The position numbers and the translations under genes were made by a program. From IMG/VR virus record IMGVR_UViG_3300023184_004198, positions 1-64,000 of that record: a stretch of 64,000 nt of DNA. The stretch is one strand, 5' to 3'. This document shows positions 1-64,000 of the stretch, one piece after another (the stretch's first letter is position 1; each line of letters opens with the position of its first letter). The notes beneath the pieces are model-generated. The model made no database searches, had not been told where the DNA came from, and was given only the letters and a program-made list of their open reading frames with translations.

Positions 1-1
1 C

Positions 2-37
2 AACGTGATTGACCTCAAGCGCCTGGCAGGTCTTTAA
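2..37 (+). CDS. 3' end of upstream gene, probably prohead scaffold/core protein (partial)
   Basis: Frame reads ...NVIDLKRLAGL-stop immediately before the SD (AAGGAG) and ATG of the major capsid gene. Scaffold identity is inferred from position only. Confidence 0.55.
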   Translation, partial: NVIDLKRLAGL

Positions 38-56
38 TCTTAACAAGGAGACTTAA

Positions 57-1253
57 ATGTCACAAGAACTATTAGAAAGTCGTTGGGGCGAAACCAAAGA
101 GGCACTGTTAGAAGGTCTTAATGGAACCAAACGCAATAGCATGAATGTTATCCTCGAAAACACTCGTCGCTATTTGAAAGAGAATGCAACAGCAGGTAGT
201 ACTGCTGCTGGCAACATTGCAACACTTAACCGTGTTATTCTGCCAGTGATCCGTCGTGTTATGCCCACCGTTATTGCTAACGAGTTGGTTGGCGTTCAGC
301 CCATGACAGGTCCAGTTGGTCAAATCCACACCCTGCGTGTGCGTTATGCCAACAGCTTGACAGATACTTCCGCAGCCGCTACTTCTGTATCAGCTGGTGA
401 AGAAGCATTGAGCCCATTCAAAATTGCTCAAGCATACTCTACCGTTCCTAGCGGTACAAACACTGCTACCAACTACACTGGCGGCAACACAGCCACCATG
501 GAAGGTACTGGCGGTAAGCAAATCAGCGTTCAAATCCTGAAGCAAGCCGTTGAAGCTCGCACACGTAAGTTGCAAGCACGCTGGACATTTGAATCTGCAC
601 AAGACGCACAAGCCATGCATGGTATTGACGTTGAAGCAGAAATCATGGCAGCATTGGCTCAAGAGATTACCGCTGAGATCGACCAAGAGATTCTCTTGTC
701 ATTGCGCTCATTGGCCGCTACTGAGTTCACATACAACCAAGCTACCGTTTCTGGTACAGCAACATTCGTTGGTGACGAACACGCCGCTTTGGCTGTGTTG
801 GTTAACCGTGTTGCTAACTTGATTGCTCAACGCACACGTCGTGGCGCTGGTAACTACGCTGTGGTTTCTTCTGCTGCTTTGACAGTGTTGCAAAGTGCAA
901 CAACTTCTGCTTTTGCTCGCACCACAGAAGGTACATTTGAAGCACCTACCAACACCAAGTTTGTTGGTACATTGAACGGCTCTATGCGTGTGTTTGTCGA
1001 CAGTTATGCTGCTGACACACAAAGCGTATTGGTCGGTTACAAAGGTTCTTCAGAAGCAGACGCACCAGCATTCTACTGCCCATACATCCCATTGATGTCT
1101 TCAGGCGTTGTGTTGGATCCAAGCACATTCGAACCAGTGGTGTCATTCATGACACGTTATGGTTACATCGAATTGACCAACACTGCATCTAGCTTCGGCA
1201 ACGCTGGTGACTACGTTGGTGAGATCGCTGTGTCTAACCTTTCATTCTCCTAA
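57..1253 (+). CDS. gp23: Major capsid protein, T4 gp23-like
   Basis: 398 aa with gp23 motifs VGVQPMTGPVGQIHTLR, RKLQARWTFE, AEITAEIDQEIL, FYCPYIPL and FMTRYG. Possible prohead protease site YLKE/NATAG. Confidence 0.95.
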   Translation: MSQELLESRWGETKEALLEGLNGTKRNSMNVILENTRRYLKENATAGSTAAGNIATLNRVILPVIRRVMPTVIANELVGVQPMTGPVGQIHTLRVRYANSLTDTSAAATSVSAGEEALSPFKIAQAYSTVPSGTNTATNYTGGNTATMEGTGGKQISVQILKQAVEARTRKLQARWTFESAQDAQAMHGIDVEAEIMAALAQEITAEIDQEILLSLRSLAATEFTYNQATVSGTATFVGDEHAALAVLVNRVANLIAQRTRRGAGNYAVVSSAALTVLQSATTSAFARTTEGTFEAPTNTKFVGTLNGSMRVFVDSYAADTQSVLVGYKGSSEADAPAFYCPYIPLMSSGVVLDPSTFEPVVSFMTRYGYIELTNTASSFGNAGDYVGEIAVSNLSFS

Positions 1254-1285
1254 TCAGAGAATCCAACCCAGGGATGGGAAGGAAC

Positions 1286-1311
1286 AAAAAAGCACCCTCG
1301 GGTGCTTTTTT
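1286..1311. terminator. Bidirectional intrinsic terminator
   Basis: AAAAAAGCACC-CTCG-GGTGCTTTTTT lies between the convergent capsid and TPR-GT genes. Confidence 0.9.
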
Positions 1312-1316
1312 GTTGG

Positions 1317-2465
1317 CTATACTTTGAACCAAGTTAGATATTGTTCTATTTTTTTGGTAACACTGGACCAATCTCCCATTGAAGGTTGACGGAATATCCT
1401 TGTGCTAGGATACCAAGGACTTGAGTCTCGGTCTAACATCCAACGCCAATCTGTGGCAAACCACTGTAACATCAACCAGGTAGGTCTTCCCAGTGCACCT
1501 GCTAGATGTGTAATAGCAGTGTCTACGCTAATCACAACATCCAAACAAGTTATCAATGCCGCAGTGTCAGCAAAACTAGCAATGGCTCCTGGGTACATTG
1601 TGACTCCAGCCGCTGCTAGTGCCTGCGATTCTTCATCAGTGGCATCCACCTGCAGGTTGATCCACTCGTATTGCGGATTGTTTTTGACTAACTCCAGCAT
1701 GGTTTCAAATGGCACGCTTTTGTGTTGATTAAGCCAGGCATCTCTACGTCCCGACCATGAAAATCCAACCCGCATGCGTGTTTTAGGACCCATGCGTTGT
1801 AACCAGGCTTTGACATCAGTTTCTTGTGCATTGATATAACTGATAGGACGCGGCAAATTATCTAAAGTAATTCCCAATACTCCAGGAATACTCATGATAG
1901 GAACCCAATAATCAAACTCGGGCGGTTCATCAGTGTATCTGCCAACCCAGTTAATAATACTAGCATTGGCTAACAAAGGAATCATGCCATCCGTGACTTG
2001 AAACAAAATCTTTGCTCCTGCGGCATGCAAGTTAAACAAAAATCTGCAGAACTGTATATTGTCTCCATGTCCCTGTTCACCTATGACCAATATGGTTTTG
2101 TCTTTTAAATCTTGTCCAGTCCAACGAGGTTGAGCATGTTGTGGCAGCGATCCCGCTAGATGTTCATACTGCCAACGTGCTTCGTAGGCCGGCCATCCAC
2201 GAGCATAATCGCCCATGATCAAATAACTCACAGCCAAGTTAAAACGTGCTGTGACATTGTTGGGATCAAGTATGGCAGCATGTTCTAAAAATGGTATGCC
2301 ACGTCTTGGTTGGCCCATTTCTCTCATGACGTTGCCATAGTTGTTGAATGCTGCCGCAGAATCAGGATCTTGACACATGGCCAAAGTATAACACTGCAAT
2401 GCCTGTGCAGGTTGATTGTTGGCACGATATTGGTTGCCTTCTTCAATGAGTTGTGATGAGTCCAT
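1317..2465 (-). CDS. TPR-repeat protein with C-terminal GT-B (GT9-like) glycosyltransferase domain
   Basis: N-terminal TPRs (AAAFNNYGNVMREMG, ARFNLAVSYL), then ILVIGEQGHGDNIQFCRF, VGFSWSG and LDVVISVDTAITHLAGALGRPTW. Confidence 0.85.
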   Translation of the reverse strand: MDSSQLIEEGNQYRANNQPAQALQCYTLAMCQDPDSAAAFNNYGNVMREMGQPRRGIPFLEHAAILDPNNVTARFNLAVSYLIMGDYARGWPAYEARWQYEHLAGSLPQHAQPRWTGQDLKDKTILVIGEQGHGDNIQFCRFLFNLHAAGAKILFQVTDGMIPLLANASIINWVGRYTDEPPEFDYWVPIMSIPGVLGITLDNLPRPISYINAQETDVKAWLQRMGPKTRMRVGFSWSGRRDAWLNQHKSVPFETMLELVKNNPQYEWINLQVDATDEESQALAAAGVTMYPGAIASFADTAALITCLDVVISVDTAITHLAGALGRPTWLMLQWFATDWRWMLDRDSSPWYPSTRIFRQPSMGDWSSVTKKIEQYLTWFKV

Positions 2466-2469
2466 GAGA

Positions 2470-2475
2470 TATTTA
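2470..2475 (-). promoter_or_regulatory. T4-type late promoter box TAAATA, 4 nt before ATG
   Basis: Minus strand TAAATA-tctc-ATG (ATG at 2465). Confidence 0.7.
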
Positions 2476-2513
2476 CAGTATATACAGTGCGGTTTATTAT
2501 TTTAACTGATCCA

Positions 2514-2519
2514 TAAATA
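2514..2519 (+). promoter_or_regulatory. T4-type late promoter box TAAATA
   Basis: TAAATA upstream of the structured leader and the gene at 2608. Confidence 0.65.
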
Positions 2520-2525
2520 AAAGTC

Positions 2526-2600
2526 AACGCAATTCTGCGTTTTATGCGGCTTAACCCACCGCGTAGCGGCTAGAACCCGCATTGGGCTTCTATAAGGAGA
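2526..2600 (+). ncRNA. Candidate structured 5' leader RNA
   Basis: Stems AACGCA/TGCGTT (2526-2541), ATGCGG/CCGCAT (2544-2582) and CCGC/GCGG (2559-2569). Possible pseudoknot CCCA(2555-58)/TGGG(2583-86) just before SD AAGGAG. Confidence 0.4.
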
Positions 2601-2607
2601 AATCATA

Positions 2608-3408
2608 ATGGGAAGAGCTCTAAAAATTCAAAAAACAAATCCTGCCGGTGGTAATGGAGGTGCTTCAGTAAATGTGGATCAAGGCTTTCCACCTTTTTCA
2701 GCATTGACCAATCCTGAATATAACACACCAGTTCAAACTCTGGATGCAGCACAGTTTTTGGGCGTGGTTGGTGGCAGTTCAACAGACAGCACAGCAAGCA
2801 CAACTTATCCAGAAATAGCCGCAGTGGTCAACATTGCTTTGGCTGACGGTACCAGTACCACTGCTGGTGCAGGACGCATTGTGCGCCAAAAAGGCTCACA
2901 CAAGTTCTTGGTAGAATACACTGCTAGTTCAACCTCAGCAGGCAGTTTTATTGTGGGACAAGCATACAAGATTCTTTCTGTGGGCACCACAACTGACTGG
3001 AATGCTGTGGGTCACGGCGAAGGTTCGGCAGCAGTAGGCGATGAATTTACCGCTACAGCAGCTGGTTCTGGCAATGGCACAGCATACCCAATAGGCGTTT
3101 GCATTTTGTCAAACACAGGTACACCTGCCGCTGGATACATGAGTATTGCTTACAGTGTAGGCGACAGCTCTGCTGTGTATGCCAGTTATATCAGCAACAA
3201 GTGGGTACGTGACTGGTCTGGAATGACCTATGCCACATACGCTGACACCAACTACGGTGTTAACATTCAAAGCGGTGAAAATCAGTATGTTACCAACTTC
3301 TTCACAGACGAAGGCAACGTTACTGTATCTGGTGGCGAAATGGTGGGAACAACCTACACAACCAACGCTACTATTCAATTGGCTCAAATCGCCAACGTTA
3401 CTTCTTAA
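2608..3408 (+). CDS. Virion structural protein, function unknown
   Basis: 266 aa, rich in Gly/Thr/Ala/Ser, good SD, follows a late box in the morphogenesis region. Confidence 0.6.
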   Translation: MGRALKIQKTNPAGGNGGASVNVDQGFPPFSALTNPEYNTPVQTLDAAQFLGVVGGSSTDSTASTTYPEIAAVVNIALADGTSTTAGAGRIVRQKGSHKFLVEYTASSTSAGSFIVGQAYKILSVGTTTDWNAVGHGEGSAAVGDEFTATAAGSGNGTAYPIGVCILSNTGTPAAGYMSIAYSVGDSSAVYASYISNKWVRDWSGMTYATYADTNYGVNIQSGENQYVTNFFTDEGNVTVSGGEMVGTTYTTNATIQLAQIANVTS

Positions 3409-3424
3409 TTTGTAAAGTGATCGG

Positions 3425-3457
3425 ATCCTCCCTGATACATACAGGGAGGATTTTTTT
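3425..3457 (+). terminator. Terminator-like hairpin that also sequesters the next SD
   Basis: ATCCTCCCTG-atacata-CAGGGAGGAT followed by a T run. GGAGG (3445-3449) is in the 3' arm, 8 nt before ATG 3458. Confidence 0.75.
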
Positions 3458-4045
3458 ATGAGTGCAGCATTTGTATTGGGCAACGGTGTCAGCCGACTGG
3501 CAGTGAATTTAAATCAACTAAAGCAACGTGGAAAAATCTACGGATGTAATGCCTTGTACAGAGAATTTGCACCAGATGTGTTGGTCAGCACAGATCGAGG
3601 TATTGCACAAACTATTCAAAATTCTGGATATGCACAAAACAACACAATGTATACCAGAAAACCCTTGCCGGGACTGGGTGCTCGTACAGTGCCACAAAGT
3701 TATTTTGGTTACAGTTCAGGACCTATTGCAGTGGGGTTGGCTGCATTGGACAAACATCTAGCAGTATACCTCATTGGATTTGACATGGGCCCAATCGGCA
3801 ACAACAAGTTCAACAATGTGTATGCAGACACAGAATTTTATAGAAAAAGCATAAGTTTGCCCACATTTACTGGCAACTGGATCAGACAAATTGCAACCAT
3901 TTGTCGAGACTTCTCGGACACCAGTTTTCATCGCGTCATGGGCGATACCACTGCCAGTATTCCTGAACTAAACAATATTCCTAATTTAAAAAACATGCCC
4001 ATGTCAGACTTGCTTGACCGTATAAATAACACAAAGGACCTTTAA
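3458..4045 (+). CDS. GT42/GT29/Maf-like (sialyltransferase-fold) glycosyltransferase-like protein
   Basis: Motifs FVLGNGVSR...IYGCNALY and YSSGPIAVGLA...VYLIGFDM parallel, from memory, the CstII-type GNGPS...RCNQFY and TSG...IYLSGIDF motifs. Confidence 0.55.
   Translation: MSAAFVLGNGVSRLAVNLNQLKQRGKIYGCNALYREFAPDVLVSTDRGIAQTIQNSGYAQNNTMYTRKPLPGLGARTVPQSYFGYSSGPIAVGLAALDKHLAVYLIGFDMGPIGNNKFNNVYADTEFYRKSISLPTFTGNWIRQIATICRDFSDTSFHRVMGDTTASIPELNNIPNLKNMPMSDLLDRINNTKDL
4021..4028 (+). promoter_or_regulatory. Late promoter TATAAATA
   Basis: Exact T4 late consensus, 17 nt before ATG 4046. Confidence 0.7.
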
Positions 4046-5554
4046 ATGTCAACAGTCAAACGAGTCAGTGGCGACTACACACTAGAAACCATAAATGCAG
4101 GTGATTTAGTCACTCTACAAAGTACCAATGTAAACATTGTGGGCAATCTCACAGTGACAGGCAATGCTGTGTTGACTGGAAATATCAATGCCGACAAAAT
4201 TTTTAACGGCACCAGTAGTGTAGAAATTCCCACAATCAATGGCAATATCACATTCAATCCTGGTGGCGTCAGCAATATCATGGTGGTATCCCCTTCTGGT
4301 ACTACCTTTAGTGGTGTGGTAGCATTTACAGGCAATGTAGACGCAGGTAATCTCAACACCACCGGCGGTGTTTATACTGCCAGTGGTACTGGTGCTGGCA
4401 ATGTTTCAATTGTCAACGGCAACATGTTGATTGCCTACAGTTCTAATACTACCAGCAATCAAAACATTAGATTTCAAGATTCGAACATAGCAGTAACTTC
4501 AGTAGGTGCAAACATTGGTGGCATAGAATGGTTTACATCTGACGCCACAGGCGCTGGCGCTAGAATCACAGCAAGAATTCGTGCAGTGTACGAAGACAGT
4601 GATGGCAACGCTAACATTCAAATTCAAACTGGCAGTACCTCAACTCCCACGACAAGAATCACTGTGATTGGTAGTTCAGGCAATGTAGGTATAGCCAATG
4701 TGGCACCGTTGCATGCGTTAGCGGTAACTGGCACAGTGTATGGCTCTAGCACACTTACCGCAGTGGGTAATATCACCGGCGGCAACATTGTCACAGCAGG
4801 ACTTGTGACTGTGACTGGTAATGTAAATGGTGGAAACTTACAAACTGCAGGATTGATCACAGCCACTGGCAACGTCACTGGTGGTAATGTAATCAGTTTG
4901 GGTGCGTTGAGTGCAGGTGCTGCTGGTATAACTGCAACTGGTAATATTCGCGGCGGTAACATTGTCAGTGATGACCAAATTTCAGCCACTGGTAACGTAA
5001 ACGCTGCCAACTTTAATGCTACACAAAACTTCAGTACCACAGGCAATGTACGCAGTGGCACAGTAACAGCATCTGGAAATATTGTTGGATCCAATATTCA
5101 AATAACCGGCAACAGTTACGGCACGGGTATTGGAGTAGAAAACATTGTATGGCAACCAACCACTGTGGCATTTAACAGTGCTGTACAGGCCAACGTTGGT
5201 ACATTAGGCTTCTTTATGCTGGGTGGTTACACTTACAAATTTGAAGCATACTTGCCTATATTACCTGCTGGTGCTACCACAACTGGTTTCAGTACATATT
5301 TTGATGCAGGAACTTGTTATTACACTGTTGAAGCACAAACCACACAAACTTCGGCATTTAGCACATCGACCTCCAACGTTTCGGGCACAGCCGCAGCCAC
5401 TCAAGGCATGACTGGTACCACACCTAGAACAGCAAGAATCACAGGCACTATTTACAGCGCCGGCAATGCCAATGTTGCTATACAAGCACAAACCAGTGCT
5501 GCAAATATCAACATACAAAGTGGCGCATTCCTGACCTACACTAGATTATCCTAA
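4046..5554 (+). CDS. Tail fibre-like protein with GN(I/V)TGGN repeats
   Basis: 502 aa with a central TAxGN(I/V)TGGN(I/V) repeat block and a globular C-terminus. Confidence 0.7.
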   Translation: MSTVKRVSGDYTLETINAGDLVTLQSTNVNIVGNLTVTGNAVLTGNINADKIFNGTSSVEIPTINGNITFNPGGVSNIMVVSPSGTTFSGVVAFTGNVDAGNLNTTGGVYTASGTGAGNVSIVNGNMLIAYSSNTTSNQNIRFQDSNIAVTSVGANIGGIEWFTSDATGAGARITARIRAVYEDSDGNANIQIQTGSTSTPTTRITVIGSSGNVGIANVAPLHALAVTGTVYGSSTLTAVGNITGGNIVTAGLVTVTGNVNGGNLQTAGLITATGNVTGGNVISLGALSAGAAGITATGNIRGGNIVSDDQISATGNVNAANFNATQNFSTTGNVRSGTVTASGNIVGSNIQITGNSYGTGIGVENIVWQPTTVAFNSAVQANVGTLGFFMLGGYTYKFEAYLPILPAGATTTGFSTYFDAGTCYYTVEAQTTQTSAFSTSTSNVSGTAAATQGMTGTTPRTARITGTIYSAGNANVAIQAQTSAANINIQSGAFLTYTRLS

Positions 5555-5576
5555 AATAGCAAACAAGTCCTTTTGG

Positions 5577-5582
5577 TAAATA
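5577..5582 (+). promoter_or_regulatory. Late promoter box TAAATA
   Basis: Upstream of SD GAGGA and ATG 5605. Confidence 0.6.
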
Positions 5583-5604
5583 CATCAGAGGACATTGTAG
5601 ATCT

Positions 5605-8600
5605 ATGGCACAACAGATTATTGACATTGGTGCTGCTGCGAATGACGGCACTGGTGAACCATTACGCGATGCATTTAACGCTGTAAATGAAAACTTTACT
5701 GAGATTTATACTGCTGGCCCAGTAGGCAGCAATGTCGTCATCTCCGGTAATACCATCACCGTCACTGGTGTCAACAACAACCTAGTGCTCAAAGCCAATG
5801 GCATTGGCAATATTCAAGCAAATAGTTCAATCATGCCCAGTATTGATGCTGTGTATGACATCGGGGCTCCTACTGCAAGAATTGACACTGTTTATGCTGC
5901 ATATTTTGTAGGCAACGGACAAGGCATTACTGGAATTACCACAGCAGGTACCAGCATAAATTCTGGTACATCCAATGTAAAAATTGTCAGTGCAAACGGC
6001 AATGTAACTGTCAGTGTAAATGGCACATCAAATGTGGCTGTGTTTGGCAGCACTGACTCAAATATCAAAGGAAATCTAGCAGTTGGGAATCTTTCAACTG
6101 CAGGACAAATAACTGCCGCCAGCAATATCACTGGTGGTAATATTAGAACTGTTGGCTCAGTCAGCGCAACAGGCAATATCACAGGCAACTATATTTTAGG
6201 TAATGGTGCATTGTTGTCGGGCATTATTACTTCTGTATCTAACATCAACAACGGCAACAGCAACGTAAACATTCAAAATGCAGGCGCCAATGTTACTGTC
6301 AGTGTAAATGGCATAGCAAACACTGTGGTATTTGGTTCTGCGGCTACTACATTCACTGGTAATATTGTTCCTGGTGCCAACAATGTATACACTTTGGGTA
6401 CTGCTACTCAAAGATTTAAAAACATTTATCTGAGTGGTAACACAATCACTCTTGGTGATTCAACATTTACCGCCAACGCTGATTCTGTTATTTTAACCAA
6501 CCCTGTTGGTGGAACTTTTACCATACAAGGAACCAGTCAACTCAGTGGATCGTCTATTGTAAATGGTCTCAGTCAAATGGCCATTCCTGTGGCCAATGGC
6601 AATGTACAGGTAAGTGTGGGAACCACTGCCAATGCATTGGTGATCAGTGCCACCAACATGCAAAGCATTGGTAACATATTGGCCAACAATCAAATCAGTG
6701 CTGCTGGTAACATTGTGACCAGCGGTTTCTTTGTGGGTAACTTTGTGGGCAATGTCACTGGCAACCTTGTTGTGCCTGGCGTTAACACACAGATTCTTTA
6801 CAACAACTTTGGCAATGCTGGAGCCAGTGCTGCCTTTAGATTTGACAGCACCTCCAATGTGTTAACACTCACAGGTAACGCACAAGTTGGTAACGTTCGT
6901 ACTGTGGGACAAGTCAGTGCCACTGGCAATGTAACTGGCAACTACTTTATTGGTAACGGTTCCTTGTTGACTGGCATTGCTGCCACTTACAGCAATGCCA
7001 ATGTGGCAACATATTTGGCCAGTGGAACCAACACATCAAATATCATTACCACTGCCAATATTGCTGGTGGAAACTTATCTTTAACTGGTGCATTCTCTCC
7101 CAGTTCGTTTAGTTCTGCAGGCAATGTAACTGGTGGCAACCTAAGAACAGCAGGAGTAGTAAGTTCAGCAGGCAACATCATAACTGACGGATACTTTGTT
7201 GGTACGTTTGCTGGCAACATCACAGGCAATTTGACAGTACCTGGATCAAATACACAAGTTATTTTTAACAACGCTGGCAATGCTGGCGCTAGTGCTGGAT
7301 TTAGATTTGACACAGCAGGGCCTAACTTGCTCACAGTCAATGGCAACGTACAGACCATTGGCCTGTTGGCATCTAGCAATGTGTCAGCAGCCGGCAATAT
7401 ATTGGCAAACAATGTTGTCATAACTGGCCTGGTCAGTGCGGTAGGAAGCATATCAACCACAGGCAATATCACTGGCGGAAATATCAACACTGCTGGTCAA
7501 GTCACAGCCACCGCCAATGTAACAGGTGGCAATTTGATCACTGCTGGCACATTGTCTGTGGGCAGTACTGTTAGCGCAACAGGCAATATCACTGGCAGTA
7601 ATATTATTACTACAGGGTCAGTAAGTGCTGGCGGCGATGTCAGTTTACTAGGCAATGTGGATGGCGGCAATATTCGCACTGTTGGGCAAGTCACTGCCAC
7701 AGGTAATATCACCGGCGGCAACATTCTGTTTGGCATATTCAAATTACTTAATAATGGTGATGCACAAGTTGGTAATTTAACTGTCAGCAATGGTCCAGGT
7801 ATTGGCAACCTTCTTGTTGGTAATATTATAAGTGCAACTGGCAACATACTGACCGGCGGTAACGTCAGCGCAACTGCCAACGTTGTTGGCGGTAACTTGC
7901 TGGCTGGATCAGGCGTTATCACCACAACTGGCAACATCACAGGCGGCAATATATTGGCTGGTTCAGGCGTTATTAGTACTGGTGGCAACGTCAATGGAGC
8001 AATATTCAACGGCAATGTGGCATTTGGTACCGGCACAGTGTCGGGCACTGGCAACATCACTGGTGGTAACGTATTAGTTTCAGGTGTGTTGCTATCTACC
8101 AACACAGTTTCAGCAGCCGGTAATGTAATTGGCGGCAACATCAACACAGGTGGAAATATTTCTACTTCAGGCAATGTGATTGCCCAAGACATCAGAGTTG
8201 GTCCAGGCATAACTGGCGGTACCATAAGTGCATTGGGCAATATCACCAGTGCCAACTCATTGAATGCGGTTAGTTTGAGTTTGAGTGGTAATGTTGTATC
8301 ACCACTCAATATCACAGGCAATGTAACTAGTGGCAATATTGTTGCTGTGGCAGCAGTCAATGCTGTTTCAATTAGTGCAAGTGGCAACATCACCGGTGGT
8401 AACATACTTGGCGGAGCCAACGTTAATGCCACAACTCACACAGGTACCACCGTTTCAGTAACTGCTAATATCACAGGCGGTAACTTGAATGCTGCGGGAT
8501 TGAGTCTGAGTGGCAATGTTGTGTCACCACTCAATGTCACAGGTACCGTAACTGGCGGAAATATCATTAGCGTGGCAGCAATGTCAGCAGCCACAATGAC

Positions 8601-10872
8601 CACCACAGGAAATGCCGTAGTCGGCGGGGACTTGATTGTCAATGGTAATTTGACATATCTCAACATATCATCGTTCAATGTTGAAGATCCCATAATTGGT
8701 CTTGGGCGTGGACCCAACAACGCACCACTGATCTCTGATGACAACAAAGATCGCGGTACTGATTTATTTTATTTTGACACAACAGAAAAACAAGCCTTTG
8801 TTGGATTCAAAGACTCAACTGGTAAAATGTTTGCTGCAACTGATGTCAGCATCGCCAACGAAGTGGTCACAGTCAACAGTTATGGAAGTTTTGTAGTTGG
8901 GCAGTTAGAAGGTGCCACAGTAAGCACCACAGGCAATATAACAGGCAGTTACTTCATTGGCAACGGATCTACGTTAACTGGTGTAGTGGCCACAGCAATT
9001 GGTGTGTTGCCAAGTTTGAGTGTGACTGGCAATATCATCACAGGCAACTTGAATTCGTTAGGACAAGTAAGTGCAGTGGCCAATGTTGTTGGCGGTAATA
9101 TCAGTACCGCAGGATTGATCACAGCCACAGGTAATATCACAGGTGGCAACATTGCCACAGGTGGACAGATCACCGCAACCGGCAATATCACAGGTGGTAA
9201 CATCATGGGTGGTGCCAACGTCAATGCCACAACCCACACAGGTACCACAGTTTCAGTAACTGGTAATATAACTGGTGGTAATATTTTAGGTGGTGCTAAC
9301 GTTAATGCCACAACCCACACAGGTACCACAGTTTCAGTAACTGCTAATATCACTGGTGGAAATTTAAATTCTGCTGGATTGAGTTTGAGTGGCAATGTTG
9401 TATCACCATTCAATGTCACTGGTAATATCACCGGCGGCAATGTTATAACTCCAGGACTAATTACTTCAACTGGAAATATCACCGGCGGCAATATTATTTC
9501 TATTGCGGTAGTCAGTACAGTATCTATTGTTGCTACAGCAAACGTCTCTGGAGGCAACATTACCACAGCAGGACAAGTAAGTGCCACTGGCAACATAACT
9601 GGTGGCAATGTCATTACAACAGGTTTGGCCACGGTAACAGGTAATGTCATTGGTGGCAATGTTACCACTGTAGGACAAGTAAGCGCGACGGCTAATATCA
9701 CCGGTGGCAATTTAATCACTGGTGGCTTGGCCACAGTAACTGGTAATATCACAGGTGGCAACATCGCCACAGCCGGTTTAGTAACAGCAACTGGTAATAT
9801 TGTGTCTGGTGCACTGATTTCGGCCGCAGGCAATGTGTCAGCCGCAGGCAATGTATTTGCTCAATACATTTTTGGTAACTTGGTTGGCAGCATTTCTCTG
9901 TCTAGTTCTTCTAACAGTCAAATATTGTTCAACAGTGCAGGAATTATTACAGGCGATACAGGACTGACATTTGATTATGCAGCCAACGCACTCACTGTAG
10001 GCGGCGCCATAACAACTACCAATGGTGGAAGTTTAACAGTTGGTGGTGGTGCTACAATTACTGGAAACATTTCTACCACAATTGGCAACATTGGTGGCGG
10101 CAATATTTTGGCCACAACATTGGTCAGTGCTGGTGGCAATGTCACTGGTGGAAACATTACCACAGCAGGTTTAATAACTGCTACTGGAAATGTCACTGGT
10201 GGCAATGTTAATTCTGGCGGTTTAGCAAGCATAACTGGAAATGTCATTGGTGGTAACATATCCACAGCAGGTTTAATAACTGCCACTGGAAATGTCATCG
10301 GTGGCAATATCATCACATCTGCATTGGTACAAGGACTCACTGTAAGTGCTACTGCAAACGTGGTTGGTGGTAATGTCAGCACAGCCGGATTGATTACGGC
10401 CACTGGTAACATCACCGGTGGTAATTTAAACACTGGCGCACAAGTTGTAGCAACTGGTAATATCACTGGCGGCAACATCAATGCAATAGGACTGATTTCA
10501 GCAGTTGGCAACATTGTTGGTGGTAACTTGTCGGGTACCAGCATTGTTGGTACGTTGACCACAGCCGCACAAAACAACATCACCAGTGTGGGCACACTAA
10601 GCAGTCTTAATGTTACGGCTAATATTGTTGGCGGCAACATTAACACAGCAGGACTAGTATCGGCCACAGGCAACATCGTTAGCGGAAACTTAAACGCAGT
10701 GGGATTGAGTCTAAGTGGCAATGTAATCAGCGCAATCAATTTGACCGCAAACATAACAACAACTGCCAATGTCAACGCCAATAATATCAACGCTACAAGC
10801 ACGATAAATATCAACAACGCTAGGGTAGCAACCATAGATGACGCGGCTGCACTGGCAATAGCATTAGGATAA
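5605..10872 (+). CDS. Long fibre protein with gp9/gp10-like baseplate-attachment N-terminus and extensive GNITGGN repeats
   Basis: N-terminal IDIGAAANDGTGEPLRDAFNAVNENF resembles the T4 gp9/gp10 N-terminal motif. More than 20 NITG units in 1755 aa. Confidence 0.8.
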   Translation: MAQQIIDIGAAANDGTGEPLRDAFNAVNENFTEIYTAGPVGSNVVISGNTITVTGVNNNLVLKANGIGNIQANSSIMPSIDAVYDIGAPTARIDTVYAAYFVGNGQGITGITTAGTSINSGTSNVKIVSANGNVTVSVNGTSNVAVFGSTDSNIKGNLAVGNLSTAGQITAASNITGGNIRTVGSVSATGNITGNYILGNGALLSGIITSVSNINNGNSNVNIQNAGANVTVSVNGIANTVVFGSAATTFTGNIVPGANNVYTLGTATQRFKNIYLSGNTITLGDSTFTANADSVILTNPVGGTFTIQGTSQLSGSSIVNGLSQMAIPVANGNVQVSVGTTANALVISATNMQSIGNILANNQISAAGNIVTSGFFVGNFVGNVTGNLVVPGVNTQILYNNFGNAGASAAFRFDSTSNVLTLTGNAQVGNVRTVGQVSATGNVTGNYFIGNGSLLTGIAATYSNANVATYLASGTNTSNIITTANIAGGNLSLTGAFSPSSFSSAGNVTGGNLRTAGVVSSAGNIITDGYFVGTFAGNITGNLTVPGSNTQVIFNNAGNAGASAGFRFDTAGPNLLTVNGNVQTIGLLASSNVSAAGNILANNVVITGLVSAVGSISTTGNITGGNINTAGQVTATANVTGGNLITAGTLSVGSTVSATGNITGSNIITTGSVSAGGDVSLLGNVDGGNIRTVGQVTATGNITGGNILFGIFKLLNNGDAQVGNLTVSNGPGIGNLLVGNIISATGNILTGGNVSATANVVGGNLLAGSGVITTTGNITGGNILAGSGVISTGGNVNGAIFNGNVAFGTGTVSGTGNITGGNVLVSGVLLSTNTVSAAGNVIGGNINTGGNISTSGNVIAQDIRVGPGITGGTISALGNITSANSLNAVSLSLSGNVVSPLNITGNVTSGNIVAVAAVNAVSISASGNITGGNILGGANVNATTHTGTTVSVTANITGGNLNAAGLSLSGNVVSPLNVTGTVTGGNIISVAAMSAATMTTTGNAVVGGDLIVNGNLTYLNISSFNVEDPIIGLGRGPNNAPLISDDNKDRGTDLFYFDTTEKQAFVGFKDSTGKMFAATDVSIANEVVTVNSYGSFVVGQLEGATVSTTGNITGSYFIGNGSTLTGVVATAIGVLPSLSVTGNIITGNLNSLGQVSAVANVVGGNISTAGLITATGNITGGNIATGGQITATGNITGGNIMGGANVNATTHTGTTVSVTGNITGGNILGGANVNATTHTGTTVSVTANITGGNLNSAGLSLSGNVVSPFNVTGNITGGNVITPGLITSTGNITGGNIISIAVVSTVSIVATANVSGGNITTAGQVSATGNITGGNVITTGLATVTGNVIGGNVTTVGQVSATANITGGNLITGGLATVTGNITGGNIATAGLVTATGNIVSGALISAAGNVSAAGNVFAQYIFGNLVGSISLSSSSNSQILFNSAGIITGDTGLTFDYAANALTVGGAITTTNGGSLTVGGGATITGNISTTIGNIGGGNILATTLVSAGGNVTGGNITTAGLITATGNVTGGNVNSGGLASITGNVIGGNISTAGLITATGNVIGGNIITSALVQGLTVSATANVVGGNVSTAGLITATGNITGGNLNTGAQVVATGNITGGNINAIGLISAVGNIVGGNLSGTSIVGTLTTAAQNNITSVGTLSSLNVTANIVGGNINTAGLVSATGNIVSGNLNAVGLSLSGNVISAINLTANITTTANVNANNINATSTININNARVATIDDAAALAIALG
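9223..9343 (+). repeat. Exact 40-bp direct repeat with 81-nt period inside the fibre gene
   Basis: AATGCCACAACCCACACAGGTACCACAGTTTCAGTAACTG at 9223-9262 and 9304-9343. Confidence 0.9.
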
Positions 10873-10875
10873 CAA

Positions 10876-11208
10876 ATGGCAAATACTTTCACACGAAAAA
10901 CTTCACAAAATGTTGGTGCAAGCCCTGGCATAATTGGCAATTACACAGTTCCGGCAAGCACAACCACTATTGTGATTGGCCTGACTTGTACCAACACCAC
11001 AGGCAGTGCAATCACAGCCAATGTGTTCTTGGCCAATGCCAGTGCCAACACCTACATTGTGGCCAATGCGCCTATCAGTTCAGGCGCTTCGTTGATTCCC
11101 ATTGGTGGAGATCAAAAGATTGTGATGATCACCGGGGACAAAATATACGTGCAAAGCAGTGCTGCCACCAGTATTGATGCAATTTTGAGCATAATGGAAA
11201 TCACCTAA
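10876..11208 (+). CDS. Small fibre-associated structural protein
   Basis: 110 aa beta-rich ORF tightly packed between two fibre genes. Confidence 0.6.
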   Translation: MANTFTRKTSQNVGASPGIIGNYTVPASTTTIVIGLTCTNTTGSAITANVFLANASANTYIVANAPISSGASLIPIGGDQKIVMITGDKIYVQSSAATSIDAILSIMEIT

Positions 11209-14200
11209 TGAGTTATCTTGGTCTTCAACCCAACACACCACTGCTGAATACCAGTACTCAAACATTCAGTGGTAATTCAGTGGCCACACAGTTTACTCTG
11301 GCTAGATCAGTAGCATCAGCGTCAGACTTGGATGTGATGATTGGCAGCACACTACAAAGACCATTTACAGATTACATTGCTGGCAACGTAGTTTTACAGT
11401 TTATTAGTGCTCCTACTACTGGCACAAACAATATTACAGTTACCTATCGTGGTGGTGCGTTGAACAGTCTTGATCTCACAGCATCCACATTCAACGCTGG
11501 TACTGTGGCTGCACCTAGTGTGGTAAGTCTGGCTGCCAACAACACAGGCATCTACTGGGCCAATGCGTCATCAATGAGTGTGACAGTAAGTGGTACCAAT
11601 CGTGCCACGTTTATGGCTAATGCTACTAGTATCAGTACAGATACTGGAGCAATGATTGTAGATGGTGGACTGGGGGTTGATGGCAATGTCAATATTGGTG
11701 GCAGAGTTGCTATTGTTGACTCTACAGAAAGCACCAGTGTAAGCACAGGCAGTTTAAAAACAGCTGGCGGTGCAGGCATCACCGGCAACTTGAATGTGGG
11801 CGGTGACATCACTTGTGTGGGTGATTTTACAGTCAACGGCACATTCACTACCACAGGCACAGACAGTTTGGCGGTGACAGACCCATTTATCTTTTTGGCT
11901 AACAACAATCCTGGCGACACATATGACTCAGGTGTGATAACACAGTTTTATGACGGTGCTAATATTCGTTACAGTGGTTATTTCCGCGACATAACCGATG
12001 CCAAATACAAGTTGTTCACAAATTTGTTGACACAGCCTACTACCACGGTTGACACAACTGATCCCAGTTTTCGGTACACTGATTTAATCTTAGCCAATTT
12101 GAGTGCCACGGGCAATGTGTCAGGCACATATTTTGTTGGCAACGGCGCAGCACTTACCGGTATCTCAACCAGCACCAGTAACATTTTTAACGCTAACACC
12201 TCAGTGGCCATTGCCGCAGTCAACGCCAATGTGAACATAGTGGTCAACAGTGCTCAAATTGCCAATGTGTGGTCAGGCGGTATCAGTGTAGTAGGTGCAG
12301 TGGCTGCCAGTAGCACAGTCAGTGCTACTGGAAATGTCATTGCTGGCAATGTTACTACATCAGGAGTGGTTACAGCCACTGGCAATATTACATCTGCGGG
12401 AAACATATCAGCAGGCAATGTGTTGGTTGGTGGTGCAGTAAGTTCTGTGGGCAACGTCACAGGCGGCAACATAATTGGCACCACTGCTGTCAGCACAGGC
12501 GGCAATGTACAAGGCGGCAATTTACGCACCAATGGCATTGTATCAGCCGCTGGTGATGTATACGGCAATAATTTCAGTGCTACCACTGACGTTACTGCTG
12601 GAGGATTAATTTCTGCTGTTGGAGATATAACCGGTGCCAATTTGTTCACCGGTGGCGTGGTAAGCGCAACGGGCAATGTGTCAGGCAGTTATTTCATTGG
12701 CAATGGCGCTGCACTCACAGGTATTGATGCTACAAGTATTCAATTTGGTACCAGCAATGTTCGAGTTGTGAGTTCAGGCGGCAATGTGTCAGTTGGTGTT
12801 GGCGGTACTGCAAACGTGGCAGTGTTCAGCACTTTAGGCGCCAATGTCACTGGTTGGATTGGTGCAACTGGAAACTTGGGCGTGGCTGGTAATGTGGCAT
12901 TTACTGGAACTGTGCAAAACATCAACATGGGTACCAGTCAAACCACAGGCAACGTTACAATTGGTGGAGCCACTCAAACTGGCACAATTTTAATTGGCCA
13001 AAGCACAGCCAGTCAAACTGTAAACATTGGTCATGGTGTCACTGGCACAGGCAACACAAAAACAATTCAAATTGGCGAAAACGGTGCTGCTGGATCAACA
13101 ACACTCATTGATATTGGTCCTGCTACAGCAACCACAGCCGCAGGTACAGTGACATTCAACACTGCCACAGTGGTAGCAGTGGCCAACACTTCAGGTTCTG
13201 CACTCAGCGTGGCTGGTAATATCACTGGTGGTAACTTAAATACGTCTGGTTCAGGTGGCAACATCACTGGCGCCAACGTTATATCATCTACCAGTTTCAC
13301 AGCCACAGCCAACGTGGTTGGCGGCAATATTATCACAGCAGGTGCTGTATCAGCAGCCTCAGTCAGTGCCAGTGGCACAGTGATTGGTGCTGGTAATATT
13401 ACCGGTGCCAACTTCAATACTGGTGGTTTAGTCACAGCCACAGGCAACGTCACGGGCGGTAATATCAATACCGCTGGTTTGATTACTGCAACTGGCAATA
13501 TAACATCTGCTGCCAACGTAGCAGGCGGCAATATATTGGCAACCAGTTTGATACAAGGTGCCAACGTCAGCGCCACAGCAAATATTGTGGCCACAGCCAA
13601 TGTCAGTGGCGCATATTTCTTGGGCACCGGCATCAGTTTATCAGGTAACGTGATTTCTGGCATCAGCACCACTGCTAATATCACTGGATCTAATATCATT
13701 GCCACAGCCGCAATGAGTGCTGTGTCAGTATCGGCTAGCGGTAACATCACAGGTGGCAACGTTTTGGGCGGAGCCAATGTCAATGCCACAATACATACTG
13801 GCACCACCGTCTCAGTAACAGGTAATGTCACTGGTGGAAACATTATAACCGCAGGGGCTATGTCAGCAGCATCAGTCAGCGCCAGTGGCACAGTAACTGG
13901 AACAACTATCACTGGTACCAGTTTGAACATCAGCACCGGCACAGCCAATGTAGGCAGCATTACAAATGCCAATGCCAATGGTGTCGGCAACATTGGTAAC
14001 AGTACAATTTACTTTAACACAGTATTTGCCAAAGCAACATCGGCACAATACGCTGACTTGGCAGAATGGTACACAGCAGATGCTGACTACCCTCCAGGTA
14101 CAGTGCTGATATTTGGTGGTGACAAAGAAGTTACTCAAGCAATCGGTATTGGTGATGTGCGGGTGGCTGGCGTAGTAAGTACAAATCCAGCACACATCAT

Positions 14201-14423
14201 GAATGCCGGGCTTGAAGCTGAACATACAGCAGCCGTGGCACTGACAGGTCGTGTACCTACCTTGGTGGTTGGCCGAGTAACCAAAGGCGACATGATGGTC
14301 ACCGCTGGGGGTGGTAGAGCGCAAGCCTGTGCAGAACCTAGACTGGGATCAGTGATTGGTAAAGCTGTACAAGATCATCCTGGCGGTCAGGGTGTGATTG
14401 AAATTGTTGTAGGAAGAATGTAA
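11208..14423 (+). CDS. Long fibre protein with repeats and a C-terminal peptidase G2-like intramolecular chaperone domain
   Basis: GNITGGN repeats, then YADLAEWY...PGTVL...VAGVVSTNPAHIMN...VALTGRVP...KGDMMVT. Confidence 0.75.
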   Translation: MSYLGLQPNTPLLNTSTQTFSGNSVATQFTLARSVASASDLDVMIGSTLQRPFTDYIAGNVVLQFISAPTTGTNNITVTYRGGALNSLDLTASTFNAGTVAAPSVVSLAANNTGIYWANASSMSVTVSGTNRATFMANATSISTDTGAMIVDGGLGVDGNVNIGGRVAIVDSTESTSVSTGSLKTAGGAGITGNLNVGGDITCVGDFTVNGTFTTTGTDSLAVTDPFIFLANNNPGDTYDSGVITQFYDGANIRYSGYFRDITDAKYKLFTNLLTQPTTTVDTTDPSFRYTDLILANLSATGNVSGTYFVGNGAALTGISTSTSNIFNANTSVAIAAVNANVNIVVNSAQIANVWSGGISVVGAVAASSTVSATGNVIAGNVTTSGVVTATGNITSAGNISAGNVLVGGAVSSVGNVTGGNIIGTTAVSTGGNVQGGNLRTNGIVSAAGDVYGNNFSATTDVTAGGLISAVGDITGANLFTGGVVSATGNVSGSYFIGNGAALTGIDATSIQFGTSNVRVVSSGGNVSVGVGGTANVAVFSTLGANVTGWIGATGNLGVAGNVAFTGTVQNINMGTSQTTGNVTIGGATQTGTILIGQSTASQTVNIGHGVTGTGNTKTIQIGENGAAGSTTLIDIGPATATTAAGTVTFNTATVVAVANTSGSALSVAGNITGGNLNTSGSGGNITGANVISSTSFTATANVVGGNIITAGAVSAASVSASGTVIGAGNITGANFNTGGLVTATGNVTGGNINTAGLITATGNITSAANVAGGNILATSLIQGANVSATANIVATANVSGAYFLGTGISLSGNVISGISTTANITGSNIIATAAMSAVSVSASGNITGGNVLGGANVNATIHTGTTVSVTGNVTGGNIITAGAMSAASVSASGTVTGTTITGTSLNISTGTANVGSITNANANGVGNIGNSTIYFNTVFAKATSAQYADLAEWYTADADYPPGTVLIFGGDKEVTQAIGIGDVRVAGVVSTNPAHIMNAGLEAEHTAAVALTGRVPTLVVGRVTKGDMMVTAGGGRAQACAEPRLGSVIGKAVQDHPGGQGVIEIVVGRM

Positions 14424-14815
14424 TGAGTTATTTAGGTAATACACCACAGATTGGCCAGTATCGCAAAATGGATAACCTAGTGTTTGATGGAGTACAACAA
14501 ACATTTGACATCAACATTGGTGGAGTTCCGTTCAACCCGCCCACTGCGTATGCCATGATGGTGAGTTTGAATGGTGTAGTATTGAATCCTGGTGTTAGTT
14601 TTTCAATATCAGGATCACAGATTAGTTTTGCAACGCCTCCGGCAGCATTGACACCGTTCTTTGGTCTCATCTTTGGAGACACACTATATACAGGTACGCC
14701 CAGCGATGCCACTGTCACAAACAGCAAAATTGCAGCAGGTACAATCAATTACGACCGGTTCAGTGTCAACACTCAAGCAACGTTGACAGCAAATCAAATT
14801 ATATTTGGAGTTTAA
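14423..14815 (+). CDS. Small fibre-associated protein
   Basis: 130 aa. Its N-terminus (MSYLGNTP...FDGVQQTF...ISFATPP) is paralogous to the start of the 11208 protein (MSYLGLQP...FSGNSVATQF...LQFISAP). Confidence 0.6.
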   Translation: MSYLGNTPQIGQYRKMDNLVFDGVQQTFDINIGGVPFNPPTAYAMMVSLNGVVLNPGVSFSISGSQISFATPPAALTPFFGLIFGDTLYTGTPSDATVTNSKIAAGTINYDRFSVNTQATLTANQIIFGV

Positions 14816-14818
14816 GAA

Positions 14819-17800
14819 ATGGCAAGAAAAAGAATATACGAGTACGTATTCACACCAGGCACAGCAGGTCTAGGCACTGTACAAGTCCAGGATCGTATCA
14901 ACCTGGAGGACTTTTTGGCCATATACGATACCACAACCAACACGTCAATCTACAACTTTGGAGCACCCACACAGGGAGGCACAGTGAGTTTTAGCACAGG
15001 CACCATTGCTGGCCTGCCCAACGCTTATGCAGGTGTGACCACACTGAATCTGGACTTGGACACATCAACATTGAGTGCCAATGACAAACTGGCCATCTAT
15101 GTGGAAGATCGCAACATCAGCACACAACCCTGGGAATTTGGACTGGATGCCATTGGACGCAGTCGTGTGTCCAATCCTGAAAGTTTAATTGATGCTGACT
15201 TTGAATATGGCTTGCAAAATACCAAATGGCAGAACGTTTCAACCATCAACAATATTCCCAGTTTCTACGAAGATGTTGGTGCTGACTTGGTGTACAACAC
15301 CAACGGCTATGCTACATTGTTGAGCAGTACCAACTTGCTGACCAGCAACGTTGACACATCAGTTAACACTGCAGACGCTGGAACCCCACCATTTATTACC
15401 AATGATTACGCACTGCTGATCAGCCAAACACAAGGCAACGTCACACCATTTGTCACAAGTTACCTCACTGCCAACGTCAACAGTTCAGCAGAACGCACAT
15501 TCACTGTGGCATCAACCACAGGTCTATCTGCGCTGGACAACATTATGTTGATTGGTTTGCCTACTTCGGGCGGAACCACTATCGCCGTGGCGAATATTAC
15601 CAGTAATGCCACAACCACAGTCAATGTGACATCAGCAGCAGGTGCTGGTATTGTGGCTGGTACTTATGTTATTGCTCAAACTGCCACTGCCAACGTTTAT
15701 GAAGTCATGGCAGTGACTTCGGTATCAACCAATGCACTCACTGTGGTGCGTCAAAGCAATGGTACCAATCCCAGTGCCGCAAACATCAATATTGGTGCCA
15801 ATATATTTGTTGCCAGCACTATTGAAGTTGCACAAGTGCAAGAAGTCACTGACGGCACAACACTACAACTCAATCGTGGTTGGTACAACATTCCAGCAGC
15901 CAACACATTCCCCACAGGTACAGTGTTCCAGAAACTGAGTTCTAACGTGGAACTGGTCAAAATGACCACAGCCAGTACCGCAGTCAACGGCACACAAACC
16001 ATCAGCCGCACACAGTTCAATACCACAGCACTCACAACTGCAGGCATTGGATCACCCTTAATTCGCATGACTGGCATATTTTATGGTGGTTCAAACACAG
16101 TGCCCACGGTCACAGTCAACGTTACGGATACTCCACTGGATGCCAATGAATATGTCAGTTTACAAAATACTTCAGCAACCAATGCTGAAGGTATCAACAT
16201 TGTGTATCTGGGCGAAACCAACAACTTTGCATACTATCCACGAAGATCAATTGCAGTGGCACCTGGATATCCGCTGAATCAAACCGATACCGCAGTTCGT
16301 CAGGCTTTTCCTTATACTGGGGCTGACCTTGATATTGTTAGCATAGCCAGCGATGGCGGCAACCCCAGTATCATCACAGTGACCACACTGTATGCCCATG
16401 GATTGTTTCCAGGTTGCCCCATCACTGTGGACATGACTGCAGGCACAAACACTGCCTATGCCGAAGGTTCGTTTATTATCAATGCCATTCCCAGCACAAC
16501 AACATTCCAGTTTCAAGCCAAAACAGGTGCTGTAGTAAGTGGCAGTTTGTCTGGTGTAATCAATGTGCGAAGCAATGCTATATTCTTAGCCAGACCGTTT
16601 GATGGCGGTGTGCTCATGGGACCAGGCACGCCCACACGTGGAGCAAGTGCAACTCGTGTGACCAAAAAATACTTCCGCTACCAATCTGGTAAAGGCATCT
16701 TATTCAGCACAGGTACTGTGTTGGCACCCACATTAGATGTGTCCTCAGTCACATCCAGTGGCACTGCTATCAACAGCAATATCACAATCACAACAGATGC
16801 CGAGCATGGACTCAATGCTGGCGCGACCATTGCGCTAAGTGGTATTACCACGTCAGGCTATGATGACACTGGATATGTGGTCACAAGTATCACCAGCGAT
16901 ACTGCATTTGTGGTACAGGCGCAAAATGTACTAGGCAGTGCTACTCCTGTATTAGGGCAACAACCTCGTATCAACGTCACTGGCTGGAGCGGGTCATGTA
17001 TTCGTGCAGGCCTGTTCGACGATCAAAATGGCTTGTTCTGGGAAAACAATGGAGTTAGTGTAAATGCAGTACAACGTACCAGCACATTCCAAACAGCAGG
17101 CTTGGTCAACGTCAGCGTTGGCTCCAACCTGGTCACTGGCGACGGCAACTGCCGCTTCCAAGACCAATTGAATGTGGGTGACGTTGTGGTGATCCGAGGT
17201 ATGACACACAGTGTGGCGTCAATCACCAACAACAACAGAATGACCGTGGTGCCCACATTCCGTGGTGTCTCAAATCAAACTCGGGTCAAAATGGCCTTGC
17301 GCAATGAAATTCGTGTGCGCCAAGCAGACTTCAACATTGATCCGCTTGACGGCACAGGCGCATCAGGCTTTAATCTTGACGCCAGCAAAATGCAGATGTA
17401 TGCGTTGGAATATTCCTGGTATGGTGCTGGTACAGTTATCTGGATGTTGCGTGGACAAGATGGCAAGTTCAATTGGGCACACAGACGTCCCAACAACAAC
17501 TTGAACAATGAAGCATACATGCGTTCAGGTAACTTGCCTGCACGTTATGAAGCCATTAACGAAACTCCCGTGAACTCATTGAACGGTGCTATCACAGACA
17601 GTCAAACCACAATCACCCTGAGAGATGCCACAGACTATCCTCCGGCCAGTGTGACATATCCTTCGTATGTGATGATTGACAGTGAGGTCATCAAGTATTC
17701 AGGCAAGAATGGTAACGACTTAACTGGTTGCACACGTGGTGCAACATTTACACAGTGGGCTGAAGGTCAAAGTCGTAGTTATACCAGTAGTGCAGCCACC

Positions 17801-18775
17801 AGTCACTTGGACAATTCAGGTGTTATTTTGATCAGCAACACTTGTGTGCCCTTGGTAAGTCACTGGGGTTCAGCAGTTATCATGGACGGTAACTTCAACG
17901 GTGACGAAGGCTTCTCATTCACATACAATCGCAGCAACTACGGCTTGCCGGCCACAACAGGTGCCAGCCAGACTGCGTTCTTGATGCGCTTGGCACCCAG
18001 TGTTTCAAACAGTGTTATTGGTGACTTGGGTGTGCGTGATCTTATCAATCGTGCGCAGTTGACCCTGCAAACGCTGACAGTGAATGTGAGTGCGGGACGA
18101 TACATTGTGACAGGTATTTTGAATCCCAACAACATTGACTCGGCCAACACTGTGTGGGCTGGCCTGAACAATGCTGGCGGTGGTTTCCAGCCCAGTTTTA
18201 CACAGTTTGCTGTGGCTCCTCGATACAACAACGAAACCACAGGTGGTGTGCAGGCTGCACCACTCAATACCACAGGTGGTTTCTCGCGATCAGGCACCAT
18301 GGTCAGTTCAAGCAGTGTTAAAACATTCTCTGGGCTGAGTCTGACCAATGTATCCAGTTCAGGTTCAACAGCCAACGTCACAGTGACATTGCAGGCATTG
18401 AAAACTGCATATAGTGATACCACAACTGCACTCTCCATTCAAAATCCTGGCACAGGATATGCTGTGGGCGATACTGTGAAGATTCTTGGTAGTGCATTGG
18501 GCGGAACAAGTCCTGCCAACGACTTGTTCTTGACCGTGGCTGCGGTATCAGCAGACGTCACAGGCGGTGAACGACTGTTTGCCATACCAATTCAGGCCAC
18601 AGGTGTCAACAATTTGGATCTAACACAGATCAAGCAAATTGGACAAAGTTCAATTCCAGGTACAGGTACCTATCCCAACGGACCAGAAGTGCTGGCTGTG
18701 GTGATCACAGCACTGAGCACACAGTCCAGCCCGGTTGGTGAGATTCAGTTGAGTTTCCAAGAAAGCCAGGCCTAA
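14819..18775 (+). CDS. Large virion structural protein (1318 aa)
   Basis: Thr/Ser/Gly/Asn-rich multi-beta-domain ORF at the end of the fibre operon, with motifs DAIGRSRVSNPESLIDADFEYG and TKKYFRYQSGKG. Confidence 0.65.
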   Translation: MARKRIYEYVFTPGTAGLGTVQVQDRINLEDFLAIYDTTTNTSIYNFGAPTQGGTVSFSTGTIAGLPNAYAGVTTLNLDLDTSTLSANDKLAIYVEDRNISTQPWEFGLDAIGRSRVSNPESLIDADFEYGLQNTKWQNVSTINNIPSFYEDVGADLVYNTNGYATLLSSTNLLTSNVDTSVNTADAGTPPFITNDYALLISQTQGNVTPFVTSYLTANVNSSAERTFTVASTTGLSALDNIMLIGLPTSGGTTIAVANITSNATTTVNVTSAAGAGIVAGTYVIAQTATANVYEVMAVTSVSTNALTVVRQSNGTNPSAANINIGANIFVASTIEVAQVQEVTDGTTLQLNRGWYNIPAANTFPTGTVFQKLSSNVELVKMTTASTAVNGTQTISRTQFNTTALTTAGIGSPLIRMTGIFYGGSNTVPTVTVNVTDTPLDANEYVSLQNTSATNAEGINIVYLGETNNFAYYPRRSIAVAPGYPLNQTDTAVRQAFPYTGADLDIVSIASDGGNPSIITVTTLYAHGLFPGCPITVDMTAGTNTAYAEGSFIINAIPSTTTFQFQAKTGAVVSGSLSGVINVRSNAIFLARPFDGGVLMGPGTPTRGASATRVTKKYFRYQSGKGILFSTGTVLAPTLDVSSVTSSGTAINSNITITTDAEHGLNAGATIALSGITTSGYDDTGYVVTSITSDTAFVVQAQNVLGSATPVLGQQPRINVTGWSGSCIRAGLFDDQNGLFWENNGVSVNAVQRTSTFQTAGLVNVSVGSNLVTGDGNCRFQDQLNVGDVVVIRGMTHSVASITNNNRMTVVPTFRGVSNQTRVKMALRNEIRVRQADFNIDPLDGTGASGFNLDASKMQMYALEYSWYGAGTVIWMLRGQDGKFNWAHRRPNNNLNNEAYMRSGNLPARYEAINETPVNSLNGAITDSQTTITLRDATDYPPASVTYPSYVMIDSEVIKYSGKNGNDLTGCTRGATFTQWAEGQSRSYTSSAATSHLDNSGVILISNTCVPLVSHWGSAVIMDGNFNGDEGFSFTYNRSNYGLPATTGASQTAFLMRLAPSVSNSVIGDLGVRDLINRAQLTLQTLTVNVSAGRYIVTGILNPNNIDSANTVWAGLNNAGGGFQPSFTQFAVAPRYNNETTGGVQAAPLNTTGGFSRSGTMVSSSSVKTFSGLSLTNVSSSGSTANVTVTLQALKTAYSDTTTALSIQNPGTGYAVGDTVKILGSALGGTSPANDLFLTVAAVSADVTGGERLFAIPIQATGVNNLDLTQIKQIGQSSIPGTGTYPNGPEVLAVVITALSTQSSPVGEIQLSFQESQA

Positions 18776-19197
18776 GAACCAGCAGCAAGATAACGCTCTA
18801 CAGTGTCTATCTTGCTCTGCACTGCTTCTATGTTCACTGTTGACCACAGGCCAGGATGCATGGGTCTAGGCCATTGACCTCGATCAATCCAGGCATAGCC
18901 CATGTGTTCTTCATTGAGCACAGGCACAAACTCATCTGTGACAACACATACCCAGGTGTTGTATTCAAACTGACCATCTGCTGATGTGAATTTTTCCAGT
19001 GGAACCAAACGTTGATATTCAGGCATTGCACCCAGTTCTTCAATGCATTCACGTTCCATGGCACCCAACAATGTTTCGCCTGACTCTACTTTGCCGCCAG
19101 GCAGTCCCCATGAGCCAGGATGACGTGTGTCATTGCGCAACAGATACAAATACCGTCCAGTGGCGCTGCTACGGAACCAAACTCCCACTGCCTTCAA
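18772..19197 (-). CDS. NUDIX hydrolase
   Basis: Nudix box GGKVESGETLLGAMERECIEELG. Start placed at the TTG overlapping the upstream TGA (MKAVGVWF). Confidence 0.9.
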   Translation of the reverse strand: MKAVGVWFRSSATGRYLYLLRNDTRHPGSWGLPGGKVESGETLLGAMERECIEELGAMPEYQRLVPLEKFTSADGQFEYNTWVCVVTDEFVPVLNEEHMGYAWIDRGQWPRPMHPGLWSTVNIEAVQSKIDTVERYLAAGS

Positions 19198-20597
19198 AGC
19201 ACAATTCTCCAGGTGCCTCCTGGATATGCACCTTGGTAACTTTTGACCCAAGCATCACCCATCCAGCGATATTGAATGCCTGTGGTAAGGTTTGTGACAT
19301 ACTGTGTAGTATTGGTTTCTGTGGCGGCACGGAATACCACACGCCAGTAGTTGTTTGAGTATTGAATGATGTCATTGGCCTGCGCCACTAGCCCACGTCC
19401 ATTAGCACCAACCCATGCACTGGCAGGATTGGGATTGTCCAATGACCCTGTGTCTTCTGTGAGCAAATAGCGTTGGCCATCAATGGCACTGTCTAGCCCA
19501 TCTTGTGGACCAGAAGTCAATGGATTGATCACAGCATCAATAGGATCCAGTGTATTTTGTGGTGTGGTGTCAATGTCCACATCAAACAATAAAAATCTAT
19601 CGTCGTTGGGGTCTAATGCAATGGTACCCACAACTTCTGTCTCGTCAGGTTGTATCAATCGTATTTGACTGATGCCAGGACGCAATGATCCATACAAGTC
19701 AATCACTGCTGGCCACAACAAATTTGAATCAGGCACAATTTCAGTTGGAGCCAATGAATCATTACTGGGTTCTTCGGCAAGATACTTTTGTTGCAAACAC
19801 TGTAGTTTGTTGCCAATTAGCACAGCGGCATAGTTGAACGGAGTAATAACTTGTCTGGTGCCCATCAGCAGGTCTTCGTTGTCAATGGCGTTGTTCAAGT
19901 CACCTTGTGCATCGTACATTGACGCAATCACACGCTCAATCACACCCAGTTTCAACACTTTGGCAGGAGGTGATATCCAGATAGGCATGCTGAATTGCAG
20001 TGTGGCAATGTCAATGGGATTTTCTGTGCTAATGGGCACCGTGCGACTGCTCCAAGTGGTGCGATCCAGGTACATCACACTCAAACTGGTCCAGTCAATG
20101 TAGTTGTCAGTGCTTTGAATTTCCAAACTGGGATTGAACAGCGTTAGTATTTGTTCTAAAATTTGCAATTTTTGATTGGTATTTGATGTCCATATGTCCA
20201 AATTGATAGTGAGCTTGAATGGCACAGGCATCAATCGTTCAATAGTAAACGCATTGCCTTGTGTGGTTTCATAAGTTTCAGTGGCAGGGTCGTAAGTTTG
20301 TTGACGCACGTTGATTCTGCTGACAAAGTAAGGGTCTTGCATGCGACTTTGTTCATAGTCCAGGCCAGTGATATAAAAAGTCATCAATGGAGTAGAGGGC
20401 AAACTGTTACGACTGTTTTCTTGTATGATAGTTTGAGCATTACGTGTAGCATCGCCATATCGCACAGGCACACGAATCAAGGCGGCAGCATTTACTCCGT
20501 CGTTTTCGTTGGCATACTCTACTTGAAATCCTGAAAAGATTCTGGTGAATTGCAGTAAGAATCTGCGTATTTGTTCATCGTAAAAAAATTGCTGAAT
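19194..20597 (-). CDS. gp15: Tail sheath stabiliser/terminator, gp15-like, with C-terminal extension; probable ATT start
   Basis: gp15-like core VPVRYGD...PLMTFYITGLDYEQSR...PVPFKLTINLDIWT...LEQILTLFNP. The frame is open 39 codons upstream of the track start, to ATT-CAG-CAA-TTT-TTT-TAC behind SD GGAG. Confidence 0.7.
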   Translation of the reverse strand: MQQFFYDEQIRRFLLQFTRIFSGFQVEYANENDGVNAAALIRVPVRYGDATRNAQTIIQENSRNSLPSTPLMTFYITGLDYEQSRMQDPYFVSRINVRQQTYDPATETYETTQGNAFTIERLMPVPFKLTINLDIWTSNTNQKLQILEQILTLFNPSLEIQSTDNYIDWTSLSVMYLDRTTWSSRTVPISTENPIDIATLQFSMPIWISPPAKVLKLGVIERVIASMYDAQGDLNNAIDNEDLLMGTRQVITPFNYAAVLIGNKLQCLQQKYLAEEPSNDSLAPTEIVPDSNLLWPAVIDLYGSLRPGISQIRLIQPDETEVVGTIALDPNDDRFLLFDVDIDTTPQNTLDPIDAVINPLTSGPQDGLDSAIDGQRYLLTEDTGSLDNPNPASAWVGANGRGLVAQANDIIQYSNNYWRVVFRAATETNTTQYVTNLTTGIQYRWMGDAWVKSYQGAYPGGTWRIVL

Positions 20598-20611
20598 TTT
20601 AATTCTCCTGG

Positions 20612-21952
20612 TTAGGTGCCAGGCGGTAAGAAGCCACCTTGATCACCATTGTCTGCTCGGGGGCGAAGAATTTCGCTCAAACTCTGACGACTTGGAATGT
20701 TACCCAGGTCTTTGGTGCTGACAGTAGCAGTGTTATTTACGAAGCCACTACGCAGTGTTTTATTTGTTGGACCATTGTTGAGATTGGTGCGAACTTTGTC
20801 ATCGACTTTGACCCAACGTGCGCCATCATAACGGAATAACCGATTGGGTTTGTAATCTAGGCGTAGCACATAAGCACCTGCCACAGGATTGGGTGGGAAG
20901 TTCACCGCAGGAGTAACTGGCAAACCATTGGGTGCCGCACCGCCACCAGTGAGGTAACCGGCAGCATATCCTTCTCCTGTGGGAGTAACACTGCCACCAC
21001 CTTGTGTACCGTCTACTGTGGTAGTTTCATCAGCGGTCAAACTGGTAGGATTGGCTGGTGTACCTGTCAACGTAGTAGGCTCAATGTAGAATGTGGTATT
21101 GTCGTAACCTGACAGCGGCACTTCTGCGTCTGCTTGTGCCAAGATGGCGTCATTGATTTCGGTGTCTTTGTTGCGTGTGCCTTGAACATCGCTGATGGTA
21201 CTTGGTGTGTACTCTTGCCAAAACGTAGTATTTGTAATATCGGTATCAGCAGGCACATTGCTTTGTGCTTGGTAATAAGTGTTACCATAGTTTACAATGG
21301 TACCAGTGGGATAAAAATTGCCCGGATCCCATATATTTTCTGCCACAAAAGGCTTGTTGGTAATTTGGTTGAACTCTTGTTGATCCTTCATGGGTGTGCA
21401 TTTCACACGCCACAAGTGCGGCAACCAAGTTACTGAAAAGCCTTCTGAAGCATAGTCAGCATCTTGAATCACGTAGTATCTGGGCAAGGCTCGTGGTATG
21501 TTTTGATTCAGTGGATGATAGTCTTTGAGATTGGGAATCTCTATCACATCACCGTTCATGAGTTTGCGACCAAATGTGTCAATCATGTCGTTGTAGTGAA
21601 ACGTCATGAATATGGTGTCATTGTTTAAAAACAAACCAAATTGAGTCAAATCAAAGTCCACGTCCTGGGTGTTGTACACACCGCGCATGACATACACATC
21701 AGGGTCATACACTCGGTCGCGGTTTTCCAGCAACAGCAGGTCTTGAATGTTTAGCACATCCACAGTTTCATATGTGGGCTGTGTGGCGTCAAAGTTGCCA
21801 CTCAATGCTGAATCATTGCCTCCGGCCTGCGGTCCTTTGTACTTGTGAACATAAATGTCCAAGCCGCCCACAGTGTACATTTCACTGATGGTGCGGTCCA
21901 GGAATTGATAATCTCTGGTGCGATTTGGGCGGTATAGGGATAAGCGTGGCAT
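20612..21952 (-). CDS. gp14: Neck/head-closure protein, gp14-like, with accessory domains
   Basis: LLLLENRDRVYD...DLTQFGLF...IFMTFHYNDM...GDVIEIPNL...HLWRVKCTP pattern, adjacent to gp15- and gp13-like genes. Confidence 0.65.
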   Translation of the reverse strand: MPRLSLYRPNRTRDYQFLDRTISEMYTVGGLDIYVHKYKGPQAGGNDSALSGNFDATQPTYETVDVLNIQDLLLLENRDRVYDPDVYVMRGVYNTQDVDFDLTQFGLFLNNDTIFMTFHYNDMIDTFGRKLMNGDVIEIPNLKDYHPLNQNIPRALPRYYVIQDADYASEGFSVTWLPHLWRVKCTPMKDQQEFNQITNKPFVAENIWDPGNFYPTGTIVNYGNTYYQAQSNVPADTDITNTTFWQEYTPSTISDVQGTRNKDTEINDAILAQADAEVPLSGYDNTTFYIEPTTLTGTPANPTSLTADETTTVDGTQGGGSVTPTGEGYAAGYLTGGGAAPNGLPVTPAVNFPPNPVAGAYVLRLDYKPNRLFRYDGARWVKVDDKVRTNLNNGPTNKTLRSGFVNNTATVSTKDLGNIPSRQSLSEILRPRADNGDQGGFLPPGT

Positions 21953-21956
21953 GGTA

Positions 21957-21964
21957 TATTTATA
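21957..21964 (-). promoter_or_regulatory. Late promoter TATAAATA, 4 nt before ATG
   Basis: Minus strand TATAAATA-tacc-ATG (ATG at 21952). Confidence 0.8.
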
Positions 21965-21990
21965 GTACTTTGGGTTTACCTTTTCAGTGC

Positions 21991-22019
21991 TTGACCAATA
22001 ATGCCGTTTCTGCTATAAT
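21991..22019 (+). promoter_or_regulatory. Sigma70-type early promoter
   Basis: TTGACC-N17-TATAAT with an extended -10 TG, upstream of SD AAGGAG and ATG 22047. Confidence 0.8.
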
Positions 22020-22046
22020 TACGTATAAATTCACTAAGGAGCCCTG

Positions 22047-23180
22047 ATGAACGCAACACGAGCCGCTGTCAAGCCAATGAATCCTCGCAGTCCTGATACC
22101 AAATACACAGGACTGGAACCCACATGGCGTGTGCAACCCACAGACGATCGCACCAGCCAACTCAGTGCTGCCTTTTCGTGGTATAACTATTTTTATGGCA
22201 AGAAAGATGCTCGCGAAATGCTGGTGGCATACCTGGAACATCACGGACGCAAAGCAGATGTCCGCGCCCTCAAAGGCGTGCCAGACTCAGCAGTTCGACT
22301 GACCACTGCATGGTTGTGCCGCATGAGCATGGTGGGACTGGAACTCACTGATTCAGAGCAAGTTAGATTAGAAGGCTATATTCAAGAAATTCTAAAAGCC
22401 CGTGAGCCTGAAGTAGTAGTGGAGGCCGCACCCGTAGTAGCCAAGCCCAACATTCAAGATCGCCTGCGTGAAAAGGTATCAGAGTGTGCAGGTGAACTGG
22501 ATGGCATGTTTGATGAGTTTGTGATCAACGGTGCCAAGATGAGTGCGGACTACAAACCCATCACAGTGATCCGTGGCATGAACGTGGCACCACAAATGAT
22601 TTCAGACATTGCCAACTTGTGGAAGCAAAAACTCGCAGAGTTTGAAACTGCTATTGAGGGCAAGGATCCACAAGTTGTAGAGGGCTACAGCAATTTCTCT
22701 AAAATTCAAATGCGCAACATTGTGAAGTTCTGCGAAGCAGTGATCAATGACTGTGGCGCCTATGTACAGATCAAGAAGGTCGAACGCAAACCGCGCAAGG
22801 TCAAGTCAGTGCCACCTGAGAAACGGGCTGCCAAGTTTAAAGTGCTCATGGATTTTCCCGAGCTCAAGCTCAAAGGTTTTCCAGCCGCAAGTTTGGTGGA
22901 CAAAGCCGAAGCATGGTTGTATGACACCAAAAAGCGCAAGTTGATCCATCTTGTGGCTGACAGCCATACACAGGCGTTTACTGTAAAAAGCAACAGCATC
23001 ATTGGTTTCAGCACTGTGGAGACCATGCAAAAAACTGTGCGCAAGCCAGCAGATGTTGTTAAGGCTGTGCAAGCCGCAGGCAAACCGGCAGCACGTAAAA
23101 TCTACAAAGATCTCTCTACAACAGAAACTCCGTTCAACGGACGTGGTACGGAGAACTTGATGATCCTAAAAGCCTGGTAA
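22047..23180 (+). CDS. Hypothetical phage protein (early-expressed)
   Basis: 377 aa ORF with SD and sigma70 promoter. I cannot assign a function. Confidence 0.6.
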   Translation: MNATRAAVKPMNPRSPDTKYTGLEPTWRVQPTDDRTSQLSAAFSWYNYFYGKKDAREMLVAYLEHHGRKADVRALKGVPDSAVRLTTAWLCRMSMVGLELTDSEQVRLEGYIQEILKAREPEVVVEAAPVVAKPNIQDRLREKVSECAGELDGMFDEFVINGAKMSADYKPITVIRGMNVAPQMISDIANLWKQKLAEFETAIEGKDPQVVEGYSNFSKIQMRNIVKFCEAVINDCGAYVQIKKVERKPRKVKSVPPEKRAAKFKVLMDFPELKLKGFPAASLVDKAEAWLYDTKKRKLIHLVADSHTQAFTVKSNSIIGFSTVETMQKTVRKPADVVKAVQAAGKPAARKIYKDLSTTETPFNGRGTENLMILKAW

Positions 23181-23183
23181 ATA
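23178..23183 (+). promoter_or_regulatory. Late promoter box TAAATA
   Basis: Overlaps the stop codon of the 22047 gene, upstream of the gp13-like gene. Confidence 0.6.
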
Positions 23184-23202
23184 CAGGGACTTGGAGTCCC
23201 AC

Positions 23203-23973
23203 ATGCCAGAACAGCAACAACAATCACTGTCCACACTGAAGCAAAACTTAATTGAATATGTCAAACTTCAGTTGGGCGGTGATATCATTGACCTAGAACT
23301 AGATCCTTCACACTACGAAGCGGCTTATCAAAAAACCATTGGCACTTATCGCCAACGAGCCAACAACGCCTATGAAGAGAGTTATAGTTTCATGCAGTTG
23401 GTTTCGGACGTTAACATTTACGAACTGCCCCAAGAAGTTGTAAGTGTGCGTCAAATATTCCGCAGAACATTTGGCGATAGTTCAGGACCGTTTGCATCAA
23501 ACTTTGATCCGTTTGCACAGGCTTCAATCAATGTGTACTTGATGAACTTCAACGTGGCGGGTGGTTTGGCCACTTACGATTTCTATACTCAATACATTGA
23601 ACTGGCTGGGCGCATGTTTGGTGCGTACATGAACTATACTTGGAATCCAGTTACCAAAAAACTGCAACTGATCCGTGATCCCAAAGGTTCAGGAGAAACT
23701 GTGTTGTTGTGGACCTACAACTTGAAGCCTGAATTTAATTTGCTCAGCGACTACCAAATCTCGCAATGGATCCGTGACTACATGGTGGCCAACTGCAAAA
23801 TGATCATTGGCGAAGCACGTGAGAAATTTGGCACTATTGCCGGACCGCAAGGTGGCGGTAGTTTAAATGGTGCAGCCATGAAGTCAGAAGCCAAAGTAGA
23901 AATGGACTTGTTGATCAATCAATTGGTAATGTATGTGGATGGAAGTCAGCCTCTTACATTTGTTATTGGCTAA
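23203..23973 (+). CDS. gp13: Neck/head-tail adaptor, gp13-like
   Basis: LIEYVKLQLGGDIIDLELD...YELPQEVVSVRQIF...WIRDYMVANCKMIIGEAREKF...GGSLNG. Start placed at the ATG behind GGAG. Confidence 0.8.
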   Translation: MPEQQQQSLSTLKQNLIEYVKLQLGGDIIDLELDPSHYEAAYQKTIGTYRQRANNAYEESYSFMQLVSDVNIYELPQEVVSVRQIFRRTFGDSSGPFASNFDPFAQASINVYLMNFNVAGGLATYDFYTQYIELAGRMFGAYMNYTWNPVTKKLQLIRDPKGSGETVLLWTYNLKPEFNLLSDYQISQWIRDYMVANCKMIIGEAREKFGTIAGPQGGGSLNGAAMKSEAKVEMDLLINQLVMYVDGSQPLTFVIG

Positions 23974-23999
23974 ACTGCATACACTTTTTTCTAAAATCC

Positions 24000-24008
24000 T
24001 GCTATAAT
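24000..24008 (+). promoter_or_regulatory. Extended -10 sigma70 promoter
   Basis: TGcTATAAT, 5 nt before ATG 24014. Confidence 0.6.
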
Positions 24009-24013
24009 GTGGC

Positions 24014-24535
24014 ATGGACTTAATGATCGACATCGAAGGTTTGGCAACAGGCCCTGAGACCACAATATTGACCATTGCGGCACAGGCATTTGACCCTCTT
24101 GGCAAGGGCTACTACGAGCACAAGTATTATGCCCGAGTTGATCTCGAAAGCCAAGAAAATCGCACCATTGAACAAGGCACCATAGACTGGTGGGCCACAC
24201 AACCCGCTGCCGCACGTGACGAAGCCTTCAATGAGGTGGGACGTATTCCCTTGGACCAAGCCCTGGATGAGCTTCATAAACTTTGCTGGAAATGCAATCG
24301 TATCTGGATGAATGGTCCCACATACGATGCCAACATCCTGGAGCATGCCTACAAGAGTTATGGTAAACCACTACCTTGGCAATATTATAAGATCTGTGAT
24401 GCAAGGACGGTATATAAGCTGTATCCAGGGTTGCCCAAGCCGCCTACCAGTCATCATGCGCTGGAAGACTGCCGCAGACAAATTGACTTGTTACAAGCAA
24501 CCTTGGCACATTTAAACATCAAAGAACTGGCATGA
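24014..24535 (+). CDS. DEDDh 3'-5' exonuclease (DUF5051/DexA-like)
   Basis: MIDIEGL...WMNGPTYD...HHALEDCRRQ catalytic pattern. Confidence 0.85.
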   Translation: MDLMIDIEGLATGPETTILTIAAQAFDPLGKGYYEHKYYARVDLESQENRTIEQGTIDWWATQPAAARDEAFNEVGRIPLDQALDELHKLCWKCNRIWMNGPTYDANILEHAYKSYGKPLPWQYYKICDARTVYKLYPGLPKPPTSHHALEDCRRQIDLLQATLAHLNIKELA

Positions 24536-25182
24536 TCATTGGAATTTGTGGATTTATTGGCTCGGGCAAAGATACCATTGCAGACTATCTTGTGAATCTA
24601 CATCACTTCCGACGTGAAAGTTTTGCCAACACACTCAAAGATGCTGTAGCACAGGTGTTTGGCTGGGACAGAACCATGCTGGAAGGCCGCACAAAACAGG
24701 CCCGTGAGTGGCGAGAACAAGTGGATCCTTGGTGGGCCCAACGCCTGGGCATACCACACCTAACTCCCCGTTATATTCTACAACAGTGGGGCACAGAAGT
24801 GTGCCGTAAGAACTTTCACGATGATATCTGGATTGCCAGCTTGGAAAACAAACTGCGCAATTCCAAAGACGATGTTGTCATAAGTGATTGCAGATTTCCC
24901 AACGAAATCCGTGCTATCAAACAATCAGGTGGCATAGTGGTGCGTGTTGTTCGTGGTCCTGAGCCTAAGTGGTATGATGCGGCTGTAAGTGTAAACCGTG
25001 GTCCCAACGGCAACAGTACCTGGGCCTTGAGTGGACGAAAATTAGAACAACTAGGTGTGCATGCTAGTGAAACATCATGGGTAGGCACTAATTTTGATGT
25101 AGTACTAGACAACAACGGCACACTAGATGACTTGTATCAGCAGGTCAAGCGTCTGGTTCAAGATCACCCGCCCGCCATGTGA
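24532..25182 (+). CDS. gp1: Deoxynucleoside monophosphate kinase
   Basis: P-loop GICGFIGSGKDT, FANTLKD, LQQWGTEVCR and VISDCRFPNE. Confidence 0.9.
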   Translation: MIIGICGFIGSGKDTIADYLVNLHHFRRESFANTLKDAVAQVFGWDRTMLEGRTKQAREWREQVDPWWAQRLGIPHLTPRYILQQWGTEVCRKNFHDDIWIASLENKLRNSKDDVVISDCRFPNEIRAIKQSGGIVVRVVRGPEPKWYDAAVSVNRGPNGNSTWALSGRKLEQLGVHASETSWVGTNFDVVLDNNGTLDDLYQQVKRLVQDHPPAM

Positions 25183-25489
25183 CTTCTACTCGGGCTATTT
25201 CTTCCACACAGTTACGACAAACTGTGCGTAAGTTTCTTACAGTGGCATTATTGAGATCTCCATCAATGTGATACACCAATAACTGACTAGCAAACCTGGC
25301 TTTAAACCCGCATCTATCACATGCGGGTTTTTTCTTGTACCCTGCGGACTTCCAACGTGGTTCCCTAGGCTTGATTCCTTTGCCCTTGCGCTGACAAGTC
25401 TCACATCTACTGCGATAGTGCGTGACATCTTCTCGAATGTAGTTCACAGCACAAGGACGTTGATTGCAGGCTCGACAAATGGGTCTCAT
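25145..25489 (-). CDS. Small Zn-binding HNH endonuclease-like protein
   Basis: CxxC pairs plus HIDGDLNN...NLRTVCRNC. ATG 25489 lies 4 nt after a TAAATA box. Confidence 0.7.
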   Translation of the reverse strand: MRPICRACNQRPCAVNYIREDVTHYRSRCETCQRKGKGIKPREPRWKSAGYKKKPACDRCGFKARFASQLLVYHIDGDLNNATVRNLRTVCRNCVEEIARVEVTWRAGDLEPDA

Positions 25490-25493
25490 GGAG

Positions 25494-25499
25494 TATTTA
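25494..25499 (-). promoter_or_regulatory. Late promoter box TAAATA, 4 nt before ATG
   Basis: Minus strand TAAATA-ctcc-ATG (ATG at 25489). Confidence 0.7.
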
Positions 25500-25554
25500 G
25501 TACCTGGACCTTTGCCAAAGGGTGCTGTAAACTGGGTTTTTTTGGGTATGCCAA

Positions 25555-25560
25555 TAAATA
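25555..25560 (+). promoter_or_regulatory. Late promoter box TAAATA
   Basis: Upstream of the sheath gene SD AAGGA. Confidence 0.65.
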
Positions 25561-25585
25561 TCAATAACTTGAAAAGGAACCAACC

Positions 25586-28500
25586 ATGGCACTAGTATCA
25601 CCAGGCGTAGAAGTAACAGTAATTGACGAGAGTCAGTATATCCCTTCTGCTGTCAACACAGTACCCTATTTTTTAATCGCCACAGCACAGAACAAAGCTG
25701 ATGCAGCTGGCGTTGGTGTAGCAGCAGGCACAACCGCTGCCAACGCAAATAAAACTTATCTCATTACCAGTCAGCGAGATTTGGCAGCCACATTTGGTGT
25801 GCCATTCTTTTACAATACCACAACTGGTACCCCCATCAATGGTTACGAACTCAATGAGTACGGTTTGCTGGCAGCATACTCGGCACTGGGTGTTACAAAT
25901 CGTGCTTATGTACAGCGTGTAGACATTGACCTAACCGAACTCACAGCCAGTTTGACTCGTCCCACTGGTAATGCCAACAACGGTACATACTGGTTAGACA
26001 CCAGCACCAGTCTCTGGGGCATTTTTGAGTGGGATCAAACAGCCGCGACATTCACCAATCAAGTGCCTATTGTGATCACAGACACAGCAGATGTGGTAGA
26101 CTATGCTGGCGGAGACTACACACCACTCAGTACCATTGGCAGCATTGGCGACTATGCTGTGAGCGCAGTGAGTTTAAACAATGAAAACTGGTACAAAAAT
26201 ACCAGCAATGATTGGGTATTATTGGGCTCTGATGCATGGAAAAATTCTTGGGCCACAGTACAGGGCACAAATTCAGTGACTGGTAGTGGATTGACCATTG
26301 GTTCTAACATGTACATCAATGGTACATTGGCCACAGTTGGTGCTACCAACACTGTGGCAGGTTTTGCCGCAGTTATCAATGCATTGAACATTACAGGTGT
26401 TACTGCTGCTTCTGTCAGCAACAAACTCACTTTGTATGCAGACAGCGCCGCAACCAATGACGGATCCACAGACAATGGTGGTGTGATCAGTATTCAAACA
26501 GGTACCATTGGCGGTGCTGCATTGTTGACTACTTTGGGTATTGCTGCCATTGAATATCGTGCTCCAAGTTATTTCCCAGGCTATAGTTATCAAGCTCCTC
26601 GTTGGAGAATCACAGATGTAGCACCTGCACCCACAGGATCTGTATGGCAAAATGTCAGCACAGCCAGCACTGGTATGAATTTAAAAATGAAAAAATACAG
26701 TGCTGCATTGGACACCTGGGTAGCACAAAGCACTCCTGCATACGTATATGATGGGGCAGCAAATTATGGACTTGACCCCACAGGTGGTGGTAAAAATATT
26801 CCTGTCGGTAGCACTTATGTGCAATACAACAACGAAGCGTATAACACTACCCCTAACCCCAATGCTACTTTTATGATTCTTGAAAGAATAGCACTGGGCG
26901 CCACTGTTGTCACTGGTGATACAACTCCAGGTAGCAATGGAGACAGTTTGTTCACAAGTGGCAATCAATTTAATATCTTTGCAACCTCAGCAGGAACAGA
27001 TGTCACTGCTGGACCTTACAGCGTGACTTTGAGTGGCACAAGTGTTGCATCATTTATCACCGATGTAAGTGCTGCCAATGTTCCTTATGTGAGTGCCAGT
27101 GTTAACAGTGCTGGGAACATTGTGTTTACACACAGCCAAGGTGGTGCAATTTACCTAGACAACATAACCGGTTCACCAGTTACCACTGCTGGATTTACCA
27201 CAGCCACACCAAAAGTTCGTCAAGATCAATCTGCTGGAATTTTGGTATTGAGCAATTGGGTCACAACTGATTTGTTCAACTATACTGCAAGTGATGTTGC
27301 ACCAGATCAAAATCCAGCTGATGGTCGTTTGTGGTATTACAGCAGTATCAGTGATGTAGACATCATGATTCAGGACAATGGAACATGGCAAGGTTATCAA
27401 AATGTCACAAACGACACTCGTGGTTTTGACTTGACACTGACCAATGCATCTGGTCCTATTATTGCTGCCACAGAACCAATGACACAAAACGATGCAGCTG
27501 AAAGCCCACTGCAATATGGTGATTTGTGGATTGACTCAAGTGATCTTGAAAACTATCCCAAGTTGTATCGTTGGGAACAGGTCAGTGGAACAGATCAATG
27601 GGTCTCAGTTGACACCACAGATCAAATCACATCAAACGGTATTTTATTTGCAGACGCACGTTGGGCACCAAACGGCACAACTGATCCAGTGGCAGATCCA
27701 TTCCCCACAATTGAAAGTTTGTTGATCAGCGATTATTTGGATCTGGATGCACCCGATCCCGCATTGTATCCCCAAGGTATGTTGTTGTTCAACACACGCC
27801 GTTCAGGCTACAATGTCAAGAGTTTCCAAAGCAATTACTTTAATTCAACCACGTTCCCTGACGACACACTGCCTGCGGTGACCAATACCTGGCTCACTGC
27901 ATCAGGCAACAAAGATGACGGGGCTATGTACGCTGGACGGCTGGCACAACGCAAGTTGATTGTGGCTGCCATGAAGTCAGGCATAGACACAAGTTTGGCT
28001 GCACGTGAAGAACAAAATCAATTCAACTTGATTGCTGCACCTGCTTATCCTGAACTGTTGACCAATTTGGTTGCACTCAGCAACGAACGTGCTAACACAC
28101 TGTTTGTTGTGGGCGATACTCCAATGCGTTTGTCAAACAGTGGTACTGATCTAGTAACACATGCTACCAACAACAATGGACTTGGCGTACCAACAGAAGA
28201 TGGATTGACTATTGGTTCAGCCTATGCTGCTGTGTTCTATCCTTCATGTCAGACCACTGACTTGTCAGGCAACACAGTTGTTGCACCACCCACACACATG
28301 ATGGTACGCACAATCCTGCGCAGTGATGCGGTGAGTTATCCATGGTTGGCACCTGCTGGCACACGTCGTGGTGTAGTAGATAATGCTAATGCAATTGGTT
28401 ACATCAATGCACAAACTGGCGAATTCGTGCAGTTGGCTGTGGGTCAAGGTGTACGTGATATATTGTATGAAAACAACATCAACCCAATTACCTTTATTCC

Positions 28501-28882
28501 AGGTATTGGTATCACAAACTTTGGTAACAAAACACGTCAAGGTGCTACCACAGCCCTGGATCGTATCAACGTTGCACGACTGATCTGCTTCTTGCGTGGT
28601 CGCTTAGAAGAAATTGGTAAACTGTATTTGTTTGAACCCAATGATCAAATTACACGCAATGAGATCACCAACACTGTGAACAGTTTGATGATTGACCTTG
28701 TGGCCAAACGTGCTATCTATGACTATTTGGTTGTGTGCGACTTGAGTAACAACACTCCTGCACGTATTGACCGTAATGAGTTGTGGGTCGACGTTGCTAT
28801 TGAACCAGTCAAAGCAGTTGAATTTATCTATATTCCATTGCGTATCAAGAACACTGGAGAAATTTCAGGACTCAATGCTTGA
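25586..28882 (+). CDS. gp18: Contractile tail sheath protein
   Basis: MALVSPGVEVTVIDES...; C-terminal YPWLAPAGTRRG, LYENNINPI, GNKT, ALDRINVARL, FEPND and IEPVKAVEFIYI. Confidence 0.95.
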   Translation: MALVSPGVEVTVIDESQYIPSAVNTVPYFLIATAQNKADAAGVGVAAGTTAANANKTYLITSQRDLAATFGVPFFYNTTTGTPINGYELNEYGLLAAYSALGVTNRAYVQRVDIDLTELTASLTRPTGNANNGTYWLDTSTSLWGIFEWDQTAATFTNQVPIVITDTADVVDYAGGDYTPLSTIGSIGDYAVSAVSLNNENWYKNTSNDWVLLGSDAWKNSWATVQGTNSVTGSGLTIGSNMYINGTLATVGATNTVAGFAAVINALNITGVTAASVSNKLTLYADSAATNDGSTDNGGVISIQTGTIGGAALLTTLGIAAIEYRAPSYFPGYSYQAPRWRITDVAPAPTGSVWQNVSTASTGMNLKMKKYSAALDTWVAQSTPAYVYDGAANYGLDPTGGGKNIPVGSTYVQYNNEAYNTTPNPNATFMILERIALGATVVTGDTTPGSNGDSLFTSGNQFNIFATSAGTDVTAGPYSVTLSGTSVASFITDVSAANVPYVSASVNSAGNIVFTHSQGGAIYLDNITGSPVTTAGFTTATPKVRQDQSAGILVLSNWVTTDLFNYTASDVAPDQNPADGRLWYYSSISDVDIMIQDNGTWQGYQNVTNDTRGFDLTLTNASGPIIAATEPMTQNDAAESPLQYGDLWIDSSDLENYPKLYRWEQVSGTDQWVSVDTTDQITSNGILFADARWAPNGTTDPVADPFPTIESLLISDYLDLDAPDPALYPQGMLLFNTRRSGYNVKSFQSNYFNSTTFPDDTLPAVTNTWLTASGNKDDGAMYAGRLAQRKLIVAAMKSGIDTSLAAREEQNQFNLIAAPAYPELLTNLVALSNERANTLFVVGDTPMRLSNSGTDLVTHATNNNGLGVPTEDGLTIGSAYAAVFYPSCQTTDLSGNTVVAPPTHMMVRTILRSDAVSYPWLAPAGTRRGVVDNANAIGYINAQTGEFVQLAVGQGVRDILYENNINPITFIPGIGITNFGNKTRQGATTALDRINVARLICFLRGRLEEIGKLYLFEPNDQITRNEITNTVNSLMIDLVAKRAIYDYLVVCDLSNNTPARIDRNELWVDVAIEPVKAVEFIYIPLRIKNTGEISGLNA

Positions 28883-28887
28883 TCAAA

Positions 28888-28911
28888 AATGACCGGTTTT
28901 GACCGGTCATT
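28888..28911 (+). terminator. Hairpin after the sheath gene
   Basis: AATGACCGGT-tttg-ACCGGTCATT. Confidence 0.6.
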
Positions 28912-28919
28912 GAATTAGG

Positions 28920-28925
28920 TAAATA
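28920..28925 (+). promoter_or_regulatory. Late promoter box TAAATA
   Basis: Upstream of the tube gene SD AGGAG. Confidence 0.65.
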
Positions 28926-28947
28926 AAAACAACAGGAGATATAACAA

Positions 28948-29574
28948 ATGGCAGTTTCATCATTACAGAGAATGACAGTACCCTTGGCAAGTGACCAAAG
29001 CTCACCAACCCAAGGTCTGTTGATGCCCAAGCTCAAATATCGCTTTAGAGTGATGTTTGAAAATTTTGGTGTGAGCACACCAAGAACAGAAATGACCAAG
29101 CAAGTAGTAAGTTTTGCTCGTCCCAATTTGACATTTGACAACATAGAAATTCCAATCTACAATTCAAAATTGAACTTGGCTGGCAAACACACATGGGCAC
29201 CTACTTCATGTGAAATTCGTGACGATGCATCAGGTGCAGTGAGCAAGTTGGTTGGTGAACAACTACAAAAGCAAATGGACTTTTTGGAAATGAGTAGTGC
29301 ATCATCGGGCATTGACTACAAGTTTACAACCAAGGTTGAAATACTTGACGGCGGCAATGGTGCTAACACTCCTGTGGTGCTTGAAACTTGGGAATTGTAC
29401 GGCTGTTACCTTGCTGGCGCTGACTATGGTGCGTTGAACTACAGTGAAAATGCTCCAGTGACAATTACCATGAGCATTGTATACGACAACGCCAACCAGA
29501 CACCAACAGGTACTGGGGTTGGTACTGAAATTGGTAGAACCTTAGGCGATGTGATAACCGGCGCAGGTGTCTAA
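28948..29574 (+). CDS. gp19: Tail tube protein
   Basis: Follows the sheath gene. PKLKYRFRV...ARPNLTF...LAGKHTW...WELYGC...LNYSE...ITMSIVYD gp19 fold pattern. Confidence 0.85.
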   Translation: MAVSSLQRMTVPLASDQSSPTQGLLMPKLKYRFRVMFENFGVSTPRTEMTKQVVSFARPNLTFDNIEIPIYNSKLNLAGKHTWAPTSCEIRDDASGAVSKLVGEQLQKQMDFLEMSSASSGIDYKFTTKVEILDGGNGANTPVVLETWELYGCYLAGADYGALNYSENAPVTITMSIVYDNANQTPTGTGVGTEIGRTLGDVITGAGV

Positions 29575-29576
29575 AC

Positions 29577-30815
29577 ATGTCGTTTTTTGGGCAGGACTTT
29601 CTCAAAGGTATAGACCCAAACTTTGGTGCTAATTTAAAAAATGGTTTCTTAGGCAACAATGTCTTGCGTGACTACCAACACGCAAGTCGCACTTTTACCA
29701 CCAACGCTTACGAACTCAAGCCTCGATACAAGTTTCTCTTCCATGTTAGTTTTACACTTAATCTAGCAGAAGTTCCTTACTTGCGGGGCGCATTTGACAA
29801 TGATGACATAACCAATCTCAGCCTAGCAGTTAAAACCATTGACTTGCCAAAATACAACATTGAAACTGAAACTTTAAATCAGTACAATCGCAAAAGAATC
29901 ATACAGAAAAAACTCAACTATGATCCAATAAGTGTGACTTTTCATGACACCAGTGGTGATTTGATTCGCAAGATGTGGTATTACTACATGAACTATTACT
30001 ACAAAGATTCTTCACAGCGATATCTTGATCCCAACAATACCAATGGAGCCAACGGGTTTGATGCACAACGTCAAGCAGGATTCGGTTACAATGCCAGAGA
30101 CATCTATGCCAAGGAACGTGTGGGCAATGTCAACGACTGGGGATACATTGGCGAAGCATTCAATGACGGAAGCACTGCTGGCGCTGCTGGCGGTAAGCCT
30201 GCATTCTTTAGAGACATAAGAGTCTACGGTATGGACCAACGCAAATTTGCCGAGTATGTGTTGATTAATCCCTTGATTACCAATTGGAGTCACGATCAGT
30301 ACAATTATGCTGAAGGTGGTGGTACCATGCAAAATTCAATGACCATTGCCTACGAAACTGTGAAATACTATTCAGGTGCTGTGGGCAAGGCACAATCGGG
30401 TGGTGATCCCAATGTACAAGGTTTTGCCACAGATGCACACTATGACAAAACACTGAGCCCTATTGCCAGACCAGGCTCAAACGCCACAGTGTTTGGTCAA
30501 GGCGGCTTGTTGGAAACAGGCGCAGGCATCATTGGCGACTTGCAAAGTGGCAGTGTGTTGGGACTCATTGGTGCTGCACAAAAAGCCGGGCGACTCAACC
30601 AAACATTCAAAGGTAAAAATCTTGCTGCCATTGCCAAGAGCGAGGCTGTGGCGCTGGGCACTCAGACTCTGCAACAAGGTTTGCCTGCCGCCACAAGAGC
30701 AGTGGCTAACAAGGCTGATGGTTGGATATTCCCCACACAAACGTTTAATAGAAACAACACAGGTACCAATCAAACACAGGCAGAGACCAATAGATTATTA
30801 AATACAAGACGATGA
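29577..30815 (+). CDS. Tube-fold baseplate protein (gp54/gp48-like)
   Basis: AVKTIDLPKYNIETETLNQYNRKR...YDPISVTFHD...ITNWSHDQYNY...MTIAYE, a second gp19-like fold. Confidence 0.65.
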   Translation: MSFFGQDFLKGIDPNFGANLKNGFLGNNVLRDYQHASRTFTTNAYELKPRYKFLFHVSFTLNLAEVPYLRGAFDNDDITNLSLAVKTIDLPKYNIETETLNQYNRKRIIQKKLNYDPISVTFHDTSGDLIRKMWYYYMNYYYKDSSQRYLDPNNTNGANGFDAQRQAGFGYNARDIYAKERVGNVNDWGYIGEAFNDGSTAGAAGGKPAFFRDIRVYGMDQRKFAEYVLINPLITNWSHDQYNYAEGGGTMQNSMTIAYETVKYYSGAVGKAQSGGDPNVQGFATDAHYDKTLSPIARPGSNATVFGQGGLLETGAGIIGDLQSGSVLGLIGAAQKAGRLNQTFKGKNLAAIAKSEAVALGTQTLQQGLPAATRAVANKADGWIFPTQTFNRNNTGTNQTQAETNRLLNTRR

Positions 30816-31171
30816 GCACTGTAAATTATAATAATCCCAATGTAGATTTGACTGTTAAAGTTTTTGATCGATTCTATGCTTATGAAGCCAATGTGCCTGC
30901 GGCAGAGTATGATATTGTGTACAGTTATTTTTTGAGTGTGATGAGCACTCGTCAGGCTGCCGGCAACTTCACTGTGAGTTTGTTTAGAGTGGCAGAAAAT
31001 ACCGGCATATCACCTCTGACATTGTTGGATGAATTCAAAGGCACAAATGGCATAAATCTCAGCGCCAGTTTGGCTTATTATCTCAATGCTGTGCGCAGTG
31101 CTGCCACACTGTTGGGTGTGGGTGTTGCAGTGGTACCTAACTTTTATCAGGCTAGAAACGTACTGCTATGA
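30812..31171 (+). CDS. Hypothetical structural-module protein
   Basis: 119 aa, with TAAATA at 30799-30804 upstream. Confidence 0.55.
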   Translation: MSTVNYNNPNVDLTVKVFDRFYAYEANVPAAEYDIVYSYFLSVMSTRQAAGNFTVSLFRVAENTGISPLTLLDEFKGTNGINLSASLAYYLNAVRSAATLLGVGVAVVPNFYQARNVLL

Positions 31172-31599
31172 GTCGTTGGGCGCAAGGCAACTATGTCATA
31201 ATAAATCGTGAAAAGTACGCAGGCAACGGCACACCGCGTTACAGATCAGGTTGGGAACTGAGTTTTATGAAATTTTGCGACACCAATGATCATGTGTTGC
31301 AATGGGCAAGCGAAAGTATTGCTATTCCATATCGTCATCCCATTACAGGCAAGGTCACACAGTATATTCCAGATTTTTTGATCACTTATCGCAACAGGGA
31401 CAACACTGTGCGAGCAGAGTTGATTGAGATCAAACCCAAAAGTCAAAGTGTAATTGAGTCAAAGATGAACAGCAGAGATCGTGCTGTGGTAGCCATCAAT
31501 TATGCCAAGTGGGACGCCGCTACCAAATGGGCTAGAAAAAACGGCCTGACTTTTAGAGTGATCACAGAAACCGATATGTTTCACAACGGTCGTGCTTGA
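31168..31599 (+). CDS. gp4: Head completion nuclease, gp4-like (TnsA-N fold)
   Basis: YRSGWELSFMKFCD...WASESIAIPY...YIPDF...LIEIKPKSQ...NYAKWDAA...FRVITE. Confidence 0.9.
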   Translation: MSRWAQGNYVIINREKYAGNGTPRYRSGWELSFMKFCDTNDHVLQWASESIAIPYRHPITGKVTQYIPDFLITYRNRDNTVRAELIEIKPKSQSVIESKMNSRDRAVVAINYAKWDAATKWARKNGLTFRVITETDMFHNGRA

Positions 31600-31603
31600 C
31601 CAC

Positions 31604-31609
31604 TAAATA
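31604..31609 (+). promoter_or_regulatory. Late promoter box TAAATA, 4 nt before ATG
   Basis: TAAATA-gggc-ATG (ATG at 31614). Confidence 0.7.
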
Positions 31610-31613
31610 GGGC

Positions 31614-32135
31614 ATGACCCGTAAACTCGAAGAACTTTTTGAATTACCCCCATCTGAACATGCACCAACAGTAGATGCCGGATCCCCACCCCCAGAAGAT
31701 CTGCGTAGCCAATTGCAGACACTGGACGAAAACATAGACAAAATTGATCAGGCCTTGCCAGGTGTACGTGGGCTAGAAGCCAACGACGAAGAAATGGACG
31801 GCCTAGCCGACTTGGCCAAAAGCAGTTACAATGATCTCATGGACCTGGGCATGCAAGTAGATTCAAGATTTGCCAGTGAAATCTTTTCAGTGGCATCAAA
31901 CATGCTAGGTCACGCCATCACAGCAAAAACTGCCAAAATGGACAAAAAACTCAAAATGATTGATCTACAGTTGAAGAAGATGCGACTGGACCAACAACAA
32001 GCGGCAATGGATGCCAAAGCAGCAGAAGCAGGCGGCGGCGAAGCCATGCAAACTGCACAAGGCATGGTGTTGAGCCGCAATGATCTTTTGGAACGTTTGT
32101 TGGCCAGCAAAGATCAAAAAGATAAAAAAGAATAA
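31614..32135 (+). CDS. Probable terminase small subunit (gp16-like)
   Basis: 173 aa helical protein with an acidic N-terminus, coiled coil and terminal SRNDLL motif. The assignment rests on overall pattern only. Confidence 0.45.
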   Translation: MTRKLEELFELPPSEHAPTVDAGSPPPEDLRSQLQTLDENIDKIDQALPGVRGLEANDEEMDGLADLAKSSYNDLMDLGMQVDSRFASEIFSVASNMLGHAITAKTAKMDKKLKMIDLQLKKMRLDQQQAAMDAKAAEAGGGEAMQTAQGMVLSRNDLLERLLASKDQKDKKE

Positions 32136-32155
32136 ATATGTTACAGGAACCTGAT

Positions 32156-32764
32156 ATGAAAAATTTTGCCCATTACCTCGCCGAAAGCGAACGTACATAC
32201 AACTATCGTATCAAAATACTGGGCAAACCGTCCGGTGATTTGGTATCGCAGTTGAAGAAAAAGTTGGATCAATTTGATCCTGTTAAAATGAGTGATCCTC
32301 GTACCACTCCTATACAGATCATTCCCACTGACTTTCCCAACAACAAAAATGACTCAGTAACAATGTTTGACGTGAGTTTCAAGTATCCAGCCATTGAACC
32401 ACAGATCAAACAACTAGCACAGTTGCTGGGACTTGACCCCAATCACATCATCATGCAGACCACACCACACGTGGATGGCCTGGTAGATGAGTATGAAAAA
32501 ATTGATGCTGAAAACAAAGACTTGTTGGGTGACACAGACTATCCTGCTCCTGACGCAGAACAAAAGGCATTGAAGAAAGACTACTCAACTGGTCCTTATG
32601 ATCATGCTGTGTTGAAAAATGCGTACCGTTCAGATTTCACCGTGGCTGGCGGCAAAACACCCGCAGCCAAAACCACAAATGATATTCCAACGGGCAATAA
32701 AAGCCCAATGAGCAAGATCACTCGTCCACCCAAGCCAGCCACTGGCGCTAACCCAAGAGGATAA
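32156..32764 (+). CDS. Probable head-associated protein with CTS-like N-terminus
   Basis: TAAATA at 32133-38 and SD AGGA put the start at MKNFAHYLAE. Confidence 0.55.
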   Translation: MKNFAHYLAESERTYNYRIKILGKPSGDLVSQLKKKLDQFDPVKMSDPRTTPIQIIPTDFPNNKNDSVTMFDVSFKYPAIEPQIKQLAQLLGLDPNHIIMQTTPHVDGLVDEYEKIDAENKDLLGDTDYPAPDAEQKALKKDYSTGPYDHAVLKNAYRSDFTVAGGKTPAAKTTNDIPTGNKSPMSKITRPPKPATGANPRG

Positions 32765-32769
32765 TACAA

Positions 32770-35700
32770 ATGAGTTTCTTTTACGATTTAAACAAAAAAC
32801 TAGACGCCATCCGCCAAACACCAAGCAAGACACATGGTCAATTGAATGAGCGTGATATGGGCAAACACAACAATGCCACCACAGGGTTCAAAGCATTGGC
32901 TGACAAAGCCGGCAAAGAATACGGCAGCAAGGCTGCTGGTGAGCGTGTGGCTGGTGCTGTCAAAGCCAAGATGGCCAAGGCCGGCAAACTAGAAGAAGAA
33001 GAAGGCATGAGCCGTGCTGCCAAAGGTTATGAAAAGTACGGCAAAAAAGGTATGGAAGCGTTGGCCAAAGCCGGACGTGAAGGCAAAGCACTAGACCCTG
33101 TTAGAAAAAAATACGACAAGTATGACAATAAAGAAGTGTCTGAAGACTTTGGTCCAGGTACTGCAGGTCGTAACAGAAATCAAGCAGGCCCAGAGTATTC
33201 CTTCAGCCCAGATACTAAAAACTATAAGACTCCAAATCTTGATAGAAATACTGAAATAGACCGAAAAGGATATGTGACAGATTGGAACAAAGAGATTGTC
33301 AACACAACAATGGGTCCGGATACTCGCGGTAACCAAGCACACATTGGTGCATATACGTCTGATGGTCAAGGTCAAACCAAATATGTAGACAGAACAACAC
33401 CTGGTGTTATCAACAAAATCAAAGACAAACTGGGTTGGGACATGCCTGATCCAGCATATGGTCCAAGACCAGACGAAACACAACGTTTAGCCAAACGTTA
33501 TCCCAAGCCAACACAAGAAAGTGGTGGGCCTGCTCCTGCAAAATCAATGGTTGACAAGCAAGCATCCACAGCAGGACGTACTCCGCCATATGTGCCTCCC
33601 AAGGCCAGCAAGCCAGCCCCCAAGGACAACGGCATGGGTCGTATTGTGCAAGGTACATGGCAAGCAGACCCCAAAGGAACAGTTAAAGCACCTAGTGGTG
33701 ATCCTGAAGGCGTACCAGAATCTAGTGCTCCAATGACACCCAAACAAAAGTCATTTGCCAAGCTGGCACCACCTGCAGACAAAATCACTTTTGCTGACAA
33801 GATTGCTGGCGCCAAAAAAGAAGTTGACGAAATGCTGGGCGATGTGGCTGCTGAGGCAATGAGAGCCGCGCTGGGCAAAGGCAAGCAAACTGTTCAAGGC
33901 ATGGCCGAAGATCAACCCACACATTTTGAAGTGCATTACAAAGACAATCAAAAAGGCCGTACAGCAAAAACCAAAGTCAAAGGGTCTGATGCCAAACAAG
34001 CAAAAGCAGCTTGGAATGACTGGAACAGCAGCAACACACCAGGCCGTTTTACTTTTGTGGCAGTAAAACCTGTGGCCGCTGAGATGGACGAAGGCAATGC
34101 ATTTGACTACAAGTCACCAAGAGATGCTGCACCCAAGGTTGGTAGTGTTGAACGTGGCCACAAGCACGACATTGAGCACACAGCCACAGGTCGTAAAGTC
34201 ACACGCCGTGTGGATGACCAAGGTCATTCAGTTGGTGCCGACGACGAAACAGATACACAACAAGGACCACGTGGACGTGGACGTCCAAAAGGCACTAAAG
34301 GTGCTATTGGTGCCAAAGGCCCGTCAGGTCGTTCTAAGTTGATGACCAAAGAAGGCGATCAAGACATCACTGACCAAGGTGAATACGATCAAGAAGGCGA
34401 CATGGCCAAAGACGACATCAAGACCATTGTGCGTCATGCACAGGCCTTGAGCCGAGTATTAGGCGACAACGACAACTTGCCAGAATGGGTACAATCAAAA
34501 CTGGCCAAGATTGAAGGCATGATGATCAGCATTGACGAGTACATGCAGAATCAAGCCAGCGATGATAGTGAAGAAGAACCCATTGCTGAAAAAGCAGTGA
34601 GCAAGAAACAACAACGTTTCATGGGCATGGTTCACGCAGCACAAAAAGGTGAAAAGCCTGCCAGCAAAGAAGTTGGCAAAGTGGCCAAAACCATGAAGAA
34701 AAAAGATGCTGAAGATTTTGCCAGCACCAAGCACAAAGGCTTGCCTGAAAAAGTCAAGAGCAAAAAGAAAGAAGAAGTTGATGAAAACTCTGAAGAAGGC
34801 AGATTGATTACTAAACAAACTGGTCCAGGACAGACTTCAACTAGTTCAACCACTGGCCGAGTCAGTGCCACAATGGACAAAGGCCAAGTCACTGTTAAAC
34901 CAGCCAAGTCTGGCGGCGTCAGTTACGGCAAAGGCATTTACGACTCAATGAATCGTGAATTAGAACTGATGATTGCTGAATCAATGAGCGTGAACATGAG
35001 CGACTCAACAGAAGGCAACAAGAGTCTGACTGTTACAGCCACAGATGACGATGCAATGAAACTGGCTATGATACTTAAATCAGCAGGCCTTGGTGGCGGC
35101 GACGCACACTCACACGGCGAAGAAGCATGTGATACCTGCGGCATGACAGATTGTGGTTGCGGTGATGTACAAGAAGCGGTGGATGAAAATGCTCCTGATT
35201 GGCCCACCAACACTGAACAGGCTGACAGCAACTTTGGTTATGCTGGTGGATTGAACAAGCCCAAAGCAGACATTGCTGGCGATGGACAATCAACTGTGCC
35301 TGTTGTGGCTACCCGTCCACACAATGATGATCTACGCAGAATCAGAGAAATGGCTGGGATCAAAAATGAAGAACACATTGATCTAGGACCAACATCTCCT
35401 GAAGTTGCTGCCATGTCAAAAGACGAAGTTGATGCTGCATTGAGATTAGGAATGAGCCCAGATATTTCTGGCATGGATCCCGACGAAGTAAATGCACAAT
35501 TTGGCGATAGCAACGATACCCAGTACGAAGACAGCATTCAACGCATGCGTGAAATGGCCGGTATCAAAGAATGGGAAGTTAAACTAGACTCACCACCAAG
35601 AACTGGTGCTTATCCACACGAACTGTATGGCAAAGATAGAGAGAGATATGATGCTGTACAAACAGGATCTGGCCCAGAAAGTCAGAAAGTGCAACAATAC

Positions 35701-36222
35701 TATCAGAATAAAAACGCAGGCAGTTATGATTCTGGACAAAAATACACCGACGAACGTGATGCAGATTACGCAGATAGATTAAATGCTGCACGTGCAGGAA
35801 GAATAGCCAACAATGAATTAACACCTGGTGAATGGATACAAAAAGGAACAAATGCTGTAAGAAAAGCATTTGGCGGACAAGATAAACCACTACAGCCGGC
35901 TAAGACAGTGGTAGACCTTGATGGCCCATCAAACTATCCAAGCGCGAGATATGTTGGCAGTGATGACGCAAATATAAAACGTTACTTAGATCCAAAGGCT
36001 GATGCAGCGTATAAAGCAAGACAAAAGGCATTGTTCCCAGACGATTTTAAAGAAGGAAAGGGCGACGGCAACTTAGCCAACAACGCTAAACCATATGACA
36101 AAGTCACACAGGGTGATGTTATTGCTGGACGTCTTGGCAAAGACGAAAAAGGCGGCAAAGAAAAACAAGTTGAAGAAAGCATTTTTGCTCTCACCAACCA
36201 ATGGAAAGCATACAAGGGGTAA
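32770..36222 (+). CDS. Modular capsid-internal protein (1150 aa) containing a DUF3008-like module
   Basis: Charged, low-structure modules separated by hydrophobic-x-Glu sites. Includes KAVSKKQQRFMGMVHAAQKG...KHKGLPEK (DUF3008-like) and two REMAGIK motifs. Confidence 0.55.
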   Translation: MSFFYDLNKKLDAIRQTPSKTHGQLNERDMGKHNNATTGFKALADKAGKEYGSKAAGERVAGAVKAKMAKAGKLEEEEGMSRAAKGYEKYGKKGMEALAKAGREGKALDPVRKKYDKYDNKEVSEDFGPGTAGRNRNQAGPEYSFSPDTKNYKTPNLDRNTEIDRKGYVTDWNKEIVNTTMGPDTRGNQAHIGAYTSDGQGQTKYVDRTTPGVINKIKDKLGWDMPDPAYGPRPDETQRLAKRYPKPTQESGGPAPAKSMVDKQASTAGRTPPYVPPKASKPAPKDNGMGRIVQGTWQADPKGTVKAPSGDPEGVPESSAPMTPKQKSFAKLAPPADKITFADKIAGAKKEVDEMLGDVAAEAMRAALGKGKQTVQGMAEDQPTHFEVHYKDNQKGRTAKTKVKGSDAKQAKAAWNDWNSSNTPGRFTFVAVKPVAAEMDEGNAFDYKSPRDAAPKVGSVERGHKHDIEHTATGRKVTRRVDDQGHSVGADDETDTQQGPRGRGRPKGTKGAIGAKGPSGRSKLMTKEGDQDITDQGEYDQEGDMAKDDIKTIVRHAQALSRVLGDNDNLPEWVQSKLAKIEGMMISIDEYMQNQASDDSEEEPIAEKAVSKKQQRFMGMVHAAQKGEKPASKEVGKVAKTMKKKDAEDFASTKHKGLPEKVKSKKKEEVDENSEEGRLITKQTGPGQTSTSSTTGRVSATMDKGQVTVKPAKSGGVSYGKGIYDSMNRELELMIAESMSVNMSDSTEGNKSLTVTATDDDAMKLAMILKSAGLGGGDAHSHGEEACDTCGMTDCGCGDVQEAVDENAPDWPTNTEQADSNFGYAGGLNKPKADIAGDGQSTVPVVATRPHNDDLRRIREMAGIKNEEHIDLGPTSPEVAAMSKDEVDAALRLGMSPDISGMDPDEVNAQFGDSNDTQYEDSIQRMREMAGIKEWEVKLDSPPRTGAYPHELYGKDRERYDAVQTGSGPESQKVQQYYQNKNAGSYDSGQKYTDERDADYADRLNAARAGRIANNELTPGEWIQKGTNAVRKAFGGQDKPLQPAKTVVDLDGPSNYPSARYVGSDDANIKRYLDPKADAAYKARQKALFPDDFKEGKGDGNLANNAKPYDKVTQGDVIAGRLGKDEKGGKEKQVEESIFALTNQWKAYKG

Positions 36223-36225
36223 ACA

Positions 36226-36414
36226 ATGAGTTCAAACAACATGATGAGACCCTACAGTGAAGTAGCAGCAGAAATTGCACAGCGCAACGCCAACAATTAT
36301 GTGCCACCCGCTGTACCAAGCGTGAAACAAACACCTGTGGAAATTCCAGGTGTGATGTATCAAGCACGAGAACTATTTCAACCCATAGTTTCCAAACCTG
36401 AAGGTGACAAATAA
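36226..36414 (+). CDS. Small hypothetical protein
   Basis: 62 aa, tightly packed; its stop overlaps the next ATG. Confidence 0.55.
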   Translation: MSSNNMMRPYSEVAAEIAQRNANNYVPPAVPSVKQTPVEIPGVMYQARELFQPIVSKPEGDK

Positions 36415-36761
36415 TGGCAACCACAGTACAAGTTGTAAACGCAATTGGCAACACTCTTTGGACCACAGACAAAGTGGAATTTGCTACGTCACTGAGTAAT
36501 GTGACGTTTCAAGTCAGTGCAGTGCAGTTGACTTATGCACAGGCCAACGGCACGCCTGCCAACGCTACAATGACCACTCCTGTGGGCAACTTGTATGCCA
36601 ATGCTATCAGTGTTCCAGGCAACACAGTGTCACAGTACTATGTGGGTGCTGGCAATTATTTGAACATTCTCACAGGTACTGGTGGCTTCACCGCCACAGC
36701 ACTGGGCACTGCAACCAGTGCCACAGCAGCCAGCAATGGCATAGCAACTCCAGCATCATAA
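36414..36761 (+). CDS. Hypothetical Thr/Ala-rich protein, possibly virion decoration
   Basis: 115 aa beta-rich ORF in the late operon. Confidence 0.55.
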   Translation: MATTVQVVNAIGNTLWTTDKVEFATSLSNVTFQVSAVQLTYAQANGTPANATMTTPVGNLYANAISVPGNTVSQYYVGAGNYLNILTGTGGFTATALGTATSATAASNGIATPAS

Positions 36762-36762
36762 T

Positions 36763-37134
36763 ATGAGAGCACAAGAGTTCGTCACTGAAGACAAAGTTGG
36801 TAAAATCAGCAGACGACTTGACACGGCCACAGTGGGCCTGCACAAGTTTCGTGACATGCAATTTGCTGACCGCGTGTATGAACTCAATCGTATCATGATG
36901 GCCGTGGCTTCAACTGACGGCACTTTTGTGCCCGACCTAGATGGCGAATCCTGGGCCGGGCGCAACAACATTGCCGCACCGTACACTCCTGAAGAACAAG
37001 ACATGCTGAAAATGGCCTACAAGGCCATTGGCAGCCACCATGAAGATTTGAATCACGGTGACTTGCGCAGTCAAGAACATCCTGCGGTGAACACCACTAG
37101 TCCTGTGTCAGCGTTCAAAGGCTACCCACGATGA
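36763..37134 (+). CDS. Probable internal head protein with CTS-like N-terminus (paralog A)
   Basis: Starts MRAQEFVTE and ends SPVSAFKGYPR. Confidence 0.55.
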   Translation: MRAQEFVTEDKVGKISRRLDTATVGLHKFRDMQFADRVYELNRIMMAVASTDGTFVPDLDGESWAGRNNIAAPYTPEEQDMLKMAYKAIGSHHEDLNHGDLRSQEHPAVNTTSPVSAFKGYPR

Positions 37135-37631
37135 GCATGCATTCTGCAGCCGAAGTTGATGCTCATATCAAATCTTGGATAGAGCATGTCAGCCAGCCAC
37201 AGGAAAAATTAGACAACTTGCCCGTGTGTCCTTTTGCTAAAAAAGTAGAATATAAACTAATTGACACAAACTTAGATCAATTGGGTATGCCAAACCATGA
37301 TTTGAAATTGATAATTTATATTTTACCTGATGAAGTTTCTGAACAGCAAATGGCCGATCGTTGTTTAGCATTGAACAAGCAATACCCAGATTATGTGTTT
37401 TTACCAGACCACAAAAACAAGCGCACTTATATCAATAATATATTGACCAACAACTGCAAATATAATTTGGTCATGTGCCAACCTAAAGAAGAAATTGAAA
37501 AAAGCAGAGAAAGTCTGTTAAAAACAAATTATTACACATTTTTCAATAACAAATATTGGAATCAAGAGTGTGTATATGAATCCATTGTGCCTAACAACCA
37601 CTGGAGCAAAACAGTGGAGCCAGCCACATGA
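37131..37631 (+). CDS. Hypothetical protein, DUF1415-like CPFA motif
   Basis: WIEHVSQP...LPVCPFAKK; visibly more AT-rich than its neighbours. Confidence 0.5.
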   Translation: MSMHSAAEVDAHIKSWIEHVSQPQEKLDNLPVCPFAKKVEYKLIDTNLDQLGMPNHDLKLIIYILPDEVSEQQMADRCLALNKQYPDYVFLPDHKNKRTYINNILTNNCKYNLVMCQPKEEIEKSRESLLKTNYYTFFNNKYWNQECVYESIVPNNHWSKTVEPAT

Positions 37632-38014
37632 GAGCACGAGAGTTTATCACAGAACAAGCAACGCTGCCTCCTGAGCAAGCAGATCCCATGAATCATGTGT
37701 TTGTGTTGCCTGGAGTAAAATCCAGTGATCCATATCAAATCTATCGACTGGGTGTGGCCATGGCCCGTGCCAGAAGTGATGCTGGCTCAGATGGCATTGC
37801 CGACAACTTTCCAGCCTGGTCTCCTCAAGCTGCATTTGGAGAAGAAGCAGTAGTTGGTGGGTTTAACGCCACTATTGAACCCATAATTGATCAGGCATTG
37901 AAAATGGCCGGCTTGCCTGACAAAAAAATACAAATCAGCACACCCAACAGCCTGGAACCTGCGTCTGTTCAGAAACAAAGCCCTGTGCGGCCATTCGCTG
38001 GCTACCCCCGTTAA
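37628..38014 (+). CDS. Probable internal head protein with CTS-like N-terminus (paralog B)
   Basis: Starts MRAREFITE and ends SPVRPFAGYPR. Confidence 0.55.
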   Translation: MRAREFITEQATLPPEQADPMNHVFVLPGVKSSDPYQIYRLGVAMARARSDAGSDGIADNFPAWSPQAAFGEEAVVGGFNATIEPIIDQALKMAGLPDKKIQISTPNSLEPASVQKQSPVRPFAGYPR

Positions 38015-38073
38015 CTAATTCACCTTTTAACAATAGCTCTTATTTCACTAAATAAAGCAACTTAGGAATTCTA

Positions 38074-38679
38074 ATGGCCAACCCGCCTCCACCATACGAC
38101 AACATCACAGGCATTAGCCGTGCTGTGATGAAAGACACCGCACAGATTACTGTGCAAAATTATAATGGCGTTGCTCGTCCTGGCGAACTTGTAGTTGATC
38201 AAATTACTGACAATCTTTATGTGGGCAACATCAATGGTAACTTGACCCTGGTGGGATTTGGGTCAGGATTATCAACTCCCACTGCATTTAATCCACAGTT
38301 TACAGACGCATCAGGTACCACTGCTGGTACCACAGTGACTGGTGCCTACACCTTGATTGGCCCGCTGTGTTATTTTAGAGTTTACGCAGACTTCAGCACC
38401 ACCACCAACTTTGGCACCCTAGGTTATCAAATCACATTGCCATTTGCCAGTGTGCAAACCATGCGCATTGCTGGAGGCACCTTGCATCAGGTGTCTGGAG
38501 CAGGTTCACCGGCCCTGTTTCACATTGCTGGTATCACAGACAACGCAGTCAGCACCACAGTTCACAAGTTGTATTATTCAGGCAGCACCACAGATCTGCC
38601 CTGGAAGTACAATACTCCAACATCCTGGGCACAACCTGACAGCCACTTTGACATCTCAGGCATTTACCAAATAGCCTAA
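38074..38679 (+). CDS. Short fibre/decoration-like protein
   Basis: PGELVVDQITDNLYVGN resembles fibre N-terminal (Mtd-N-like) motifs. TAAATA at 38049-38054. Confidence 0.45.
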   Translation: MANPPPPYDNITGISRAVMKDTAQITVQNYNGVARPGELVVDQITDNLYVGNINGNLTLVGFGSGLSTPTAFNPQFTDASGTTAGTTVTGAYTLIGPLCYFRVYADFSTTTNFGTLGYQITLPFASVQTMRIAGGTLHQVSGAGSPALFHIAGITDNAVSTTVHKLYYSGSTTDLPWKYNTPTSWAQPDSHFDISGIYQIA

Positions 38680-38681
38680 CA

Positions 38682-38687
38682 TAAATA
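38682..38687 (+). promoter_or_regulatory. Late promoter box TAAATA, 5 nt before ATG
   Basis: TAAATA-ttaat-ATG (ATG at 38693). Confidence 0.65.
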
Positions 38688-38692
38688 TTAAT

Positions 38693-39499
38693 ATGAAAAA
38701 ACTTTTATTTGTGCTGTTGCTCACAGCCGTTAATCTAGCACAGGCCTGGGACCAAACAGCCCCACTTGACCCTGCTCGCTGTCAAACACACAATCCTTAT
38801 GGTTGGGCACAAACCTCAAAACCGGTCACAGCCATTTGCCGCAGAGCATACTTTGTGGCCTATGATGCGGCTGCAAAGATTCCCAACTATGTCACATACA
38901 CATTGACCCCACCCAATGCACTAGGATGCTGGCCAAGAACCAATGCGTTTGTGGCAGATGCAAGTGTGCCCAACGGACCAAGACCAGATGACTACGCTGG
39001 CACCGGCTACGACAAAGGCCATGCCGCTCCTGATGGCGACTTATCTTGGGACCAACAAGTGGAATATGAGTCATTCCTAATGACCAACATGTACCCACAA
39101 CTGGGTGGATTGAATCGTGGCATTTGGAAACTGTTGGAAACGTCAGTGCGTGGCTGGACTGTGCAACAAAATCAGGTGTATACAATCTATGTGGGTGCTG
39201 TGTATGACACTGCCACTGACAAAAAGATTGGCAACGGTGTTGTGGTGCCCACAGGTTTCTACAAGATTGTGATCAATCAAGCCACAGGTGCCATGGCTGG
39301 CTGGTATTTCCGACACGAAGGAGGACAAGGCAATGACTTGACCAAGGCTCGTGCTGCCGTCTCTGCTATTGAAAACAAAGCAGGTGTGAAGTTTGCTTAT
39401 CCTGCCAATGCACGCGAACTGCCCATTGGACAAGAATGGCCTGTGGACTTTGGTGCGTTGACCAATGCCAAACGCCAAAAATGCAAGAGCGCCGACTGA
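38693..39499 (+). CDS. DNA/RNA non-specific endonuclease (NucA/Endonuclease_NS) with signal peptide
   Basis: MKKLLFVLLLTAVNLAQA signal; YDKGHAAP...SFLMTNMYPQLGGLNRGIWKLLE...VVVPTGFYKIV. Confidence 0.9.
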   Translation: MKKLLFVLLLTAVNLAQAWDQTAPLDPARCQTHNPYGWAQTSKPVTAICRRAYFVAYDAAAKIPNYVTYTLTPPNALGCWPRTNAFVADASVPNGPRPDDYAGTGYDKGHAAPDGDLSWDQQVEYESFLMTNMYPQLGGLNRGIWKLLETSVRGWTVQQNQVYTIYVGAVYDTATDKKIGNGVVVPTGFYKIVINQATGAMAGWYFRHEGGQGNDLTKARAAVSAIENKAGVKFAYPANARELPIGQEWPVDFGALTNAKRQKCKSAD

Positions 39500-39500
39500 C

Positions 39501-39514
39501 ACCGTAAATACGGT
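39501..39514 (+). promoter_or_regulatory. Late promoter box TAAATA within an inverted repeat, 4 nt before ATG
   Basis: ACCGT-AAAT-ACGGT then ATG 39515; TAAATA at 39505-39510. Confidence 0.7.
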
Positions 39515-40654
39515 ATGAGCAACTTCTATTGTGCAGCCCCCTGGCGTGGTTTGCACATCAATCCCCGCGGTGATGTTAAAACTTGTTGTGCTGGCAACCC
39601 CAACATGTTGGGCAATCTCAATGGTCAAACAATAGAGCAAATACTCAACTCAGACTTGATGGCTGGTATACGCACCAGTTTGGCACAAGGACAAGCACAC
39701 GACTATTGTTCAAACTGTGTACGTGCAGAACGTTTTGGTGCAGACTCAGAACGTGCCTGGCACAACAATGTAAACCCTGATTTTGATTATAGCACAGCAG
39801 GCAAAGAATATCACTATCCTGTGATAGTGGATGTGCGTTGGAACACCACTTGCAATTTCAGTTGTAACTATTGTGATCCCAGTGCCAGTAGCAAATGGGC
39901 ACAACTAAAACAAGTACCATTCAAGTCAGGTACAAGACCATACTATGAACAAGTGTGTAACTTCTTGGAACAGTATCATGATCACATACATGAAGTTGCC
40001 TTGGTAGGTGGCGAACCATTATTGCTGCCTGAGAACGAACGTCTGTTAGATGTCATTCCAGAGTCTGCTATTGTTACACTGATCACAAACTTGAATGTGG
40101 ACTTGCAGAATAATCGAATATTCCGCAAACTGTCTGAACGCAACAGAGTAGGTTGGAGCATGAGCTTTGATAACATTGGTGAACGATTTGAATACGTGCG
40201 CTATGGCGGATCTTGGACCATGTTGCAAGAAAATTTAAAAGTCATAAAAAGTCTACACCGTGATCGAGGACACTGGGGCGGTGTGCATGCAGTGTACAAC
40301 ATCTACAATGCCACACGATTGTGTGAATTCAGACAATTTGTTGAGGACACCAATAACACAGTGCTGTGGCAAAACTTGTTTCAACCGGAATACCTTGATC
40401 CATTTTTGCATGGAGTGGATGTGGCTCAAGCAGCGGCTGCAGAGATACGTGAGTTATACGGCATGAACATTGCCACACCTGCAGAACGTGTTTTCTTTGA
40501 TCAAGCACTCAGCAAGTATGATTCTATAACTACTGTACAGCCCAAGATTACCGCACAGTTTAAAAGACACATACAAGCAATTGAAACACAATACCATCCC
40601 AGCACAGCAGGCGAGTTTGCAAGACTATGGCCGGAGATTGCACAATGCTTGTGA
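39515..40654 (+). CDS. Radical SAM protein with N-terminal twitch domain (#1)
   Basis: CAAPW...KTCC...CSNC at the N-terminus, then CNFSCNYC and GGEP. Confidence 0.9.
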   Translation: MSNFYCAAPWRGLHINPRGDVKTCCAGNPNMLGNLNGQTIEQILNSDLMAGIRTSLAQGQAHDYCSNCVRAERFGADSERAWHNNVNPDFDYSTAGKEYHYPVIVDVRWNTTCNFSCNYCDPSASSKWAQLKQVPFKSGTRPYYEQVCNFLEQYHDHIHEVALVGGEPLLLPENERLLDVIPESAIVTLITNLNVDLQNNRIFRKLSERNRVGWSMSFDNIGERFEYVRYGGSWTMLQENLKVIKSLHRDRGHWGGVHAVYNIYNATRLCEFRQFVEDTNNTVLWQNLFQPEYLDPFLHGVDVAQAAAAEIRELYGMNIATPAERVFFDQALSKYDSITTVQPKITAQFKRHIQAIETQYHPSTAGEFARLWPEIAQCL

Positions 40655-41184
40655 CACCGGTAGACAACGAAAACAATTTATTCCGTGTAGAGCATGCTGT
40701 GAGTGCAGAACTGGCTGCCAAAGTTGTAGCCACGGACTGGTTGTCGTTGCCTTGGCAACGCCAGGAAGGCCAAGAAAACTGGGCACGTAGACGTATAACA
40801 GACAGTGCTATACCTTGGATTGATCAGTGGCATCAAGAAATCAGCAGTCAATGGTCAACAATAGAACAATCAGTGGGTAGACAGTTGCATCCTTACTTTG
40901 GCACAGCCTGGTGGCTGGATGAACCTGGATTTACATGCAGTATGCACACTGATGGTGAGTTACCGGGCAGTATGCACCTAATTTGGCGTGGTACAGGAAC
41001 TGCATTTTATTGGCATAAAGATCCTGCGACCCTGCGCTATCAAACACCCGAACAGCCCAATGCTGGTTATGTCATGATCAATCAAGCAGACAGCATAGGA
41101 TATAGACGACTGTTGTGGCATGCCATGCTCACACCGTCAGACTCTTATAGAGTAACTTCATACACATGGATACACCCACAATGA
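40645..41184 (+). CDS. 2OG-Fe(II) oxygenase-like protein
   Basis: HxD (SMHTDG) plus a distal His (LWHAM) and YRVT in a double-stranded beta-helix pattern. Confidence 0.6.
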   Translation: MLVTPVDNENNLFRVEHAVSAELAAKVVATDWLSLPWQRQEGQENWARRRITDSAIPWIDQWHQEISSQWSTIEQSVGRQLHPYFGTAWWLDEPGFTCSMHTDGELPGSMHLIWRGTGTAFYWHKDPATLRYQTPEQPNAGYVMINQADSIGYRRLLWHAMLTPSDSYRVTSYTWIHPQ

Positions 41185-42317
41185 TTTCTTCAAGCCCTAC
41201 ATTTTGCCCTGCGCCCTGGACCAGTCTTAACATTGATCAAGCTGGTAGAGTAAGTCCTTGTTTTCACTGTGTTGAAGTGATGGGCAACGTCAAAATAAAC
41301 ACCATACAAGAAGTTATCACAGGCCCAGAATTTGTCAAGATGAAACAATCAATGGCAAGTGGAGAATGGTTTTCTGGCTGCTCATGGTGCAAACGACTAG
41401 AAGAAACCACAGGAGTCAGCGGCAGAACTACACGACGTGCAAGCAAAGAAACCATAGATCAAATAGACTCTGACCCTGAATTTTTCAAATTAGAACATCT
41501 TGTGGTCAACTGGAGCAACTTGTGCAACCTTGCTTGTGTGTATTGCAATCCTGAAACCAGCACAGCATGGCAAAGCATAAAAAAAATTCCCATCAATCAT
41601 GTCAAAAACGAACACGCAGATTTAATTGAACTGGCCCGCACACAAGGGCACAACATTCAAGGGCTGAGCTTGGGTGGTGGCGAGCCGTTGTTGCAAAAAG
41701 GACTAGAACAGTTTTTAAACTACATTGATGCCAGCAAAGTCAGTGTCATGGTCACTACCAATTTGAGCATGGACCTTGAACACAATGCCATTTATCAACG
41801 ATTAAAAACTTGGCCCAATGTAAGTTGGATGATCAGTTTTGACAATGCTGACAAAGACAAATTTGAATATGTGCGGCACGGTGCAAGCTGGGCACAATTT
41901 GTTGACAACATACAAGTCATGAAACGCGATCGACAAAAAATTCAAGCACACCCGGCATATTCAATCTATTGTGCGTTAGATTTGATGGAATATTATGATT
42001 TTTGTGTCGAACAACAGTTAGATATTTTTTGGTGCGAGTTAAATCATCCTATGGAACTGGATATGCGTCGCCAATCTAATAGACTGCGACAACTTGCAGT
42101 GGAAGAAATTGATCGCGTTGTAACCAAATACAAAGATTGTCAGCAATTGGCCACGGATGTATTGCAACGATATCGCATGACTCTCATTGACAACAGTTAT
42201 TTAAACAACAAAAATTTTATACCAAACATTTTAAAATGGCATAAAACTACTGAAGCAACTTTGAACAAAAGTACAAAATTCGTCGACTTATGGCCTTTGT
42301 TGGCTCAACAATTATAG
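41181..42317 (+). CDS. Radical SAM protein with N-terminal twitch domain (#2)
   Basis: CPAPW...PCFHC...CSWC, CNLACVYC and GGGEP. Confidence 0.9.
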   Translation: MISSSPTFCPAPWTSLNIDQAGRVSPCFHCVEVMGNVKINTIQEVITGPEFVKMKQSMASGEWFSGCSWCKRLEETTGVSGRTTRRASKETIDQIDSDPEFFKLEHLVVNWSNLCNLACVYCNPETSTAWQSIKKIPINHVKNEHADLIELARTQGHNIQGLSLGGGEPLLQKGLEQFLNYIDASKVSVMVTTNLSMDLEHNAIYQRLKTWPNVSWMISFDNADKDKFEYVRHGASWAQFVDNIQVMKRDRQKIQAHPAYSIYCALDLMEYYDFCVEQQLDIFWCELNHPMELDMRRQSNRLRQLAVEEIDRVVTKYKDCQQLATDVLQRYRMTLIDNSYLNNKNFIPNILKWHKTTEATLNKSTKFVDLWPLLAQQL

Positions 42318-42324
42318 GAATGAT

Positions 42325-43077
42325 ATGAAAAAGAATAAAACACTATGGCATTTTGGTACAAAATCAGCCGGACAAACATTTCGATGGATGCCCACAGACA
42401 CTGAAGAAAGTTTTCAAAGACTGATACAAAACGAAGAATACCTTGAGTATTTTCGTAACAAAGGCTGGTTGGATCCCGATGCTATAACATATCGTATAAA
42501 CAGTGCTGGATTCAGGTCTGAAGAGTTTGATCCGCAAGCAGCCAGCATGGTTTCACTGGGGTGCAGTTATACCATTGGTATCGGTCTGCCTGAGCAAGCC
42601 ACATGGAGTTATCTAGTATCGCAGGCCTTGGGGTTGAAAAACTATAATTTAGCATGGGGTGGCACCAGTGCAGACACTTGTTTTATGATAGCCGATCATT
42701 GGTTACCAATATTAAAACCAAAGTTGGTGGTAATGACCGCACCTCCCAAACACCGATTTGATTTGATAACAGAAAAAAATCATCACAGTCATGACACCTA
42801 TCTGCCTAGCAGTGAAATTGGTGGAGCAGATCAAGATGGTTTTGTCAAAACTTGGTTTTTGAATGATCGCAATGCTGACTTAAATAATGCACGTAATCGA
42901 TTTGCAGTAGAAGGTCTGTGTGCTAGATTGGGCATACGGTGTTTGACCTATAACGCTCATGATTGGTTTGCCAAAAGTCGAGATGAAGTAGAATATGCCA
43001 GGGATCGCATGCATGCTGGACCTCGAGGACATCAGACATTTGCAGAAAGAATATTACATGATTGCACCACCAAGTAA
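42325..43077 (+). CDS. SGNH/GDSL-like hydrolase or acyltransferase
   Basis: SLGCSYTIG block I, NLAWGGTS and a terminal DRMHAGPRGH (DxxH). Confidence 0.6.
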   Translation: MKKNKTLWHFGTKSAGQTFRWMPTDTEESFQRLIQNEEYLEYFRNKGWLDPDAITYRINSAGFRSEEFDPQAASMVSLGCSYTIGIGLPEQATWSYLVSQALGLKNYNLAWGGTSADTCFMIADHWLPILKPKLVVMTAPPKHRFDLITEKNHHSHDTYLPSSEIGGADQDGFVKTWFLNDRNADLNNARNRFAVEGLCARLGIRCLTYNAHDWFAKSRDEVEYARDRMHAGPRGHQTFAERILHDCTTK

Positions 43078-44647
43078 AAATTTAGAAACAGTGCTGGTCA
43101 AGGCACCGCACCGCAAAGAAGTATACACAGAAGATGAACTTGTAGAGTTTGCAAAGTGCGCTGATCCTGTTACTGGCCCGTTGTATTTCATGGATAACTT
43201 TTTCTTTATTCAGCATCCCACACGCGGCAAGATGTTGTATCATCCATTTGAGTATCAAAAGCGACTGATTGCTACATATCACAACTACCGATATTCAATA
43301 TCCTTGATGCCTCGACAAACAGGCAAGTCAACGTCGGCCGCTGGTTACTTGTTGTGGTACGCAATGTTTGTGCCAGATTCAACCATCCTTGTGGCTGCAC
43401 ACAAATACACAGGCGCACAAGAGATCATGCAACGTATTAGATACGCATATGAACTGTGCCCTAATCATATCCGAGCAGGTGCTACCAGTTACAACAAGAA
43501 TTCATTGGAATTTGAAAACGGATCACGTATTGTAGCGCAGACCACAACAGAAACAACAGGACGGGGTATGAGTATTTCACTCTTGTACGCTGATGAGTTT
43601 GCATTTGTGCGACCCACTATTGCTAGAGAGTTTTGGACTTCTATTTCACCTACCTTGGCCACAGGTGGTAAGGCTATTATTACAAGTACTCCCAACTCGG
43701 ACGAAGATCAATTCGCATACCTGTGGAAAGGTGCCAACAAGACCATGGACGAACATGGCAACACCACTGAACTGGGCATCAATGGGTTCCGTGCATTTAG
43801 AAGCAACTGGCGTGAGCACCCTGACAGAGATGAGCAGTGGGGACTAGAGCAACTAGCACAGTTGGGTGAAGATCGATTTCGTAGAGAAATGGAATGTGAA
43901 TTTGTTATCAACGACGAAACACTAATTGCTCCTACCAAACTCTTGGACCTGGAAGGCATAGAGCCTCAGCGCAGAACTGGCCAAGTGCGTTGGTACAAAA
44001 CTCCAGTCAAAGACAAAATATACATCGTGGCGTTGGATCCTAGTTTAGGCACTGGTGGTGATCCTGCTGCCATACAGGTATTTGAAGCAGATACCACAGA
44101 ACAAGTGGCTGAATGGCGGCACAATCGCACAGACATTCCCACACAAGTAAAACTGCTGGCAGACATTGTAAAAGAGTTATACGATATCACAAAAGACGAC
44201 AAAAAGATCTATTACAGTGTGGAAAACAATACCATTGGCGAAGCTGCCTTGATAAGCATAAACGAGTATGGGGAAGAAAACATACGAGGATATTTTTTGA
44301 GCGATAACAGTGTAACAGGCACAACTGGGCGTAGATTCCGCAAAGGATTCAACACCACAAACAAAGCCAAGCTCACTGCCTGCAACAAGTTCAAAATTTT
44401 AGTGGAATCAGGACGCATGAAACTGTATAGCAGACCCTTGATTTCGGAACTCAAAACTTTTGTTGCCCATGCCGGTAGTTATGCTGCTAAACCTGGGGAA
44501 ACGGACGATCTTGTAATGGGTTCACTGTTGGCAGTGCGCATGCTGATGATGTTGCAAACATATCATGCAGAATTGGATTCGCACATGAAAGATCATGGCG
44601 ACAATATCATAGAACCTATGCCTTTTATAGTTAGTATGGCACGCTAA
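43058..44647 (+). CDS. gp17: Terminase large subunit
   Basis: PRQTGKS Walker A, LLYADEFAF Walker B, ITSTPN, ALDPSLG and HDD-type ETDDLVM nuclease motif. Confidence 0.95.
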   Translation: MIAPPSKNLETVLVKAPHRKEVYTEDELVEFAKCADPVTGPLYFMDNFFFIQHPTRGKMLYHPFEYQKRLIATYHNYRYSISLMPRQTGKSTSAAGYLLWYAMFVPDSTILVAAHKYTGAQEIMQRIRYAYELCPNHIRAGATSYNKNSLEFENGSRIVAQTTTETTGRGMSISLLYADEFAFVRPTIAREFWTSISPTLATGGKAIITSTPNSDEDQFAYLWKGANKTMDEHGNTTELGINGFRAFRSNWREHPDRDEQWGLEQLAQLGEDRFRREMECEFVINDETLIAPTKLLDLEGIEPQRRTGQVRWYKTPVKDKIYIVALDPSLGTGGDPAAIQVFEADTTEQVAEWRHNRTDIPTQVKLLADIVKELYDITKDDKKIYYSVENNTIGEAALISINEYGEENIRGYFLSDNSVTGTTGRRFRKGFNTTNKAKLTACNKFKILVESGRMKLYSRPLISELKTFVAHAGSYAAKPGETDDLVMGSLLAVRMLMMLQTYHAELDSHMKDHGDNIIEPMPFIVSMAR

Positions 44648-44650
44648 ATA
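44645..44650 (+). promoter_or_regulatory. Late promoter box TAAATA
   Basis: Overlaps the gp17 stop codon, 7 nt before ATG 44658. Confidence 0.6.
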
Positions 44651-44657
44651 CACAACT

Positions 44658-47297
44658 ATGACAATGGAAGCATTACCTCAAGATCTAGCAGATTTCTTGG
44701 TCACACGCAATTTTGACCCAGAATATTTCAACAAAAAAGGCGATCCCTCAGAAGCCAGCGAAGCCACTACCATGAAATTTGACTATGTTGCTGGTTCGGG
44801 CAAAAACTATGGCACAGCAGTATGTGTGATTGCTGATGATGAGCTCAGTTTGTTCTACGGAGACAATCTGGGCCGTGGCATGGAACCCGAAGACAAACAA
44901 GAGTGGTTTGACTTCTTAGAACAACTCAGCAACACTGCTGCCAGCCATGGTGCAACATGGAGTCCTACAGAAATCAACAAACTCAAACACACCTTGGCTG
45001 GTATTGCTGCTATCAAAGAAGGGTTGTTTGAAGGCTACTACGGCAATCGCAAGGTCAGTTACATGGGCGAACAAACTCAAGCTCGCTTGGTAATCAACCA
45101 CAATCGTGTGCTGGGCGAAAACGACAAGCGTTATCGCTATGTGGAAAGCCTGTATATTGAAACAGCAGATCAAGAACGTTTTCGACTGCCATTCAAAAGT
45201 CTAGCAGCCGGCAGAGCCATGCTGGAACATGTACGTCAAGGCGGACGTCCTTACGACATTCGTGGCAATCACATCACAGAGATAGTGAGCGAAATGGCTG
45301 TGCTCAGTCGTTTCAACCGTGCGCAACACCATCGTGTGTACGAAGGTGTCACACAAGAACTTGTGGAAAGCGCACAGCAATACTATCATAACCTACAAGA
45401 AACCATGAAGCATCTTGGCAGCCCACGCGGCTATCGAGCATACTTTGAAAGCTGGGCTCCTGACCAAGTTGGTGAAGCCGAAGCCCTAGTAGAAAATCTA
45501 CGCGACCTGTTTGTAGAACAAACATTGGATGCTAGAATTGAAGCTGCCTTGCCCACACTGGCCAAGATACAAAAACAAGGAAACAACATGAAAGAAGCGC
45601 AAATATTTGAAAACTGGGTCAACCAGTTGAGCGAAGGAACTTGGGCATTGCCAGAAACTCCTGAGCAAATGGAAAAACTCAACCAACTCATGAGTGGCGA
45701 ACTTATTGTTGGTCCAGATGCCACCAATGCCACAGAGCAGTTGTATGACATTGTGGGCGATGATGAACTGTTTGATATTTTGAACGACTTGGCTGACCGT
45801 AGTGAAGGTCGCGCCAATGTTTGGGACGACTCAGATGTACAACGCAGACTGGCTGAACTGGGCATTCAAACCCCTCAGAGCACACAAGCAGAACCTGCTG
45901 ACGTTGAACAAGACACAGCACCCCCAATGATGGAAACTCGCGAAATCCGTAACAAAAAAGGCAGATTACTAGGAACATGGGATGGTCGCGTGTTCACCAT
46001 GGATCCTGAAACAGAACAAATATGGGCTGAAGAAAATGGTCCAGAATGGGTTGAAGATTTTAAAGCCAAAAAAACAGCAGAACTACAACAGCAATCAGCG
46101 CCATCTGAAGACATGATCAAATACTATGCCAACGAATTGGAAAAATATGATGTCCAGGCTGGCCAACCAAGACAGTCTAGACAACAGTATTATGATCTAG
46201 CGGCACAGATGGTATCAGGTGCCCTGGCGGAAGGCGAAGAAGCAGACAACCCCAAGTACAGCATGTCTAACCCAGGAAAACTCAGCAATGACGAATACAA
46301 AGATAGTTTGAATCGTCGATACGGTCAACCTGATTTGGATACTTCAAAGTTCAACAAGTCACATCAAGATTACTATGATCGGAACCCCAGTTTCAAACAA
46401 AGCGGAAAAGAAATTGTCAGTCCTGGTGACGGACGTCTTGCTTCAAAAGTTGTGCCAGCAGTGACTGATACAAACGTAGGTCGTATCCCAATGAACACAC
46501 CCGGTGGTAGTGCCATGCGCGGAGGTGGAGGTATGGGCGGAGGCACAGGACTCGGTGGTAGAAAACCAGGAGATGACTGGAGACTCAATATGCTGAAATT
46601 AGAGAACGCCGACTTGGCCCGCATGTTACAACATGCTGGCGTACCACTGCAAGAAGGTGTGCTGACTGATTCAACAGGCAGCACACTGGAACACATCAAA
46701 GACACATACAAGCGTGACGTCAAAGACTTCATGCAAACTGGCGAAATGAGTCGTCATTTGGAGCAAGTATTGTATGATTATTACTATGACGATATGCCAT
46801 ATGGCGCGAAAACTGGTGAAGACATAGATACATCTGAATGGATCAGTGATCGTTTTGCCGAAGATCTTGGCATGAATGAAAACCTAATCACCCCAATGAT
46901 CATGCCAGTAAGCGAAGGATCATGCAACATGACCATGGAAGGTTCTTACTGCCCAGAACACGGCCTGGCTGAATGTGGTGGCATGTATGAAGATGAGTAC
47001 ATACCACGTGTTGAAATCCGTGGTTTTGGTCCTGATTTTGAAGACCTTCCAGCAGGAAAAAAACTAATCAATCCAATGCAGCCACGTGTCCATAATGCGC
47101 TGTCTCCACTCACACCTGGAGACAGTAGTCCAATGCCTCCAGTGGCCAATGTTGACTTGACAGTGGATGAAGGCAACGATGATCCAATCAATTCAAACTC
47201 CGCCATTACTGGAAGTTATTATGAGGGCAAGGAATACCAATCTCAAGAAGGCGATGCACTTTTGGCAAGAATAAAATCACTGGCTTTGCTCAAATGA
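44658..47297 (+). CDS. Large acidic late protein, probably head-internal and modular
   Basis: 879 aa with a globular N-terminal third, then modules bounded by hydrophobic-x-Glu sites. Ends LLARIKSLALLK. Confidence 0.5.
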   Translation: MTMEALPQDLADFLVTRNFDPEYFNKKGDPSEASEATTMKFDYVAGSGKNYGTAVCVIADDELSLFYGDNLGRGMEPEDKQEWFDFLEQLSNTAASHGATWSPTEINKLKHTLAGIAAIKEGLFEGYYGNRKVSYMGEQTQARLVINHNRVLGENDKRYRYVESLYIETADQERFRLPFKSLAAGRAMLEHVRQGGRPYDIRGNHITEIVSEMAVLSRFNRAQHHRVYEGVTQELVESAQQYYHNLQETMKHLGSPRGYRAYFESWAPDQVGEAEALVENLRDLFVEQTLDARIEAALPTLAKIQKQGNNMKEAQIFENWVNQLSEGTWALPETPEQMEKLNQLMSGELIVGPDATNATEQLYDIVGDDELFDILNDLADRSEGRANVWDDSDVQRRLAELGIQTPQSTQAEPADVEQDTAPPMMETREIRNKKGRLLGTWDGRVFTMDPETEQIWAEENGPEWVEDFKAKKTAELQQQSAPSEDMIKYYANELEKYDVQAGQPRQSRQQYYDLAAQMVSGALAEGEEADNPKYSMSNPGKLSNDEYKDSLNRRYGQPDLDTSKFNKSHQDYYDRNPSFKQSGKEIVSPGDGRLASKVVPAVTDTNVGRIPMNTPGGSAMRGGGGMGGGTGLGGRKPGDDWRLNMLKLENADLARMLQHAGVPLQEGVLTDSTGSTLEHIKDTYKRDVKDFMQTGEMSRHLEQVLYDYYYDDMPYGAKTGEDIDTSEWISDRFAEDLGMNENLITPMIMPVSEGSCNMTMEGSYCPEHGLAECGGMYEDEYIPRVEIRGFGPDFEDLPAGKKLINPMQPRVHNALSPLTPGDSSPMPPVANVDLTVDEGNDDPINSNSAITGSYYEGKEYQSQEGDALLARIKSLALLK

Positions 47298-47337
47298 TAT
47301 AAATACACTTGACACGTAGACAAGAAGCGCATATACT
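47298..47337 (+). promoter_or_regulatory. Tandem late (TATAAATA) and sigma70 (TTGACA-N17-TATACT) promoters for gp32
   Basis: TATAAATA at 47298-47305, TTGACA at 47309-14 and TATACT at 47332-37. Confidence 0.85.
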
Positions 47338-47370
47338 ACTACAGTGTTTGCGCTTTTTTGTTTGTGTCAC

Positions 47371-47418
47371 AGGCAACTAAGATCTAAACATTTAGATAGG
47401 CAACATAACATAGGCAAC
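47371..47418 (+). repeat. Three AGGCAAC repeats and a small hairpin in the gp32 leader
   Basis: AGGCAAC at 47371, 47398 and 47412; ATCTAA/TTAGAT stem at 47382-47397. Confidence 0.6.
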
Positions 47419-47437
47419 TTATCAAGGAGAAAAAACT

Positions 47438-48433
47438 ATGGCATCATTAGCAGAAATCAGAGCAAGACTACAGGCAGCAGAGGGTAACAAAGGTGGGCAA
47501 TCCACCGGTGGAGACAATTCAATTTATCCACATTGGAACATGGAAGAAGGGCAAAGTGCAACACTGCGATTCCTTCCCGATGCAAATATAAAAAACACAT
47601 TTTTCTGGCAAGAACGAGCAATGATTCGTTTACCATTCGCTGGCATCAAAGGCGAAGGTGATTCTAAACAAGTGTACGTGCAAGTACCTTGTGTGGAAAT
47701 GTGGGGCGAAGCATGTCCTATCTTGGCAGAAGTACGCACCTGGTTCAAGGACAAGAGCCTTGAAGAAATGGGTCGCAAATACTGGAAGAAACGTTCATAC
47801 ATTTTCCAAGGATTTGTGCGTGAGAACCCACTGGCCGACGACAAGACACCAGAGAATCCAATCCGACGTTTCATCATCGGACCACAAATCTTTGCCACCA
47901 TCAAAGGTGCGCTGATGGATCCTGAATTGGAAGAAATGCCCACAGACACACTGCGTGGTTTGGACTTCCGTATCACTAAAACCAGCAAGGGTGGCTATGC
48001 TGATTACAGTACAAGCAAGTGGGCACGTAAAGAATCAGCATTAACTGAAGCCGAACAAGCCGCAGTTGCCGCACATGGTGCGTTTGACTTGAGCACATTC
48101 CTGCCTAAGAAGCCAGGCGATGTCGAACTCAAAGTCATCAAAGAGATGTTCGAAGCAAGTGTGGATGGACAGCCTTACGACACAGAGCGTTGGGGTCAAT
48201 ACTTCCGTCCTGCTGGTGTTCAAGCACCCGGCGGTGCCGGAGCCGCACATGCTGACGAGGATACTCCTGCGCCAGCAGCCAAGCCTGTTGCCAAAGCAGC
48301 GCCTGCTCCAGCAGACAATGGGTTTGATGACGACGACACTCCCACAGCAGCCGCACCAGTGGCCAAGCCTGCAGCCAGTGGACAAAATGCCCAGGACATC
48401 CTGGCCATGATTCGTAGCCGTCAAGCCAAGTAA
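47438..48433 (+). CDS. gp32: Single-stranded DNA-binding protein
   Basis: LRFLP...CVEMWGEACP...YWKKRSYIFQGFV...FIIGPQIF...GLDFRITKT...YADYSTSKW, with an acidic Ala/Pro tail. Confidence 0.9.
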   Translation: MASLAEIRARLQAAEGNKGGQSTGGDNSIYPHWNMEEGQSATLRFLPDANIKNTFFWQERAMIRLPFAGIKGEGDSKQVYVQVPCVEMWGEACPILAEVRTWFKDKSLEEMGRKYWKKRSYIFQGFVRENPLADDKTPENPIRRFIIGPQIFATIKGALMDPELEEMPTDTLRGLDFRITKTSKGGYADYSTSKWARKESALTEAEQAAVAAHGAFDLSTFLPKKPGDVELKVIKEMFEASVDGQPYDTERWGQYFRPAGVQAPGGAGAAHADEDTPAPAAKPVAKAAPAPADNGFDDDDTPTAAAPVAKPAASGQNAQDILAMIRSRQAK

Positions 48434-49053
48434 TGCGAACGGCTCTGGACACAGAGCTGTTTCCAAAACTGTGTGAAGTGGTAGAAATGCCACTTCACAA
48501 TCAATGGGTTTATCTGATTCAGAAGAATGGAAACAGTAGTTTGCGGATTCAGCAGTCAAGAGACAATCTTGCTGTGTTCACCAATGACGAAATAAGTGCT
48601 CTTGATTATGTAGATGTGTATATCCGTAATCCCAGAGCCAGGTATGTCAGTGGCATCAACACTTACTTGCAACATCTTCAACGCGACCACCCTGAGTTAG
48701 ATTACAACACCGCATTTTGGTTTGCCCGACGTTATAAATTTTTAAACACACACTACTTGCCGCAATTTCATTGGTTGGCAAATCTCAGCCAGTATTTGCG
48801 CACAGATACAAAAATACGTTTTAGAGATTTTAAAAATTTCAGTCTGATTGTCAATATAAATCATGACGCATACATAACAAAACCAACACAGGTTTTTGTT
48901 GAAAAATTATTTCAAGATGACAAGTCAATCGAACTTTGGTTGTTCTTGGATCAAATTTTGTTGGATCTAGCAGGCCAAGAAATGACCTGGACACAATTGT
49001 TAGATCATTACCAACGTTACCACCCTGATATTATAAAATATGTATTGCCCTAG
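48433..49053 (+). CDS. Sulfotransferase family 2-like protein
   Basis: IQKNGNSSL (5'-PSB-like loop), YIRNPRARYVSG (3'-PB-like) and HYLPQ. Confidence 0.55.
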   Translation: MRTALDTELFPKLCEVVEMPLHNQWVYLIQKNGNSSLRIQQSRDNLAVFTNDEISALDYVDVYIRNPRARYVSGINTYLQHLQRDHPELDYNTAFWFARRYKFLNTHYLPQFHWLANLSQYLRTDTKIRFRDFKNFSLIVNINHDAYITKPTQVFVEKLFQDDKSIELWLFLDQILLDLAGQEMTWTQLLDHYQRYHPDIIKYVLP

Positions 49054-50017
49054 ACTAGATCATTTTGTTCGTTTTAATTTTGATGGATCAGTTGGTCGTT
49101 GTGGTCATATGACCGCAGCACCGCAGTTTGAAACACTGCAACAAATGGATTCCAGCGATTGGCTTGCAAAGATTCGTACTTCAATGAGCCAAGATGTTTG
49201 GCCGGAAGAATGTGTTCGTTGCAAAGAAGTTGAAATCATTGGTAATAAAAGTGTTAGACAACAATCATTGGATAGACATGCACCGCTGTTGGATGTTAGA
49301 TCCGATTATCTTGTGCTGGGCGGCGTACTAGACAATGTGTGCAACAGTGCATGCCAAACTTGCAATGAAACACTCAGCACCAAGATAGGTAGTTTGCATT
49401 CAAAAGAATACACCAAAATCAACAACACCGCGTTGATTGACACATTGCCAGTGGAACGCATTGTGCAAATGGACATCAACGGTGGTGAGCCTAGTACCAG
49501 TCCTAACTATTTAAAACTGTTGGAAAATTTACCGCCCAACGTCAAACATGTACGAGTCAATACCAATGGCAGCAGATTAATCACAGTGCTGCCTAAATTA
49601 ATTGAACGTGGCATCAAAGTCACTGTGACCGTGAGCCTGGATGGCATTGATCGTAGACACGATTATGTAAGGTGGCCCATCAAATGGCAGGATGTTGAAC
49701 AAAACATTCAAGCATATCAAACCATGGGCTTGCATGAATTAAATACCTGGACCACAGTGAGCGCATTAAACATTGGTGATTTGAAGAACATTTTTTCTTA
49801 TGTACAACAGAACAATTTAAAAAATTCTTGGGCATTGTTAGAAAATCCTTCTGTGCTGAGTGTAAAGTACAGCAATCATTTAACAAGGCAAGCAGATGTG
49901 CCAGACGAACTAAAATCCGTTGTAGCACAAGGACCAGACAACACTGTGGAATTACAGTTGTGGACCACAGCACAAGATCAGTTGCGTGGCATCAAACTCT
50001 GGGATTATTTTCAATGA
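49040..50017 (+). CDS. Radical SAM protein with N-terminal twitch domain (#3)
   Basis: CPRL...GRCGH...CVRC, CNSACQTC, NGGEP and RVNTNGS. Confidence 0.9.
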   Translation: MYCPRLDHFVRFNFDGSVGRCGHMTAAPQFETLQQMDSSDWLAKIRTSMSQDVWPEECVRCKEVEIIGNKSVRQQSLDRHAPLLDVRSDYLVLGGVLDNVCNSACQTCNETLSTKIGSLHSKEYTKINNTALIDTLPVERIVQMDINGGEPSTSPNYLKLLENLPPNVKHVRVNTNGSRLITVLPKLIERGIKVTVTVSLDGIDRRHDYVRWPIKWQDVEQNIQAYQTMGLHELNTWTTVSALNIGDLKNIFSYVQQNNLKNSWALLENPSVLSVKYSNHLTRQADVPDELKSVVAQGPDNTVELQLWTTAQDQLRGIKLWDYFQ

Positions 50018-50589
50018 AAATAGCCATCACAGGTCATACCGCAGGTATAGGTCAGGCATTTGCAAAAATTCTTTCAGGCCGTGGACATGAAATCATAGGC
50101 CTAAGCAAACGACATGGCGACAACATTAGAAACACTGTTAAAATTTTAGAAAAAATAACACCCTGTGACATGTTCATAAACAATGCACAGGCCGGATATG
50201 CTCAGACTGAATTGTTGTATGCTGTGTGGCAAGCCTGGCAAGATCAACCAGGCAAATACATATGGTGCATTGGCACAATGATGACACAGTCACCAGTGGA
50301 TCAGGCCGTACCAGGATACAGCGACCTAGTAATGAGTCAATATCGAAATCAAAAAATTGCATTGGATGATGCAATAACCCAACTGCGCAACAAAAAACAC
50401 ATGCCAGTTATTACCATGATCAGACCAGGTGCAATAGCCACACAACCTGACCAACTGTCTGAATGGCCTTATTGTGATGTTGATACATGGGCCGATACAG
50501 TGGTGTCAACCATGGTGCTGGCCAACAAACAAGGCATGCGATACAATGAACTGGCATTGTGTGCTGCCAAGAACTCAATGCCTTTGTAA
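50014..50589 (+). CDS. Short-chain dehydrogenase/reductase-like protein
   Basis: MKIAITGHTAGIGQAF Rossmann motif, FINNA, YxxxK (YRNQK) and MIRPG. Confidence 0.8.
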   Translation: MKIAITGHTAGIGQAFAKILSGRGHEIIGLSKRHGDNIRNTVKILEKITPCDMFINNAQAGYAQTELLYAVWQAWQDQPGKYIWCIGTMMTQSPVDQAVPGYSDLVMSQYRNQKIALDDAITQLRNKKHMPVITMIRPGAIATQPDQLSEWPYCDVDTWADTVVSTMVLANKQGMRYNELALCAAKNSMPL

Positions 50590-51746
50590 TGGATGCCAAA
50601 CAAATATTAACCAACCGTGCATTTTGTCCTGTGCCGTGGACTGGCATCATGTACAACTTTGACGGCACAGTTAAAAACTGTATTCGCAGTGCTGAACCCA
50701 TTGGCAACATCAACAACAATACCATTGAAGAAATTCTAAGAGATGATTATCTAATCAAATCAGACATGCATGCTGGGATAAAATTTGGTCGCTGTGATCC
50801 TTGCTACAATTTAGAACAAGATAAAAACAATTTCAATATCATAAGTGACAGAGTGTTTTATCTCAAAGAATTGCGCGATGTAGACAATACTTTGTATGAT
50901 ACCGCCAACCATGCTTTGCACACTGTGGACATACGCTGGAGCAATCTATGTAATTTTGCCTGTGTGTACTGCAATCCAGAATTCAGTAGCAAATGGGCCA
51001 GCGAGCGCAACATAGTCATACACACTCCAGAGGACCAAAAACGTGAAGCATTCAAACAATACATTTTTGATCGTGCTGGGCAACTCAAACATGTGTATCT
51101 AGCCGGTGGTGAACCGCTGTTGATGAAAGAGAATTTGGAATTTTTAGAACTGTTAAAAAAGGTCAATCCAAAGATCAATCTCAGAGTCAACACCAATCTC
51201 AGCAAAGTAGACACACGCATATTTGATTTGATCTGCGAATTTAAAAATGTGCATTGGATTGTGAGCATAGAGGCTTTGGAAGCAGAATACGAATACATAC
51301 GGCATGGCGGGGCATGGCAAGATTTTGTGGATAACTTGCAAGTTATCAAACACCTGAATCACAAAATATCATTCAACATGTTACACTTTTTGTTAAACCA
51401 TTTCAGTATTTTTGATTGTGTGGATTACCTATCTGGACAAGGATTTCACAACAACAGTTTTATAATTGGGCCAGTGACCGGACCGGCATACCTAAATATT
51501 AGACATCTGCCGGACAATGTGTTAAACTCAGTGAAGAAGATGCTGTCAGATCGTGTTGCTCAACAACCAGGTTATTTGTTGGAAAACGGTTACAAAAACA
51601 TGTTGACACATCTAGATCAGCCGTTTGAAAAAGATCTAGCAGGGTCCTTTGAAAAAATAGCCGACATGGATCAACGGCGTAAATTAGACAGCAGAGCAAT
51701 TTTTAAAGATTTATACAAGGAAGAAAATCATGGGAAAACCATTTGA
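50589..51746 (+). CDS. Radical SAM protein with N-terminal twitch domain (#4)
   Basis: CPVPW...KNC...CDPC, CNFACVYC and AGGEP. Confidence 0.9.
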   Translation: MDAKQILTNRAFCPVPWTGIMYNFDGTVKNCIRSAEPIGNINNNTIEEILRDDYLIKSDMHAGIKFGRCDPCYNLEQDKNNFNIISDRVFYLKELRDVDNTLYDTANHALHTVDIRWSNLCNFACVYCNPEFSSKWASERNIVIHTPEDQKREAFKQYIFDRAGQLKHVYLAGGEPLLMKENLEFLELLKKVNPKINLRVNTNLSKVDTRIFDLICEFKNVHWIVSIEALEAEYEYIRHGGAWQDFVDNLQVIKHLNHKISFNMLHFLLNHFSIFDCVDYLSGQGFHNNSFIIGPVTGPAYLNIRHLPDNVLNSVKKMLSDRVAQQPGYLLENGYKNMLTHLDQPFEKDLAGSFEKIADMDQRRKLDSRAIFKDLYKEENHGKTI

Positions 51747-52785
51747 CGTAAGCAAGTTCCGTAAGGAAATTACCAAAAGCATTGACGGACTGTCAATTGG
51801 CTTTAACGATCCCACAGACTGGATCTCAACAGGCAATTATGCACTAAACTATTTGATCTCAGGCGATTTCAATCGCGGCATTCCCCTAGGCAAGGTCACG
51901 GTGTTTGCTGGCGATTCTGGCGCAGGCAAATCATACATTTGTTCAGGCAATATCATCAAGAATGCACAAGAGCAAGGTATTTTTGTTGTGCTGATTGATA
52001 GTGAGAACGCCTTGGACGAAGATTGGCTCAAAGCTTTGGGTGTGGACACAAGCGAAAGCAAACTGTTGAAACTTTCAATGGCCATGATTGATGACGTGGC
52101 CAAGACCATATCAACATTCATGAGCGACTACAAAGCATTACCCGAAGGCGAACGTCCCAAGGTCATGTTTGTGATTGACAGCTTGGGCATGTTGTTGACT
52201 CCCACAGACGTAAACCAGTTTGATGCAGGCGAAATGAAGGGTGACCTTGGTCGTAAACCCAAAGCTCTCACTGCCTTGGTGCGTAACTGTGTGAACATGT
52301 TTGGTTCATACAATGTAGGTTTGGTTTGTACCAATCACACATACGCAAGTCAGGACATGTTTGACCCCGATGATAAAATCAGTGGTGGACAAGGCTTTAT
52401 CTACGCCAGTTCAATTGTTGTGGCCATGAAGAAGATGAAGCTCAAAGAGGACGAAGACGGCAACAAAGTGTCAGATGTCAACGGTATTCGTGCAGGCTGT
52501 AAGGTTATGAAAACACGCTATGCCAAGCCTTTTGAAGGTGTGCAGGTCAAGATTCCTTACACCACAGGTATGAGTCCTTACTCAGGCTTGGTGGACTTGA
52601 TTGAAAAGAAAGAATTGCTCAAGCGTGAAGGCAACAGCCTGGTGTTTACCACGTCAGATGGCGAGATCATCAAGAAGTTCCGCAAAGCCTGGGAAAAGAA
52701 CGATGATGGTTGCTTGGACAAAGTCATGGCAGACTTCAAGAACATCAAGTCAGAGGTAAGTACGTCTGACGCTGTTGAAGAATAA
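51730..52785 (+). CDS. uvsX: RecA/UvsX-like recombinase
   Basis: WISTGNYALNYLISG, GDSGAGKS Walker A, IDSENALD, VIDSLG and SGGQGFIYASS. Confidence 0.95.
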   Translation: MGKPFDVSKFRKEITKSIDGLSIGFNDPTDWISTGNYALNYLISGDFNRGIPLGKVTVFAGDSGAGKSYICSGNIIKNAQEQGIFVVLIDSENALDEDWLKALGVDTSESKLLKLSMAMIDDVAKTISTFMSDYKALPEGERPKVMFVIDSLGMLLTPTDVNQFDAGEMKGDLGRKPKALTALVRNCVNMFGSYNVGLVCTNHTYASQDMFDPDDKISGGQGFIYASSIVVAMKKMKLKEDEDGNKVSDVNGIRAGCKVMKTRYAKPFEGVQVKIPYTTGMSPYSGLVDLIEKKELLKREGNSLVFTTSDGEIIKKFRKAWEKNDDGCLDKVMADFKNIKSEVSTSDAVEE

Positions 52786-52792
52786 ACACAAA

Positions 52793-53491
52793 ATGAATAA
52801 AACCGTACAAGTAACTGATGCCAATCCTGTGGTTGAAATACGTTCAAAATATCCCAAACTTTATGTCATGTGGGTAATTGGTATACGGTGTAATTTTGCT
52901 TGTAGTTATTGCCCCGATGTTTGGCATGATAAACACAGCCCACATAAAACGTTGGATGAATTAAAAGATGCTTGGCGCAAACTTGTACAACAGGCACAAA
53001 ATAATTCTAAGAGATTGTCTGTGAGTATTCTTGGTGGTGAACCCACACTGAATCCAAATTTGTTATCTTTTTTGCAATGGGTAAAAGTATACTATCGTCA
53101 ACATAATGTTGAAGTAGCAGTTTATTCCAATGGCACTGCTTCACTTGATGATTACAAAAAATTAAGCAAATATTGTAATTTTAATTTTTCCACTCATAGT
53201 GAATTTATGAACGAATCTAAGTTTTTTTCCACTGTAACAAGTTTGTCTCAATATGTTAAAGAACAGAATATAAATTGTCATGTAAATGTGTTGGTCATGG
53301 ATGAAGAGTGGAACAAAGACCGAACAGTAGAATACATTGCATATCTCAAAGAAAATAATATAAATTATCAAGTATCTCCAGTTGAGCCAGTGTGGCAACC
53401 GGGAACAAATTGGCCCGAACAAAATATAAAGTCCAGTGCCGGGACAAAAAAAACAAACAAGGTAAATTTTTATGACCGTATTTCTAACTGA
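52793..53491 (+). CDS. Radical SAM protein (#5), core domain only
   Basis: CNFACSYC, LGGEPTLNP, YSNG and FSTHSE. No auxiliary cluster domain in this ORF. Confidence 0.85.
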   Translation: MNKTVQVTDANPVVEIRSKYPKLYVMWVIGIRCNFACSYCPDVWHDKHSPHKTLDELKDAWRKLVQQAQNNSKRLSVSILGGEPTLNPNLLSFLQWVKVYYRQHNVEVAVYSNGTASLDDYKKLSKYCNFNFSTHSEFMNESKFFSTVTSLSQYVKEQNINCHVNVLVMDEEWNKDRTVEYIAYLKENNINYQVSPVEPVWQPGTNWPEQNIKSSAGTKKTNKVNFYDRISN

Positions 53492-53792
53492 ATCACCAAA
53501 CAGTGATTGTACAGCGATTCTAGCAGATGGCACTGAAATTGATATCGAATCTTGGGACTTATGGCGCAATAATATTGCTTATTTTCAAGGTTGGAATTGT
53601 GCAGCCGGCATGGATAGTATAGTAGTTGAAAGTGATTTTCAAGTTTGGTCAGGAGTTTGTAGAAATAATAATCTAGGAAATTTAATGGATGAAAATTTTT
53701 CATTACTAAAGGAACCAACTGTATGTGTAAAAAATCAGTGTACTACTTGTATTGCTGATTTAATCAACGATAAAAAAATGTCAAAGGAATAA
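53472..53792 (+). CDS. Cys-rich SPASM/twitch-like stand-alone protein
   Basis: FQGWNCAAG...SGVCRNNNLGNL...VCVKNQCTTCIAD; overlaps the 3' end of radical SAM #5. Confidence 0.6.
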   Translation: MTVFLTESPNSDCTAILADGTEIDIESWDLWRNNIAYFQGWNCAAGMDSIVVESDFQVWSGVCRNNNLGNLMDENFSLLKEPTVCVKNQCTTCIADLINDKKMSKE

Positions 53793-53793
53793 A

Positions 53794-54057
53794 ATGTCAA
53801 CAGAAGTAGCAAGCGAAATTTGGGGCGAATTAAAACGATACGTTAATGTAGTAGATCGTATAGATGCTGCTGAGAGCATAGTGTCTATCTTGATTGATCA
53901 TGACTACGACGTAGAAGAAATTCGTGATGCCTTTAAAGGAGATTCAGACATTAAAAAAGCCTTGACTGCGTACTTAGACCATGACAAAGATTACGCAGAA
54001 GAAGAGGAAGAAGAGTTTGATGATGAAGACAACTACAATCAAGAAGATGATTACTGA
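53794..54057 (+). CDS. Small acidic hypothetical protein
   Basis: 87 aa with a Glu/Asp-rich C-terminus and SD AAGGA. Confidence 0.65.
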   Translation: MSTEVASEIWGELKRYVNVVDRIDAAESIVSILIDHDYDVEEIRDAFKGDSDIKKALTAYLDHDKDYAEEEEEEFDDEDNYNQEDDY

Positions 54058-55235
54058 TGTCTGCAGACAGAGATTACTATTGCTCTTATAAATTTAAATA
54101 TTTAAAGATTGATTTGGTATCCAATGCCACATATAACTGTCATGCGGCAAAGCAGCATAACATTGACTTCCAATGGTTATCTAAGAACAAAGGAAATTTA
54201 TTCAATACTGATATTAATGTTTCAGAAAGAAACATGATGTTGGTTAATCAACGAAATCGTAGTTGTGAAGAAATTTGTTGGCCACTAGAAGATCAAGGAG
54301 CCATAAGTCCTCGATTGTGGCAAAATGGACAGATCAAAACACATACCAAAGTCCACACACAACCCGAAATATTAGAAATAAAACTAAATGACAATTGCAA
54401 CTTGTCTTGCTCTTATTGTTGTAAAGAATACAGCAGTGCTTGGCGAAGAGACTTGTTTAACAATGGTCAATACAATGTTGACGTCAATGAAAGATACAAA
54501 CTCACGGACCGTGACAAATTGATGTTTAAAATAAGTCAGAATGAAGTTAAAAACACTGATCGTTTTCAACAGTTGTTGTATGAAATAAAAAACTTCAGCA
54601 AAAAACTTGAAGAAATAGTTATAACAGGTGGTGAGCCATTGCTTGACAATCAACTGTTTGACATAATAGAAGCAGTGTCAGACGGTTCAGCAAAAATTAA
54701 CATATACACCGGCATGGGAGTGGATTATAAAAGATTTACAAGAATGTTAGATCGAATTAAACAAGTACCCAATGCCATGATATCGGTCAGTGCAGAATGT
54801 ACAGATAAATTTTATGAGTTCAATAGGTTTGGTAGTCAGTGGCATGATTTTTTAGAAAAAATAAAAGTATTGATTGATTCGCAGATTGAATTTAGATTCA
54901 GCACATGCATTACCAATTTAACAGTGATTGATTTGGCATCTTTTATAAGACAATTTGCCAATTGCCGTATAGGTTTGGTTTTTGCACATCAGCCCGGCAT
55001 GATGGCTCCATATGTATTGGACCCAAGTACCAAACAACAGATCATACAAGACATTCAATCGTTGCCTGATCATTATCGGACTCAGATTACACAGTCCATA
55101 CAGGCCGATCCCAGTGAAACACAACGGCAACAAATGTCAGAATTTTTAAAAGAATATGCTGCTCGTAGACATCTTGACCTGAGCATTTACCCATCAAGTT
55201 TTTTAGAATGGTTGGATATCCATGTGGTACAGTAA
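54057..55235 (+). CDS. Radical SAM protein with N-terminal twitch-like domain (#6)
   Basis: YCSYKF...NCHAA...CEEIC, CNLSCSYC and TGGEP. Confidence 0.9.
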   Translation: MSADRDYYCSYKFKYLKIDLVSNATYNCHAAKQHNIDFQWLSKNKGNLFNTDINVSERNMMLVNQRNRSCEEICWPLEDQGAISPRLWQNGQIKTHTKVHTQPEILEIKLNDNCNLSCSYCCKEYSSAWRRDLFNNGQYNVDVNERYKLTDRDKLMFKISQNEVKNTDRFQQLLYEIKNFSKKLEEIVITGGEPLLDNQLFDIIEAVSDGSAKINIYTGMGVDYKRFTRMLDRIKQVPNAMISVSAECTDKFYEFNRFGSQWHDFLEKIKVLIDSQIEFRFSTCITNLTVIDLASFIRQFANCRIGLVFAHQPGMMAPYVLDPSTKQQIIQDIQSLPDHYRTQITQSIQADPSETQRQQMSEFLKEYAARRHLDLSIYPSSFLEWLDIHVVQ

Positions 55236-55674
55236 AGTAGTAGCAGATCTTGGCAACATACCTGACTTCATTGCACACTTTGAGTCAGAGTTAACGGATG
55301 CCAAGCGTGACTGCAAGATTGGTGGCCTGGTAGAGAAGAACATCACTGCACTACCGGGCATTACCGAGCACAGGTTCAATCAATTACAAGAGATCGAAGC
55401 GGTGTTGAACTTTCTCAACATTCAACTGCGCAAAATACGCACCAAACATTTCAAAAAGTACTTGGAAGGTTATGCTCGTGCGCTGACAGCACGTGATGCT
55501 GAAAAGTACGTGGACGGTGAAGAAGAAGTTGTGGACTTTGAAACCATCATCAACGAAGTAGCACTGTTACGTAATCGTTGGCTGGGTATCATGAAGGGTT
55601 TGGATACCAAGCAATGGCAAATGGGTCACGTGGTGCGACTGCGCACAGCAGGTATGGAAGATATTACAGTCTAA
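55222..55674 (+). CDS. uvsY: Recombination mediator UvsY-like
   Basis: Helical ~150 aa with FKKYLEGYARAL...AEKYVDGEEEV...LGIMKGLDTKQWQM, located near uvsX. Confidence 0.75.
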   Translation: MWYSKVVADLGNIPDFIAHFESELTDAKRDCKIGGLVEKNITALPGITEHRFNQLQEIEAVLNFLNIQLRKIRTKHFKKYLEGYARALTARDAEKYVDGEEEVVDFETIINEVALLRNRWLGIMKGLDTKQWQMGHVVRLRTAGMEDITV

Positions 55675-55675
55675 C

Positions 55676-55789
55676 ATGACCAATCAAGAACGCTGGCAAA
55701 GAGATTTGGAAGAAATAGAATTCTTTTTGCTAATATTCTTCATTGAAGCCTGGACAGCTTTTTGGTGGTGCATGAGTCATGTCAGTTAA
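55676..55789 (+). CDS. 37-aa putative single-pass membrane protein (not in the ORF track)
   Basis: MTNQERWQRDLEEIEFFLLIFFIEAWTAFWWCMSHVS exactly fills the gap between uvsY and the next late box. Confidence 0.45.
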   Translation: MTNQERWQRDLEEIEFFLLIFFIEAWTAFWWCMSHVS

Positions 55790-55792
55790 ATA
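55787..55792 (+). promoter_or_regulatory. Late promoter box TAAATA, 5 nt before ATG
   Basis: TAAATA-ttcac-ATG (ATG at 55798). Confidence 0.7.
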
Positions 55793-55797
55793 TTCAC

Positions 55798-56562
55798 ATG
55801 AAAATTGTAATAGTCACAGGTGGATTTGATCCACTACATTCTGGGCACATTGCTTATTTTGAAGCAGCCCGAGCCCTGGGCGATAGACTAGTGGTTGGTA
55901 TCAACTCCGATGCGTGGCTCACACGCAAAAAAGGTCGCCCATTCATGCCCATGGCAGAACGGCGTGCCATCATTGAAAATCTACGCATGGTAGACAAAGT
56001 AATTGAGTTTGATGACGCTGATAACACAGCCATAGATGCTATACGTGTTGCTCGTACATATTATACCATGCCCAGATCCCAATTTATATTTGCCAATGGC
56101 GGTGATCGCACAGCAGACAACATACCAGAAATGGTGTTTGATGATGTAGACTTCCAATTTGGTGTAGGTGGCGAAAACAAAATGAATTCAAGTTCATGGA
56201 TACTTATAGAATGGAAGACACCGCGAACTGATCGAGCCTGGGGATATTATCGTGTGCTACACGAAGTAGGCGCCAATACCAAACTCAAAGAACTCACTGT
56301 GATGCCCAAACAATGTTTGAGCATGCAACGCCATGACAGTCGTGCAGAATTTTGGTTTGTGGCTGAGGGAGAAGCCACTGTGTATACTTTGGATCAAGCC
56401 AGCACCGACCAGGAAGTCAAATGCAGTCTTGTCATGCACGAACACACTTTTATCAACATCAATGAATGGCATCAACTGTGTAATGAAACTGATCAACCAC
56501 TAAAGTTGATTGAAATACAATACGGCGACCGTTGTGTTGAGGAAGATATCGAACGCAGATGA
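55798..56562 (+). CDS. HIGH-family cytidylyltransferase fused to a mannose-6-phosphate isomerase type II-like cupin
   Basis: TGGFDPLHSGH...VVGINSD...FANGGDR, followed by RAWGYYRVL...LSMQRHDSRAEFWFV...HQLCN...LIEIQYG. Confidence 0.85.
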   Translation: MKIVIVTGGFDPLHSGHIAYFEAARALGDRLVVGINSDAWLTRKKGRPFMPMAERRAIIENLRMVDKVIEFDDADNTAIDAIRVARTYYTMPRSQFIFANGGDRTADNIPEMVFDDVDFQFGVGGENKMNSSSWILIEWKTPRTDRAWGYYRVLHEVGANTKLKELTVMPKQCLSMQRHDSRAEFWFVAEGEATVYTLDQASTDQEVKCSLVMHEHTFININEWHQLCNETDQPLKLIEIQYGDRCVEEDIERR

Positions 56563-57242
56563 AACCTATTCCTGTATTTGTAGGATATGATCCTAGAGAA
56601 GCCATAGCATATCACACATGCGTGAACAGCATTATTAGGCATGCCAGCCAACCTGTTGCTATCATACCTGTGGCATTGAACCTGTTTCAAGACTACGATG
56701 AAACACACACTGATGGTTCAAATCAATTTATCTACAGCCGCTTTCTTGTACCACACTTGATGGATTATCATGGATGGGCAATATTCATTGACGGTGATAT
56801 GATCTTGCGTGGGGATATTGTGGAGTTATGGGAGTGTAAAAATCTTGCCAAGGATGTCATGGTGGTCAAACATGACTACAAAACACGCATGACTGAAAAG
56901 TATCTTGGCAGTAAGAACGAAGATTATCCACGCAAGAACTGGTCAAGTGTGATCTTGTGGAACTGCAACAGTTTCCCAAATCGCAAGCTCACACCTGAGT
57001 TTATACAAAATTCAACAGGCGCAGAACTGCATAGATTTACCTGGATTGATGATGAACGCATTGGAGAACTACCTCCAGAATGGAACTGGCTGGATGTTGA
57101 ATACGACTGGAACCCCAATGCCAAACTAGTACACTATACCTTGGGCACACCTTGCTTTCATGAATTTGCTGCTCGTGGAAGTTTTTGCAACGAATGGCAC
57201 GGTGAACGAATGTTAACTACCTACTGTGAACAAAGAAAATAA
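56559..57242 (+). CDS. GT-A glycosyltransferase, GT8-like
   Basis: FVGYDPRE...FIYSRFLVP...FIDGDM...KNWSSVILWN...EWNWL...VHYTLGTP. Confidence 0.85.
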   Translation: MKPIPVFVGYDPREAIAYHTCVNSIIRHASQPVAIIPVALNLFQDYDETHTDGSNQFIYSRFLVPHLMDYHGWAIFIDGDMILRGDIVELWECKNLAKDVMVVKHDYKTRMTEKYLGSKNEDYPRKNWSSVILWNCNSFPNRKLTPEFIQNSTGAELHRFTWIDDERIGELPPEWNWLDVEYDWNPNAKLVHYTLGTPCFHEFAARGSFCNEWHGERMLTTYCEQRK

Positions 57243-57243
57243 T

Positions 57244-58206
57244 ATGGATGATGAAGAACTAGTACAACCAGAACAACACGAATTTGACCTACTGCTACCT
57301 GAAATAAAAGAAATATTTTATAATATAATAAGATACAGAGCAGATCCGGCTGGCGAATACTATGGTATAACCCTTGATACTATTGTGTCAAAGATTCGTG
57401 CTTTGGATACCAATGCCATACATGCTATTGACAGTGAATACAGATATGAAAGAAAAGGATATATGTACGATCCTATATTAGAAAGTTTTGTGCGTGGCTG
57501 CGGAGGCCAAATAACCACATGGAGTAAAACTGAAACAACTCCTACTCCTGTGGTACTACGTGGCATTACCAAACGCAAACAAATGGATGCTTGTCGTGCC
57601 ACAGGCAAAGACTTTTATTACATTGACACTGGCTATTTTGGCAATGGCAAGAAAAAATTATATCATAGAATCACAAAAAACAATGTGCAAAATTTTGGTC
57701 CTATTGTAGAACGTCCCAGTGACAGACTCGATTGCACCGGAGTCAAAATAAAAAAGGTACGTGCCGACGGCAGTCGAATACTCTTGGCACCACCCAGTCA
57801 AAAACTGTTGAATCTTTACAATATAGATCTTGAAACATGGTTAGAACAAACTCTAAGCGAAATTGGTGCCCACACCGACAGAGAAGTGGTTATACGCCGC
57901 AAGCAAGGACGCAGTACCAGAGTCAACGATGACACCATAGAAATGGCCCTGGACCAAGACATATATTGTTTGATAACTTATTCCAGTATTGCAGCCGGCG
58001 AAGCCATACTGCACGGCAAACCTGCTATTACCCTTGGACCCAATGCTGCTTCGGCAATTTGTAGCACTGCTATTTCGGAAATAGAAAATGTCAAAACACC
58101 AAGTCTTGACGAAATCTCAGCATGGGCTAGACACATAGCATATTGTCAATTCACCGAAGCAGAAATGCGTGATGGCACAGCATGGAGAATATTACAGGGT
58201 GGTTGA
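57244..58206 (+). CDS. Capsule_synth/KpsS-like GT-B protein (paralog 1)
   Basis: YYIDTGYF...ILLAPPS...VVIRRK...ITYSSIAAGEAILHGKPAI...IAYCQFT. Confidence 0.55.
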   Translation: MDDEELVQPEQHEFDLLLPEIKEIFYNIIRYRADPAGEYYGITLDTIVSKIRALDTNAIHAIDSEYRYERKGYMYDPILESFVRGCGGQITTWSKTETTPTPVVLRGITKRKQMDACRATGKDFYYIDTGYFGNGKKKLYHRITKNNVQNFGPIVERPSDRLDCTGVKIKKVRADGSRILLAPPSQKLLNLYNIDLETWLEQTLSEIGAHTDREVVIRRKQGRSTRVNDDTIEMALDQDIYCLITYSSIAAGEAILHGKPAITLGPNAASAICSTAISEIENVKTPSLDEISAWARHIAYCQFTEAEMRDGTAWRILQGG

Positions 58207-59125
58207 CGTAGTAGTTTACATCAGCAGTGTGGCCAATCCACAAAAACATTCTAGAAAAATCCAATGCTTGGAGAGTTTTGCTGAAGGTGTGCGAGCAACT
58301 GGGCACACAGTCACGGTGGAATGGGAACACAGATATACACCCAGTCGATTGGCTGTGATTTTAGGTTGGGCTACCACCAACACAGGCGGTCGTAATATCA
58401 CATTACGAAAACAAATCATACCAGAACAGCGTAGACTGGGATTCCACACCATGTGCATAGATGCCAGTTGTTGGAAATATCTTGACGATGCCAGCGGCTA
58501 TCTGCGATACAGCCTCGGTGGACCATTTTACGATCGTGCTGAGTATGCAAACAAAAACAGTGATGCTACCAAATGGATGGAGATAAGTCGTAGGTTAGGA
58601 GTGCAATTAAAACCGCCCAAGGATAATTCTTCAGGACACATCTTGATCTGCATGCAACGAGATGGCGGCTTTGCAATGAAAACCTTGGATCCCATGTCAT
58701 GGTTGCAACAAAAGGTACAACAGATTAGATCTGTCAGTTCTAGGCAAATTTATGTGCGGCCGCACCCAGGACAATACAACATGACAGACTTTGCTGCATA
58801 TACCAATAAAATGGGCAAGAGACAGAATATAGTCATACTTGAGCCTACTCACAGCAGATTAATTGACAACTTACAAGGCGCACATTCAGCGGTATTTTTC
58901 AACAGTTCGGCTAGTGTGGCAGCGGCATGCGAAGGCATACCTGTGTTTGCAGACGACGCCAGCTGTGTGGCCTGGGCAGTGGCCAACAAGGATGTCAGTA
59001 AAATTGAAACGCCTGATGTATTTGCCAGGGAACAGTGGATGTATGATCTAGCAGCCGCACATTGGAGTGACGATGATGCTAGAGCTGGCCGTATCTATCA
59101 AAAGTTTTTGCCGTATCTTACTTAA
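58199..59125 (+). CDS. Capsule_synth/KpsS-like GT-B protein (paralog 2)
   Basis: ILICMQ...YVRPHPG...VFFNSSASVAAACEGIPVF...LAAAHWS; GTG start. Confidence 0.55.
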   Translation: MVDVVVYISSVANPQKHSRKIQCLESFAEGVRATGHTVTVEWEHRYTPSRLAVILGWATTNTGGRNITLRKQIIPEQRRLGFHTMCIDASCWKYLDDASGYLRYSLGGPFYDRAEYANKNSDATKWMEISRRLGVQLKPPKDNSSGHILICMQRDGGFAMKTLDPMSWLQQKVQQIRSVSSRQIYVRPHPGQYNMTDFAAYTNKMGKRQNIVILEPTHSRLIDNLQGAHSAVFFNSSASVAAACEGIPVFADDASCVAWAVANKDVSKIETPDVFAREQWMYDLAAAHWSDDDARAGRIYQKFLPYLT

Positions 59126-59131
59126 TAGTAA

Positions 59132-59812
59132 TTATCTATGATTTACTTCCACAAATTCATACTTACCAGTAAATGATTCCGGAATGTCTTGCCAAGTGCC
59201 AGACAATTGGTCACTTATCCACTGCTCGTAGTAAGGACGGTCTTTGAACCACCAGAACAAATCACTGCCGGACCAGTCTGAGTAAAAACTACGAAAGAAC
59301 GCTCTATCTCGAGGCACACAAAAATATGCAGGATCGTATATGGTCTTTTTGCCTTTGGCCACACGTTGAAAGTTTAGCCCAATAAAACAAAACTTTTCAG
59401 CATGCCCTTGCAAAGTTTCACGCACCCAGGTCATGTCATCGTCGGGTATGCTGTTTAGCACCTGTGTGCATATCACCCCGTCAAATTTTGCATCTGGCGG
59501 TGGTGGTGTTTCAAATTCTGGCACACAAGGATCATAACAATAGACACTGACACCTAGATATTGATCAAACGTCTGCCATTGATCGGGAGCCAGTTCCATT
59601 CCTTGATTGCCTCCATATGGCAATCGTTCTTTGTATTGCAGTCCTTTGCCGCATCCGTAGTCTAAAATATTTTTTGCTCCATAACGATCTACCAGATCCT
59701 TGATACACTTTTGGTATTTTACAACATCATAACCAGCCCAACTTTTGTTGCTGGCTTGAAACTCACGACCCAGTCGCACTGATTCTTCATAATATTGGCT
59801 AGGGCTTGTAAT
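59132..59812 (-). CDS. Class I SAM-dependent methyltransferase; probable ATT start
   Basis: ILDYGCGKG, YDPCVPEF and FDGVICTQVL. The frame extends 11 codons upstream of GTG 59779 to an ATT behind SD GGAG. Confidence 0.75.
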   Translation of the reverse strand: MTSPSQYYEESVRLGREFQASNKSWAGYDVVKYQKCIKDLVDRYGAKNILDYGCGKGLQYKERLPYGGNQGMELAPDQWQTFDQYLGVSVYCYDPCVPEFETPPPPDAKFDGVICTQVLNSIPDDDMTWVRETLQGHAEKFCFIGLNFQRVAKGKKTIYDPAYFCVPRDRAFFRSFYSDWSGSDLFWWFKDRPYYEQWISDQLSGTWQDIPESFTGKYEFVEVNHR

Positions 59813-59813
59813 T

Positions 59814-60500
59814 TTATTTCTCCAAATTTATTGTGGTAGATAATTTTTTGATATTATCATCTTTCGTATACAGCGGATGCAATCTTGCAATAGTAGGACG
59901 GCAATGGCTCACGGACATAATATTTGTGCCTAGCAACCAGTCAGTTGGAAGAAAACCATTGGCTTTGACCCAATCAATCAATCTTGCCGCGGCATGTGGT
60001 TTGATGATGTAAGCGTAGGCCCCAAACGTGTTCCAGCCAGCGGCAGTTTCATGATTGCCACCACCGTGTTCACCATTTTGAATGGTCCAGATTGATGATG
60101 CATCAGTTGAGTGTGTGTCCAACCAGTGTTCATACGAATCGCTGTAAGGATTTCCAGAATCTAATTTAATGACATCATCAAACAAGTCTAAAATGTTGTC
60201 TGGCAGTGGCTTGATAAAATATCCATCATGTTCTAGCACAAGATATGGGATATTGTGTTTGACACAATCCAGCCACAAGTAATAATGACTTAAAAAACAA
60301 CCAATTATTCCCACTCGCCCTTTTTTGAATTTTCCCAAGGGTCGTAGACCCAACAAATCCAAATGACCGTCTGCATCAAACCCGTTTATAGCATCAAATA
60401 CTTCAACAGATATCCCAAACTTTGCGGCCTGTTCTATGCAATCCTGTGCTACTGTTTGAGACAGCTGATGATTTTGTAACACTATTATTTTTGTTCGCAT
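59814..60500 (-). CDS. Glycosyltransferase family 25-like
   Basis: VEVFDAING...IGCFLSHYYLW...YLVLEHDG...GAYAYIIKP...PTDW. Confidence 0.85.
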   Translation of the reverse strand: MRTKIIVLQNHQLSQTVAQDCIEQAAKFGISVEVFDAINGFDADGHLDLLGLRPLGKFKKGRVGIIGCFLSHYYLWLDCVKHNIPYLVLEHDGYFIKPLPDNILDLFDDVIKLDSGNPYSDSYEHWLDTHSTDASSIWTIQNGEHGGGNHETAAGWNTFGAYAYIIKPHAAARLIDWVKANGFLPTDWLLGTNIMSVSHCRPTIARLHPLYTKDDNIKKLSTTINLEK

Positions 60501-61141
60501 GTGTATATCCAATCAGATTCGTTCAGTGTATCAACATGTGTGTAACCCAAGGATGCCAGTAAGTCTTTGGTTTTTTGATTGATGTTGTCTCCAAATCTAT
60601 TCAGATATTTACTTGGAGGTGGATCCCACATTTCAATGGCTATAACTGGTTTGAATTTTTTGATAGTAGACACAGCGCCGCTGAGAGCAAAATATTCATA
60701 GCCTTCTATATCCAAGTGTATCAAATCACATGCTGTCAATCCCAAATTATCTATCAAATAGATTGGATAAATCCCATCACCGTTGATAAAACTTTTTCCT
60801 CTACTTTTGGATTTGATATGAAGATCGACCAATCCAGGATCACTACCAAGACATCCTTGAGATTTAACTATATTTCCTTCAGGGCAATTCATTGCTAAAC
60901 AATAGAAATTTAGCCAGTCTGGTTCAAAAGTATAAACAGCATTAAAAATTTTTGAATATTGTTTTGGATACATACCGCAGTTGCCGCCAGCTTGCACCAC
61001 AACTTTTTTGTCATCAACGTAACTGGATATTCGGCCAGGCAAATCAAAATTTTCTAATAAAAATTTCCAAGTATTGGTATCATCTTTTGGCCAATACCAT
61101 CCTTCTTTAATTTCTACTAGATCAAGTGCAGTTATGGCCAC
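60485..61141 (-). CDS. FkbM-family methyltransferase
   Basis: VVQAGGNCG...VYTFEPD...LIHLDIEGYE...KPVIAIE. Confidence 0.85.
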   Translation of the reverse strand: MAITALDLVEIKEGWYWPKDDTNTWKFLLENFDLPGRISSYVDDKKVVVQAGGNCGMYPKQYSKIFNAVYTFEPDWLNFYCLAMNCPEGNIVKSQGCLGSDPGLVDLHIKSKSRGKSFINGDGIYPIYLIDNLGLTACDLIHLDIEGYEYFALSGAVSTIKKFKPVIAIEMWDPPPSKYLNRFGDNINQKTKDLLASLGYTHVDTLNESDWIYTCEQK

Positions 61142-61782
61142 CCCATGATCCAGTCGTCACGTATTTGCTCCAGTTTGATCATGCCCCAGGCTTGCAATAA
61201 TTCTACTGCTGCAAACTGACCGTATTGCTTGCTGTAAGCATCATGTGGTTTTTGTTCTATCACTATCACAGGTCTACAACGGCGAATGGTTTGTTCAGCG
61301 CCTTGCAAGATACGATACTCGTATCCCTCGCAGTCAATTTTGATATAACTGACATCATGAAAATTCAATGTATCCAGTCGAACAACTTGCACATCGCCAG
61401 TGCCCATGGTAGCAGGATCTAGATGGCTGTGCCCAGAATTTTTCTCCGTGATGATCATGGTTCCTTGTGTGTCTTGATCACCTAAGGCAATTGGCTGAAC
61501 TTCAAAGTTCGTGCCTCGCACATTTTGTTCCAGGCATTCTCTAAACAAGGCCACTGGTTCAAATGCTATCACACGAGCAAAACTGCCAACAAAGTCACGA
61601 CTCCACAAGCCCACATTGGCACCAATGTCTAGGGCCAGGTCTCGTTTTTTGCACAGTTCAATGCTTCGACGTCGCACAGCAACTTGATATTCAGCCGGGA
61701 GACCTTTGTCTACACTTTTCCTTAACATCTTTGGAAGATGTGTTTCAAAGTCCGGGAATTTCCATCCATAATGCTCAACCAT
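61132..61782 (-). CDS. FkbM-family methyltransferase
   Basis: LDIGANVG...VIAFEP...IKIDCEGYE...RPVIVIE. Confidence 0.9.
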   Translation of the reverse strand: MVEHYGWKFPDFETHLPKMLRKSVDKGLPAEYQVAVRRRSIELCKKRDLALDIGANVGLWSRDFVGSFARVIAFEPVALFRECLEQNVRGTNFEVQPIALGDQDTQGTMIITEKNSGHSHLDPATMGTGDVQVVRLDTLNFHDVSYIKIDCEGYEYRILQGAEQTIRRCRPVIVIEQKPHDAYSKQYGQFAAVELLQAWGMIKLEQIRDDWIMGWP

Positions 61783-62578
61783 TTAATATCTCCTCAGTTT
61801 GTTTAATTATACGTTCTGCTGAACCGTTCTTGAATTCGTCTATGTGAAACTGCGCATAGGCCAAATGATACGCCCAGGCCAACACTTGATCTCGATCTGG
61901 AAACCATGGATTGTCTATGTGAGTCAAGTCTGTGTTGCTGACAGGTTTGGCAGCATTTGACGGTGCTAATGCAAACACAGGCACACCTGCTAAGATGGCT
62001 TCTGTGCCTGCTATTGAGTTGAATGTTACTACAGCATGTACATCATCCAAGGCTTTTTCCACACGATTGGTTTTTCTGTCTGTTCGACTTCGATTGCGTT
62101 CACGGATCACAATGGGCCTATCAGTGTGTTGTTTGATAGTGGCAACGGTTTCTGCCAACCAAGTATCCAGCTCTATGTCGTAAAACTTACAAGGCTTTTC
62201 ATCTGGAGCAACAATCAGTATTGTGCTGCCGCGTCGACGATTGGCTGCTTCTAATCCCAGTTGGTTCCAACGATCACTGGGCCGCGGTATGACTTGATCA
62301 TGTTGCAAATTGTTGGGCACTATTCTATGCCAGTGTTTCCATCCATGCGGATTTTTGAAACTGGGACGATTGCCCAAGTAACCTGAGTCCATGTATCTAA
62401 ATGGTCTGTTATCTGCCCAGCACTGTTTGATGATTTTGTGCTTCATTATGCCACGTAGCATGAGTGGCTCTGTGCTGTCCTCGTAACGCCATGACTCCAA
62501 TGGAGTAGACTCAACACCAAGTCCATGTGCATACATGTCGATGTATTCGTCATCACCATTCTTGCTCAAAAATATCAT
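61775..62578 (-). CDS. Capsule_synth/KpsS-like GT-B protein (paralog 3)
   Basis: RYMDSGYL...ILIVAP...IVIRER...VVTFNSIAGTEAILAGVPVF...LAYAQFH. Confidence 0.55.
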   Translation of the reverse strand: MIFLSKNGDDEYIDMYAHGLGVESTPLESWRYEDSTEPLMLRGIMKHKIIKQCWADNRPFRYMDSGYLGNRPSFKNPHGWKHWHRIVPNNLQHDQVIPRPSDRWNQLGLEAANRRRGSTILIVAPDEKPCKFYDIELDTWLAETVATIKQHTDRPIVIRERNRSRTDRKTNRVEKALDDVHAVVTFNSIAGTEAILAGVPVFALAPSNAAKPVSNTDLTHIDNPWFPDRDQVLAWAYHLAYAQFHIDEFKNGSAERIIKQTEEILNG

Positions 62579-63357
62579 CGCCAGTATGTTTCTTTTCTTG
62601 GTGCCACTAGATCTGACAAGTTGCTGCGGCCACTGCCTTTGCGTTTGCCTTTAAGATGATCAATATATCCTCCCCAATCACAGTTGATCAAGGGGTGACC
62701 CTCGCCCATTTGCAAGTGTGCTGTCCAATTGAGTTCTGCCAGTCCACTGCGAGCTTTTACCGCATCAAACACAAAACTGTCGTGCCATTCTTTCAGAGTA
62801 AAGATGCCATTCTCAGCGTCATCATACATGCGTTGAAACTCTGCCAAGAACTTTTGCACAGGTTCTCTGGTTAGATTCATACCGTATAGGCCACATTCAC
62901 TGAATTTGTTACTGCGACCTGCATAACACAGTTCACGATCTGCAGGAAAGAACTGATCCAATCGTTGCACAGTGATTGGTGAGTGGCATACCATGTCAGC
63001 GTCCATCCAAATCAACCAGTCTGTTTGGGCATGTTTGGCAGCATGAAATATAGCATACACTTTGTGACTGAATCTCACTGCTTGCCATTTGAATGATTTA
63101 CGTTCGCTACCAGGGCCATTATCGCCATTGGCCTTGGGCACGTTGCGCCATTTGTTTTTGAATGCCACAAGATCAGCACTTGCCCCTTCCAAGTCCAACA
63201 CTTGTAAATTGGGCGCTGATGTTTTAACACGACACCCTTCGGCGTATACTCGGAGCATGACATCCCGGGGCCATGTTTGTAAAAAAGTGTCAATCATGCG
63301 CCGACCGTAGGTATTGTAACCGTCGGCATTAAAAGTGGTAACTACAGTGTATTTCAT
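62575..63357 (-). CDS. GT-A glycosyltransferase-like protein
   Basis: VVTTFN...RFSHKVYAI...LIWMDAD...SECGLYGMN...WHDSFVFD...DHLKG. ATG 63357 lies 5 nt after TAAATA. Confidence 0.75.
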   Translation of the reverse strand: MKYTVVTTFNADGYNTYGRRMIDTFLQTWPRDVMLRVYAEGCRVKTSAPNLQVLDLEGASADLVAFKNKWRNVPKANGDNGPGSERKSFKWQAVRFSHKVYAIFHAAKHAQTDWLIWMDADMVCHSPITVQRLDQFFPADRELCYAGRSNKFSECGLYGMNLTREPVQKFLAEFQRMYDDAENGIFTLKEWHDSFVFDAVKARSGLAELNWTAHLQMGEGHPLINCDWGGYIDHLKGKRKGSGRSNLSDLVAPRKETYWR

Positions 63358-63362
63358 AAGCG

Positions 63363-63368
63363 TATTTA
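63363..63368 (-). promoter_or_regulatory. Late promoter box TAAATA, 5 nt before ATG
   Basis: Minus strand TAAATA-cgctt-ATG (ATG at 63357). Confidence 0.7.
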
Positions 63369-63370
63369 CA

Positions 63371-64000
63371 GTGATCAAATCCATAGCCTATTTTCCTGCC
63401 CAGTGTGCGCTAAATTCCAAACCTGTAATGGCAGCGTTTTTGGATTGTTGTCAAGCCGCAGGTATACAAACACAAGAGAATTCCCGGACTGCTGATGCCG
63501 CAGTGATTTGGTCAGTGTTGTGGCACGGTAGGATGCGGCCTAATCAACAGGTGTACGAACACTATCGCAGCCAAAACAAGCCTGTGATTGTGATAGATGT
63601 TGGTGCGCTGTATCGTGGGCAGACTTGGAAATTGGCAGTTAATCATATCACTCGGGATGGGTATTATGGACATTATGACAATTTGGATTGGGGTCGACCC
63701 AGACAATTGCAAATCAGTTTGGCCACACAAGTCAATCCAGGACCAGAAATCATCATTGCCGCACAACATCAAAAAAGTCTACAGGTTGCTGGAATTGGTA
63801 ACATGGAATCATGGGTGTTGATGCAAATTCAACAACTACGTAACTCTACTGATCGTCCCATACGCATACGTGCGCACCCACGTAGTCCACTACGCATGCC
63901 ATACATACCCGACAACGTCACAATAGAAGTTGCACAGCCTGTGGCCAACACTTACGACAACTTTGACATGCACTTCAACTGTCATGCTGTGGTAAATCAC
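63371..64000 (+). CDS. Capsule_synth/KpsS-like GT-B protein (paralog 4), 3'-truncated by the window; not in the ORF track
   Basis: Open frame from GTG: MIKSIAYFPAQCALNSK...IVIDVGAL...IIIAAQH...IRIRAHPRS...HAVVNH, with no stop before the window end. Confidence 0.65.
   Translation, partial: MIKSIAYFPAQCALNSKPVMAAFLDCCQAAGIQTQENSRTADAAVIWSVLWHGRMRPNQQVYEHYRSQNKPVIVIDVGALYRGQTWKLAVNHITRDGYYGHYDNLDWGRPRQLQISLATQVNPGPEIIIAAQHQKSLQVAGIGNMESWVLMQIQQLRNSTDRPIRIRAHPRSPLRMPYIPDNVTIEVAQPVANTYDNFDMHFNCHAVVNH

What the first reader, a model, noticed from the sequence alone, without database searches (positions are those of the whole stretch)
39515..64000. Candidate phage-encoded, late-expressed virion glycosylation and glycan-tailoring system
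Seen: about 20 sugar- or small-molecule-modifying genes lie in this stretch. They are six radical SAMs, a 2OG-Fe(II)-like, SGNH-like, sulfotransferase-like and SDR gene, a cytidylyltransferase-cupin, three methyltransferases, GT8-like, GT25-like and GT-A genes, and four KpsS-like GT-B genes. Two more GT-like genes (1317-2465, 3458-4045) sit beside the capsid and fibre genes. The operon heads at 2465, 39515, 55798 and 63357 each have a T4-type TAAATA late box 4-5 nt before the ATG. Established: T4-type late promoters fire after replication starts, FkbM/GT8/GT25/KpsS families act on surface glycans, and some phages and giant viruses glycosylate virions. Inference: this is a full build-and-decorate glycan pathway for the virion (anti-adsorption-barrier or anti-antibody camouflage, or adhesion), larger than any phage example I can recall.
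Basis: partly seen in the sequence, partly recalled or inferred. Interest (0 to 1): 0.9.

Follow-up and report, generated by a model that had tools for sequence, protein, structure and literature searches.

The report
Jumbo-phage sugar island and radical-SAM cassettes
An uncultured 212-kb freshwater phage carries swappable cassettes of sugar-building and radical-SAM enzymes wedged between its core genes; they may sugar-coat the virus particle, but that is unproven and similar gene sets are already known in large aquatic phages.

Summary
The window is the late/replication backbone of an uncultured jumbo myophage; TerL is 51% identical to Pseudomonas phage PA5oct. TerL, a virion protein, gp32-like SSB, UvsX and UvsY lie between the 'sugar' genes. 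Three kinds of accessory module sit in hot spots that are empty in some close relatives.

1. A hypervariable ~9.6-kb glycan island (55.8-65.3 kb). It holds a nucleotidyltransferase-cupin, GT8, GT25, a GT2-like gene, three methyltransferases and four KpsC/WbbB-like Kdo-transferase paralogs. All are soluble and no export genes are present.
2. Cassettes of the uncharacterised N-terminal-twitch radical-SAM family NF033640: five in the window, one split gene, and a seventh beyond the window.
3. A lineage-conserved TPR+GT-B gene beside the capsid gene, built like OGT/SPINDLY protein O-glycosyltransferases.

The TAAATA boxes are real, conserved in relatives and shared with fibre, sheath and tube genes. 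Their spacing implies leaderless mRNAs. Four radical-SAM genes instead sit in the SSB-UvsX-UvsY unit, behind a sigma-70-like promoter.

Virion glycosylation is the best reading (~0.4), and host-envelope remodelling is close behind. The claim 'larger than any phage example' is wrong.

The parts
1317..2465 (-). TPR + GT-B (GT9-like) glycosyltransferase, tail-to-tail with the major capsid gene (57-1253). Candidate protein O-glycosyltransferase.
   Evidence: Pfam finds TPR repeats plus Glyco_transf_9. The AF2 model (pLDDT 78) matches SPINDLY/OGT at E 1e-10 to 1e-6 and WaaF/WaaC at TM about 0.5. It is conserved in at least 183 IMG/VR loci and lies next to the capsid gene in 49/51.
2470..2475 (-). 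TAAATA box 4 nt before the ATG of the TPR-GT gene.
   Evidence: A box is present upstream in 80/80 relatives.
3458..4045 (+). 195-aa conserved gene in the fibre operon. Possible Maf/CST-like (CMP-sugar) transferase; weak evidence.
   Evidence: Matches phrog_30607 of unknown function. Orthologs give subthreshold MptE-like (4/14) and CST-I (2/14) hits. No PDB sequence hit.
39505..39510 (+). TAAATA box 4 nt before the ATG of rSAM1. It heads the unit rSAM1-u185-rSAM2-u250-TerL-virion protein.
39515..40654 (+). rSAM1, an N-terminal-twitch radical SAM (NF033640).
   Evidence: (207.7 bits, cutoff 170).
40627..41184 (+). 185-aa protein with an invariant HxD...H motif. Possible 2OG-Fe(II)/cupin oxygenase.
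   Evidence: Alignment A4. No Pfam, NCBIfam, PHROG or PDB hit.
41166..42317 (+). rSAM2, an N-terminal-twitch radical SAM.
   Evidence: 195.7 bits.
42325..43077 (+). 250-aa SGNH/GDSL-like hydrolase candidate.
   Evidence: Pfam Lipase_GDSL_2 at E=0.0025, below the cutoff. GCSYT and DxxH motifs are visible in the sequence.
47309..47337 (+). Sigma-70-like promoter TTGACA-17-TATACT upstream of SSB, with TATAAATA at 47298-47305 just 5' of it.
   Evidence: Conserved in 18/33 relatives.
48433..49053 (+). 206-aa protein with sulfotransferase-like loops (motif-level reading only).
   Evidence: Sequence and alignment A3. No database hit.
49040..50017 (+). rSAM3, an N-terminal-twitch radical SAM (divergent).
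   Evidence: 140.2 bits, below the cutoff of 170.
50014..50589 (+). 191-aa short-chain dehydrogenase-like protein (TGxxxGIG and YxxxK motifs).
   Evidence: Weak Pfam Epimerase and adh_short hits. Start codon located.
50589..51746 (+). rSAM4, the best match to NF033640.
   Evidence: 248 bits. Orthologs at 72-100% identity occur in more than 120 clusters.
52775..53491 (+). rSAM5s, a radical-SAM core without the N-terminal twitch domain.
53472..53792 (+). 106-aa Cys-rich ORF, possibly a SPASM/twitch-like partner supplied as a separate protein.
   Evidence: Sequence. The two-gene arrangement is conserved in L078 and L067.
54057..55235 (+). rSAM6, an N-terminal-twitch radical SAM (divergent).
   Evidence: 161.6 bits, just below the cutoff.
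55787..55792 (+). TAAATA box 5 nt before the ATG of the nucleotidyltransferase-cupin gene.
   Evidence: TAAATA-N5-ATG is conserved in 21/25 relatives.
55798..56562 (+). Cytidylyltransferase-like (RfaE domain II-like) + MannoseP_isomer cupin fusion. Candidate maker of a nucleotide-sugar.
   Evidence: It is among the most conserved island genes, found in 25 loci, and also follows UvsY in the distant relative L282.
56559..57242 (+). GT8-family glycosyltransferase.
57226..58206 (+). KpsC/WbbB-like GT-B paralog (u326). Has no HP motif.
   Evidence: Family alignment A2.
58169..59125 (+). KpsC/WbbB-like GT-B paralog (u318). HP motif at residue 199.
59132..59779 (-). Class-I SAM methyltransferase.
59814..60512 (-). 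GT25-family glycosyltransferase.
60485..61141 (-). FkbM-type methyltransferase.
61132..61782 (-). FkbM-type methyltransferase.
61775..62578 (-). KpsC/WbbB-like paralog (u267).
62575..63357 (-). GT2-like GT-A glycosyltransferase. The start is probably 63357; gene callers use 63384.
63363..63368 (-). TAAATA box 5 nt before the ATG at 63357.
63428..64000 (+). N-terminal part of a fourth KpsC/WbbB-like paralog (264 aa in full), cut by the window end. The island continues for about 1.3 kb more.
   Evidence: L003 extension. It is a member of alignment A2.

Best explanation
The stretch is a set of independent accessory cassettes inserted at hot spots in the conserved backbone of an abundant, uncultured, PA5oct-like freshwater jumbo myophage. 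The backbone order is TerL, virion protein, SSB, UvsX, UvsY, clamp-loader-like ATPase, helicase.

The cassette that really builds a glycan is the island between UvsY and the ATPase (55.8 to about 65.3 kb).
- One enzyme activates a sugar-phosphate (nucleotidyltransferase-cupin).
- GT8, GT25 and GT2-like enzymes add hexose-type residues.
- Four KpsC/WbbB-like enzymes add Kdo-type ulosonic acids, presumably from host CMP-Kdo.
- Three methyltransferases cap the sugars.

All of these enzymes are soluble and no lipid-carrier or export step is encoded. Both operons start at conserved TAAATA-N5-ATG heads of the kind that also head the fibre, sheath and tube genes.

Most likely (inference), a short methylated acidic oligosaccharide is assembled late in infection directly on virion proteins. 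The lineage-conserved TPR+GT-B enzyme encoded beside the capsid gene would be the protein-directed, priming transferase.

The N-terminal-twitch radical-SAM cassettes carry oxygenase-, SGNH-, sulfotransferase- and SDR-like partners. They are separate tailoring modules whose substrate is unknown. They may modify the same sugars or proteins, but nothing ties them to the island.
For: **Shown**
- Domain content of the island.
- KpsC/KrkA/WbbB fold of the paralog family.
- OGT/SPINDLY-like TPR+GT-B architecture with a GT9-like catalytic half.
- TPR-GT is conserved in at least 183 loci and lies beside the capsid gene in 49/51.
- TAAATA boxes are concentrated upstream of gene starts: 15 observed against 0.6-2.3 expected. 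They are conserved at TPR-GT (80/80), u502 (57/57), fibre (15/15) and the nucleotidyltransferase-cupin gene (21/25).
- No TM-like segment occurs in any of 36 proteins, and no Wzx/Wzy/ABC/ligase-type domains were found.
- The island is hypervariable while the backbone is conserved.

**Precedent**
- Virion glycosylation in mycobacteriophages (Freeman 2023, cited in PMC12619734).
- The same KpsC-like fold occurs as four paralogs in Tetraselmis virus 1, a giant virus.
Against: - No acceptor is identified, and nothing in the sequence shows that capsid or fibre proteins are modified.
- Characterised KpsC/KpsS/WbbB, GT8 and GT25 enzymes act on lipid-linked LPS or capsule intermediates, not on proteins (established knowledge).
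- The island is absent from some close relatives (L074) whose capsid is nearly identical, so it is dispensable.
- The capsid gene itself has no box within 45 nt.
- 'Late' is inferred from the motif alone. The sigma factor was not looked for and there are no expression data.
- Two of the three complete in-window KpsC-like paralogs lack the HP motif (sequences).
Confidence: 0.4

Rival explanations
1. Host-envelope remodelling. The island's soluble transferases act at the cytoplasmic face of the inner membrane on host lipid A-core, undecaprenyl-linked O-antigen or lyso-PG-linked capsule primers, and host machinery exports the product. This alters or caps the cell-surface glycan. It could block superinfection, or stop progeny from sticking to infected cells and debris.
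For: - The closest characterised relatives of GT8, GT25 and KpsC/WbbB all work on LPS, LOS or capsule (Pfam descriptions; PDB hits).
- WbbB-type Kdo addition and methylation are known O-antigen chain terminators (established knowledge).
- The lack of export genes also fits hijacking of host export.
- Island hypervariability would mirror host serotype diversity.
- Similar clusters in cyanophages are conventionally read this way (PMC12801897).
- A distant relative carries a porin gene near its sugar genes.
Against: - Late-type promoter heads shared with virion genes leave little time for new LPS to reach the surface of a cell that is about to lyse.
- This reading does not explain a lineage-conserved TPR+GT-B gene beside the capsid gene.
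- No experimental support exists for the cyanophage clusters either.
Confidence: 0.28
2. No common pathway. The stretch is a collection of unrelated accessory genes that happen to accumulate at permissive hot spots. The radical-SAM cassettes make or modify a small molecule, nucleotide or protein unrelated to any glycan. The island genes serve more than one target.
For: - Cassettes vary independently among relatives: radical-SAM genes without the island, the island without radical-SAM genes, or neither.
- They lie in different transcription units with different promoter types.
- The radical-SAM paralogs are only 19-27% identical to each other, and the family is huge and mostly found on phage-like metagenomic contigs.
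- PA5oct has homing endonucleases at equivalent positions.
Against: - Inside the island the genes are tightly packed in two convergent operons with a coherent make-transfer-methylate logic, and the head pair (nucleotidyltransferase-cupin + GT8) is conserved.
- The radical-SAM partner genes (oxygenase-, esterase-, sulfotransferase- and SDR-like) are typical sugar or small-molecule tailoring enzymes.
Confidence: 0.2
3. DNA hypermodification. The transferases and tailoring enzymes decorate phage DNA bases with sugars to evade restriction or CRISPR, as T4 glucosyltransferases and other phage DNA glycosyltransferases do.
For: - The cassettes lie among replication and recombination genes: SSB, UvsX, UvsY, ATPase, helicase and a dNMP kinase at 24532-25182.
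- Phage glycosyltransferases that build multi-sugar DNA glycans are known (Pyle 2024, cited in PMC12619734).
- Radical-SAM enzymes take part in thymidine hypermodification (own knowledge).
Against: - The island heads carry late-type boxes shared with virion genes, whereas DNA modification must accompany replication.
- No hydroxymethylase or DNA-glycosyltransferase family (GT63/GT72) was detected in the window.
- GT8, GT25, KpsC-like and FkbM sets are typical of surface glycans.
- The cassettes are absent in close relatives.
Confidence: 0.07

Closest known systems
Mycobacteriophage virion glycosylation (Che8/Corndog-type; Freeman et al. 2023, cited in PMC12619734)
   Same: Phage-encoded glycosyltransferases, with methyltransferases in some cases, lie near structural genes and are proposed to decorate capsid or tail proteins. 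Like those genes, the island here is accessory and variable.
   Different: - The host type differs: the Kdo/LPS-type enzymes here point to a Gram-negative host.
- The gene set is much larger and uses different GT families (KpsC-like, GT8, GT25, TPR-GT9-like).
- No glycan has been demonstrated.
- The mycobacteriophage systems contain no radical-SAM genes (own knowledge).
LPS/cell-wall gene clusters of T4-like cyanophages (P-SSM2, S-SCSM1, S-SCSM2R; PMC12801897)
   Same: Large aquatic myophages carry 13 or more glycosyltransferases, sugar-nucleotide enzymes, GT2 and GT25 genes and occasional radical-SAM genes in hyperplastic regions. Function is untested in both cases.
   Different: - The phage lineage differs (PA5oct-like backbone).
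- Here there is a KpsC-like paralog family, a TPR-GT next to the capsid gene, a seven-copy N-terminal-twitch radical-SAM family, and conserved late-type leaderless heads.
Retaining beta-Kdo transferases KpsC/KpsS (GT107), WbbB (GT99) and KrkA
   Same: Same GT-B-like fold: the top 22 PDB matches, at E 3e-7 to 1.5e-4. The profile matches the WbbB HP-motif region at E=0.02. The HP motif is present in the u318 subfamily.
   Different: - Only 8-14% identical.
- Two paralog subfamilies lack the HP motif.
- Conservation of the catalytic Asp was not established.
- The phage proteins are single-domain and are encoded without any capsule or O-antigen export genes.
TPR + GT-B protein O-glycosyltransferases (OGT/SPINDLY, GT41) and GT9 heptosyltransferases
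   Same: An N-terminal TPR array is followed by a GT-B catalytic domain. Best Foldseek matches are SPINDLY, bacterial OGTs and human OGT. The catalytic half superposes on WaaF and WaaC, and Pfam gives a Glyco_transf_9 hit.
   Different: - Much shorter (382 aa, about 3 TPRs).
- No GT41 intervening domain.
- Catalytic residues, donor and acceptor are untested.
- Model confidence is moderate (pLDDT 78).
Giant-virus glycan clusters (Mimivirus fibrils, chlorovirus capsid glycans) and the Tetraselmis virus 1 KpsC-like paralogs
   Same: These are virus-encoded, lineage-variable clusters that make methylated glycans on virions (own knowledge). The same KpsC-like fold occurs as four paralogs in Tetraselmis virus 1.
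   Different: These are eukaryotic viruses with no sequence-level relationship beyond the fold. Their virion glycans are demonstrated experimentally; none is demonstrated here.
NCBIfam NF033640 'twitch domain-containing radical SAM protein'
   Same: All five full-length paralogs align end to end with the model, and three pass its cutoff.
   Different: - The family has no characterised member in the searchable literature.
- Here it is expanded to seven copies per genome and partnered with tailoring enzymes.

Membership tests
NF033640 N-terminal-twitch radical SAM | Whole-protein score above the curated cutoff (170 bits) | tested here: met
   rSAM1, rSAM2 and rSAM4 score 207.7, 195.7 and 248.0 bits. 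rSAM3 and rSAM6 fall below the cutoff at 140.2 and 161.6 bits, although NF033640 is still their best hit and the match is full-length.
NF033640 N-terminal-twitch radical SAM | CX3CX2C radical-SAM cluster motif preceded by an N-terminal Cys-rich SPASM/twitch domain | tested here: met
   C121, C125 and C128 are invariant, as are N-terminal C13, C69 and C72 and the GGEP motif, in the six-paralog alignment. Pfam places SPASM at residues about 6-80 and Radical_SAM after it.
Retaining beta-Kdo transferases (GT99/GT107: WbbB, KpsC, KpsS) | Characteristic GT-B-like fold | tested here: met
   The u318 model (pLDDT 93) has its top 22 PDB hits among KpsC, KrkA and WbbB.
Retaining beta-Kdo transferases (GT99/GT107: WbbB, KpsC, KpsS) | HP motif that contacts the CMP donor | tested here: inconclusive
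   The motif is present in u318 (VRPHPG, residue 199) and in the family consensus. It is replaced in u326 (IRRKQG) and u267 (IRERNR).
Retaining beta-Kdo transferases (GT99/GT107: WbbB, KpsC, KpsS) | Catalytic Asp nucleophile, and use of CMP-Kdo as donor | not tested
   No residue-level structural alignment was available. Donor use needs an enzyme assay.
GT41-type protein O-glycosyltransferases (OGT/SPINDLY) | N-terminal TPR array fused to a GT-B catalytic domain | tested here: met
   Pfam TPR hits. The PDB profile search matches OGT and SPINDLY TPRs. Foldseek top hits are SPINDLY and OGT.
GT41-type protein O-glycosyltransferases (OGT/SPINDLY) | GT41 catalytic-domain signature and a protein acceptor | tested here: inconclusive
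   The catalytic half scores as GT9 in Pfam and superposes best on WaaF and WaaC at TM about 0.5. The acceptor cannot be tested in silico.
T4-type late promoter | TATAAATA at -10, with no -35 element | tested here: inconclusive
   The 6-mer TAAATA is strongly enriched upstream of gene starts and is conserved. The full octamer occurs only 3 times, and the preceding two bases vary.
T4-type late promoter | Phage gp55/gp33-type late sigma and co-activator; expression after replication begins | not tested
   These genes are not in the window and the rest of the 212-kb contig was not examined. There are no expression data.
Phage virion glycosylation system (mycobacteriophage type) | Glycan demonstrated on capsid or tail proteins and dependent on the phage glycosyltransferases | not testable with these tools
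   Needs virions or heterologous expression.
Complete surface-polysaccharide pathway (Wzx/Wzy or ABC type) | Initiating phosphoglycosyltransferase, flippase or transporter, and polymerase or ligase | tested here: not met
   No such Pfam domains were found. No TM-like segment occurs in any of the 36 proteins from 39.5 kb to 10 kb past the window end.
Phage DNA glycosylation (T4 alpha/beta-GT type) | GT63/GT72-type DNA glucosyltransferase plus a hydroxymethyl-pyrimidine pathway | tested here: not met
   None was detected among the window proteins scanned. The rest of the genome was not examined.

The most novel reading that the evidence does not exclude
The radical-SAM cassettes and the glycan island cooperate. 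N-terminal-twitch radical-SAM enzymes, with their oxygenase, esterase, sulfotransferase-like and SDR partners, would remodel ulosonic-acid or heptose-type sugars. KpsC-like, GT8 and GT25 enzymes would then place these sugars on capsid or fibre proteins primed by the TPR-GT. The result would be a serotype-like, hypervariable glycan coat on an abundant freshwater jumbo phage. This would be the first virion glycosylation system in a phage of Gram-negative bacteria and the first function for NF033640.
Probability: 0.12. Interest if true: 0.85.

Novelty: new variant of a known kind. Interest (0 to 1): 0.55.

Why it matters
Large aquatic phages often carry many sugar-modifying genes whose targets have never been shown. 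This lineage is abundant: more than 600 UvsX matches in IMG/VR, the 80 best at 82-98% identity.

It offers three unusually testable handles:
- A conserved TPR-glycosyltransferase encoded next to a nearly invariant capsid gene.
- A compact, export-free glycan island with conserved promoter heads.
- A multi-copy, uncharacterised radical-SAM family.

If the virion is the target, phage glycan coats would extend beyond actinobacteriophages, and island hypervariability would point to selection on the particle surface. If host LPS is the target, this would be a case of late-expressed surface editing by a lytic phage. Either result would assign chemistry to a radical-SAM family with thousands of metagenomic members.

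Tried and rejected
**Searches that found nothing useful**
- Nucleotide search against cultured phages: no match.
- tblastn of rSAM4 against cultured phages gave one weak hit, Ralstonia phage RsoM2USA. Against plasmids it gave none.

**Reaching bacterial N_Twi_rSAM genes to read their neighbourhoods failed**
- The six-paralog alignment was too divergent to seed a genome scan.
- The single-protein scan found nothing.
- The three-paralog scan found only a syntenic phage contig binned in a marine Legionellales MAG.
- The exhaustive profile search returned metagenomic, apparently phage-borne proteins.
- The family's cellular context therefore remains unknown.

**Other dead ends**
- Literature searches for N-terminal twitch/SPASM enzymes found nothing specific.
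- The 'moraphage' paper (PMC12619734) describes a different lineage.
- Profile searches of u206, u185 and u195 against PDB sequences found nothing.

**Ideas considered and set aside**
- The radical-SAM genes as decaying or selfish inserts. They keep all cluster motifs, and full-length orthologs exist at 60-90% identity.
- Ser/Thr/Asn richness of the fibres as evidence for glycosylation. This is ordinary fibre composition.

Full report
**What the window is**

The window is the first 64 kb of IMG/VR contig 3300023184_004198, which is 212,614 bp long. It has no nucleotide match among cultured phages. TerL is 51% identical to Pseudomonas jumbo phage PA5oct and 49% identical to Sinorhizobium phage Phosso.

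PHROG and Pfam scans identify the following backbone genes:
- major capsid protein (57-1253);
- fibre and virion proteins (5605-18775);
- sheath stabiliser, head-tail adaptor, exonuclease and dNMP kinase;
- tail sheath (25586-28882) and two tube proteins;
- TerL (about 43058-44647) and an 879-aa virion protein;
- gp32-like SSB (47438-48433), UvsX (51730-52785) and a UvsY-like mediator (55222-55674).

The order matches PA5oct and Phosso, which lack the radical-SAM and sugar genes at these positions.

**Checking the observation**

- Five genes belong to NCBIfam NF033640, radical-SAM enzymes whose SPASM/twitch domain is N-terminal to the CX3CX2C core. Three score above the curated cutoff and two just below. 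The paralogs share only 19-27% identity but keep all cluster cysteines and the GGEP motif.
- A sixth radical-SAM gene is core-only and is followed by a Cys-rich 106-aa ORF. This arrangement is conserved in two relatives.
- A seventh N-terminal-twitch copy lies beyond the window, next to a DEAD-box helicase.
- The cytidylyltransferase-cupin fusion, GT8, GT25, GT2-like gene, two FkbM methyltransferases and one class-I methyltransferase are all supported by Pfam.
- The 'KpsS-like' genes had no Pfam hit, but they form one paralog family with their relatives (alignment A2). The family profile touches the HP-motif region of the beta-Kdo transferase WbbB at E=0.02. An AF2 model (pLDDT 93) has its top 22 PDB matches all among KpsC, KrkA and WbbB.
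- The 2OG-oxygenase, SGNH, sulfotransferase and SDR calls rest on motifs or subthreshold hits only.

**The TAAATA boxes**

All four named operon heads have TAAATA 4-5 nt before the ATG.

| Measure | Value |
|---|---|
| TAAATA copies, both strands | 32 |
| Copies within 45 nt upstream of the 58 curated gene starts | 15 |
| Expected if copies were spread uniformly | 0.6 |
| Mean (maximum) in shuffled upstream regions | 2.3 (9) |

Two spacing classes exist. Ten genes have a 4-7 nt spacer with no room for a ribosome-binding site. Five genes have a 17-25 nt spacer with a Shine-Dalgarno sequence; these include the fibre, sheath and tube genes.

The box is conserved in relatives despite divergence of the flanking sequence:
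- TPR-GT 80/80;
- u502 57/57;
- fibre 15/15;
- nucleotidyltransferase-cupin 21/25 as TAAATA-N5-ATG.

Sharing the box with bona fide structural genes supports co-regulation. Reading the short-spacer class as leaderless late mRNAs is my inference. The full T4 octamer is not enriched, and the late sigma factor was not sought.

The SSB gene is preceded by a strong sigma-70-like promoter, TTGACA-17-TATACT, conserved in 18/33 relatives. It also has a TATAAATA just upstream. The unit SSB-u206-rSAM3-SDR-rSAM4-UvsX-rSAM5-u87-rSAM6-UvsY is therefore not simply 'late'.

**Comparative genomics**

UvsX retrieves more than 600 IMG/VR stretches, and the 80 best are 82-98% identical. A tblastn matrix shows that TerL, the virion protein, SSB, UvsX, a small acidic protein and UvsY are always present, while the radical-SAM and sugar genes come and go.

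| Hot spot | Empty or minimal | Occupied | This window |
|---|---|---|---|
| SSB to UvsX | 60-83 bp in 15/53 loci | window-type 3.1-3.3 kb cassette in about 8 | 3.3 kb |
| UvsX to UvsY | minimal in 39/70 | one radical-SAM gene in 28/70 | 2.4 kb |
| UvsY to ATPase | 1.1-1.6 kb in 3/5 | about 8 kb in 2/5 | 9.6 kb |

Locus L074, from a 152-kb contig, has no radical-SAM or sugar gene in this stretch at all. Cassettes occur in different combinations, so they are modular accessory insertions and not one fixed pathway. The island extends about 1.3 kb past the window end, through the rest of the fourth KpsC-like gene, a 249-aa ORF and a 69-aa ORF.

**Outside the finding's coordinates**

The gene at 1317-2465 is the most informative one.
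- It combines TPR repeats with a GT9-like GT-B domain.
- Its model matches SPINDLY and OGT, which are TPR+GT-B protein O-glycosyltransferases, and its catalytic half superposes on WaaF and WaaC.
- It is conserved in at least 183 loci. It lies tail-to-tail with the capsid gene in 49/51 and head-to-head with the fibre operon in 77/77.

The 195-aa gene at 3458-4045 is also conserved. Its orthologs give only subthreshold MptE-like and CST-I hits.

**Mechanism**

None of the 36 proteins from 39.5 kb to 10 kb past the window end has a TM-like segment. No initiating transferase, flippase, polymerase, transporter or ligase domain was found. The island can therefore only decorate an acceptor that is already available in the cytoplasm.

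Three facts make virion proteins the most likely acceptor, at about 0.4:
- the protein-glycosyltransferase-like architecture of the TPR-GT;
- its fixed position beside the capsid gene;
- the promoter heads shared with virion genes.

The main rival, at about 0.28, is remodelling of lipid-linked host LPS or capsule intermediates. The known biochemistry of GT8, GT25 and KpsC/WbbB favours this rival, as does the conventional reading of the cyanophage clusters (PMC12801897). DNA glycosylation is unlikely, at about 0.07.

The radical-SAM cassettes cannot be tied to the island. Their family has 6,507 clusters (at 50% identity) at E<=1e-30 and includes many tandem fusions. Every one of the few high-scoring hits whose source or genomic context I examined was metagenomic or phage-borne. 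I found no characterised member.

**Novelty**

Comparable or larger sugar-gene sets are known in T4-like cyanophages (PMC12801897). A marine T4-like genome carries 12 radical-SAM genes (PMC5332604). KpsC-like folds occur in Tetraselmis virus 1, Caulobacter phage CcrColossus and uncultured phages. Virion glycosylation has precedent in mycobacteriophages.

The new points here are:
- the conserved TPR-GT next to the capsid gene;
- the KpsC-like paralog family inside a hot-spot island;
- the seven-copy N-terminal-twitch radical-SAM expansion with tailoring partners;
- the conserved leaderless-type heads.

I rate this a new variant of a known kind, with interest 0.55.

Noticed in passing
window 2470-2475(-), 21957-21962(-), 38682-38687, 39505-39510, 44645-44650, 55787-55792, 63363-63368(-) and others: Ten genes have TAAATA only 4-7 nt before the ATG, with no Shine-Dalgarno sequence. 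This implies leaderless late mRNAs in a jumbo phage. Five structural genes instead use TAAATA-N17-25 with a Shine-Dalgarno sequence.
   Followed up: partly
window 47298-47337: TATAAATA is followed immediately by a near-consensus sigma-70 promoter (TTGACA-17-TATACT) upstream of the gp32-like SSB gene. It is conserved in 18/33 relatives, which suggests dual early/late control as for T4 gene 32.
   Followed up: partly
window 38693-39499: A DNA/RNA non-specific endonuclease (Pfam E=1e-37) with an N-terminal signal peptide and a TAAATA-N5 head. It looks like a secreted or periplasmic nuclease made late in infection.
   Followed up: no
window ~3415-3457: A conserved GC-rich stem-loop plus T-run (CCTCCCTG...CAGGGAGGATTTTTTT) directly abuts the ATG of the 195-aa gene. 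It looks like a terminator between u266 and u195.
   Followed up: no
window 52775-53792: A radical-SAM core gene is followed, with a 20-nt overlap, by a separate Cys-rich 106-aa ORF that looks like a detached SPASM/twitch domain. The two-gene form is conserved in L078 and L067.
   Followed up: partly
proteins P0121-P0269: The N-terminal-twitch radical-SAM profile hits 6,507 clusters (at 50% identity) at E<=1e-30. Many are ~800-aa tandem double fusions, and one 5,830-aa protein has 23 partial matches.
   Followed up: no
L282 (NCBI MAG contig JBFDRU010000058.1, 128 kb): A more distant relative keeps UvsX, UvsY and, a few genes on, the nucleotidyltransferase-cupin. Near a solitary N-terminal-twitch radical-SAM gene it carries an S-adenosylhomocysteine hydrolase, a porin, a TauD oxygenase, a hexapeptide transferase and an NAD-epimerase.
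   Followed up: no
L169 (PBLX01000007.1, 'Legionellales bacterium' MAG): A 42-kb contig binned as a marine Legionellales MAG is syntenic with this phage, from TerL through to rSAM3-SDR-rSAM4-UvsX. It is phage DNA in a bacterial bin and only weak evidence for the host.
   Followed up: partly
window 32770-36222: A 1150-aa protein rich in Lys, Asp, Glu and Gly causes the AT skew of 0.30. Only a ~65-residue segment matches PHROGs of unknown function.
   Followed up: no
window 18772-19251(-): A NUDIX hydrolase gene lies among the tail genes. It could act on nucleotide-sugars or nucleotides.
   Followed up: no
L134, L124, L136 versus window 1253-1317: In some relatives 1.7-3.1 kb of extra DNA lies between the TPR-GT and the capsid gene, which marks another accessory hot spot.
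   Followed up: no

What the first reader, a model, noticed from the sequence alone, without database searches (positions are those of the whole stretch)
39515..55235. Six radical SAM paralogs, five with an inverted (N-terminal) twitch domain
Seen: CxxxCxxC and GGEP motifs in ORFs at 39515, 41181, 49040, 50589, 52793 and 54057. Five carry a Cys-rich block N-terminal to the SAM motif. Established: this architecture matches NCBIfam N_Twi_rSAM (NF033640, recalled as function unknown and mostly from uncultured samples). Characterised twitch enzymes include the sugar/aminocyclitol modifiers BtrN and NeoN. Inference: the neighbours (SDR, sulfotransferase-like, SGNH, 2OG oxygenase) point to radical sugar tailoring, giving a testable function for an orphan family and suggesting that many of its 'bacterial' members are phage genes.
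Basis: partly seen in the sequence, partly recalled or inferred. Interest (0 to 1): 0.85.

Follow-up and report, generated by a model that had tools for sequence, protein, structure and literature searches.

The report
Phage radical SAM enzymes, N-terminal twitch
An uncultured T4-like giant phage carries six radical SAM enzyme genes; five belong to an uncharacterised, mostly viral family whose iron-sulfur 'twitch' domain sits at the front, and two of them lie in a conserved cassette with a sulfotransferase and a reductase that most likely tailors a sugar.

Summary
Exactly six ORFs in the window carry CxxxCxxC plus GGEP, and all lie in 39515-55235. Five match NCBIfam NF033640 (N_Twi_rSAM): A, B and D score above the curated cutoff, C and F below it. 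All five keep a four-Cys block that aligns to the C-terminal twitch domain of BtrN. The sixth (E) is a core-only radical SAM followed by a separate Cys-rich ORF (E2).

The window is the first 64 kb of a 212-kb T4-like phage contig.

New here: C and D belong to a conserved cassette, sulfotransferase-family protein, rSAM C, SDR, rSAM D. It sits between gp32 and UvsX in at least 55 of 59 related phages. A, B, E and F are variable accessories.

The family is very large (4,207 clusters at 50% identity) and mostly viral. The only hit in GTDB representative genomes is a phage contig binned into a 'Legionellales' MAG. True bacterial clusters also exist.

Sugar or nucleotide-sugar tailoring is the best-supported function, from the partner genes and from other loci. 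It is unproven; protein and DNA substrates remain rivals. No paper on this family was found in the searched library.

The parts
39515..40654 (+). rSAM A: N-terminal-twitch radical SAM (379 aa). Variable accessory gene.
   Evidence: NF033640 207.7 bits (cutoff 170). Pfam SPASM at residues 6-68 and Radical_SAM at 111-248. Orthologues are present in only some relatives and form their own clade.
40627..41184 (+). g185: putative 2OG-Fe(II) oxygenase, P4H-like.
   Evidence: No Pfam, NCBIfam or PHROG hit. Atlas feature neighbours carry PF13640, and there is a structure neighbour at TM 0.70. An HxD motif (MHTDGE) is visible in the sequence.
41166..42317 (+). rSAM B: N-terminal-twitch radical SAM. The start may instead be 41181, which gives an ATGA overlap with g185.
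   Evidence: NF033640 195.7 bits. SPASM at residues 14-75. Rare among relatives.
42325..43077 (+). SGNH/GDSL-like hydrolase (weak assignment).
   Evidence: Lipase_GDSL_2 at E 0.0025, below cutoff; the orthologue in L035 scores E 4.8e-5. GCSYT and DRMH motifs are visible in the sequence.
47438..48433 (+). gp32-like ssDNA-binding protein. Core gene that anchors the cassette upstream.
   Evidence: phrog_1192 at E 2e-67. Synteny.
48433..49053 (+). g206: sulfotransferase-family protein, first gene of the conserved cassette.
   Evidence: AF2 model pLDDT 90. BFVD 'Sulfotransferase family' at E 8.8e-15, TM 0.83. The top five PDB Foldseek hits are heparan sulfate sulfotransferases, but not significant at E 0.2-0.6. 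Sulfotransfer_2 is a weak hit in 5 of 19 orthologues. Atlas neighbours. Conserved K31-N-G-S-S-S, R65-x7-S73 and H107.
49040..50017 (+). rSAM C: N-terminal-twitch radical SAM (325 aa, short C-terminus), second cassette gene.
   Evidence: NF033640 140.2 bits, E 9e-41, below cutoff. Cys 3, 21, 58, 61 lie ahead of CNSACQTC. Its orthologous clade has 100% support.
50014..50589 (+). Short classical SDR (about 191 aa), third cassette gene.
   Evidence: TGxxxGIG, NNAQ and YxxxK are invariant across 21 orthologues. The profile hits classical SDRs in the PDB, best E 4e-7.
50589..51746 (+). rSAM D: N-terminal-twitch radical SAM (385 aa), fourth cassette gene.
   Evidence: NF033640 248.1 bits. AF2 pLDDT 91. 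Orthologues at 48-91% identity across IMG/VR and metagenomes.
51730..52785 (+). UvsX-like recombinase. Core gene that anchors the cassette downstream.
   Evidence: phrog_97 at E 2e-67.
52793..53491 (+). rSAM E: core-only radical SAM (232 aa). Rare accessory gene.
   Evidence: Radical_SAM 39.9 bits. Only the core matches NF033640, at 36.5 bits. An orthologue was seen only in L004.
53472..53792 (+). E2: separate 106-aa Cys-rich (twitch/SPASM-like) protein that overlaps the end of E by 20 nt.
   Evidence: Matches positions 200-256 of the STM4011 rSAM model at E 1.7e-5, far below cutoff. In-frame stops lie upstream of its ATG. The same two-ORF layout occurs in L004 at 70% identity.
54057..55235 (+). 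rSAM F: N-terminal-twitch radical SAM (392 aa). Variable accessory gene.
   Evidence: NF033640 161.6 bits, below cutoff. Cys 9, 28, 70, 74. Present or absent among relatives.
55222..55674 (+). UvsY-like recombination mediator. Last gene of the tightly packed gp32-to-UvsY block.
   Evidence: phrog_231 at E 5e-13.
55762..56562 (+). Cytidylyltransferase-like domain fused to a PMI-type cupin. Candidate supplier of the nucleotide-activated substrate.
   Evidence: PF01467 at 4e-15 and PF01050 at 2e-20. rfaE domain II and GMP_PMI hits are below cutoff. PDB cytidylyltransferases. Conserved after UvsY in most relatives.
56559..57242 (+). GT8-family glycosyltransferase, first gene of a glycosyltransferase and methyltransferase island that runs to about 63384.
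   Evidence: PF01501 at E 6e-6. GT25, two FkbM, Methyltransf_23 and GT2 lie downstream.

Best explanation
The six genes are radical SAM enzymes of an uncultured T4-like jumbo phage. Five belong to the uncharacterised N_Twi_rSAM family, in which the auxiliary-cluster 'twitch' domain lies N-terminal to the SAM-cleaving barrel.

Shown: each has a CX3CX2C site for the SAM-cleaving [4Fe-4S] cluster, a GGEP SAM-binding motif, and four conserved N-terminal cysteines homologous to the BtrN twitch.

Inferred: the four cysteines fully ligate a second [4Fe-4S] cluster, which acts as an electron sink or conduit as in BtrN and anSME, not as a substrate-binding iron as in MoaA.

Two of the five (C and D) form a clade-wide cassette with a PAPS-type sulfotransferase-family protein and a short classical SDR. 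The cassette is co-linear and translationally coupled inside the gp32-UvsX-UvsY block.

Most likely working model (inferred). The cassette tailors a nucleotide-activated sugar or polyol, or a glycan. This may be made by the conserved cytidylyltransferase-cupin protein just downstream and passed to the adjacent glycosyltransferases and methyltransferases. The 5'-deoxyadenosyl radical abstracts a C-H hydrogen from the sugar. The radical is then either oxidised to a ketone or dehydrated. The SDR reduces the ketone, giving net epimerisation or deoxygenation, as in the BtrN and AprD4/AprD3 pairs recalled from the literature. The sulfotransferase adds sulfate. A, B, E/E2 and F would be interchangeable accessory tailoring steps that vary between related phages.
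For: Family and architecture. The family profile aligns positions 5-74 to BtrN twitch residues 186-260 at E 5.9e-6.

Phage identity: gp23 capsid, sheath, tube, TerL, gp32, UvsX and UvsY. The window is positions 1-64000 of IMGVR_UViG_3300023184_004198.

Cassette conservation: g206-C-(u181)-SDR-D in at least 55 of 59 distinct D orthologues. It is also kept together in L080 away from gp32 and UvsX. Each paralogue forms its own supported clade.

Partner identities: sulfotransferase; SDR.

Links to sugar chemistry:
- The cytidylyltransferase-cupin, GT8, GT25, FkbM methyltransferases and GT2 lie downstream in the window.
- In L134, an SDR, an N_Twi rSAM, a GT1 glycosyltransferase, an NDP-sugar 4,6-dehydratase/epimerase (PF01370, E 1e-53) and another N_Twi rSAM are contiguous.
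- In L119, a run of family members ends in a NodU/CmcH-type carbamoyltransferase.
- In L084, an rSAM gene sits between a methyltransferase and GT25.
- A second, unrelated Sulfotransfer_2 gene lies next to an A-type member in L142.
- The bacterial cluster L081 starts with a PF00483 sugar-1-phosphate nucleotidylyltransferase, followed by about 10 rSAM genes (four N_Twi modules), an SGNH-like gene and AsnB.
Against: - No experiment, and no characterised close homologue.
- The closest solved proteins to the catalytic core by sequence profile are RiPP or protein maturases: TvgB (8vpo), SkfB, YydG/EpeE and anSME. Foldseek gives only generic rSAM cores at TM about 0.4. BtrN matches through its twitch only.
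- The cassette lies in a replication and recombination gene block, not inside the glycosyltransferase island. Other family members sit beside DNA polymerase, ferritin and nucleases.
- TPR fusions, P4H-like 2OG oxygenase neighbours and an Asp/Arg hydroxylase neighbour would fit protein substrates.
- The sulfotransferase, SGNH and 2OG assignments rest on remote or structural similarity.
- The model coordinates could not be inspected, so cluster geometry and the substrate pocket are untested.
Confidence: 0.45

Rival explanations
1. The enzymes modify proteins or peptides, for example virion structural proteins or a RiPP-like product. Possible reactions are epimerisation, cross-linking or oxidation of side chains. 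The 2OG oxygenases would act as hydroxylases and the sulfotransferase would act on a protein or peptide.
For: The nearest solved relatives of the core by profile are RiPP or protein maturases: TvgB (8vpo) at E 1e-12, SkfB, YydG/EpeE, and anSME. Homologues are fused to TPR repeats. g185 resembles prolyl-hydroxylase-type PF13640 proteins and the YhhC peptide oxygenase. There is an Asp/Arg hydroxylase neighbour in L140. Runs of many paralogues in a row (8 in 13.4 kb in L143) resemble multi-rSAM RiPP clusters.
Against: No RRE or PqqD-like domain was found, and no small precursor-like ORF lies in the overlapping cassette. The constant partners are a classical SDR and a sulfotransferase-family protein whose nearest PDB folds are carbohydrate sulfotransferases. 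Glycosyltransferase, NDP-sugar dehydratase, carbamoyltransferase and nucleotidylyltransferase genes are direct neighbours elsewhere. The set of solved SPASM/twitch structures is biased towards RiPP enzymes.
Confidence: 0.2
2. The cassette modifies DNA, nucleotides or a nucleotide-derived cofactor, such as a hypermodified base or sugar in phage DNA. It would be expressed with the replication and recombination genes.
For: The cassette is packed between gp32 and UvsX with overlapping start and stop codons. The only clear upstream signals lie before gp32. Other members lie next to DNA polymerase B, primase and helicase. A nuclease gene precedes rSAM A (Endonuclease_NS here, SNase in L096). There are weak core similarities to MoaA, QueE and viperin, which act on nucleotides.
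Against: These similarities are the generic rSAM core. No base-modifying partner (hydroxymethylase, DpdA-like transglycosylase, DNA kinase) is seen in the window or in the related loci examined. T4-like genomes commonly carry unrelated auxiliary genes between core genes, and the papers read place radical SAM cassettes in variable regions (PMC7029224). The promoter matches are not above chance.
Confidence: 0.12
3. The enzymes tailor some other small molecule that is not a glycan building block, such as a lipid, a cofactor or an antibiotic-like metabolite. Alternatively they are loosely connected auxiliary metabolic genes without a single shared pathway.
For: Contexts are heterogeneous: ferritin, fatty-acid desaturase, alpha/beta hydrolase, glutamine synthetase, GTP cyclohydrolase I and IMPDH are neighbours in other phages. 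The variable paralogues come and go independently.
Against: The four-gene cassette is strictly co-linear and conserved, which argues for one pathway. Carbohydrate-type partners recur in independent contexts.
Confidence: 0.15

Closest known systems
NCBIfam NF033640 N_Twi_rSAM ('twitch domain-containing radical SAM protein')
   Same: Full-length matches covering the N-terminal twitch, the core and the C-terminal helices. A, B and D score above the curated cutoff.
   Different: C and F fall below the cutoff. The family has no assigned function, and the text searches found no paper on it.
BtrN (2-deoxy-scyllo-inosamine dehydrogenase, PDB 4M7T), the archetypal twitch radical SAM
   Same: The N-terminal block of the family aligns to BtrN's twitch domain at E 5.9e-6. 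The Cys layout C-x18-C ... C-x2-C matches what I recall for BtrN's fully Cys-ligated auxiliary cluster (from memory, not checked here).
   Different: The domain order is inverted: the twitch comes before the barrel, not after it. The catalytic cores are not specifically related, and BtrN is absent from the top 50 Foldseek hits. These proteins are longer and have a C-terminal helical extension.
SPASM/twitch peptide and protein maturases (TvgB 8VPO, SkfB, YydG/EpeE, anSME)
   Same: Best sequence-profile and Foldseek matches to the catalytic core.
   Different: There is no C-terminal SPASM domain, no RRE and no precursor peptide gene. Identity is only about 15-19%, with TM about 0.4.
AprD4/AprD3 and similar radical SAM plus NAD(P)H reductase pairs in aminoglycoside sugar deoxygenation (recalled from the literature, not tested)
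   Same: A radical SAM enzyme paired with a reductase-type partner encoded next to it. This is the logic proposed here for C/D plus the SDR.
   Different: No sequence comparison was made. The analogy is mechanistic only.
Radical SAM cassettes noted in marine T4-like environmental phage genomes (PMC5332604: 12 rSAM genes in one 183-kb T4-like genome; PMC7029224: rSAM cassettes in pelagimyophage host-recognition clusters)
   Same: Uncultured aquatic T4-like phages with multiple radical SAM genes, often close to glycosyltransferases.
   Different: In the passages read, neither paper mentions the N-terminal twitch family, the conserved sulfotransferase-rSAM-SDR-rSAM cassette, or a function for these genes.

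Membership tests
Radical SAM superfamily (PF04055) | CX3CX2C cluster motif and a Pfam score above the gathering threshold. | tested here: met
   All six score 35.2-63.6 bits against 29.5. All six have CX3CX2C and GGEP.
N_Twi_rSAM (NF033640) | Whole-protein HMM score at or above the curated cutoff of 170 bits. | tested here: met
   A 207.7, B 195.7, D 248.1 bits.
N_Twi_rSAM (NF033640) | The same cutoff, applied to C and F. | tested here: not met
   C 140.2 and F 161.6 bits. NF033640 is still by far the best family for both (E 9e-41 and 3e-47), with near full-length alignments. They group with the family in my own profile and tree. They are best described as divergent relatives.
N_Twi_rSAM (NF033640) | A twitch-type four-Cys domain N-terminal to the SAM motif. 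| tested here: met
   The Cys pattern is present in all five window proteins and in 52 of 52 sampled members. SPASM Pfam hits lie at the N-terminus of A, B and D. The block is homologous to the BtrN twitch.
Twitch radical SAM enzymes (BtrN type) | The auxiliary [4Fe-4S] cluster is actually bound by the twitch cysteines. | not testable with these tools
   This needs Fe/S analysis, EPR or a structure with clusters.
Sugar-modifying radical SAM enzymes (BtrN, NeoN, AprD4, DesII, BlsE) | Activity on a carbohydrate or aminocyclitol substrate. | not testable with these tools
   There is only context evidence. BlsE and DesII appear among generic Foldseek core hits.
STM4011 family radical SAM (NF038073), for E plus E2 | HMM score at or above 200 bits in a single polypeptide. 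| tested here: not met
   E scores 25.8 bits on model positions 11-146. E2 scores 24.2 bits on positions 200-256. They are two separate ORFs.
Sulfotransferase fold (PF03567-like), for g206 | PAPS-binding 5'-PSB and 3'-PB motifs, a catalytic base, and fold similarity. | tested here: met
   K-N-G-S-S-S, R-x7-S and an invariant His (the motif definitions are from memory). BFVD 'Sulfotransferase family' at TM 0.83, E 9e-15. The Pfam hit itself is only weak, best E 0.0085 in 5 of 19 orthologues. PAPS use is untested.
Classical SDR, for the 50014-50589 product | TGxxxGxG cofactor motif, NNAG-like motif and a YxxxK catalytic pair. | tested here: met
   Invariant across 21 orthologues. The profile hits classical SDRs in the PDB. 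The single-sequence Pfam hit is only at or below cutoff.

The most novel reading that the evidence does not exclude
N-terminal-twitch radical SAM enzymes are a largely phage-borne, rapidly diversifying toolkit for radical C-H chemistry on sugars. With a dedicated sulfotransferase and SDR they would build an unusual sulfated, deoxy or epimerised sugar that aquatic T4-like phages attach to their virions or to the infected cell surface. Paralogue gain and loss would tune host range or exclusion of competing phages. This would give a first function to a family of more than 4,000 sequence clusters and would be a new kind of viral glycan biosynthesis.
Probability: 0.3. Interest if true: 0.75.

Novelty: new member of a known kind. 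Interest (0 to 1): 0.6.

Why it matters
The family is catalogued in NCBIfam but has no function, and I found no paper on it in the searched library. It is also very large and appears to live mainly in uncultured aquatic phages. Two results make it experimentally approachable. First, two members sit in a strictly conserved four-gene cassette with a sulfotransferase and an SDR. Second, a nucleotidylyltransferase is encoded next door. Four or five small genes could be expressed together and screened against a short list of nucleotide-activated substrates. The analysis also shows that at least one 'bacterial' genome-database entry for this family is a binned phage contig, which matters for anyone inferring its taxonomic range. 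The inverted domain order is of interest to radical SAM enzymologists because it asks how an N-terminal twitch reaches the active site.

Tried and rejected
- Near-identity DNA search of 39-56 kb against 50,697 cultured phage records: no match. tblastn of D found one weak hit, Ralstonia phage RsoM2USA at 24.5% identity, so no cultured relative carries a close homologue.
- Genome-contig scans. D alone found nothing. A three-sequence alignment found one locus. These scans use strict motifs, so they do not show that the family is absent from bacteria.
- g206 against PDB sequences by profile: only chance-level hits. PDB Foldseek hits were all E > 0.2. The assignment became firm only with BFVD.
- E/E2 as a programmed frameshift at the conserved A8 run: rejected. 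The E2 frame has stops at 53427 and 53463 upstream of its ATG. A sequencing error is also rejected, because L004 has the same layout.
- T4 late-promoter (TATAAATA) and sigma-70 scans: counts are not above shuffled expectation. Only the pair upstream of gp32 is noted.
- Literature searches for N_Twi_rSAM, NF033640, 'N-terminal twitch', twitch plus bacteriophage, and rSAM plus sulfotransferase plus SDR plus phage: nothing specific.
- The idea that the window is a pelagimyophage: not supported. The best cultured TerL relatives are PA5oct-like jumbo phages at 51% identity.
There is no expression evidence or environment metadata.
- The coordinates of the predicted models were not available to scripts, so Cys-cluster geometry and pockets were not measured.

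Full report
**Observation**

The + strand between 39515 and 55235 carries six ORFs with both CxxxCxxC and GGEP. No other ORF in the 64-kb window has both. I call them:
- A, 39515-40654
- B, 41166/41181-42317
- C, 49040-50017
- D, 50589-51746
- E, 52793-53491
- F, 54057-55235

All six pass the Pfam Radical_SAM threshold. For five of them the best NCBIfam model by a wide margin is NF033640 N_Twi_rSAM. D (248.1), A (207.7) and B (195.7 bits) exceed the curated cutoff of 170. F (161.6) and C (140.2) fall short, but they align nearly full length at E 3e-47 and 9e-41.

Pfam SPASM hits lie at residues 6-75 of A, B and D, ahead of the SAM motif. Each of the five has four cysteines, C-x17-19-C ... C-x2-3-C, upstream of CX3CX2C. 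All 52 diverse family members I aligned have the same pattern. A profile of those 52 aligns its positions 5-74 to residues 186-260 of BtrN, which is BtrN's C-terminal twitch domain, at E 5.9e-6. 'Inverted twitch' is therefore a tested statement of homology, not just a Cys count.

The paralogues share only 17-32% identity.

**The sixth gene**

E is a 232-aa core without an N-terminal block. A 106-aa Cys-rich ORF, E2 (53472-53792), overlaps its end by 20 nt in another frame. E2 weakly matches the C-terminal part of the STM4011 radical SAM model.

The E2 frame has stops at 53427 and 53463 before its ATG, so the two ORFs cannot be joined by slippage at the nearby A8 run. A relative, L004, has the same two-ORF layout at 67-70% identity. 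I read this as a radical SAM core with its twitch-like partner encoded separately.

**What the window is**

The window encodes a gp23-type major capsid protein, tail sheath and tube, a large terminase, gp32, UvsX and UvsY. The best cultured terminase match is the PA5oct-like jumbo phages at 51% identity. It equals positions 1-64000 of IMGVR_UViG_3300023184_004198, a 212,614-bp contig (also the 212,614-bp contig).

No cultured phage has near-identical DNA. Only one weak tblastn hit to D exists among 50,697 phage records.

**The six genes are not one block**

I fetched 139 related IMG/VR loci and compared gene order.

Between gp32 and UvsX, nearly every relative has the same run:
- g206 (48433-49053)
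- rSAM C
- a short SDR (50014-50589)
- rSAM D

Of 59 distinct D orthologues with enough upstream sequence, 33 show exactly this order. Another 21 show it with one extra ~181-aa gene between C and the SDR. That extra protein has an HxD...H pattern but no Pfam hit.

The four genes also stay together in L080, where gp32 and UvsX are not nearby. Identities fall to about 28-35% for g206, 46-57% for C, 44-58% for the SDR and 48-62% for D, and the order still holds.

A, B, E/E2 and F are present in some relatives and absent in others. In a tree of 102 dereplicated family members from these loci, A, B, C, D and F each form a separate supported clade. The paralogues are therefore old, and C and D are distinct, co-inherited functions.

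From gp32 to UvsY (47438-55674) the genes abut or overlap. The only notable upstream signals are a TATAAATA box and an 11/12 sigma-70-like site just before gp32. Neither scan exceeds chance overall.

**Partner genes**

*SDR.* It has invariant TGxxxGIG, NNAQ and YxxxK motifs across 21 orthologues. Its profile hits classical SDRs in the PDB.

*g206.* It has no significant Pfam, NCBIfam or PDB sequence hit. Several weaker lines agree:
- Its AF2 model is confident, pLDDT 90.
- The top five PDB Foldseek hits are heparan sulfate sulfotransferases, but not significant.
- Five of 19 orthologues give weak Sulfotransfer_2 hits.
- Half of its Atlas neighbours carry PF03567.
- In BFVD it matches a phage 'Sulfotransferase family' model at E 8.8e-15, TM 0.83, followed by other viral sulfotransferases.

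Conserved K-N-G-S-S-S, R-x7-S and an invariant His fit the PAPS-binding loops and catalytic base as I recall them.

*g185* (40627-41184). It is 2OG-Fe(II)-oxygenase-like only by Atlas features and structure. The neighbours are of the prolyl-hydroxylase-like PF13640 type.

*The 42325-43077 product.* It is SGNH-like on weak evidence.

*Downstream of UvsY.* Most relatives keep a cytidylyltransferase-like domain fused to a PMI-type cupin. In the window it is followed by GT8, two unknown genes, Methyltransf_23, GT25, two FkbM methyltransferases, a putative glycosyltransferase and GT2. A TPR-GT9 protein lies next to the capsid gene.

**The wider family**

A profile of the five paralogues finds 4,207 clusters (50% identity) at E <= 1e-30. 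Many are tandem double or triple fusions, and some are fused to TPR repeats. D alone has more than 3,000 homologues in metagenomes, on contigs up to 223 kb.

The Atlas clusters nearest to D are 93-100% viral.

In 185,579 GTDB representative genomes, a motif-restricted scan found a single locus. It is a 'Legionellales bacterium SP228' MAG contig that in fact carries TerL, gp32, the full cassette, UvsX and UvsY. This is a binned phage contig.

Real bacterial loci also exist:
- L081 has a Crp regulator and ScdA flanking a PF00483 nucleotidylyltransferase, about ten radical SAM genes (four N_Twi modules, some B12-binding), an SGNH-like gene and AsnB.
- L141 has RpoD, a histidine kinase and a TPR-fused double N_Twi protein. 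A polysaccharide cluster starts about 3.4 kb downstream of it.

Other phage contexts:
- ferritin, N_Twi, then an alpha/beta hydrolase, near DNA polymerase B
- eight N_Twi genes in 13.4 kb (L143)
- SDR, N_Twi, GT1 glycosyltransferase, NDP-sugar 4,6-dehydratase/epimerase, N_Twi, all contiguous (L134)
- a run of family members ending in a carbamoyltransferase (L119)
- a second, unrelated Sulfotransfer_2 gene next to an A-type member (L142)

**Mechanism**

Shown: the motifs for a SAM-cleaving cluster, and a four-Cys twitch homologous to BtrN's.

Inferred:
- The twitch binds a fully Cys-ligated auxiliary [4Fe-4S] cluster that handles electrons and does not bind substrate.
- The enzymes abstract a hydrogen from an unactivated C-H bond.
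- In the cassette the product is a ketone or a dehydrated intermediate, which the SDR reduces and the sulfotransferase decorates.
- The substrate is a nucleotide-activated sugar or polyol, or a glycan.

The last point rests on the recurring carbohydrate-type neighbours listed above. I give the whole model 0.45.

**Rivals**

A protein or peptide substrate (0.2):
- The closest solved cores by sequence are RiPP or protein maturases: TvgB, SkfB, YydG/EpeE and anSME.
- TPR fusions and P4H-like oxygenases fit this reading.
- Against it, there is no RRE or precursor gene, and the constant partners look like small-molecule enzymes.

A DNA or nucleotide substrate (0.12):
- It is suggested by the position among replication and recombination genes and by nuclease neighbours.
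- Against it, no base-modifying partner is seen.

A non-glycan small molecule, or unconnected auxiliary genes (0.15), cannot be excluded.

Foldseek of the D model (pLDDT 91) gave only generic radical SAM cores at TM about 0.4. No solved structure represents this family.

**Comparison with what is known**

The genes are members (A, B, D) or divergent relatives (C, F) of NF033640, a catalogued but uncharacterised family. I found no paper naming it. Two papers note multiple radical SAM genes, or radical SAM cassettes, in marine T4-like environmental phage genomes. In the passages I read they give no further analysis of these genes (PMC5332604; PMC7029224).

**Verdict**

The genes are new members of a known, orphan kind. 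Interest is moderate to high, because the conserved cassette makes the family's function directly testable.

Noticed in passing
window 53472-53792 (and 52793-53491); L004 5925-6927: Radical SAM E has its Cys-rich twitch/SPASM-like part on a separate ORF that overlaps it by 20 nt. The layout is conserved in a relative at 67-70% identity. An A8 run (53448-53455) just upstream is also conserved, but in-frame stops mean it cannot join the frames. The role of the A8 run is unexplained.
   Followed up: partly
L086 (PBLX01000007.1, 'MAG: Legionellales bacterium isolate SP228'): This contig of a bacterial MAG in GTDB carries TerL, gp32, the full sulfotransferase-rSAM-SDR-rSAM cassette, UvsX and UvsY. 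It is a T4-like phage contig binned into a bacterial genome.
   Followed up: yes
L081-L083 (GCA_027401895.1, contig DAHZHQ010000006.1): A bacterial locus with a sugar-1-phosphate nucleotidylyltransferase followed by about ten consecutive radical SAM genes. Four are N-terminal-twitch modules, one is a TPR-linked double, and two or three are B12-binding. An SGNH-like gene and asparagine synthase follow. The organism was not identified.
   Followed up: partly
L143 (SRR5675707 contig, 13.4 kb); L119; L134: Extreme paralogue runs occur: eight N-terminal-twitch radical SAM genes in 13.4 kb (L143). Another run ends in a carbamoyltransferase (L119). In L134 family members are interleaved with a GT1 glycosyltransferase and an NDP-sugar 4,6-dehydratase.
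   Followed up: partly
L104-L118, and the contig of P0145: In another group of phages, a ferritin-like gene (144 aa) sits directly next to an A-like N-terminal-twitch radical SAM near DNA polymerase B, often with an alpha/beta hydrolase. This could be an iron supply for Fe-S enzymes. The earlier paper PMC5332604 noted Fe-S carrier genes in rSAM-rich T4-like phages.
   Followed up: no
window 38693-39499: A DNA/RNA non-specific endonuclease (PF01223, E 1e-37) with an N-terminal signal-peptide-like sequence lies directly upstream of rSAM A. In L096 a staphylococcal-nuclease-like gene lies directly upstream of the rSAM A orthologue.
   Followed up: no
window 1317-2465 (- strand): A TPR-repeat protein with a GT9 (heptosyltransferase-like) C-terminal part is encoded right next to the gp23 major capsid gene (57-1253). 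Together with the RfaE-domain-II-like cytidylyltransferase, this hints at heptose-type or protein-directed glycosylation.
   Followed up: no
window 32770-36222: A 1150-aa ORF lies in a stretch with unusually strong AT skew (about 0.30 over 32-36 kb). Its only hits are to a ~60-aa domain of several PHROGs of unknown function (residues about 601-670).
   Followed up: no
L023 1411-1956 and 20 other loci: In about a third of related phages, the cassette has a fifth gene (~181 aa) between rSAM C and the SDR. It has an HxD...H pattern suggestive of a small 2OG/Fe oxygenase but no Pfam hit. It is absent from the window.
   Followed up: partly
window 47298-47337: A T4 late-promoter-like TATAAATA box and an 11/12 sigma-70-like promoter sit together in the only sizeable intergenic gap before the tightly packed gp32-to-UvsY block. 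Neither motif count is above chance for the region.
   Followed up: partly
window 44658-47297: An 879-aa ORF after the terminase has a Gly-rich low-complexity stretch and an acidic region. It gives only a weak 'virion structural protein' PHROG hit (E 4e-8). I labelled it 'portal' in my scripts for convenience, but that is not established.
   Followed up: no
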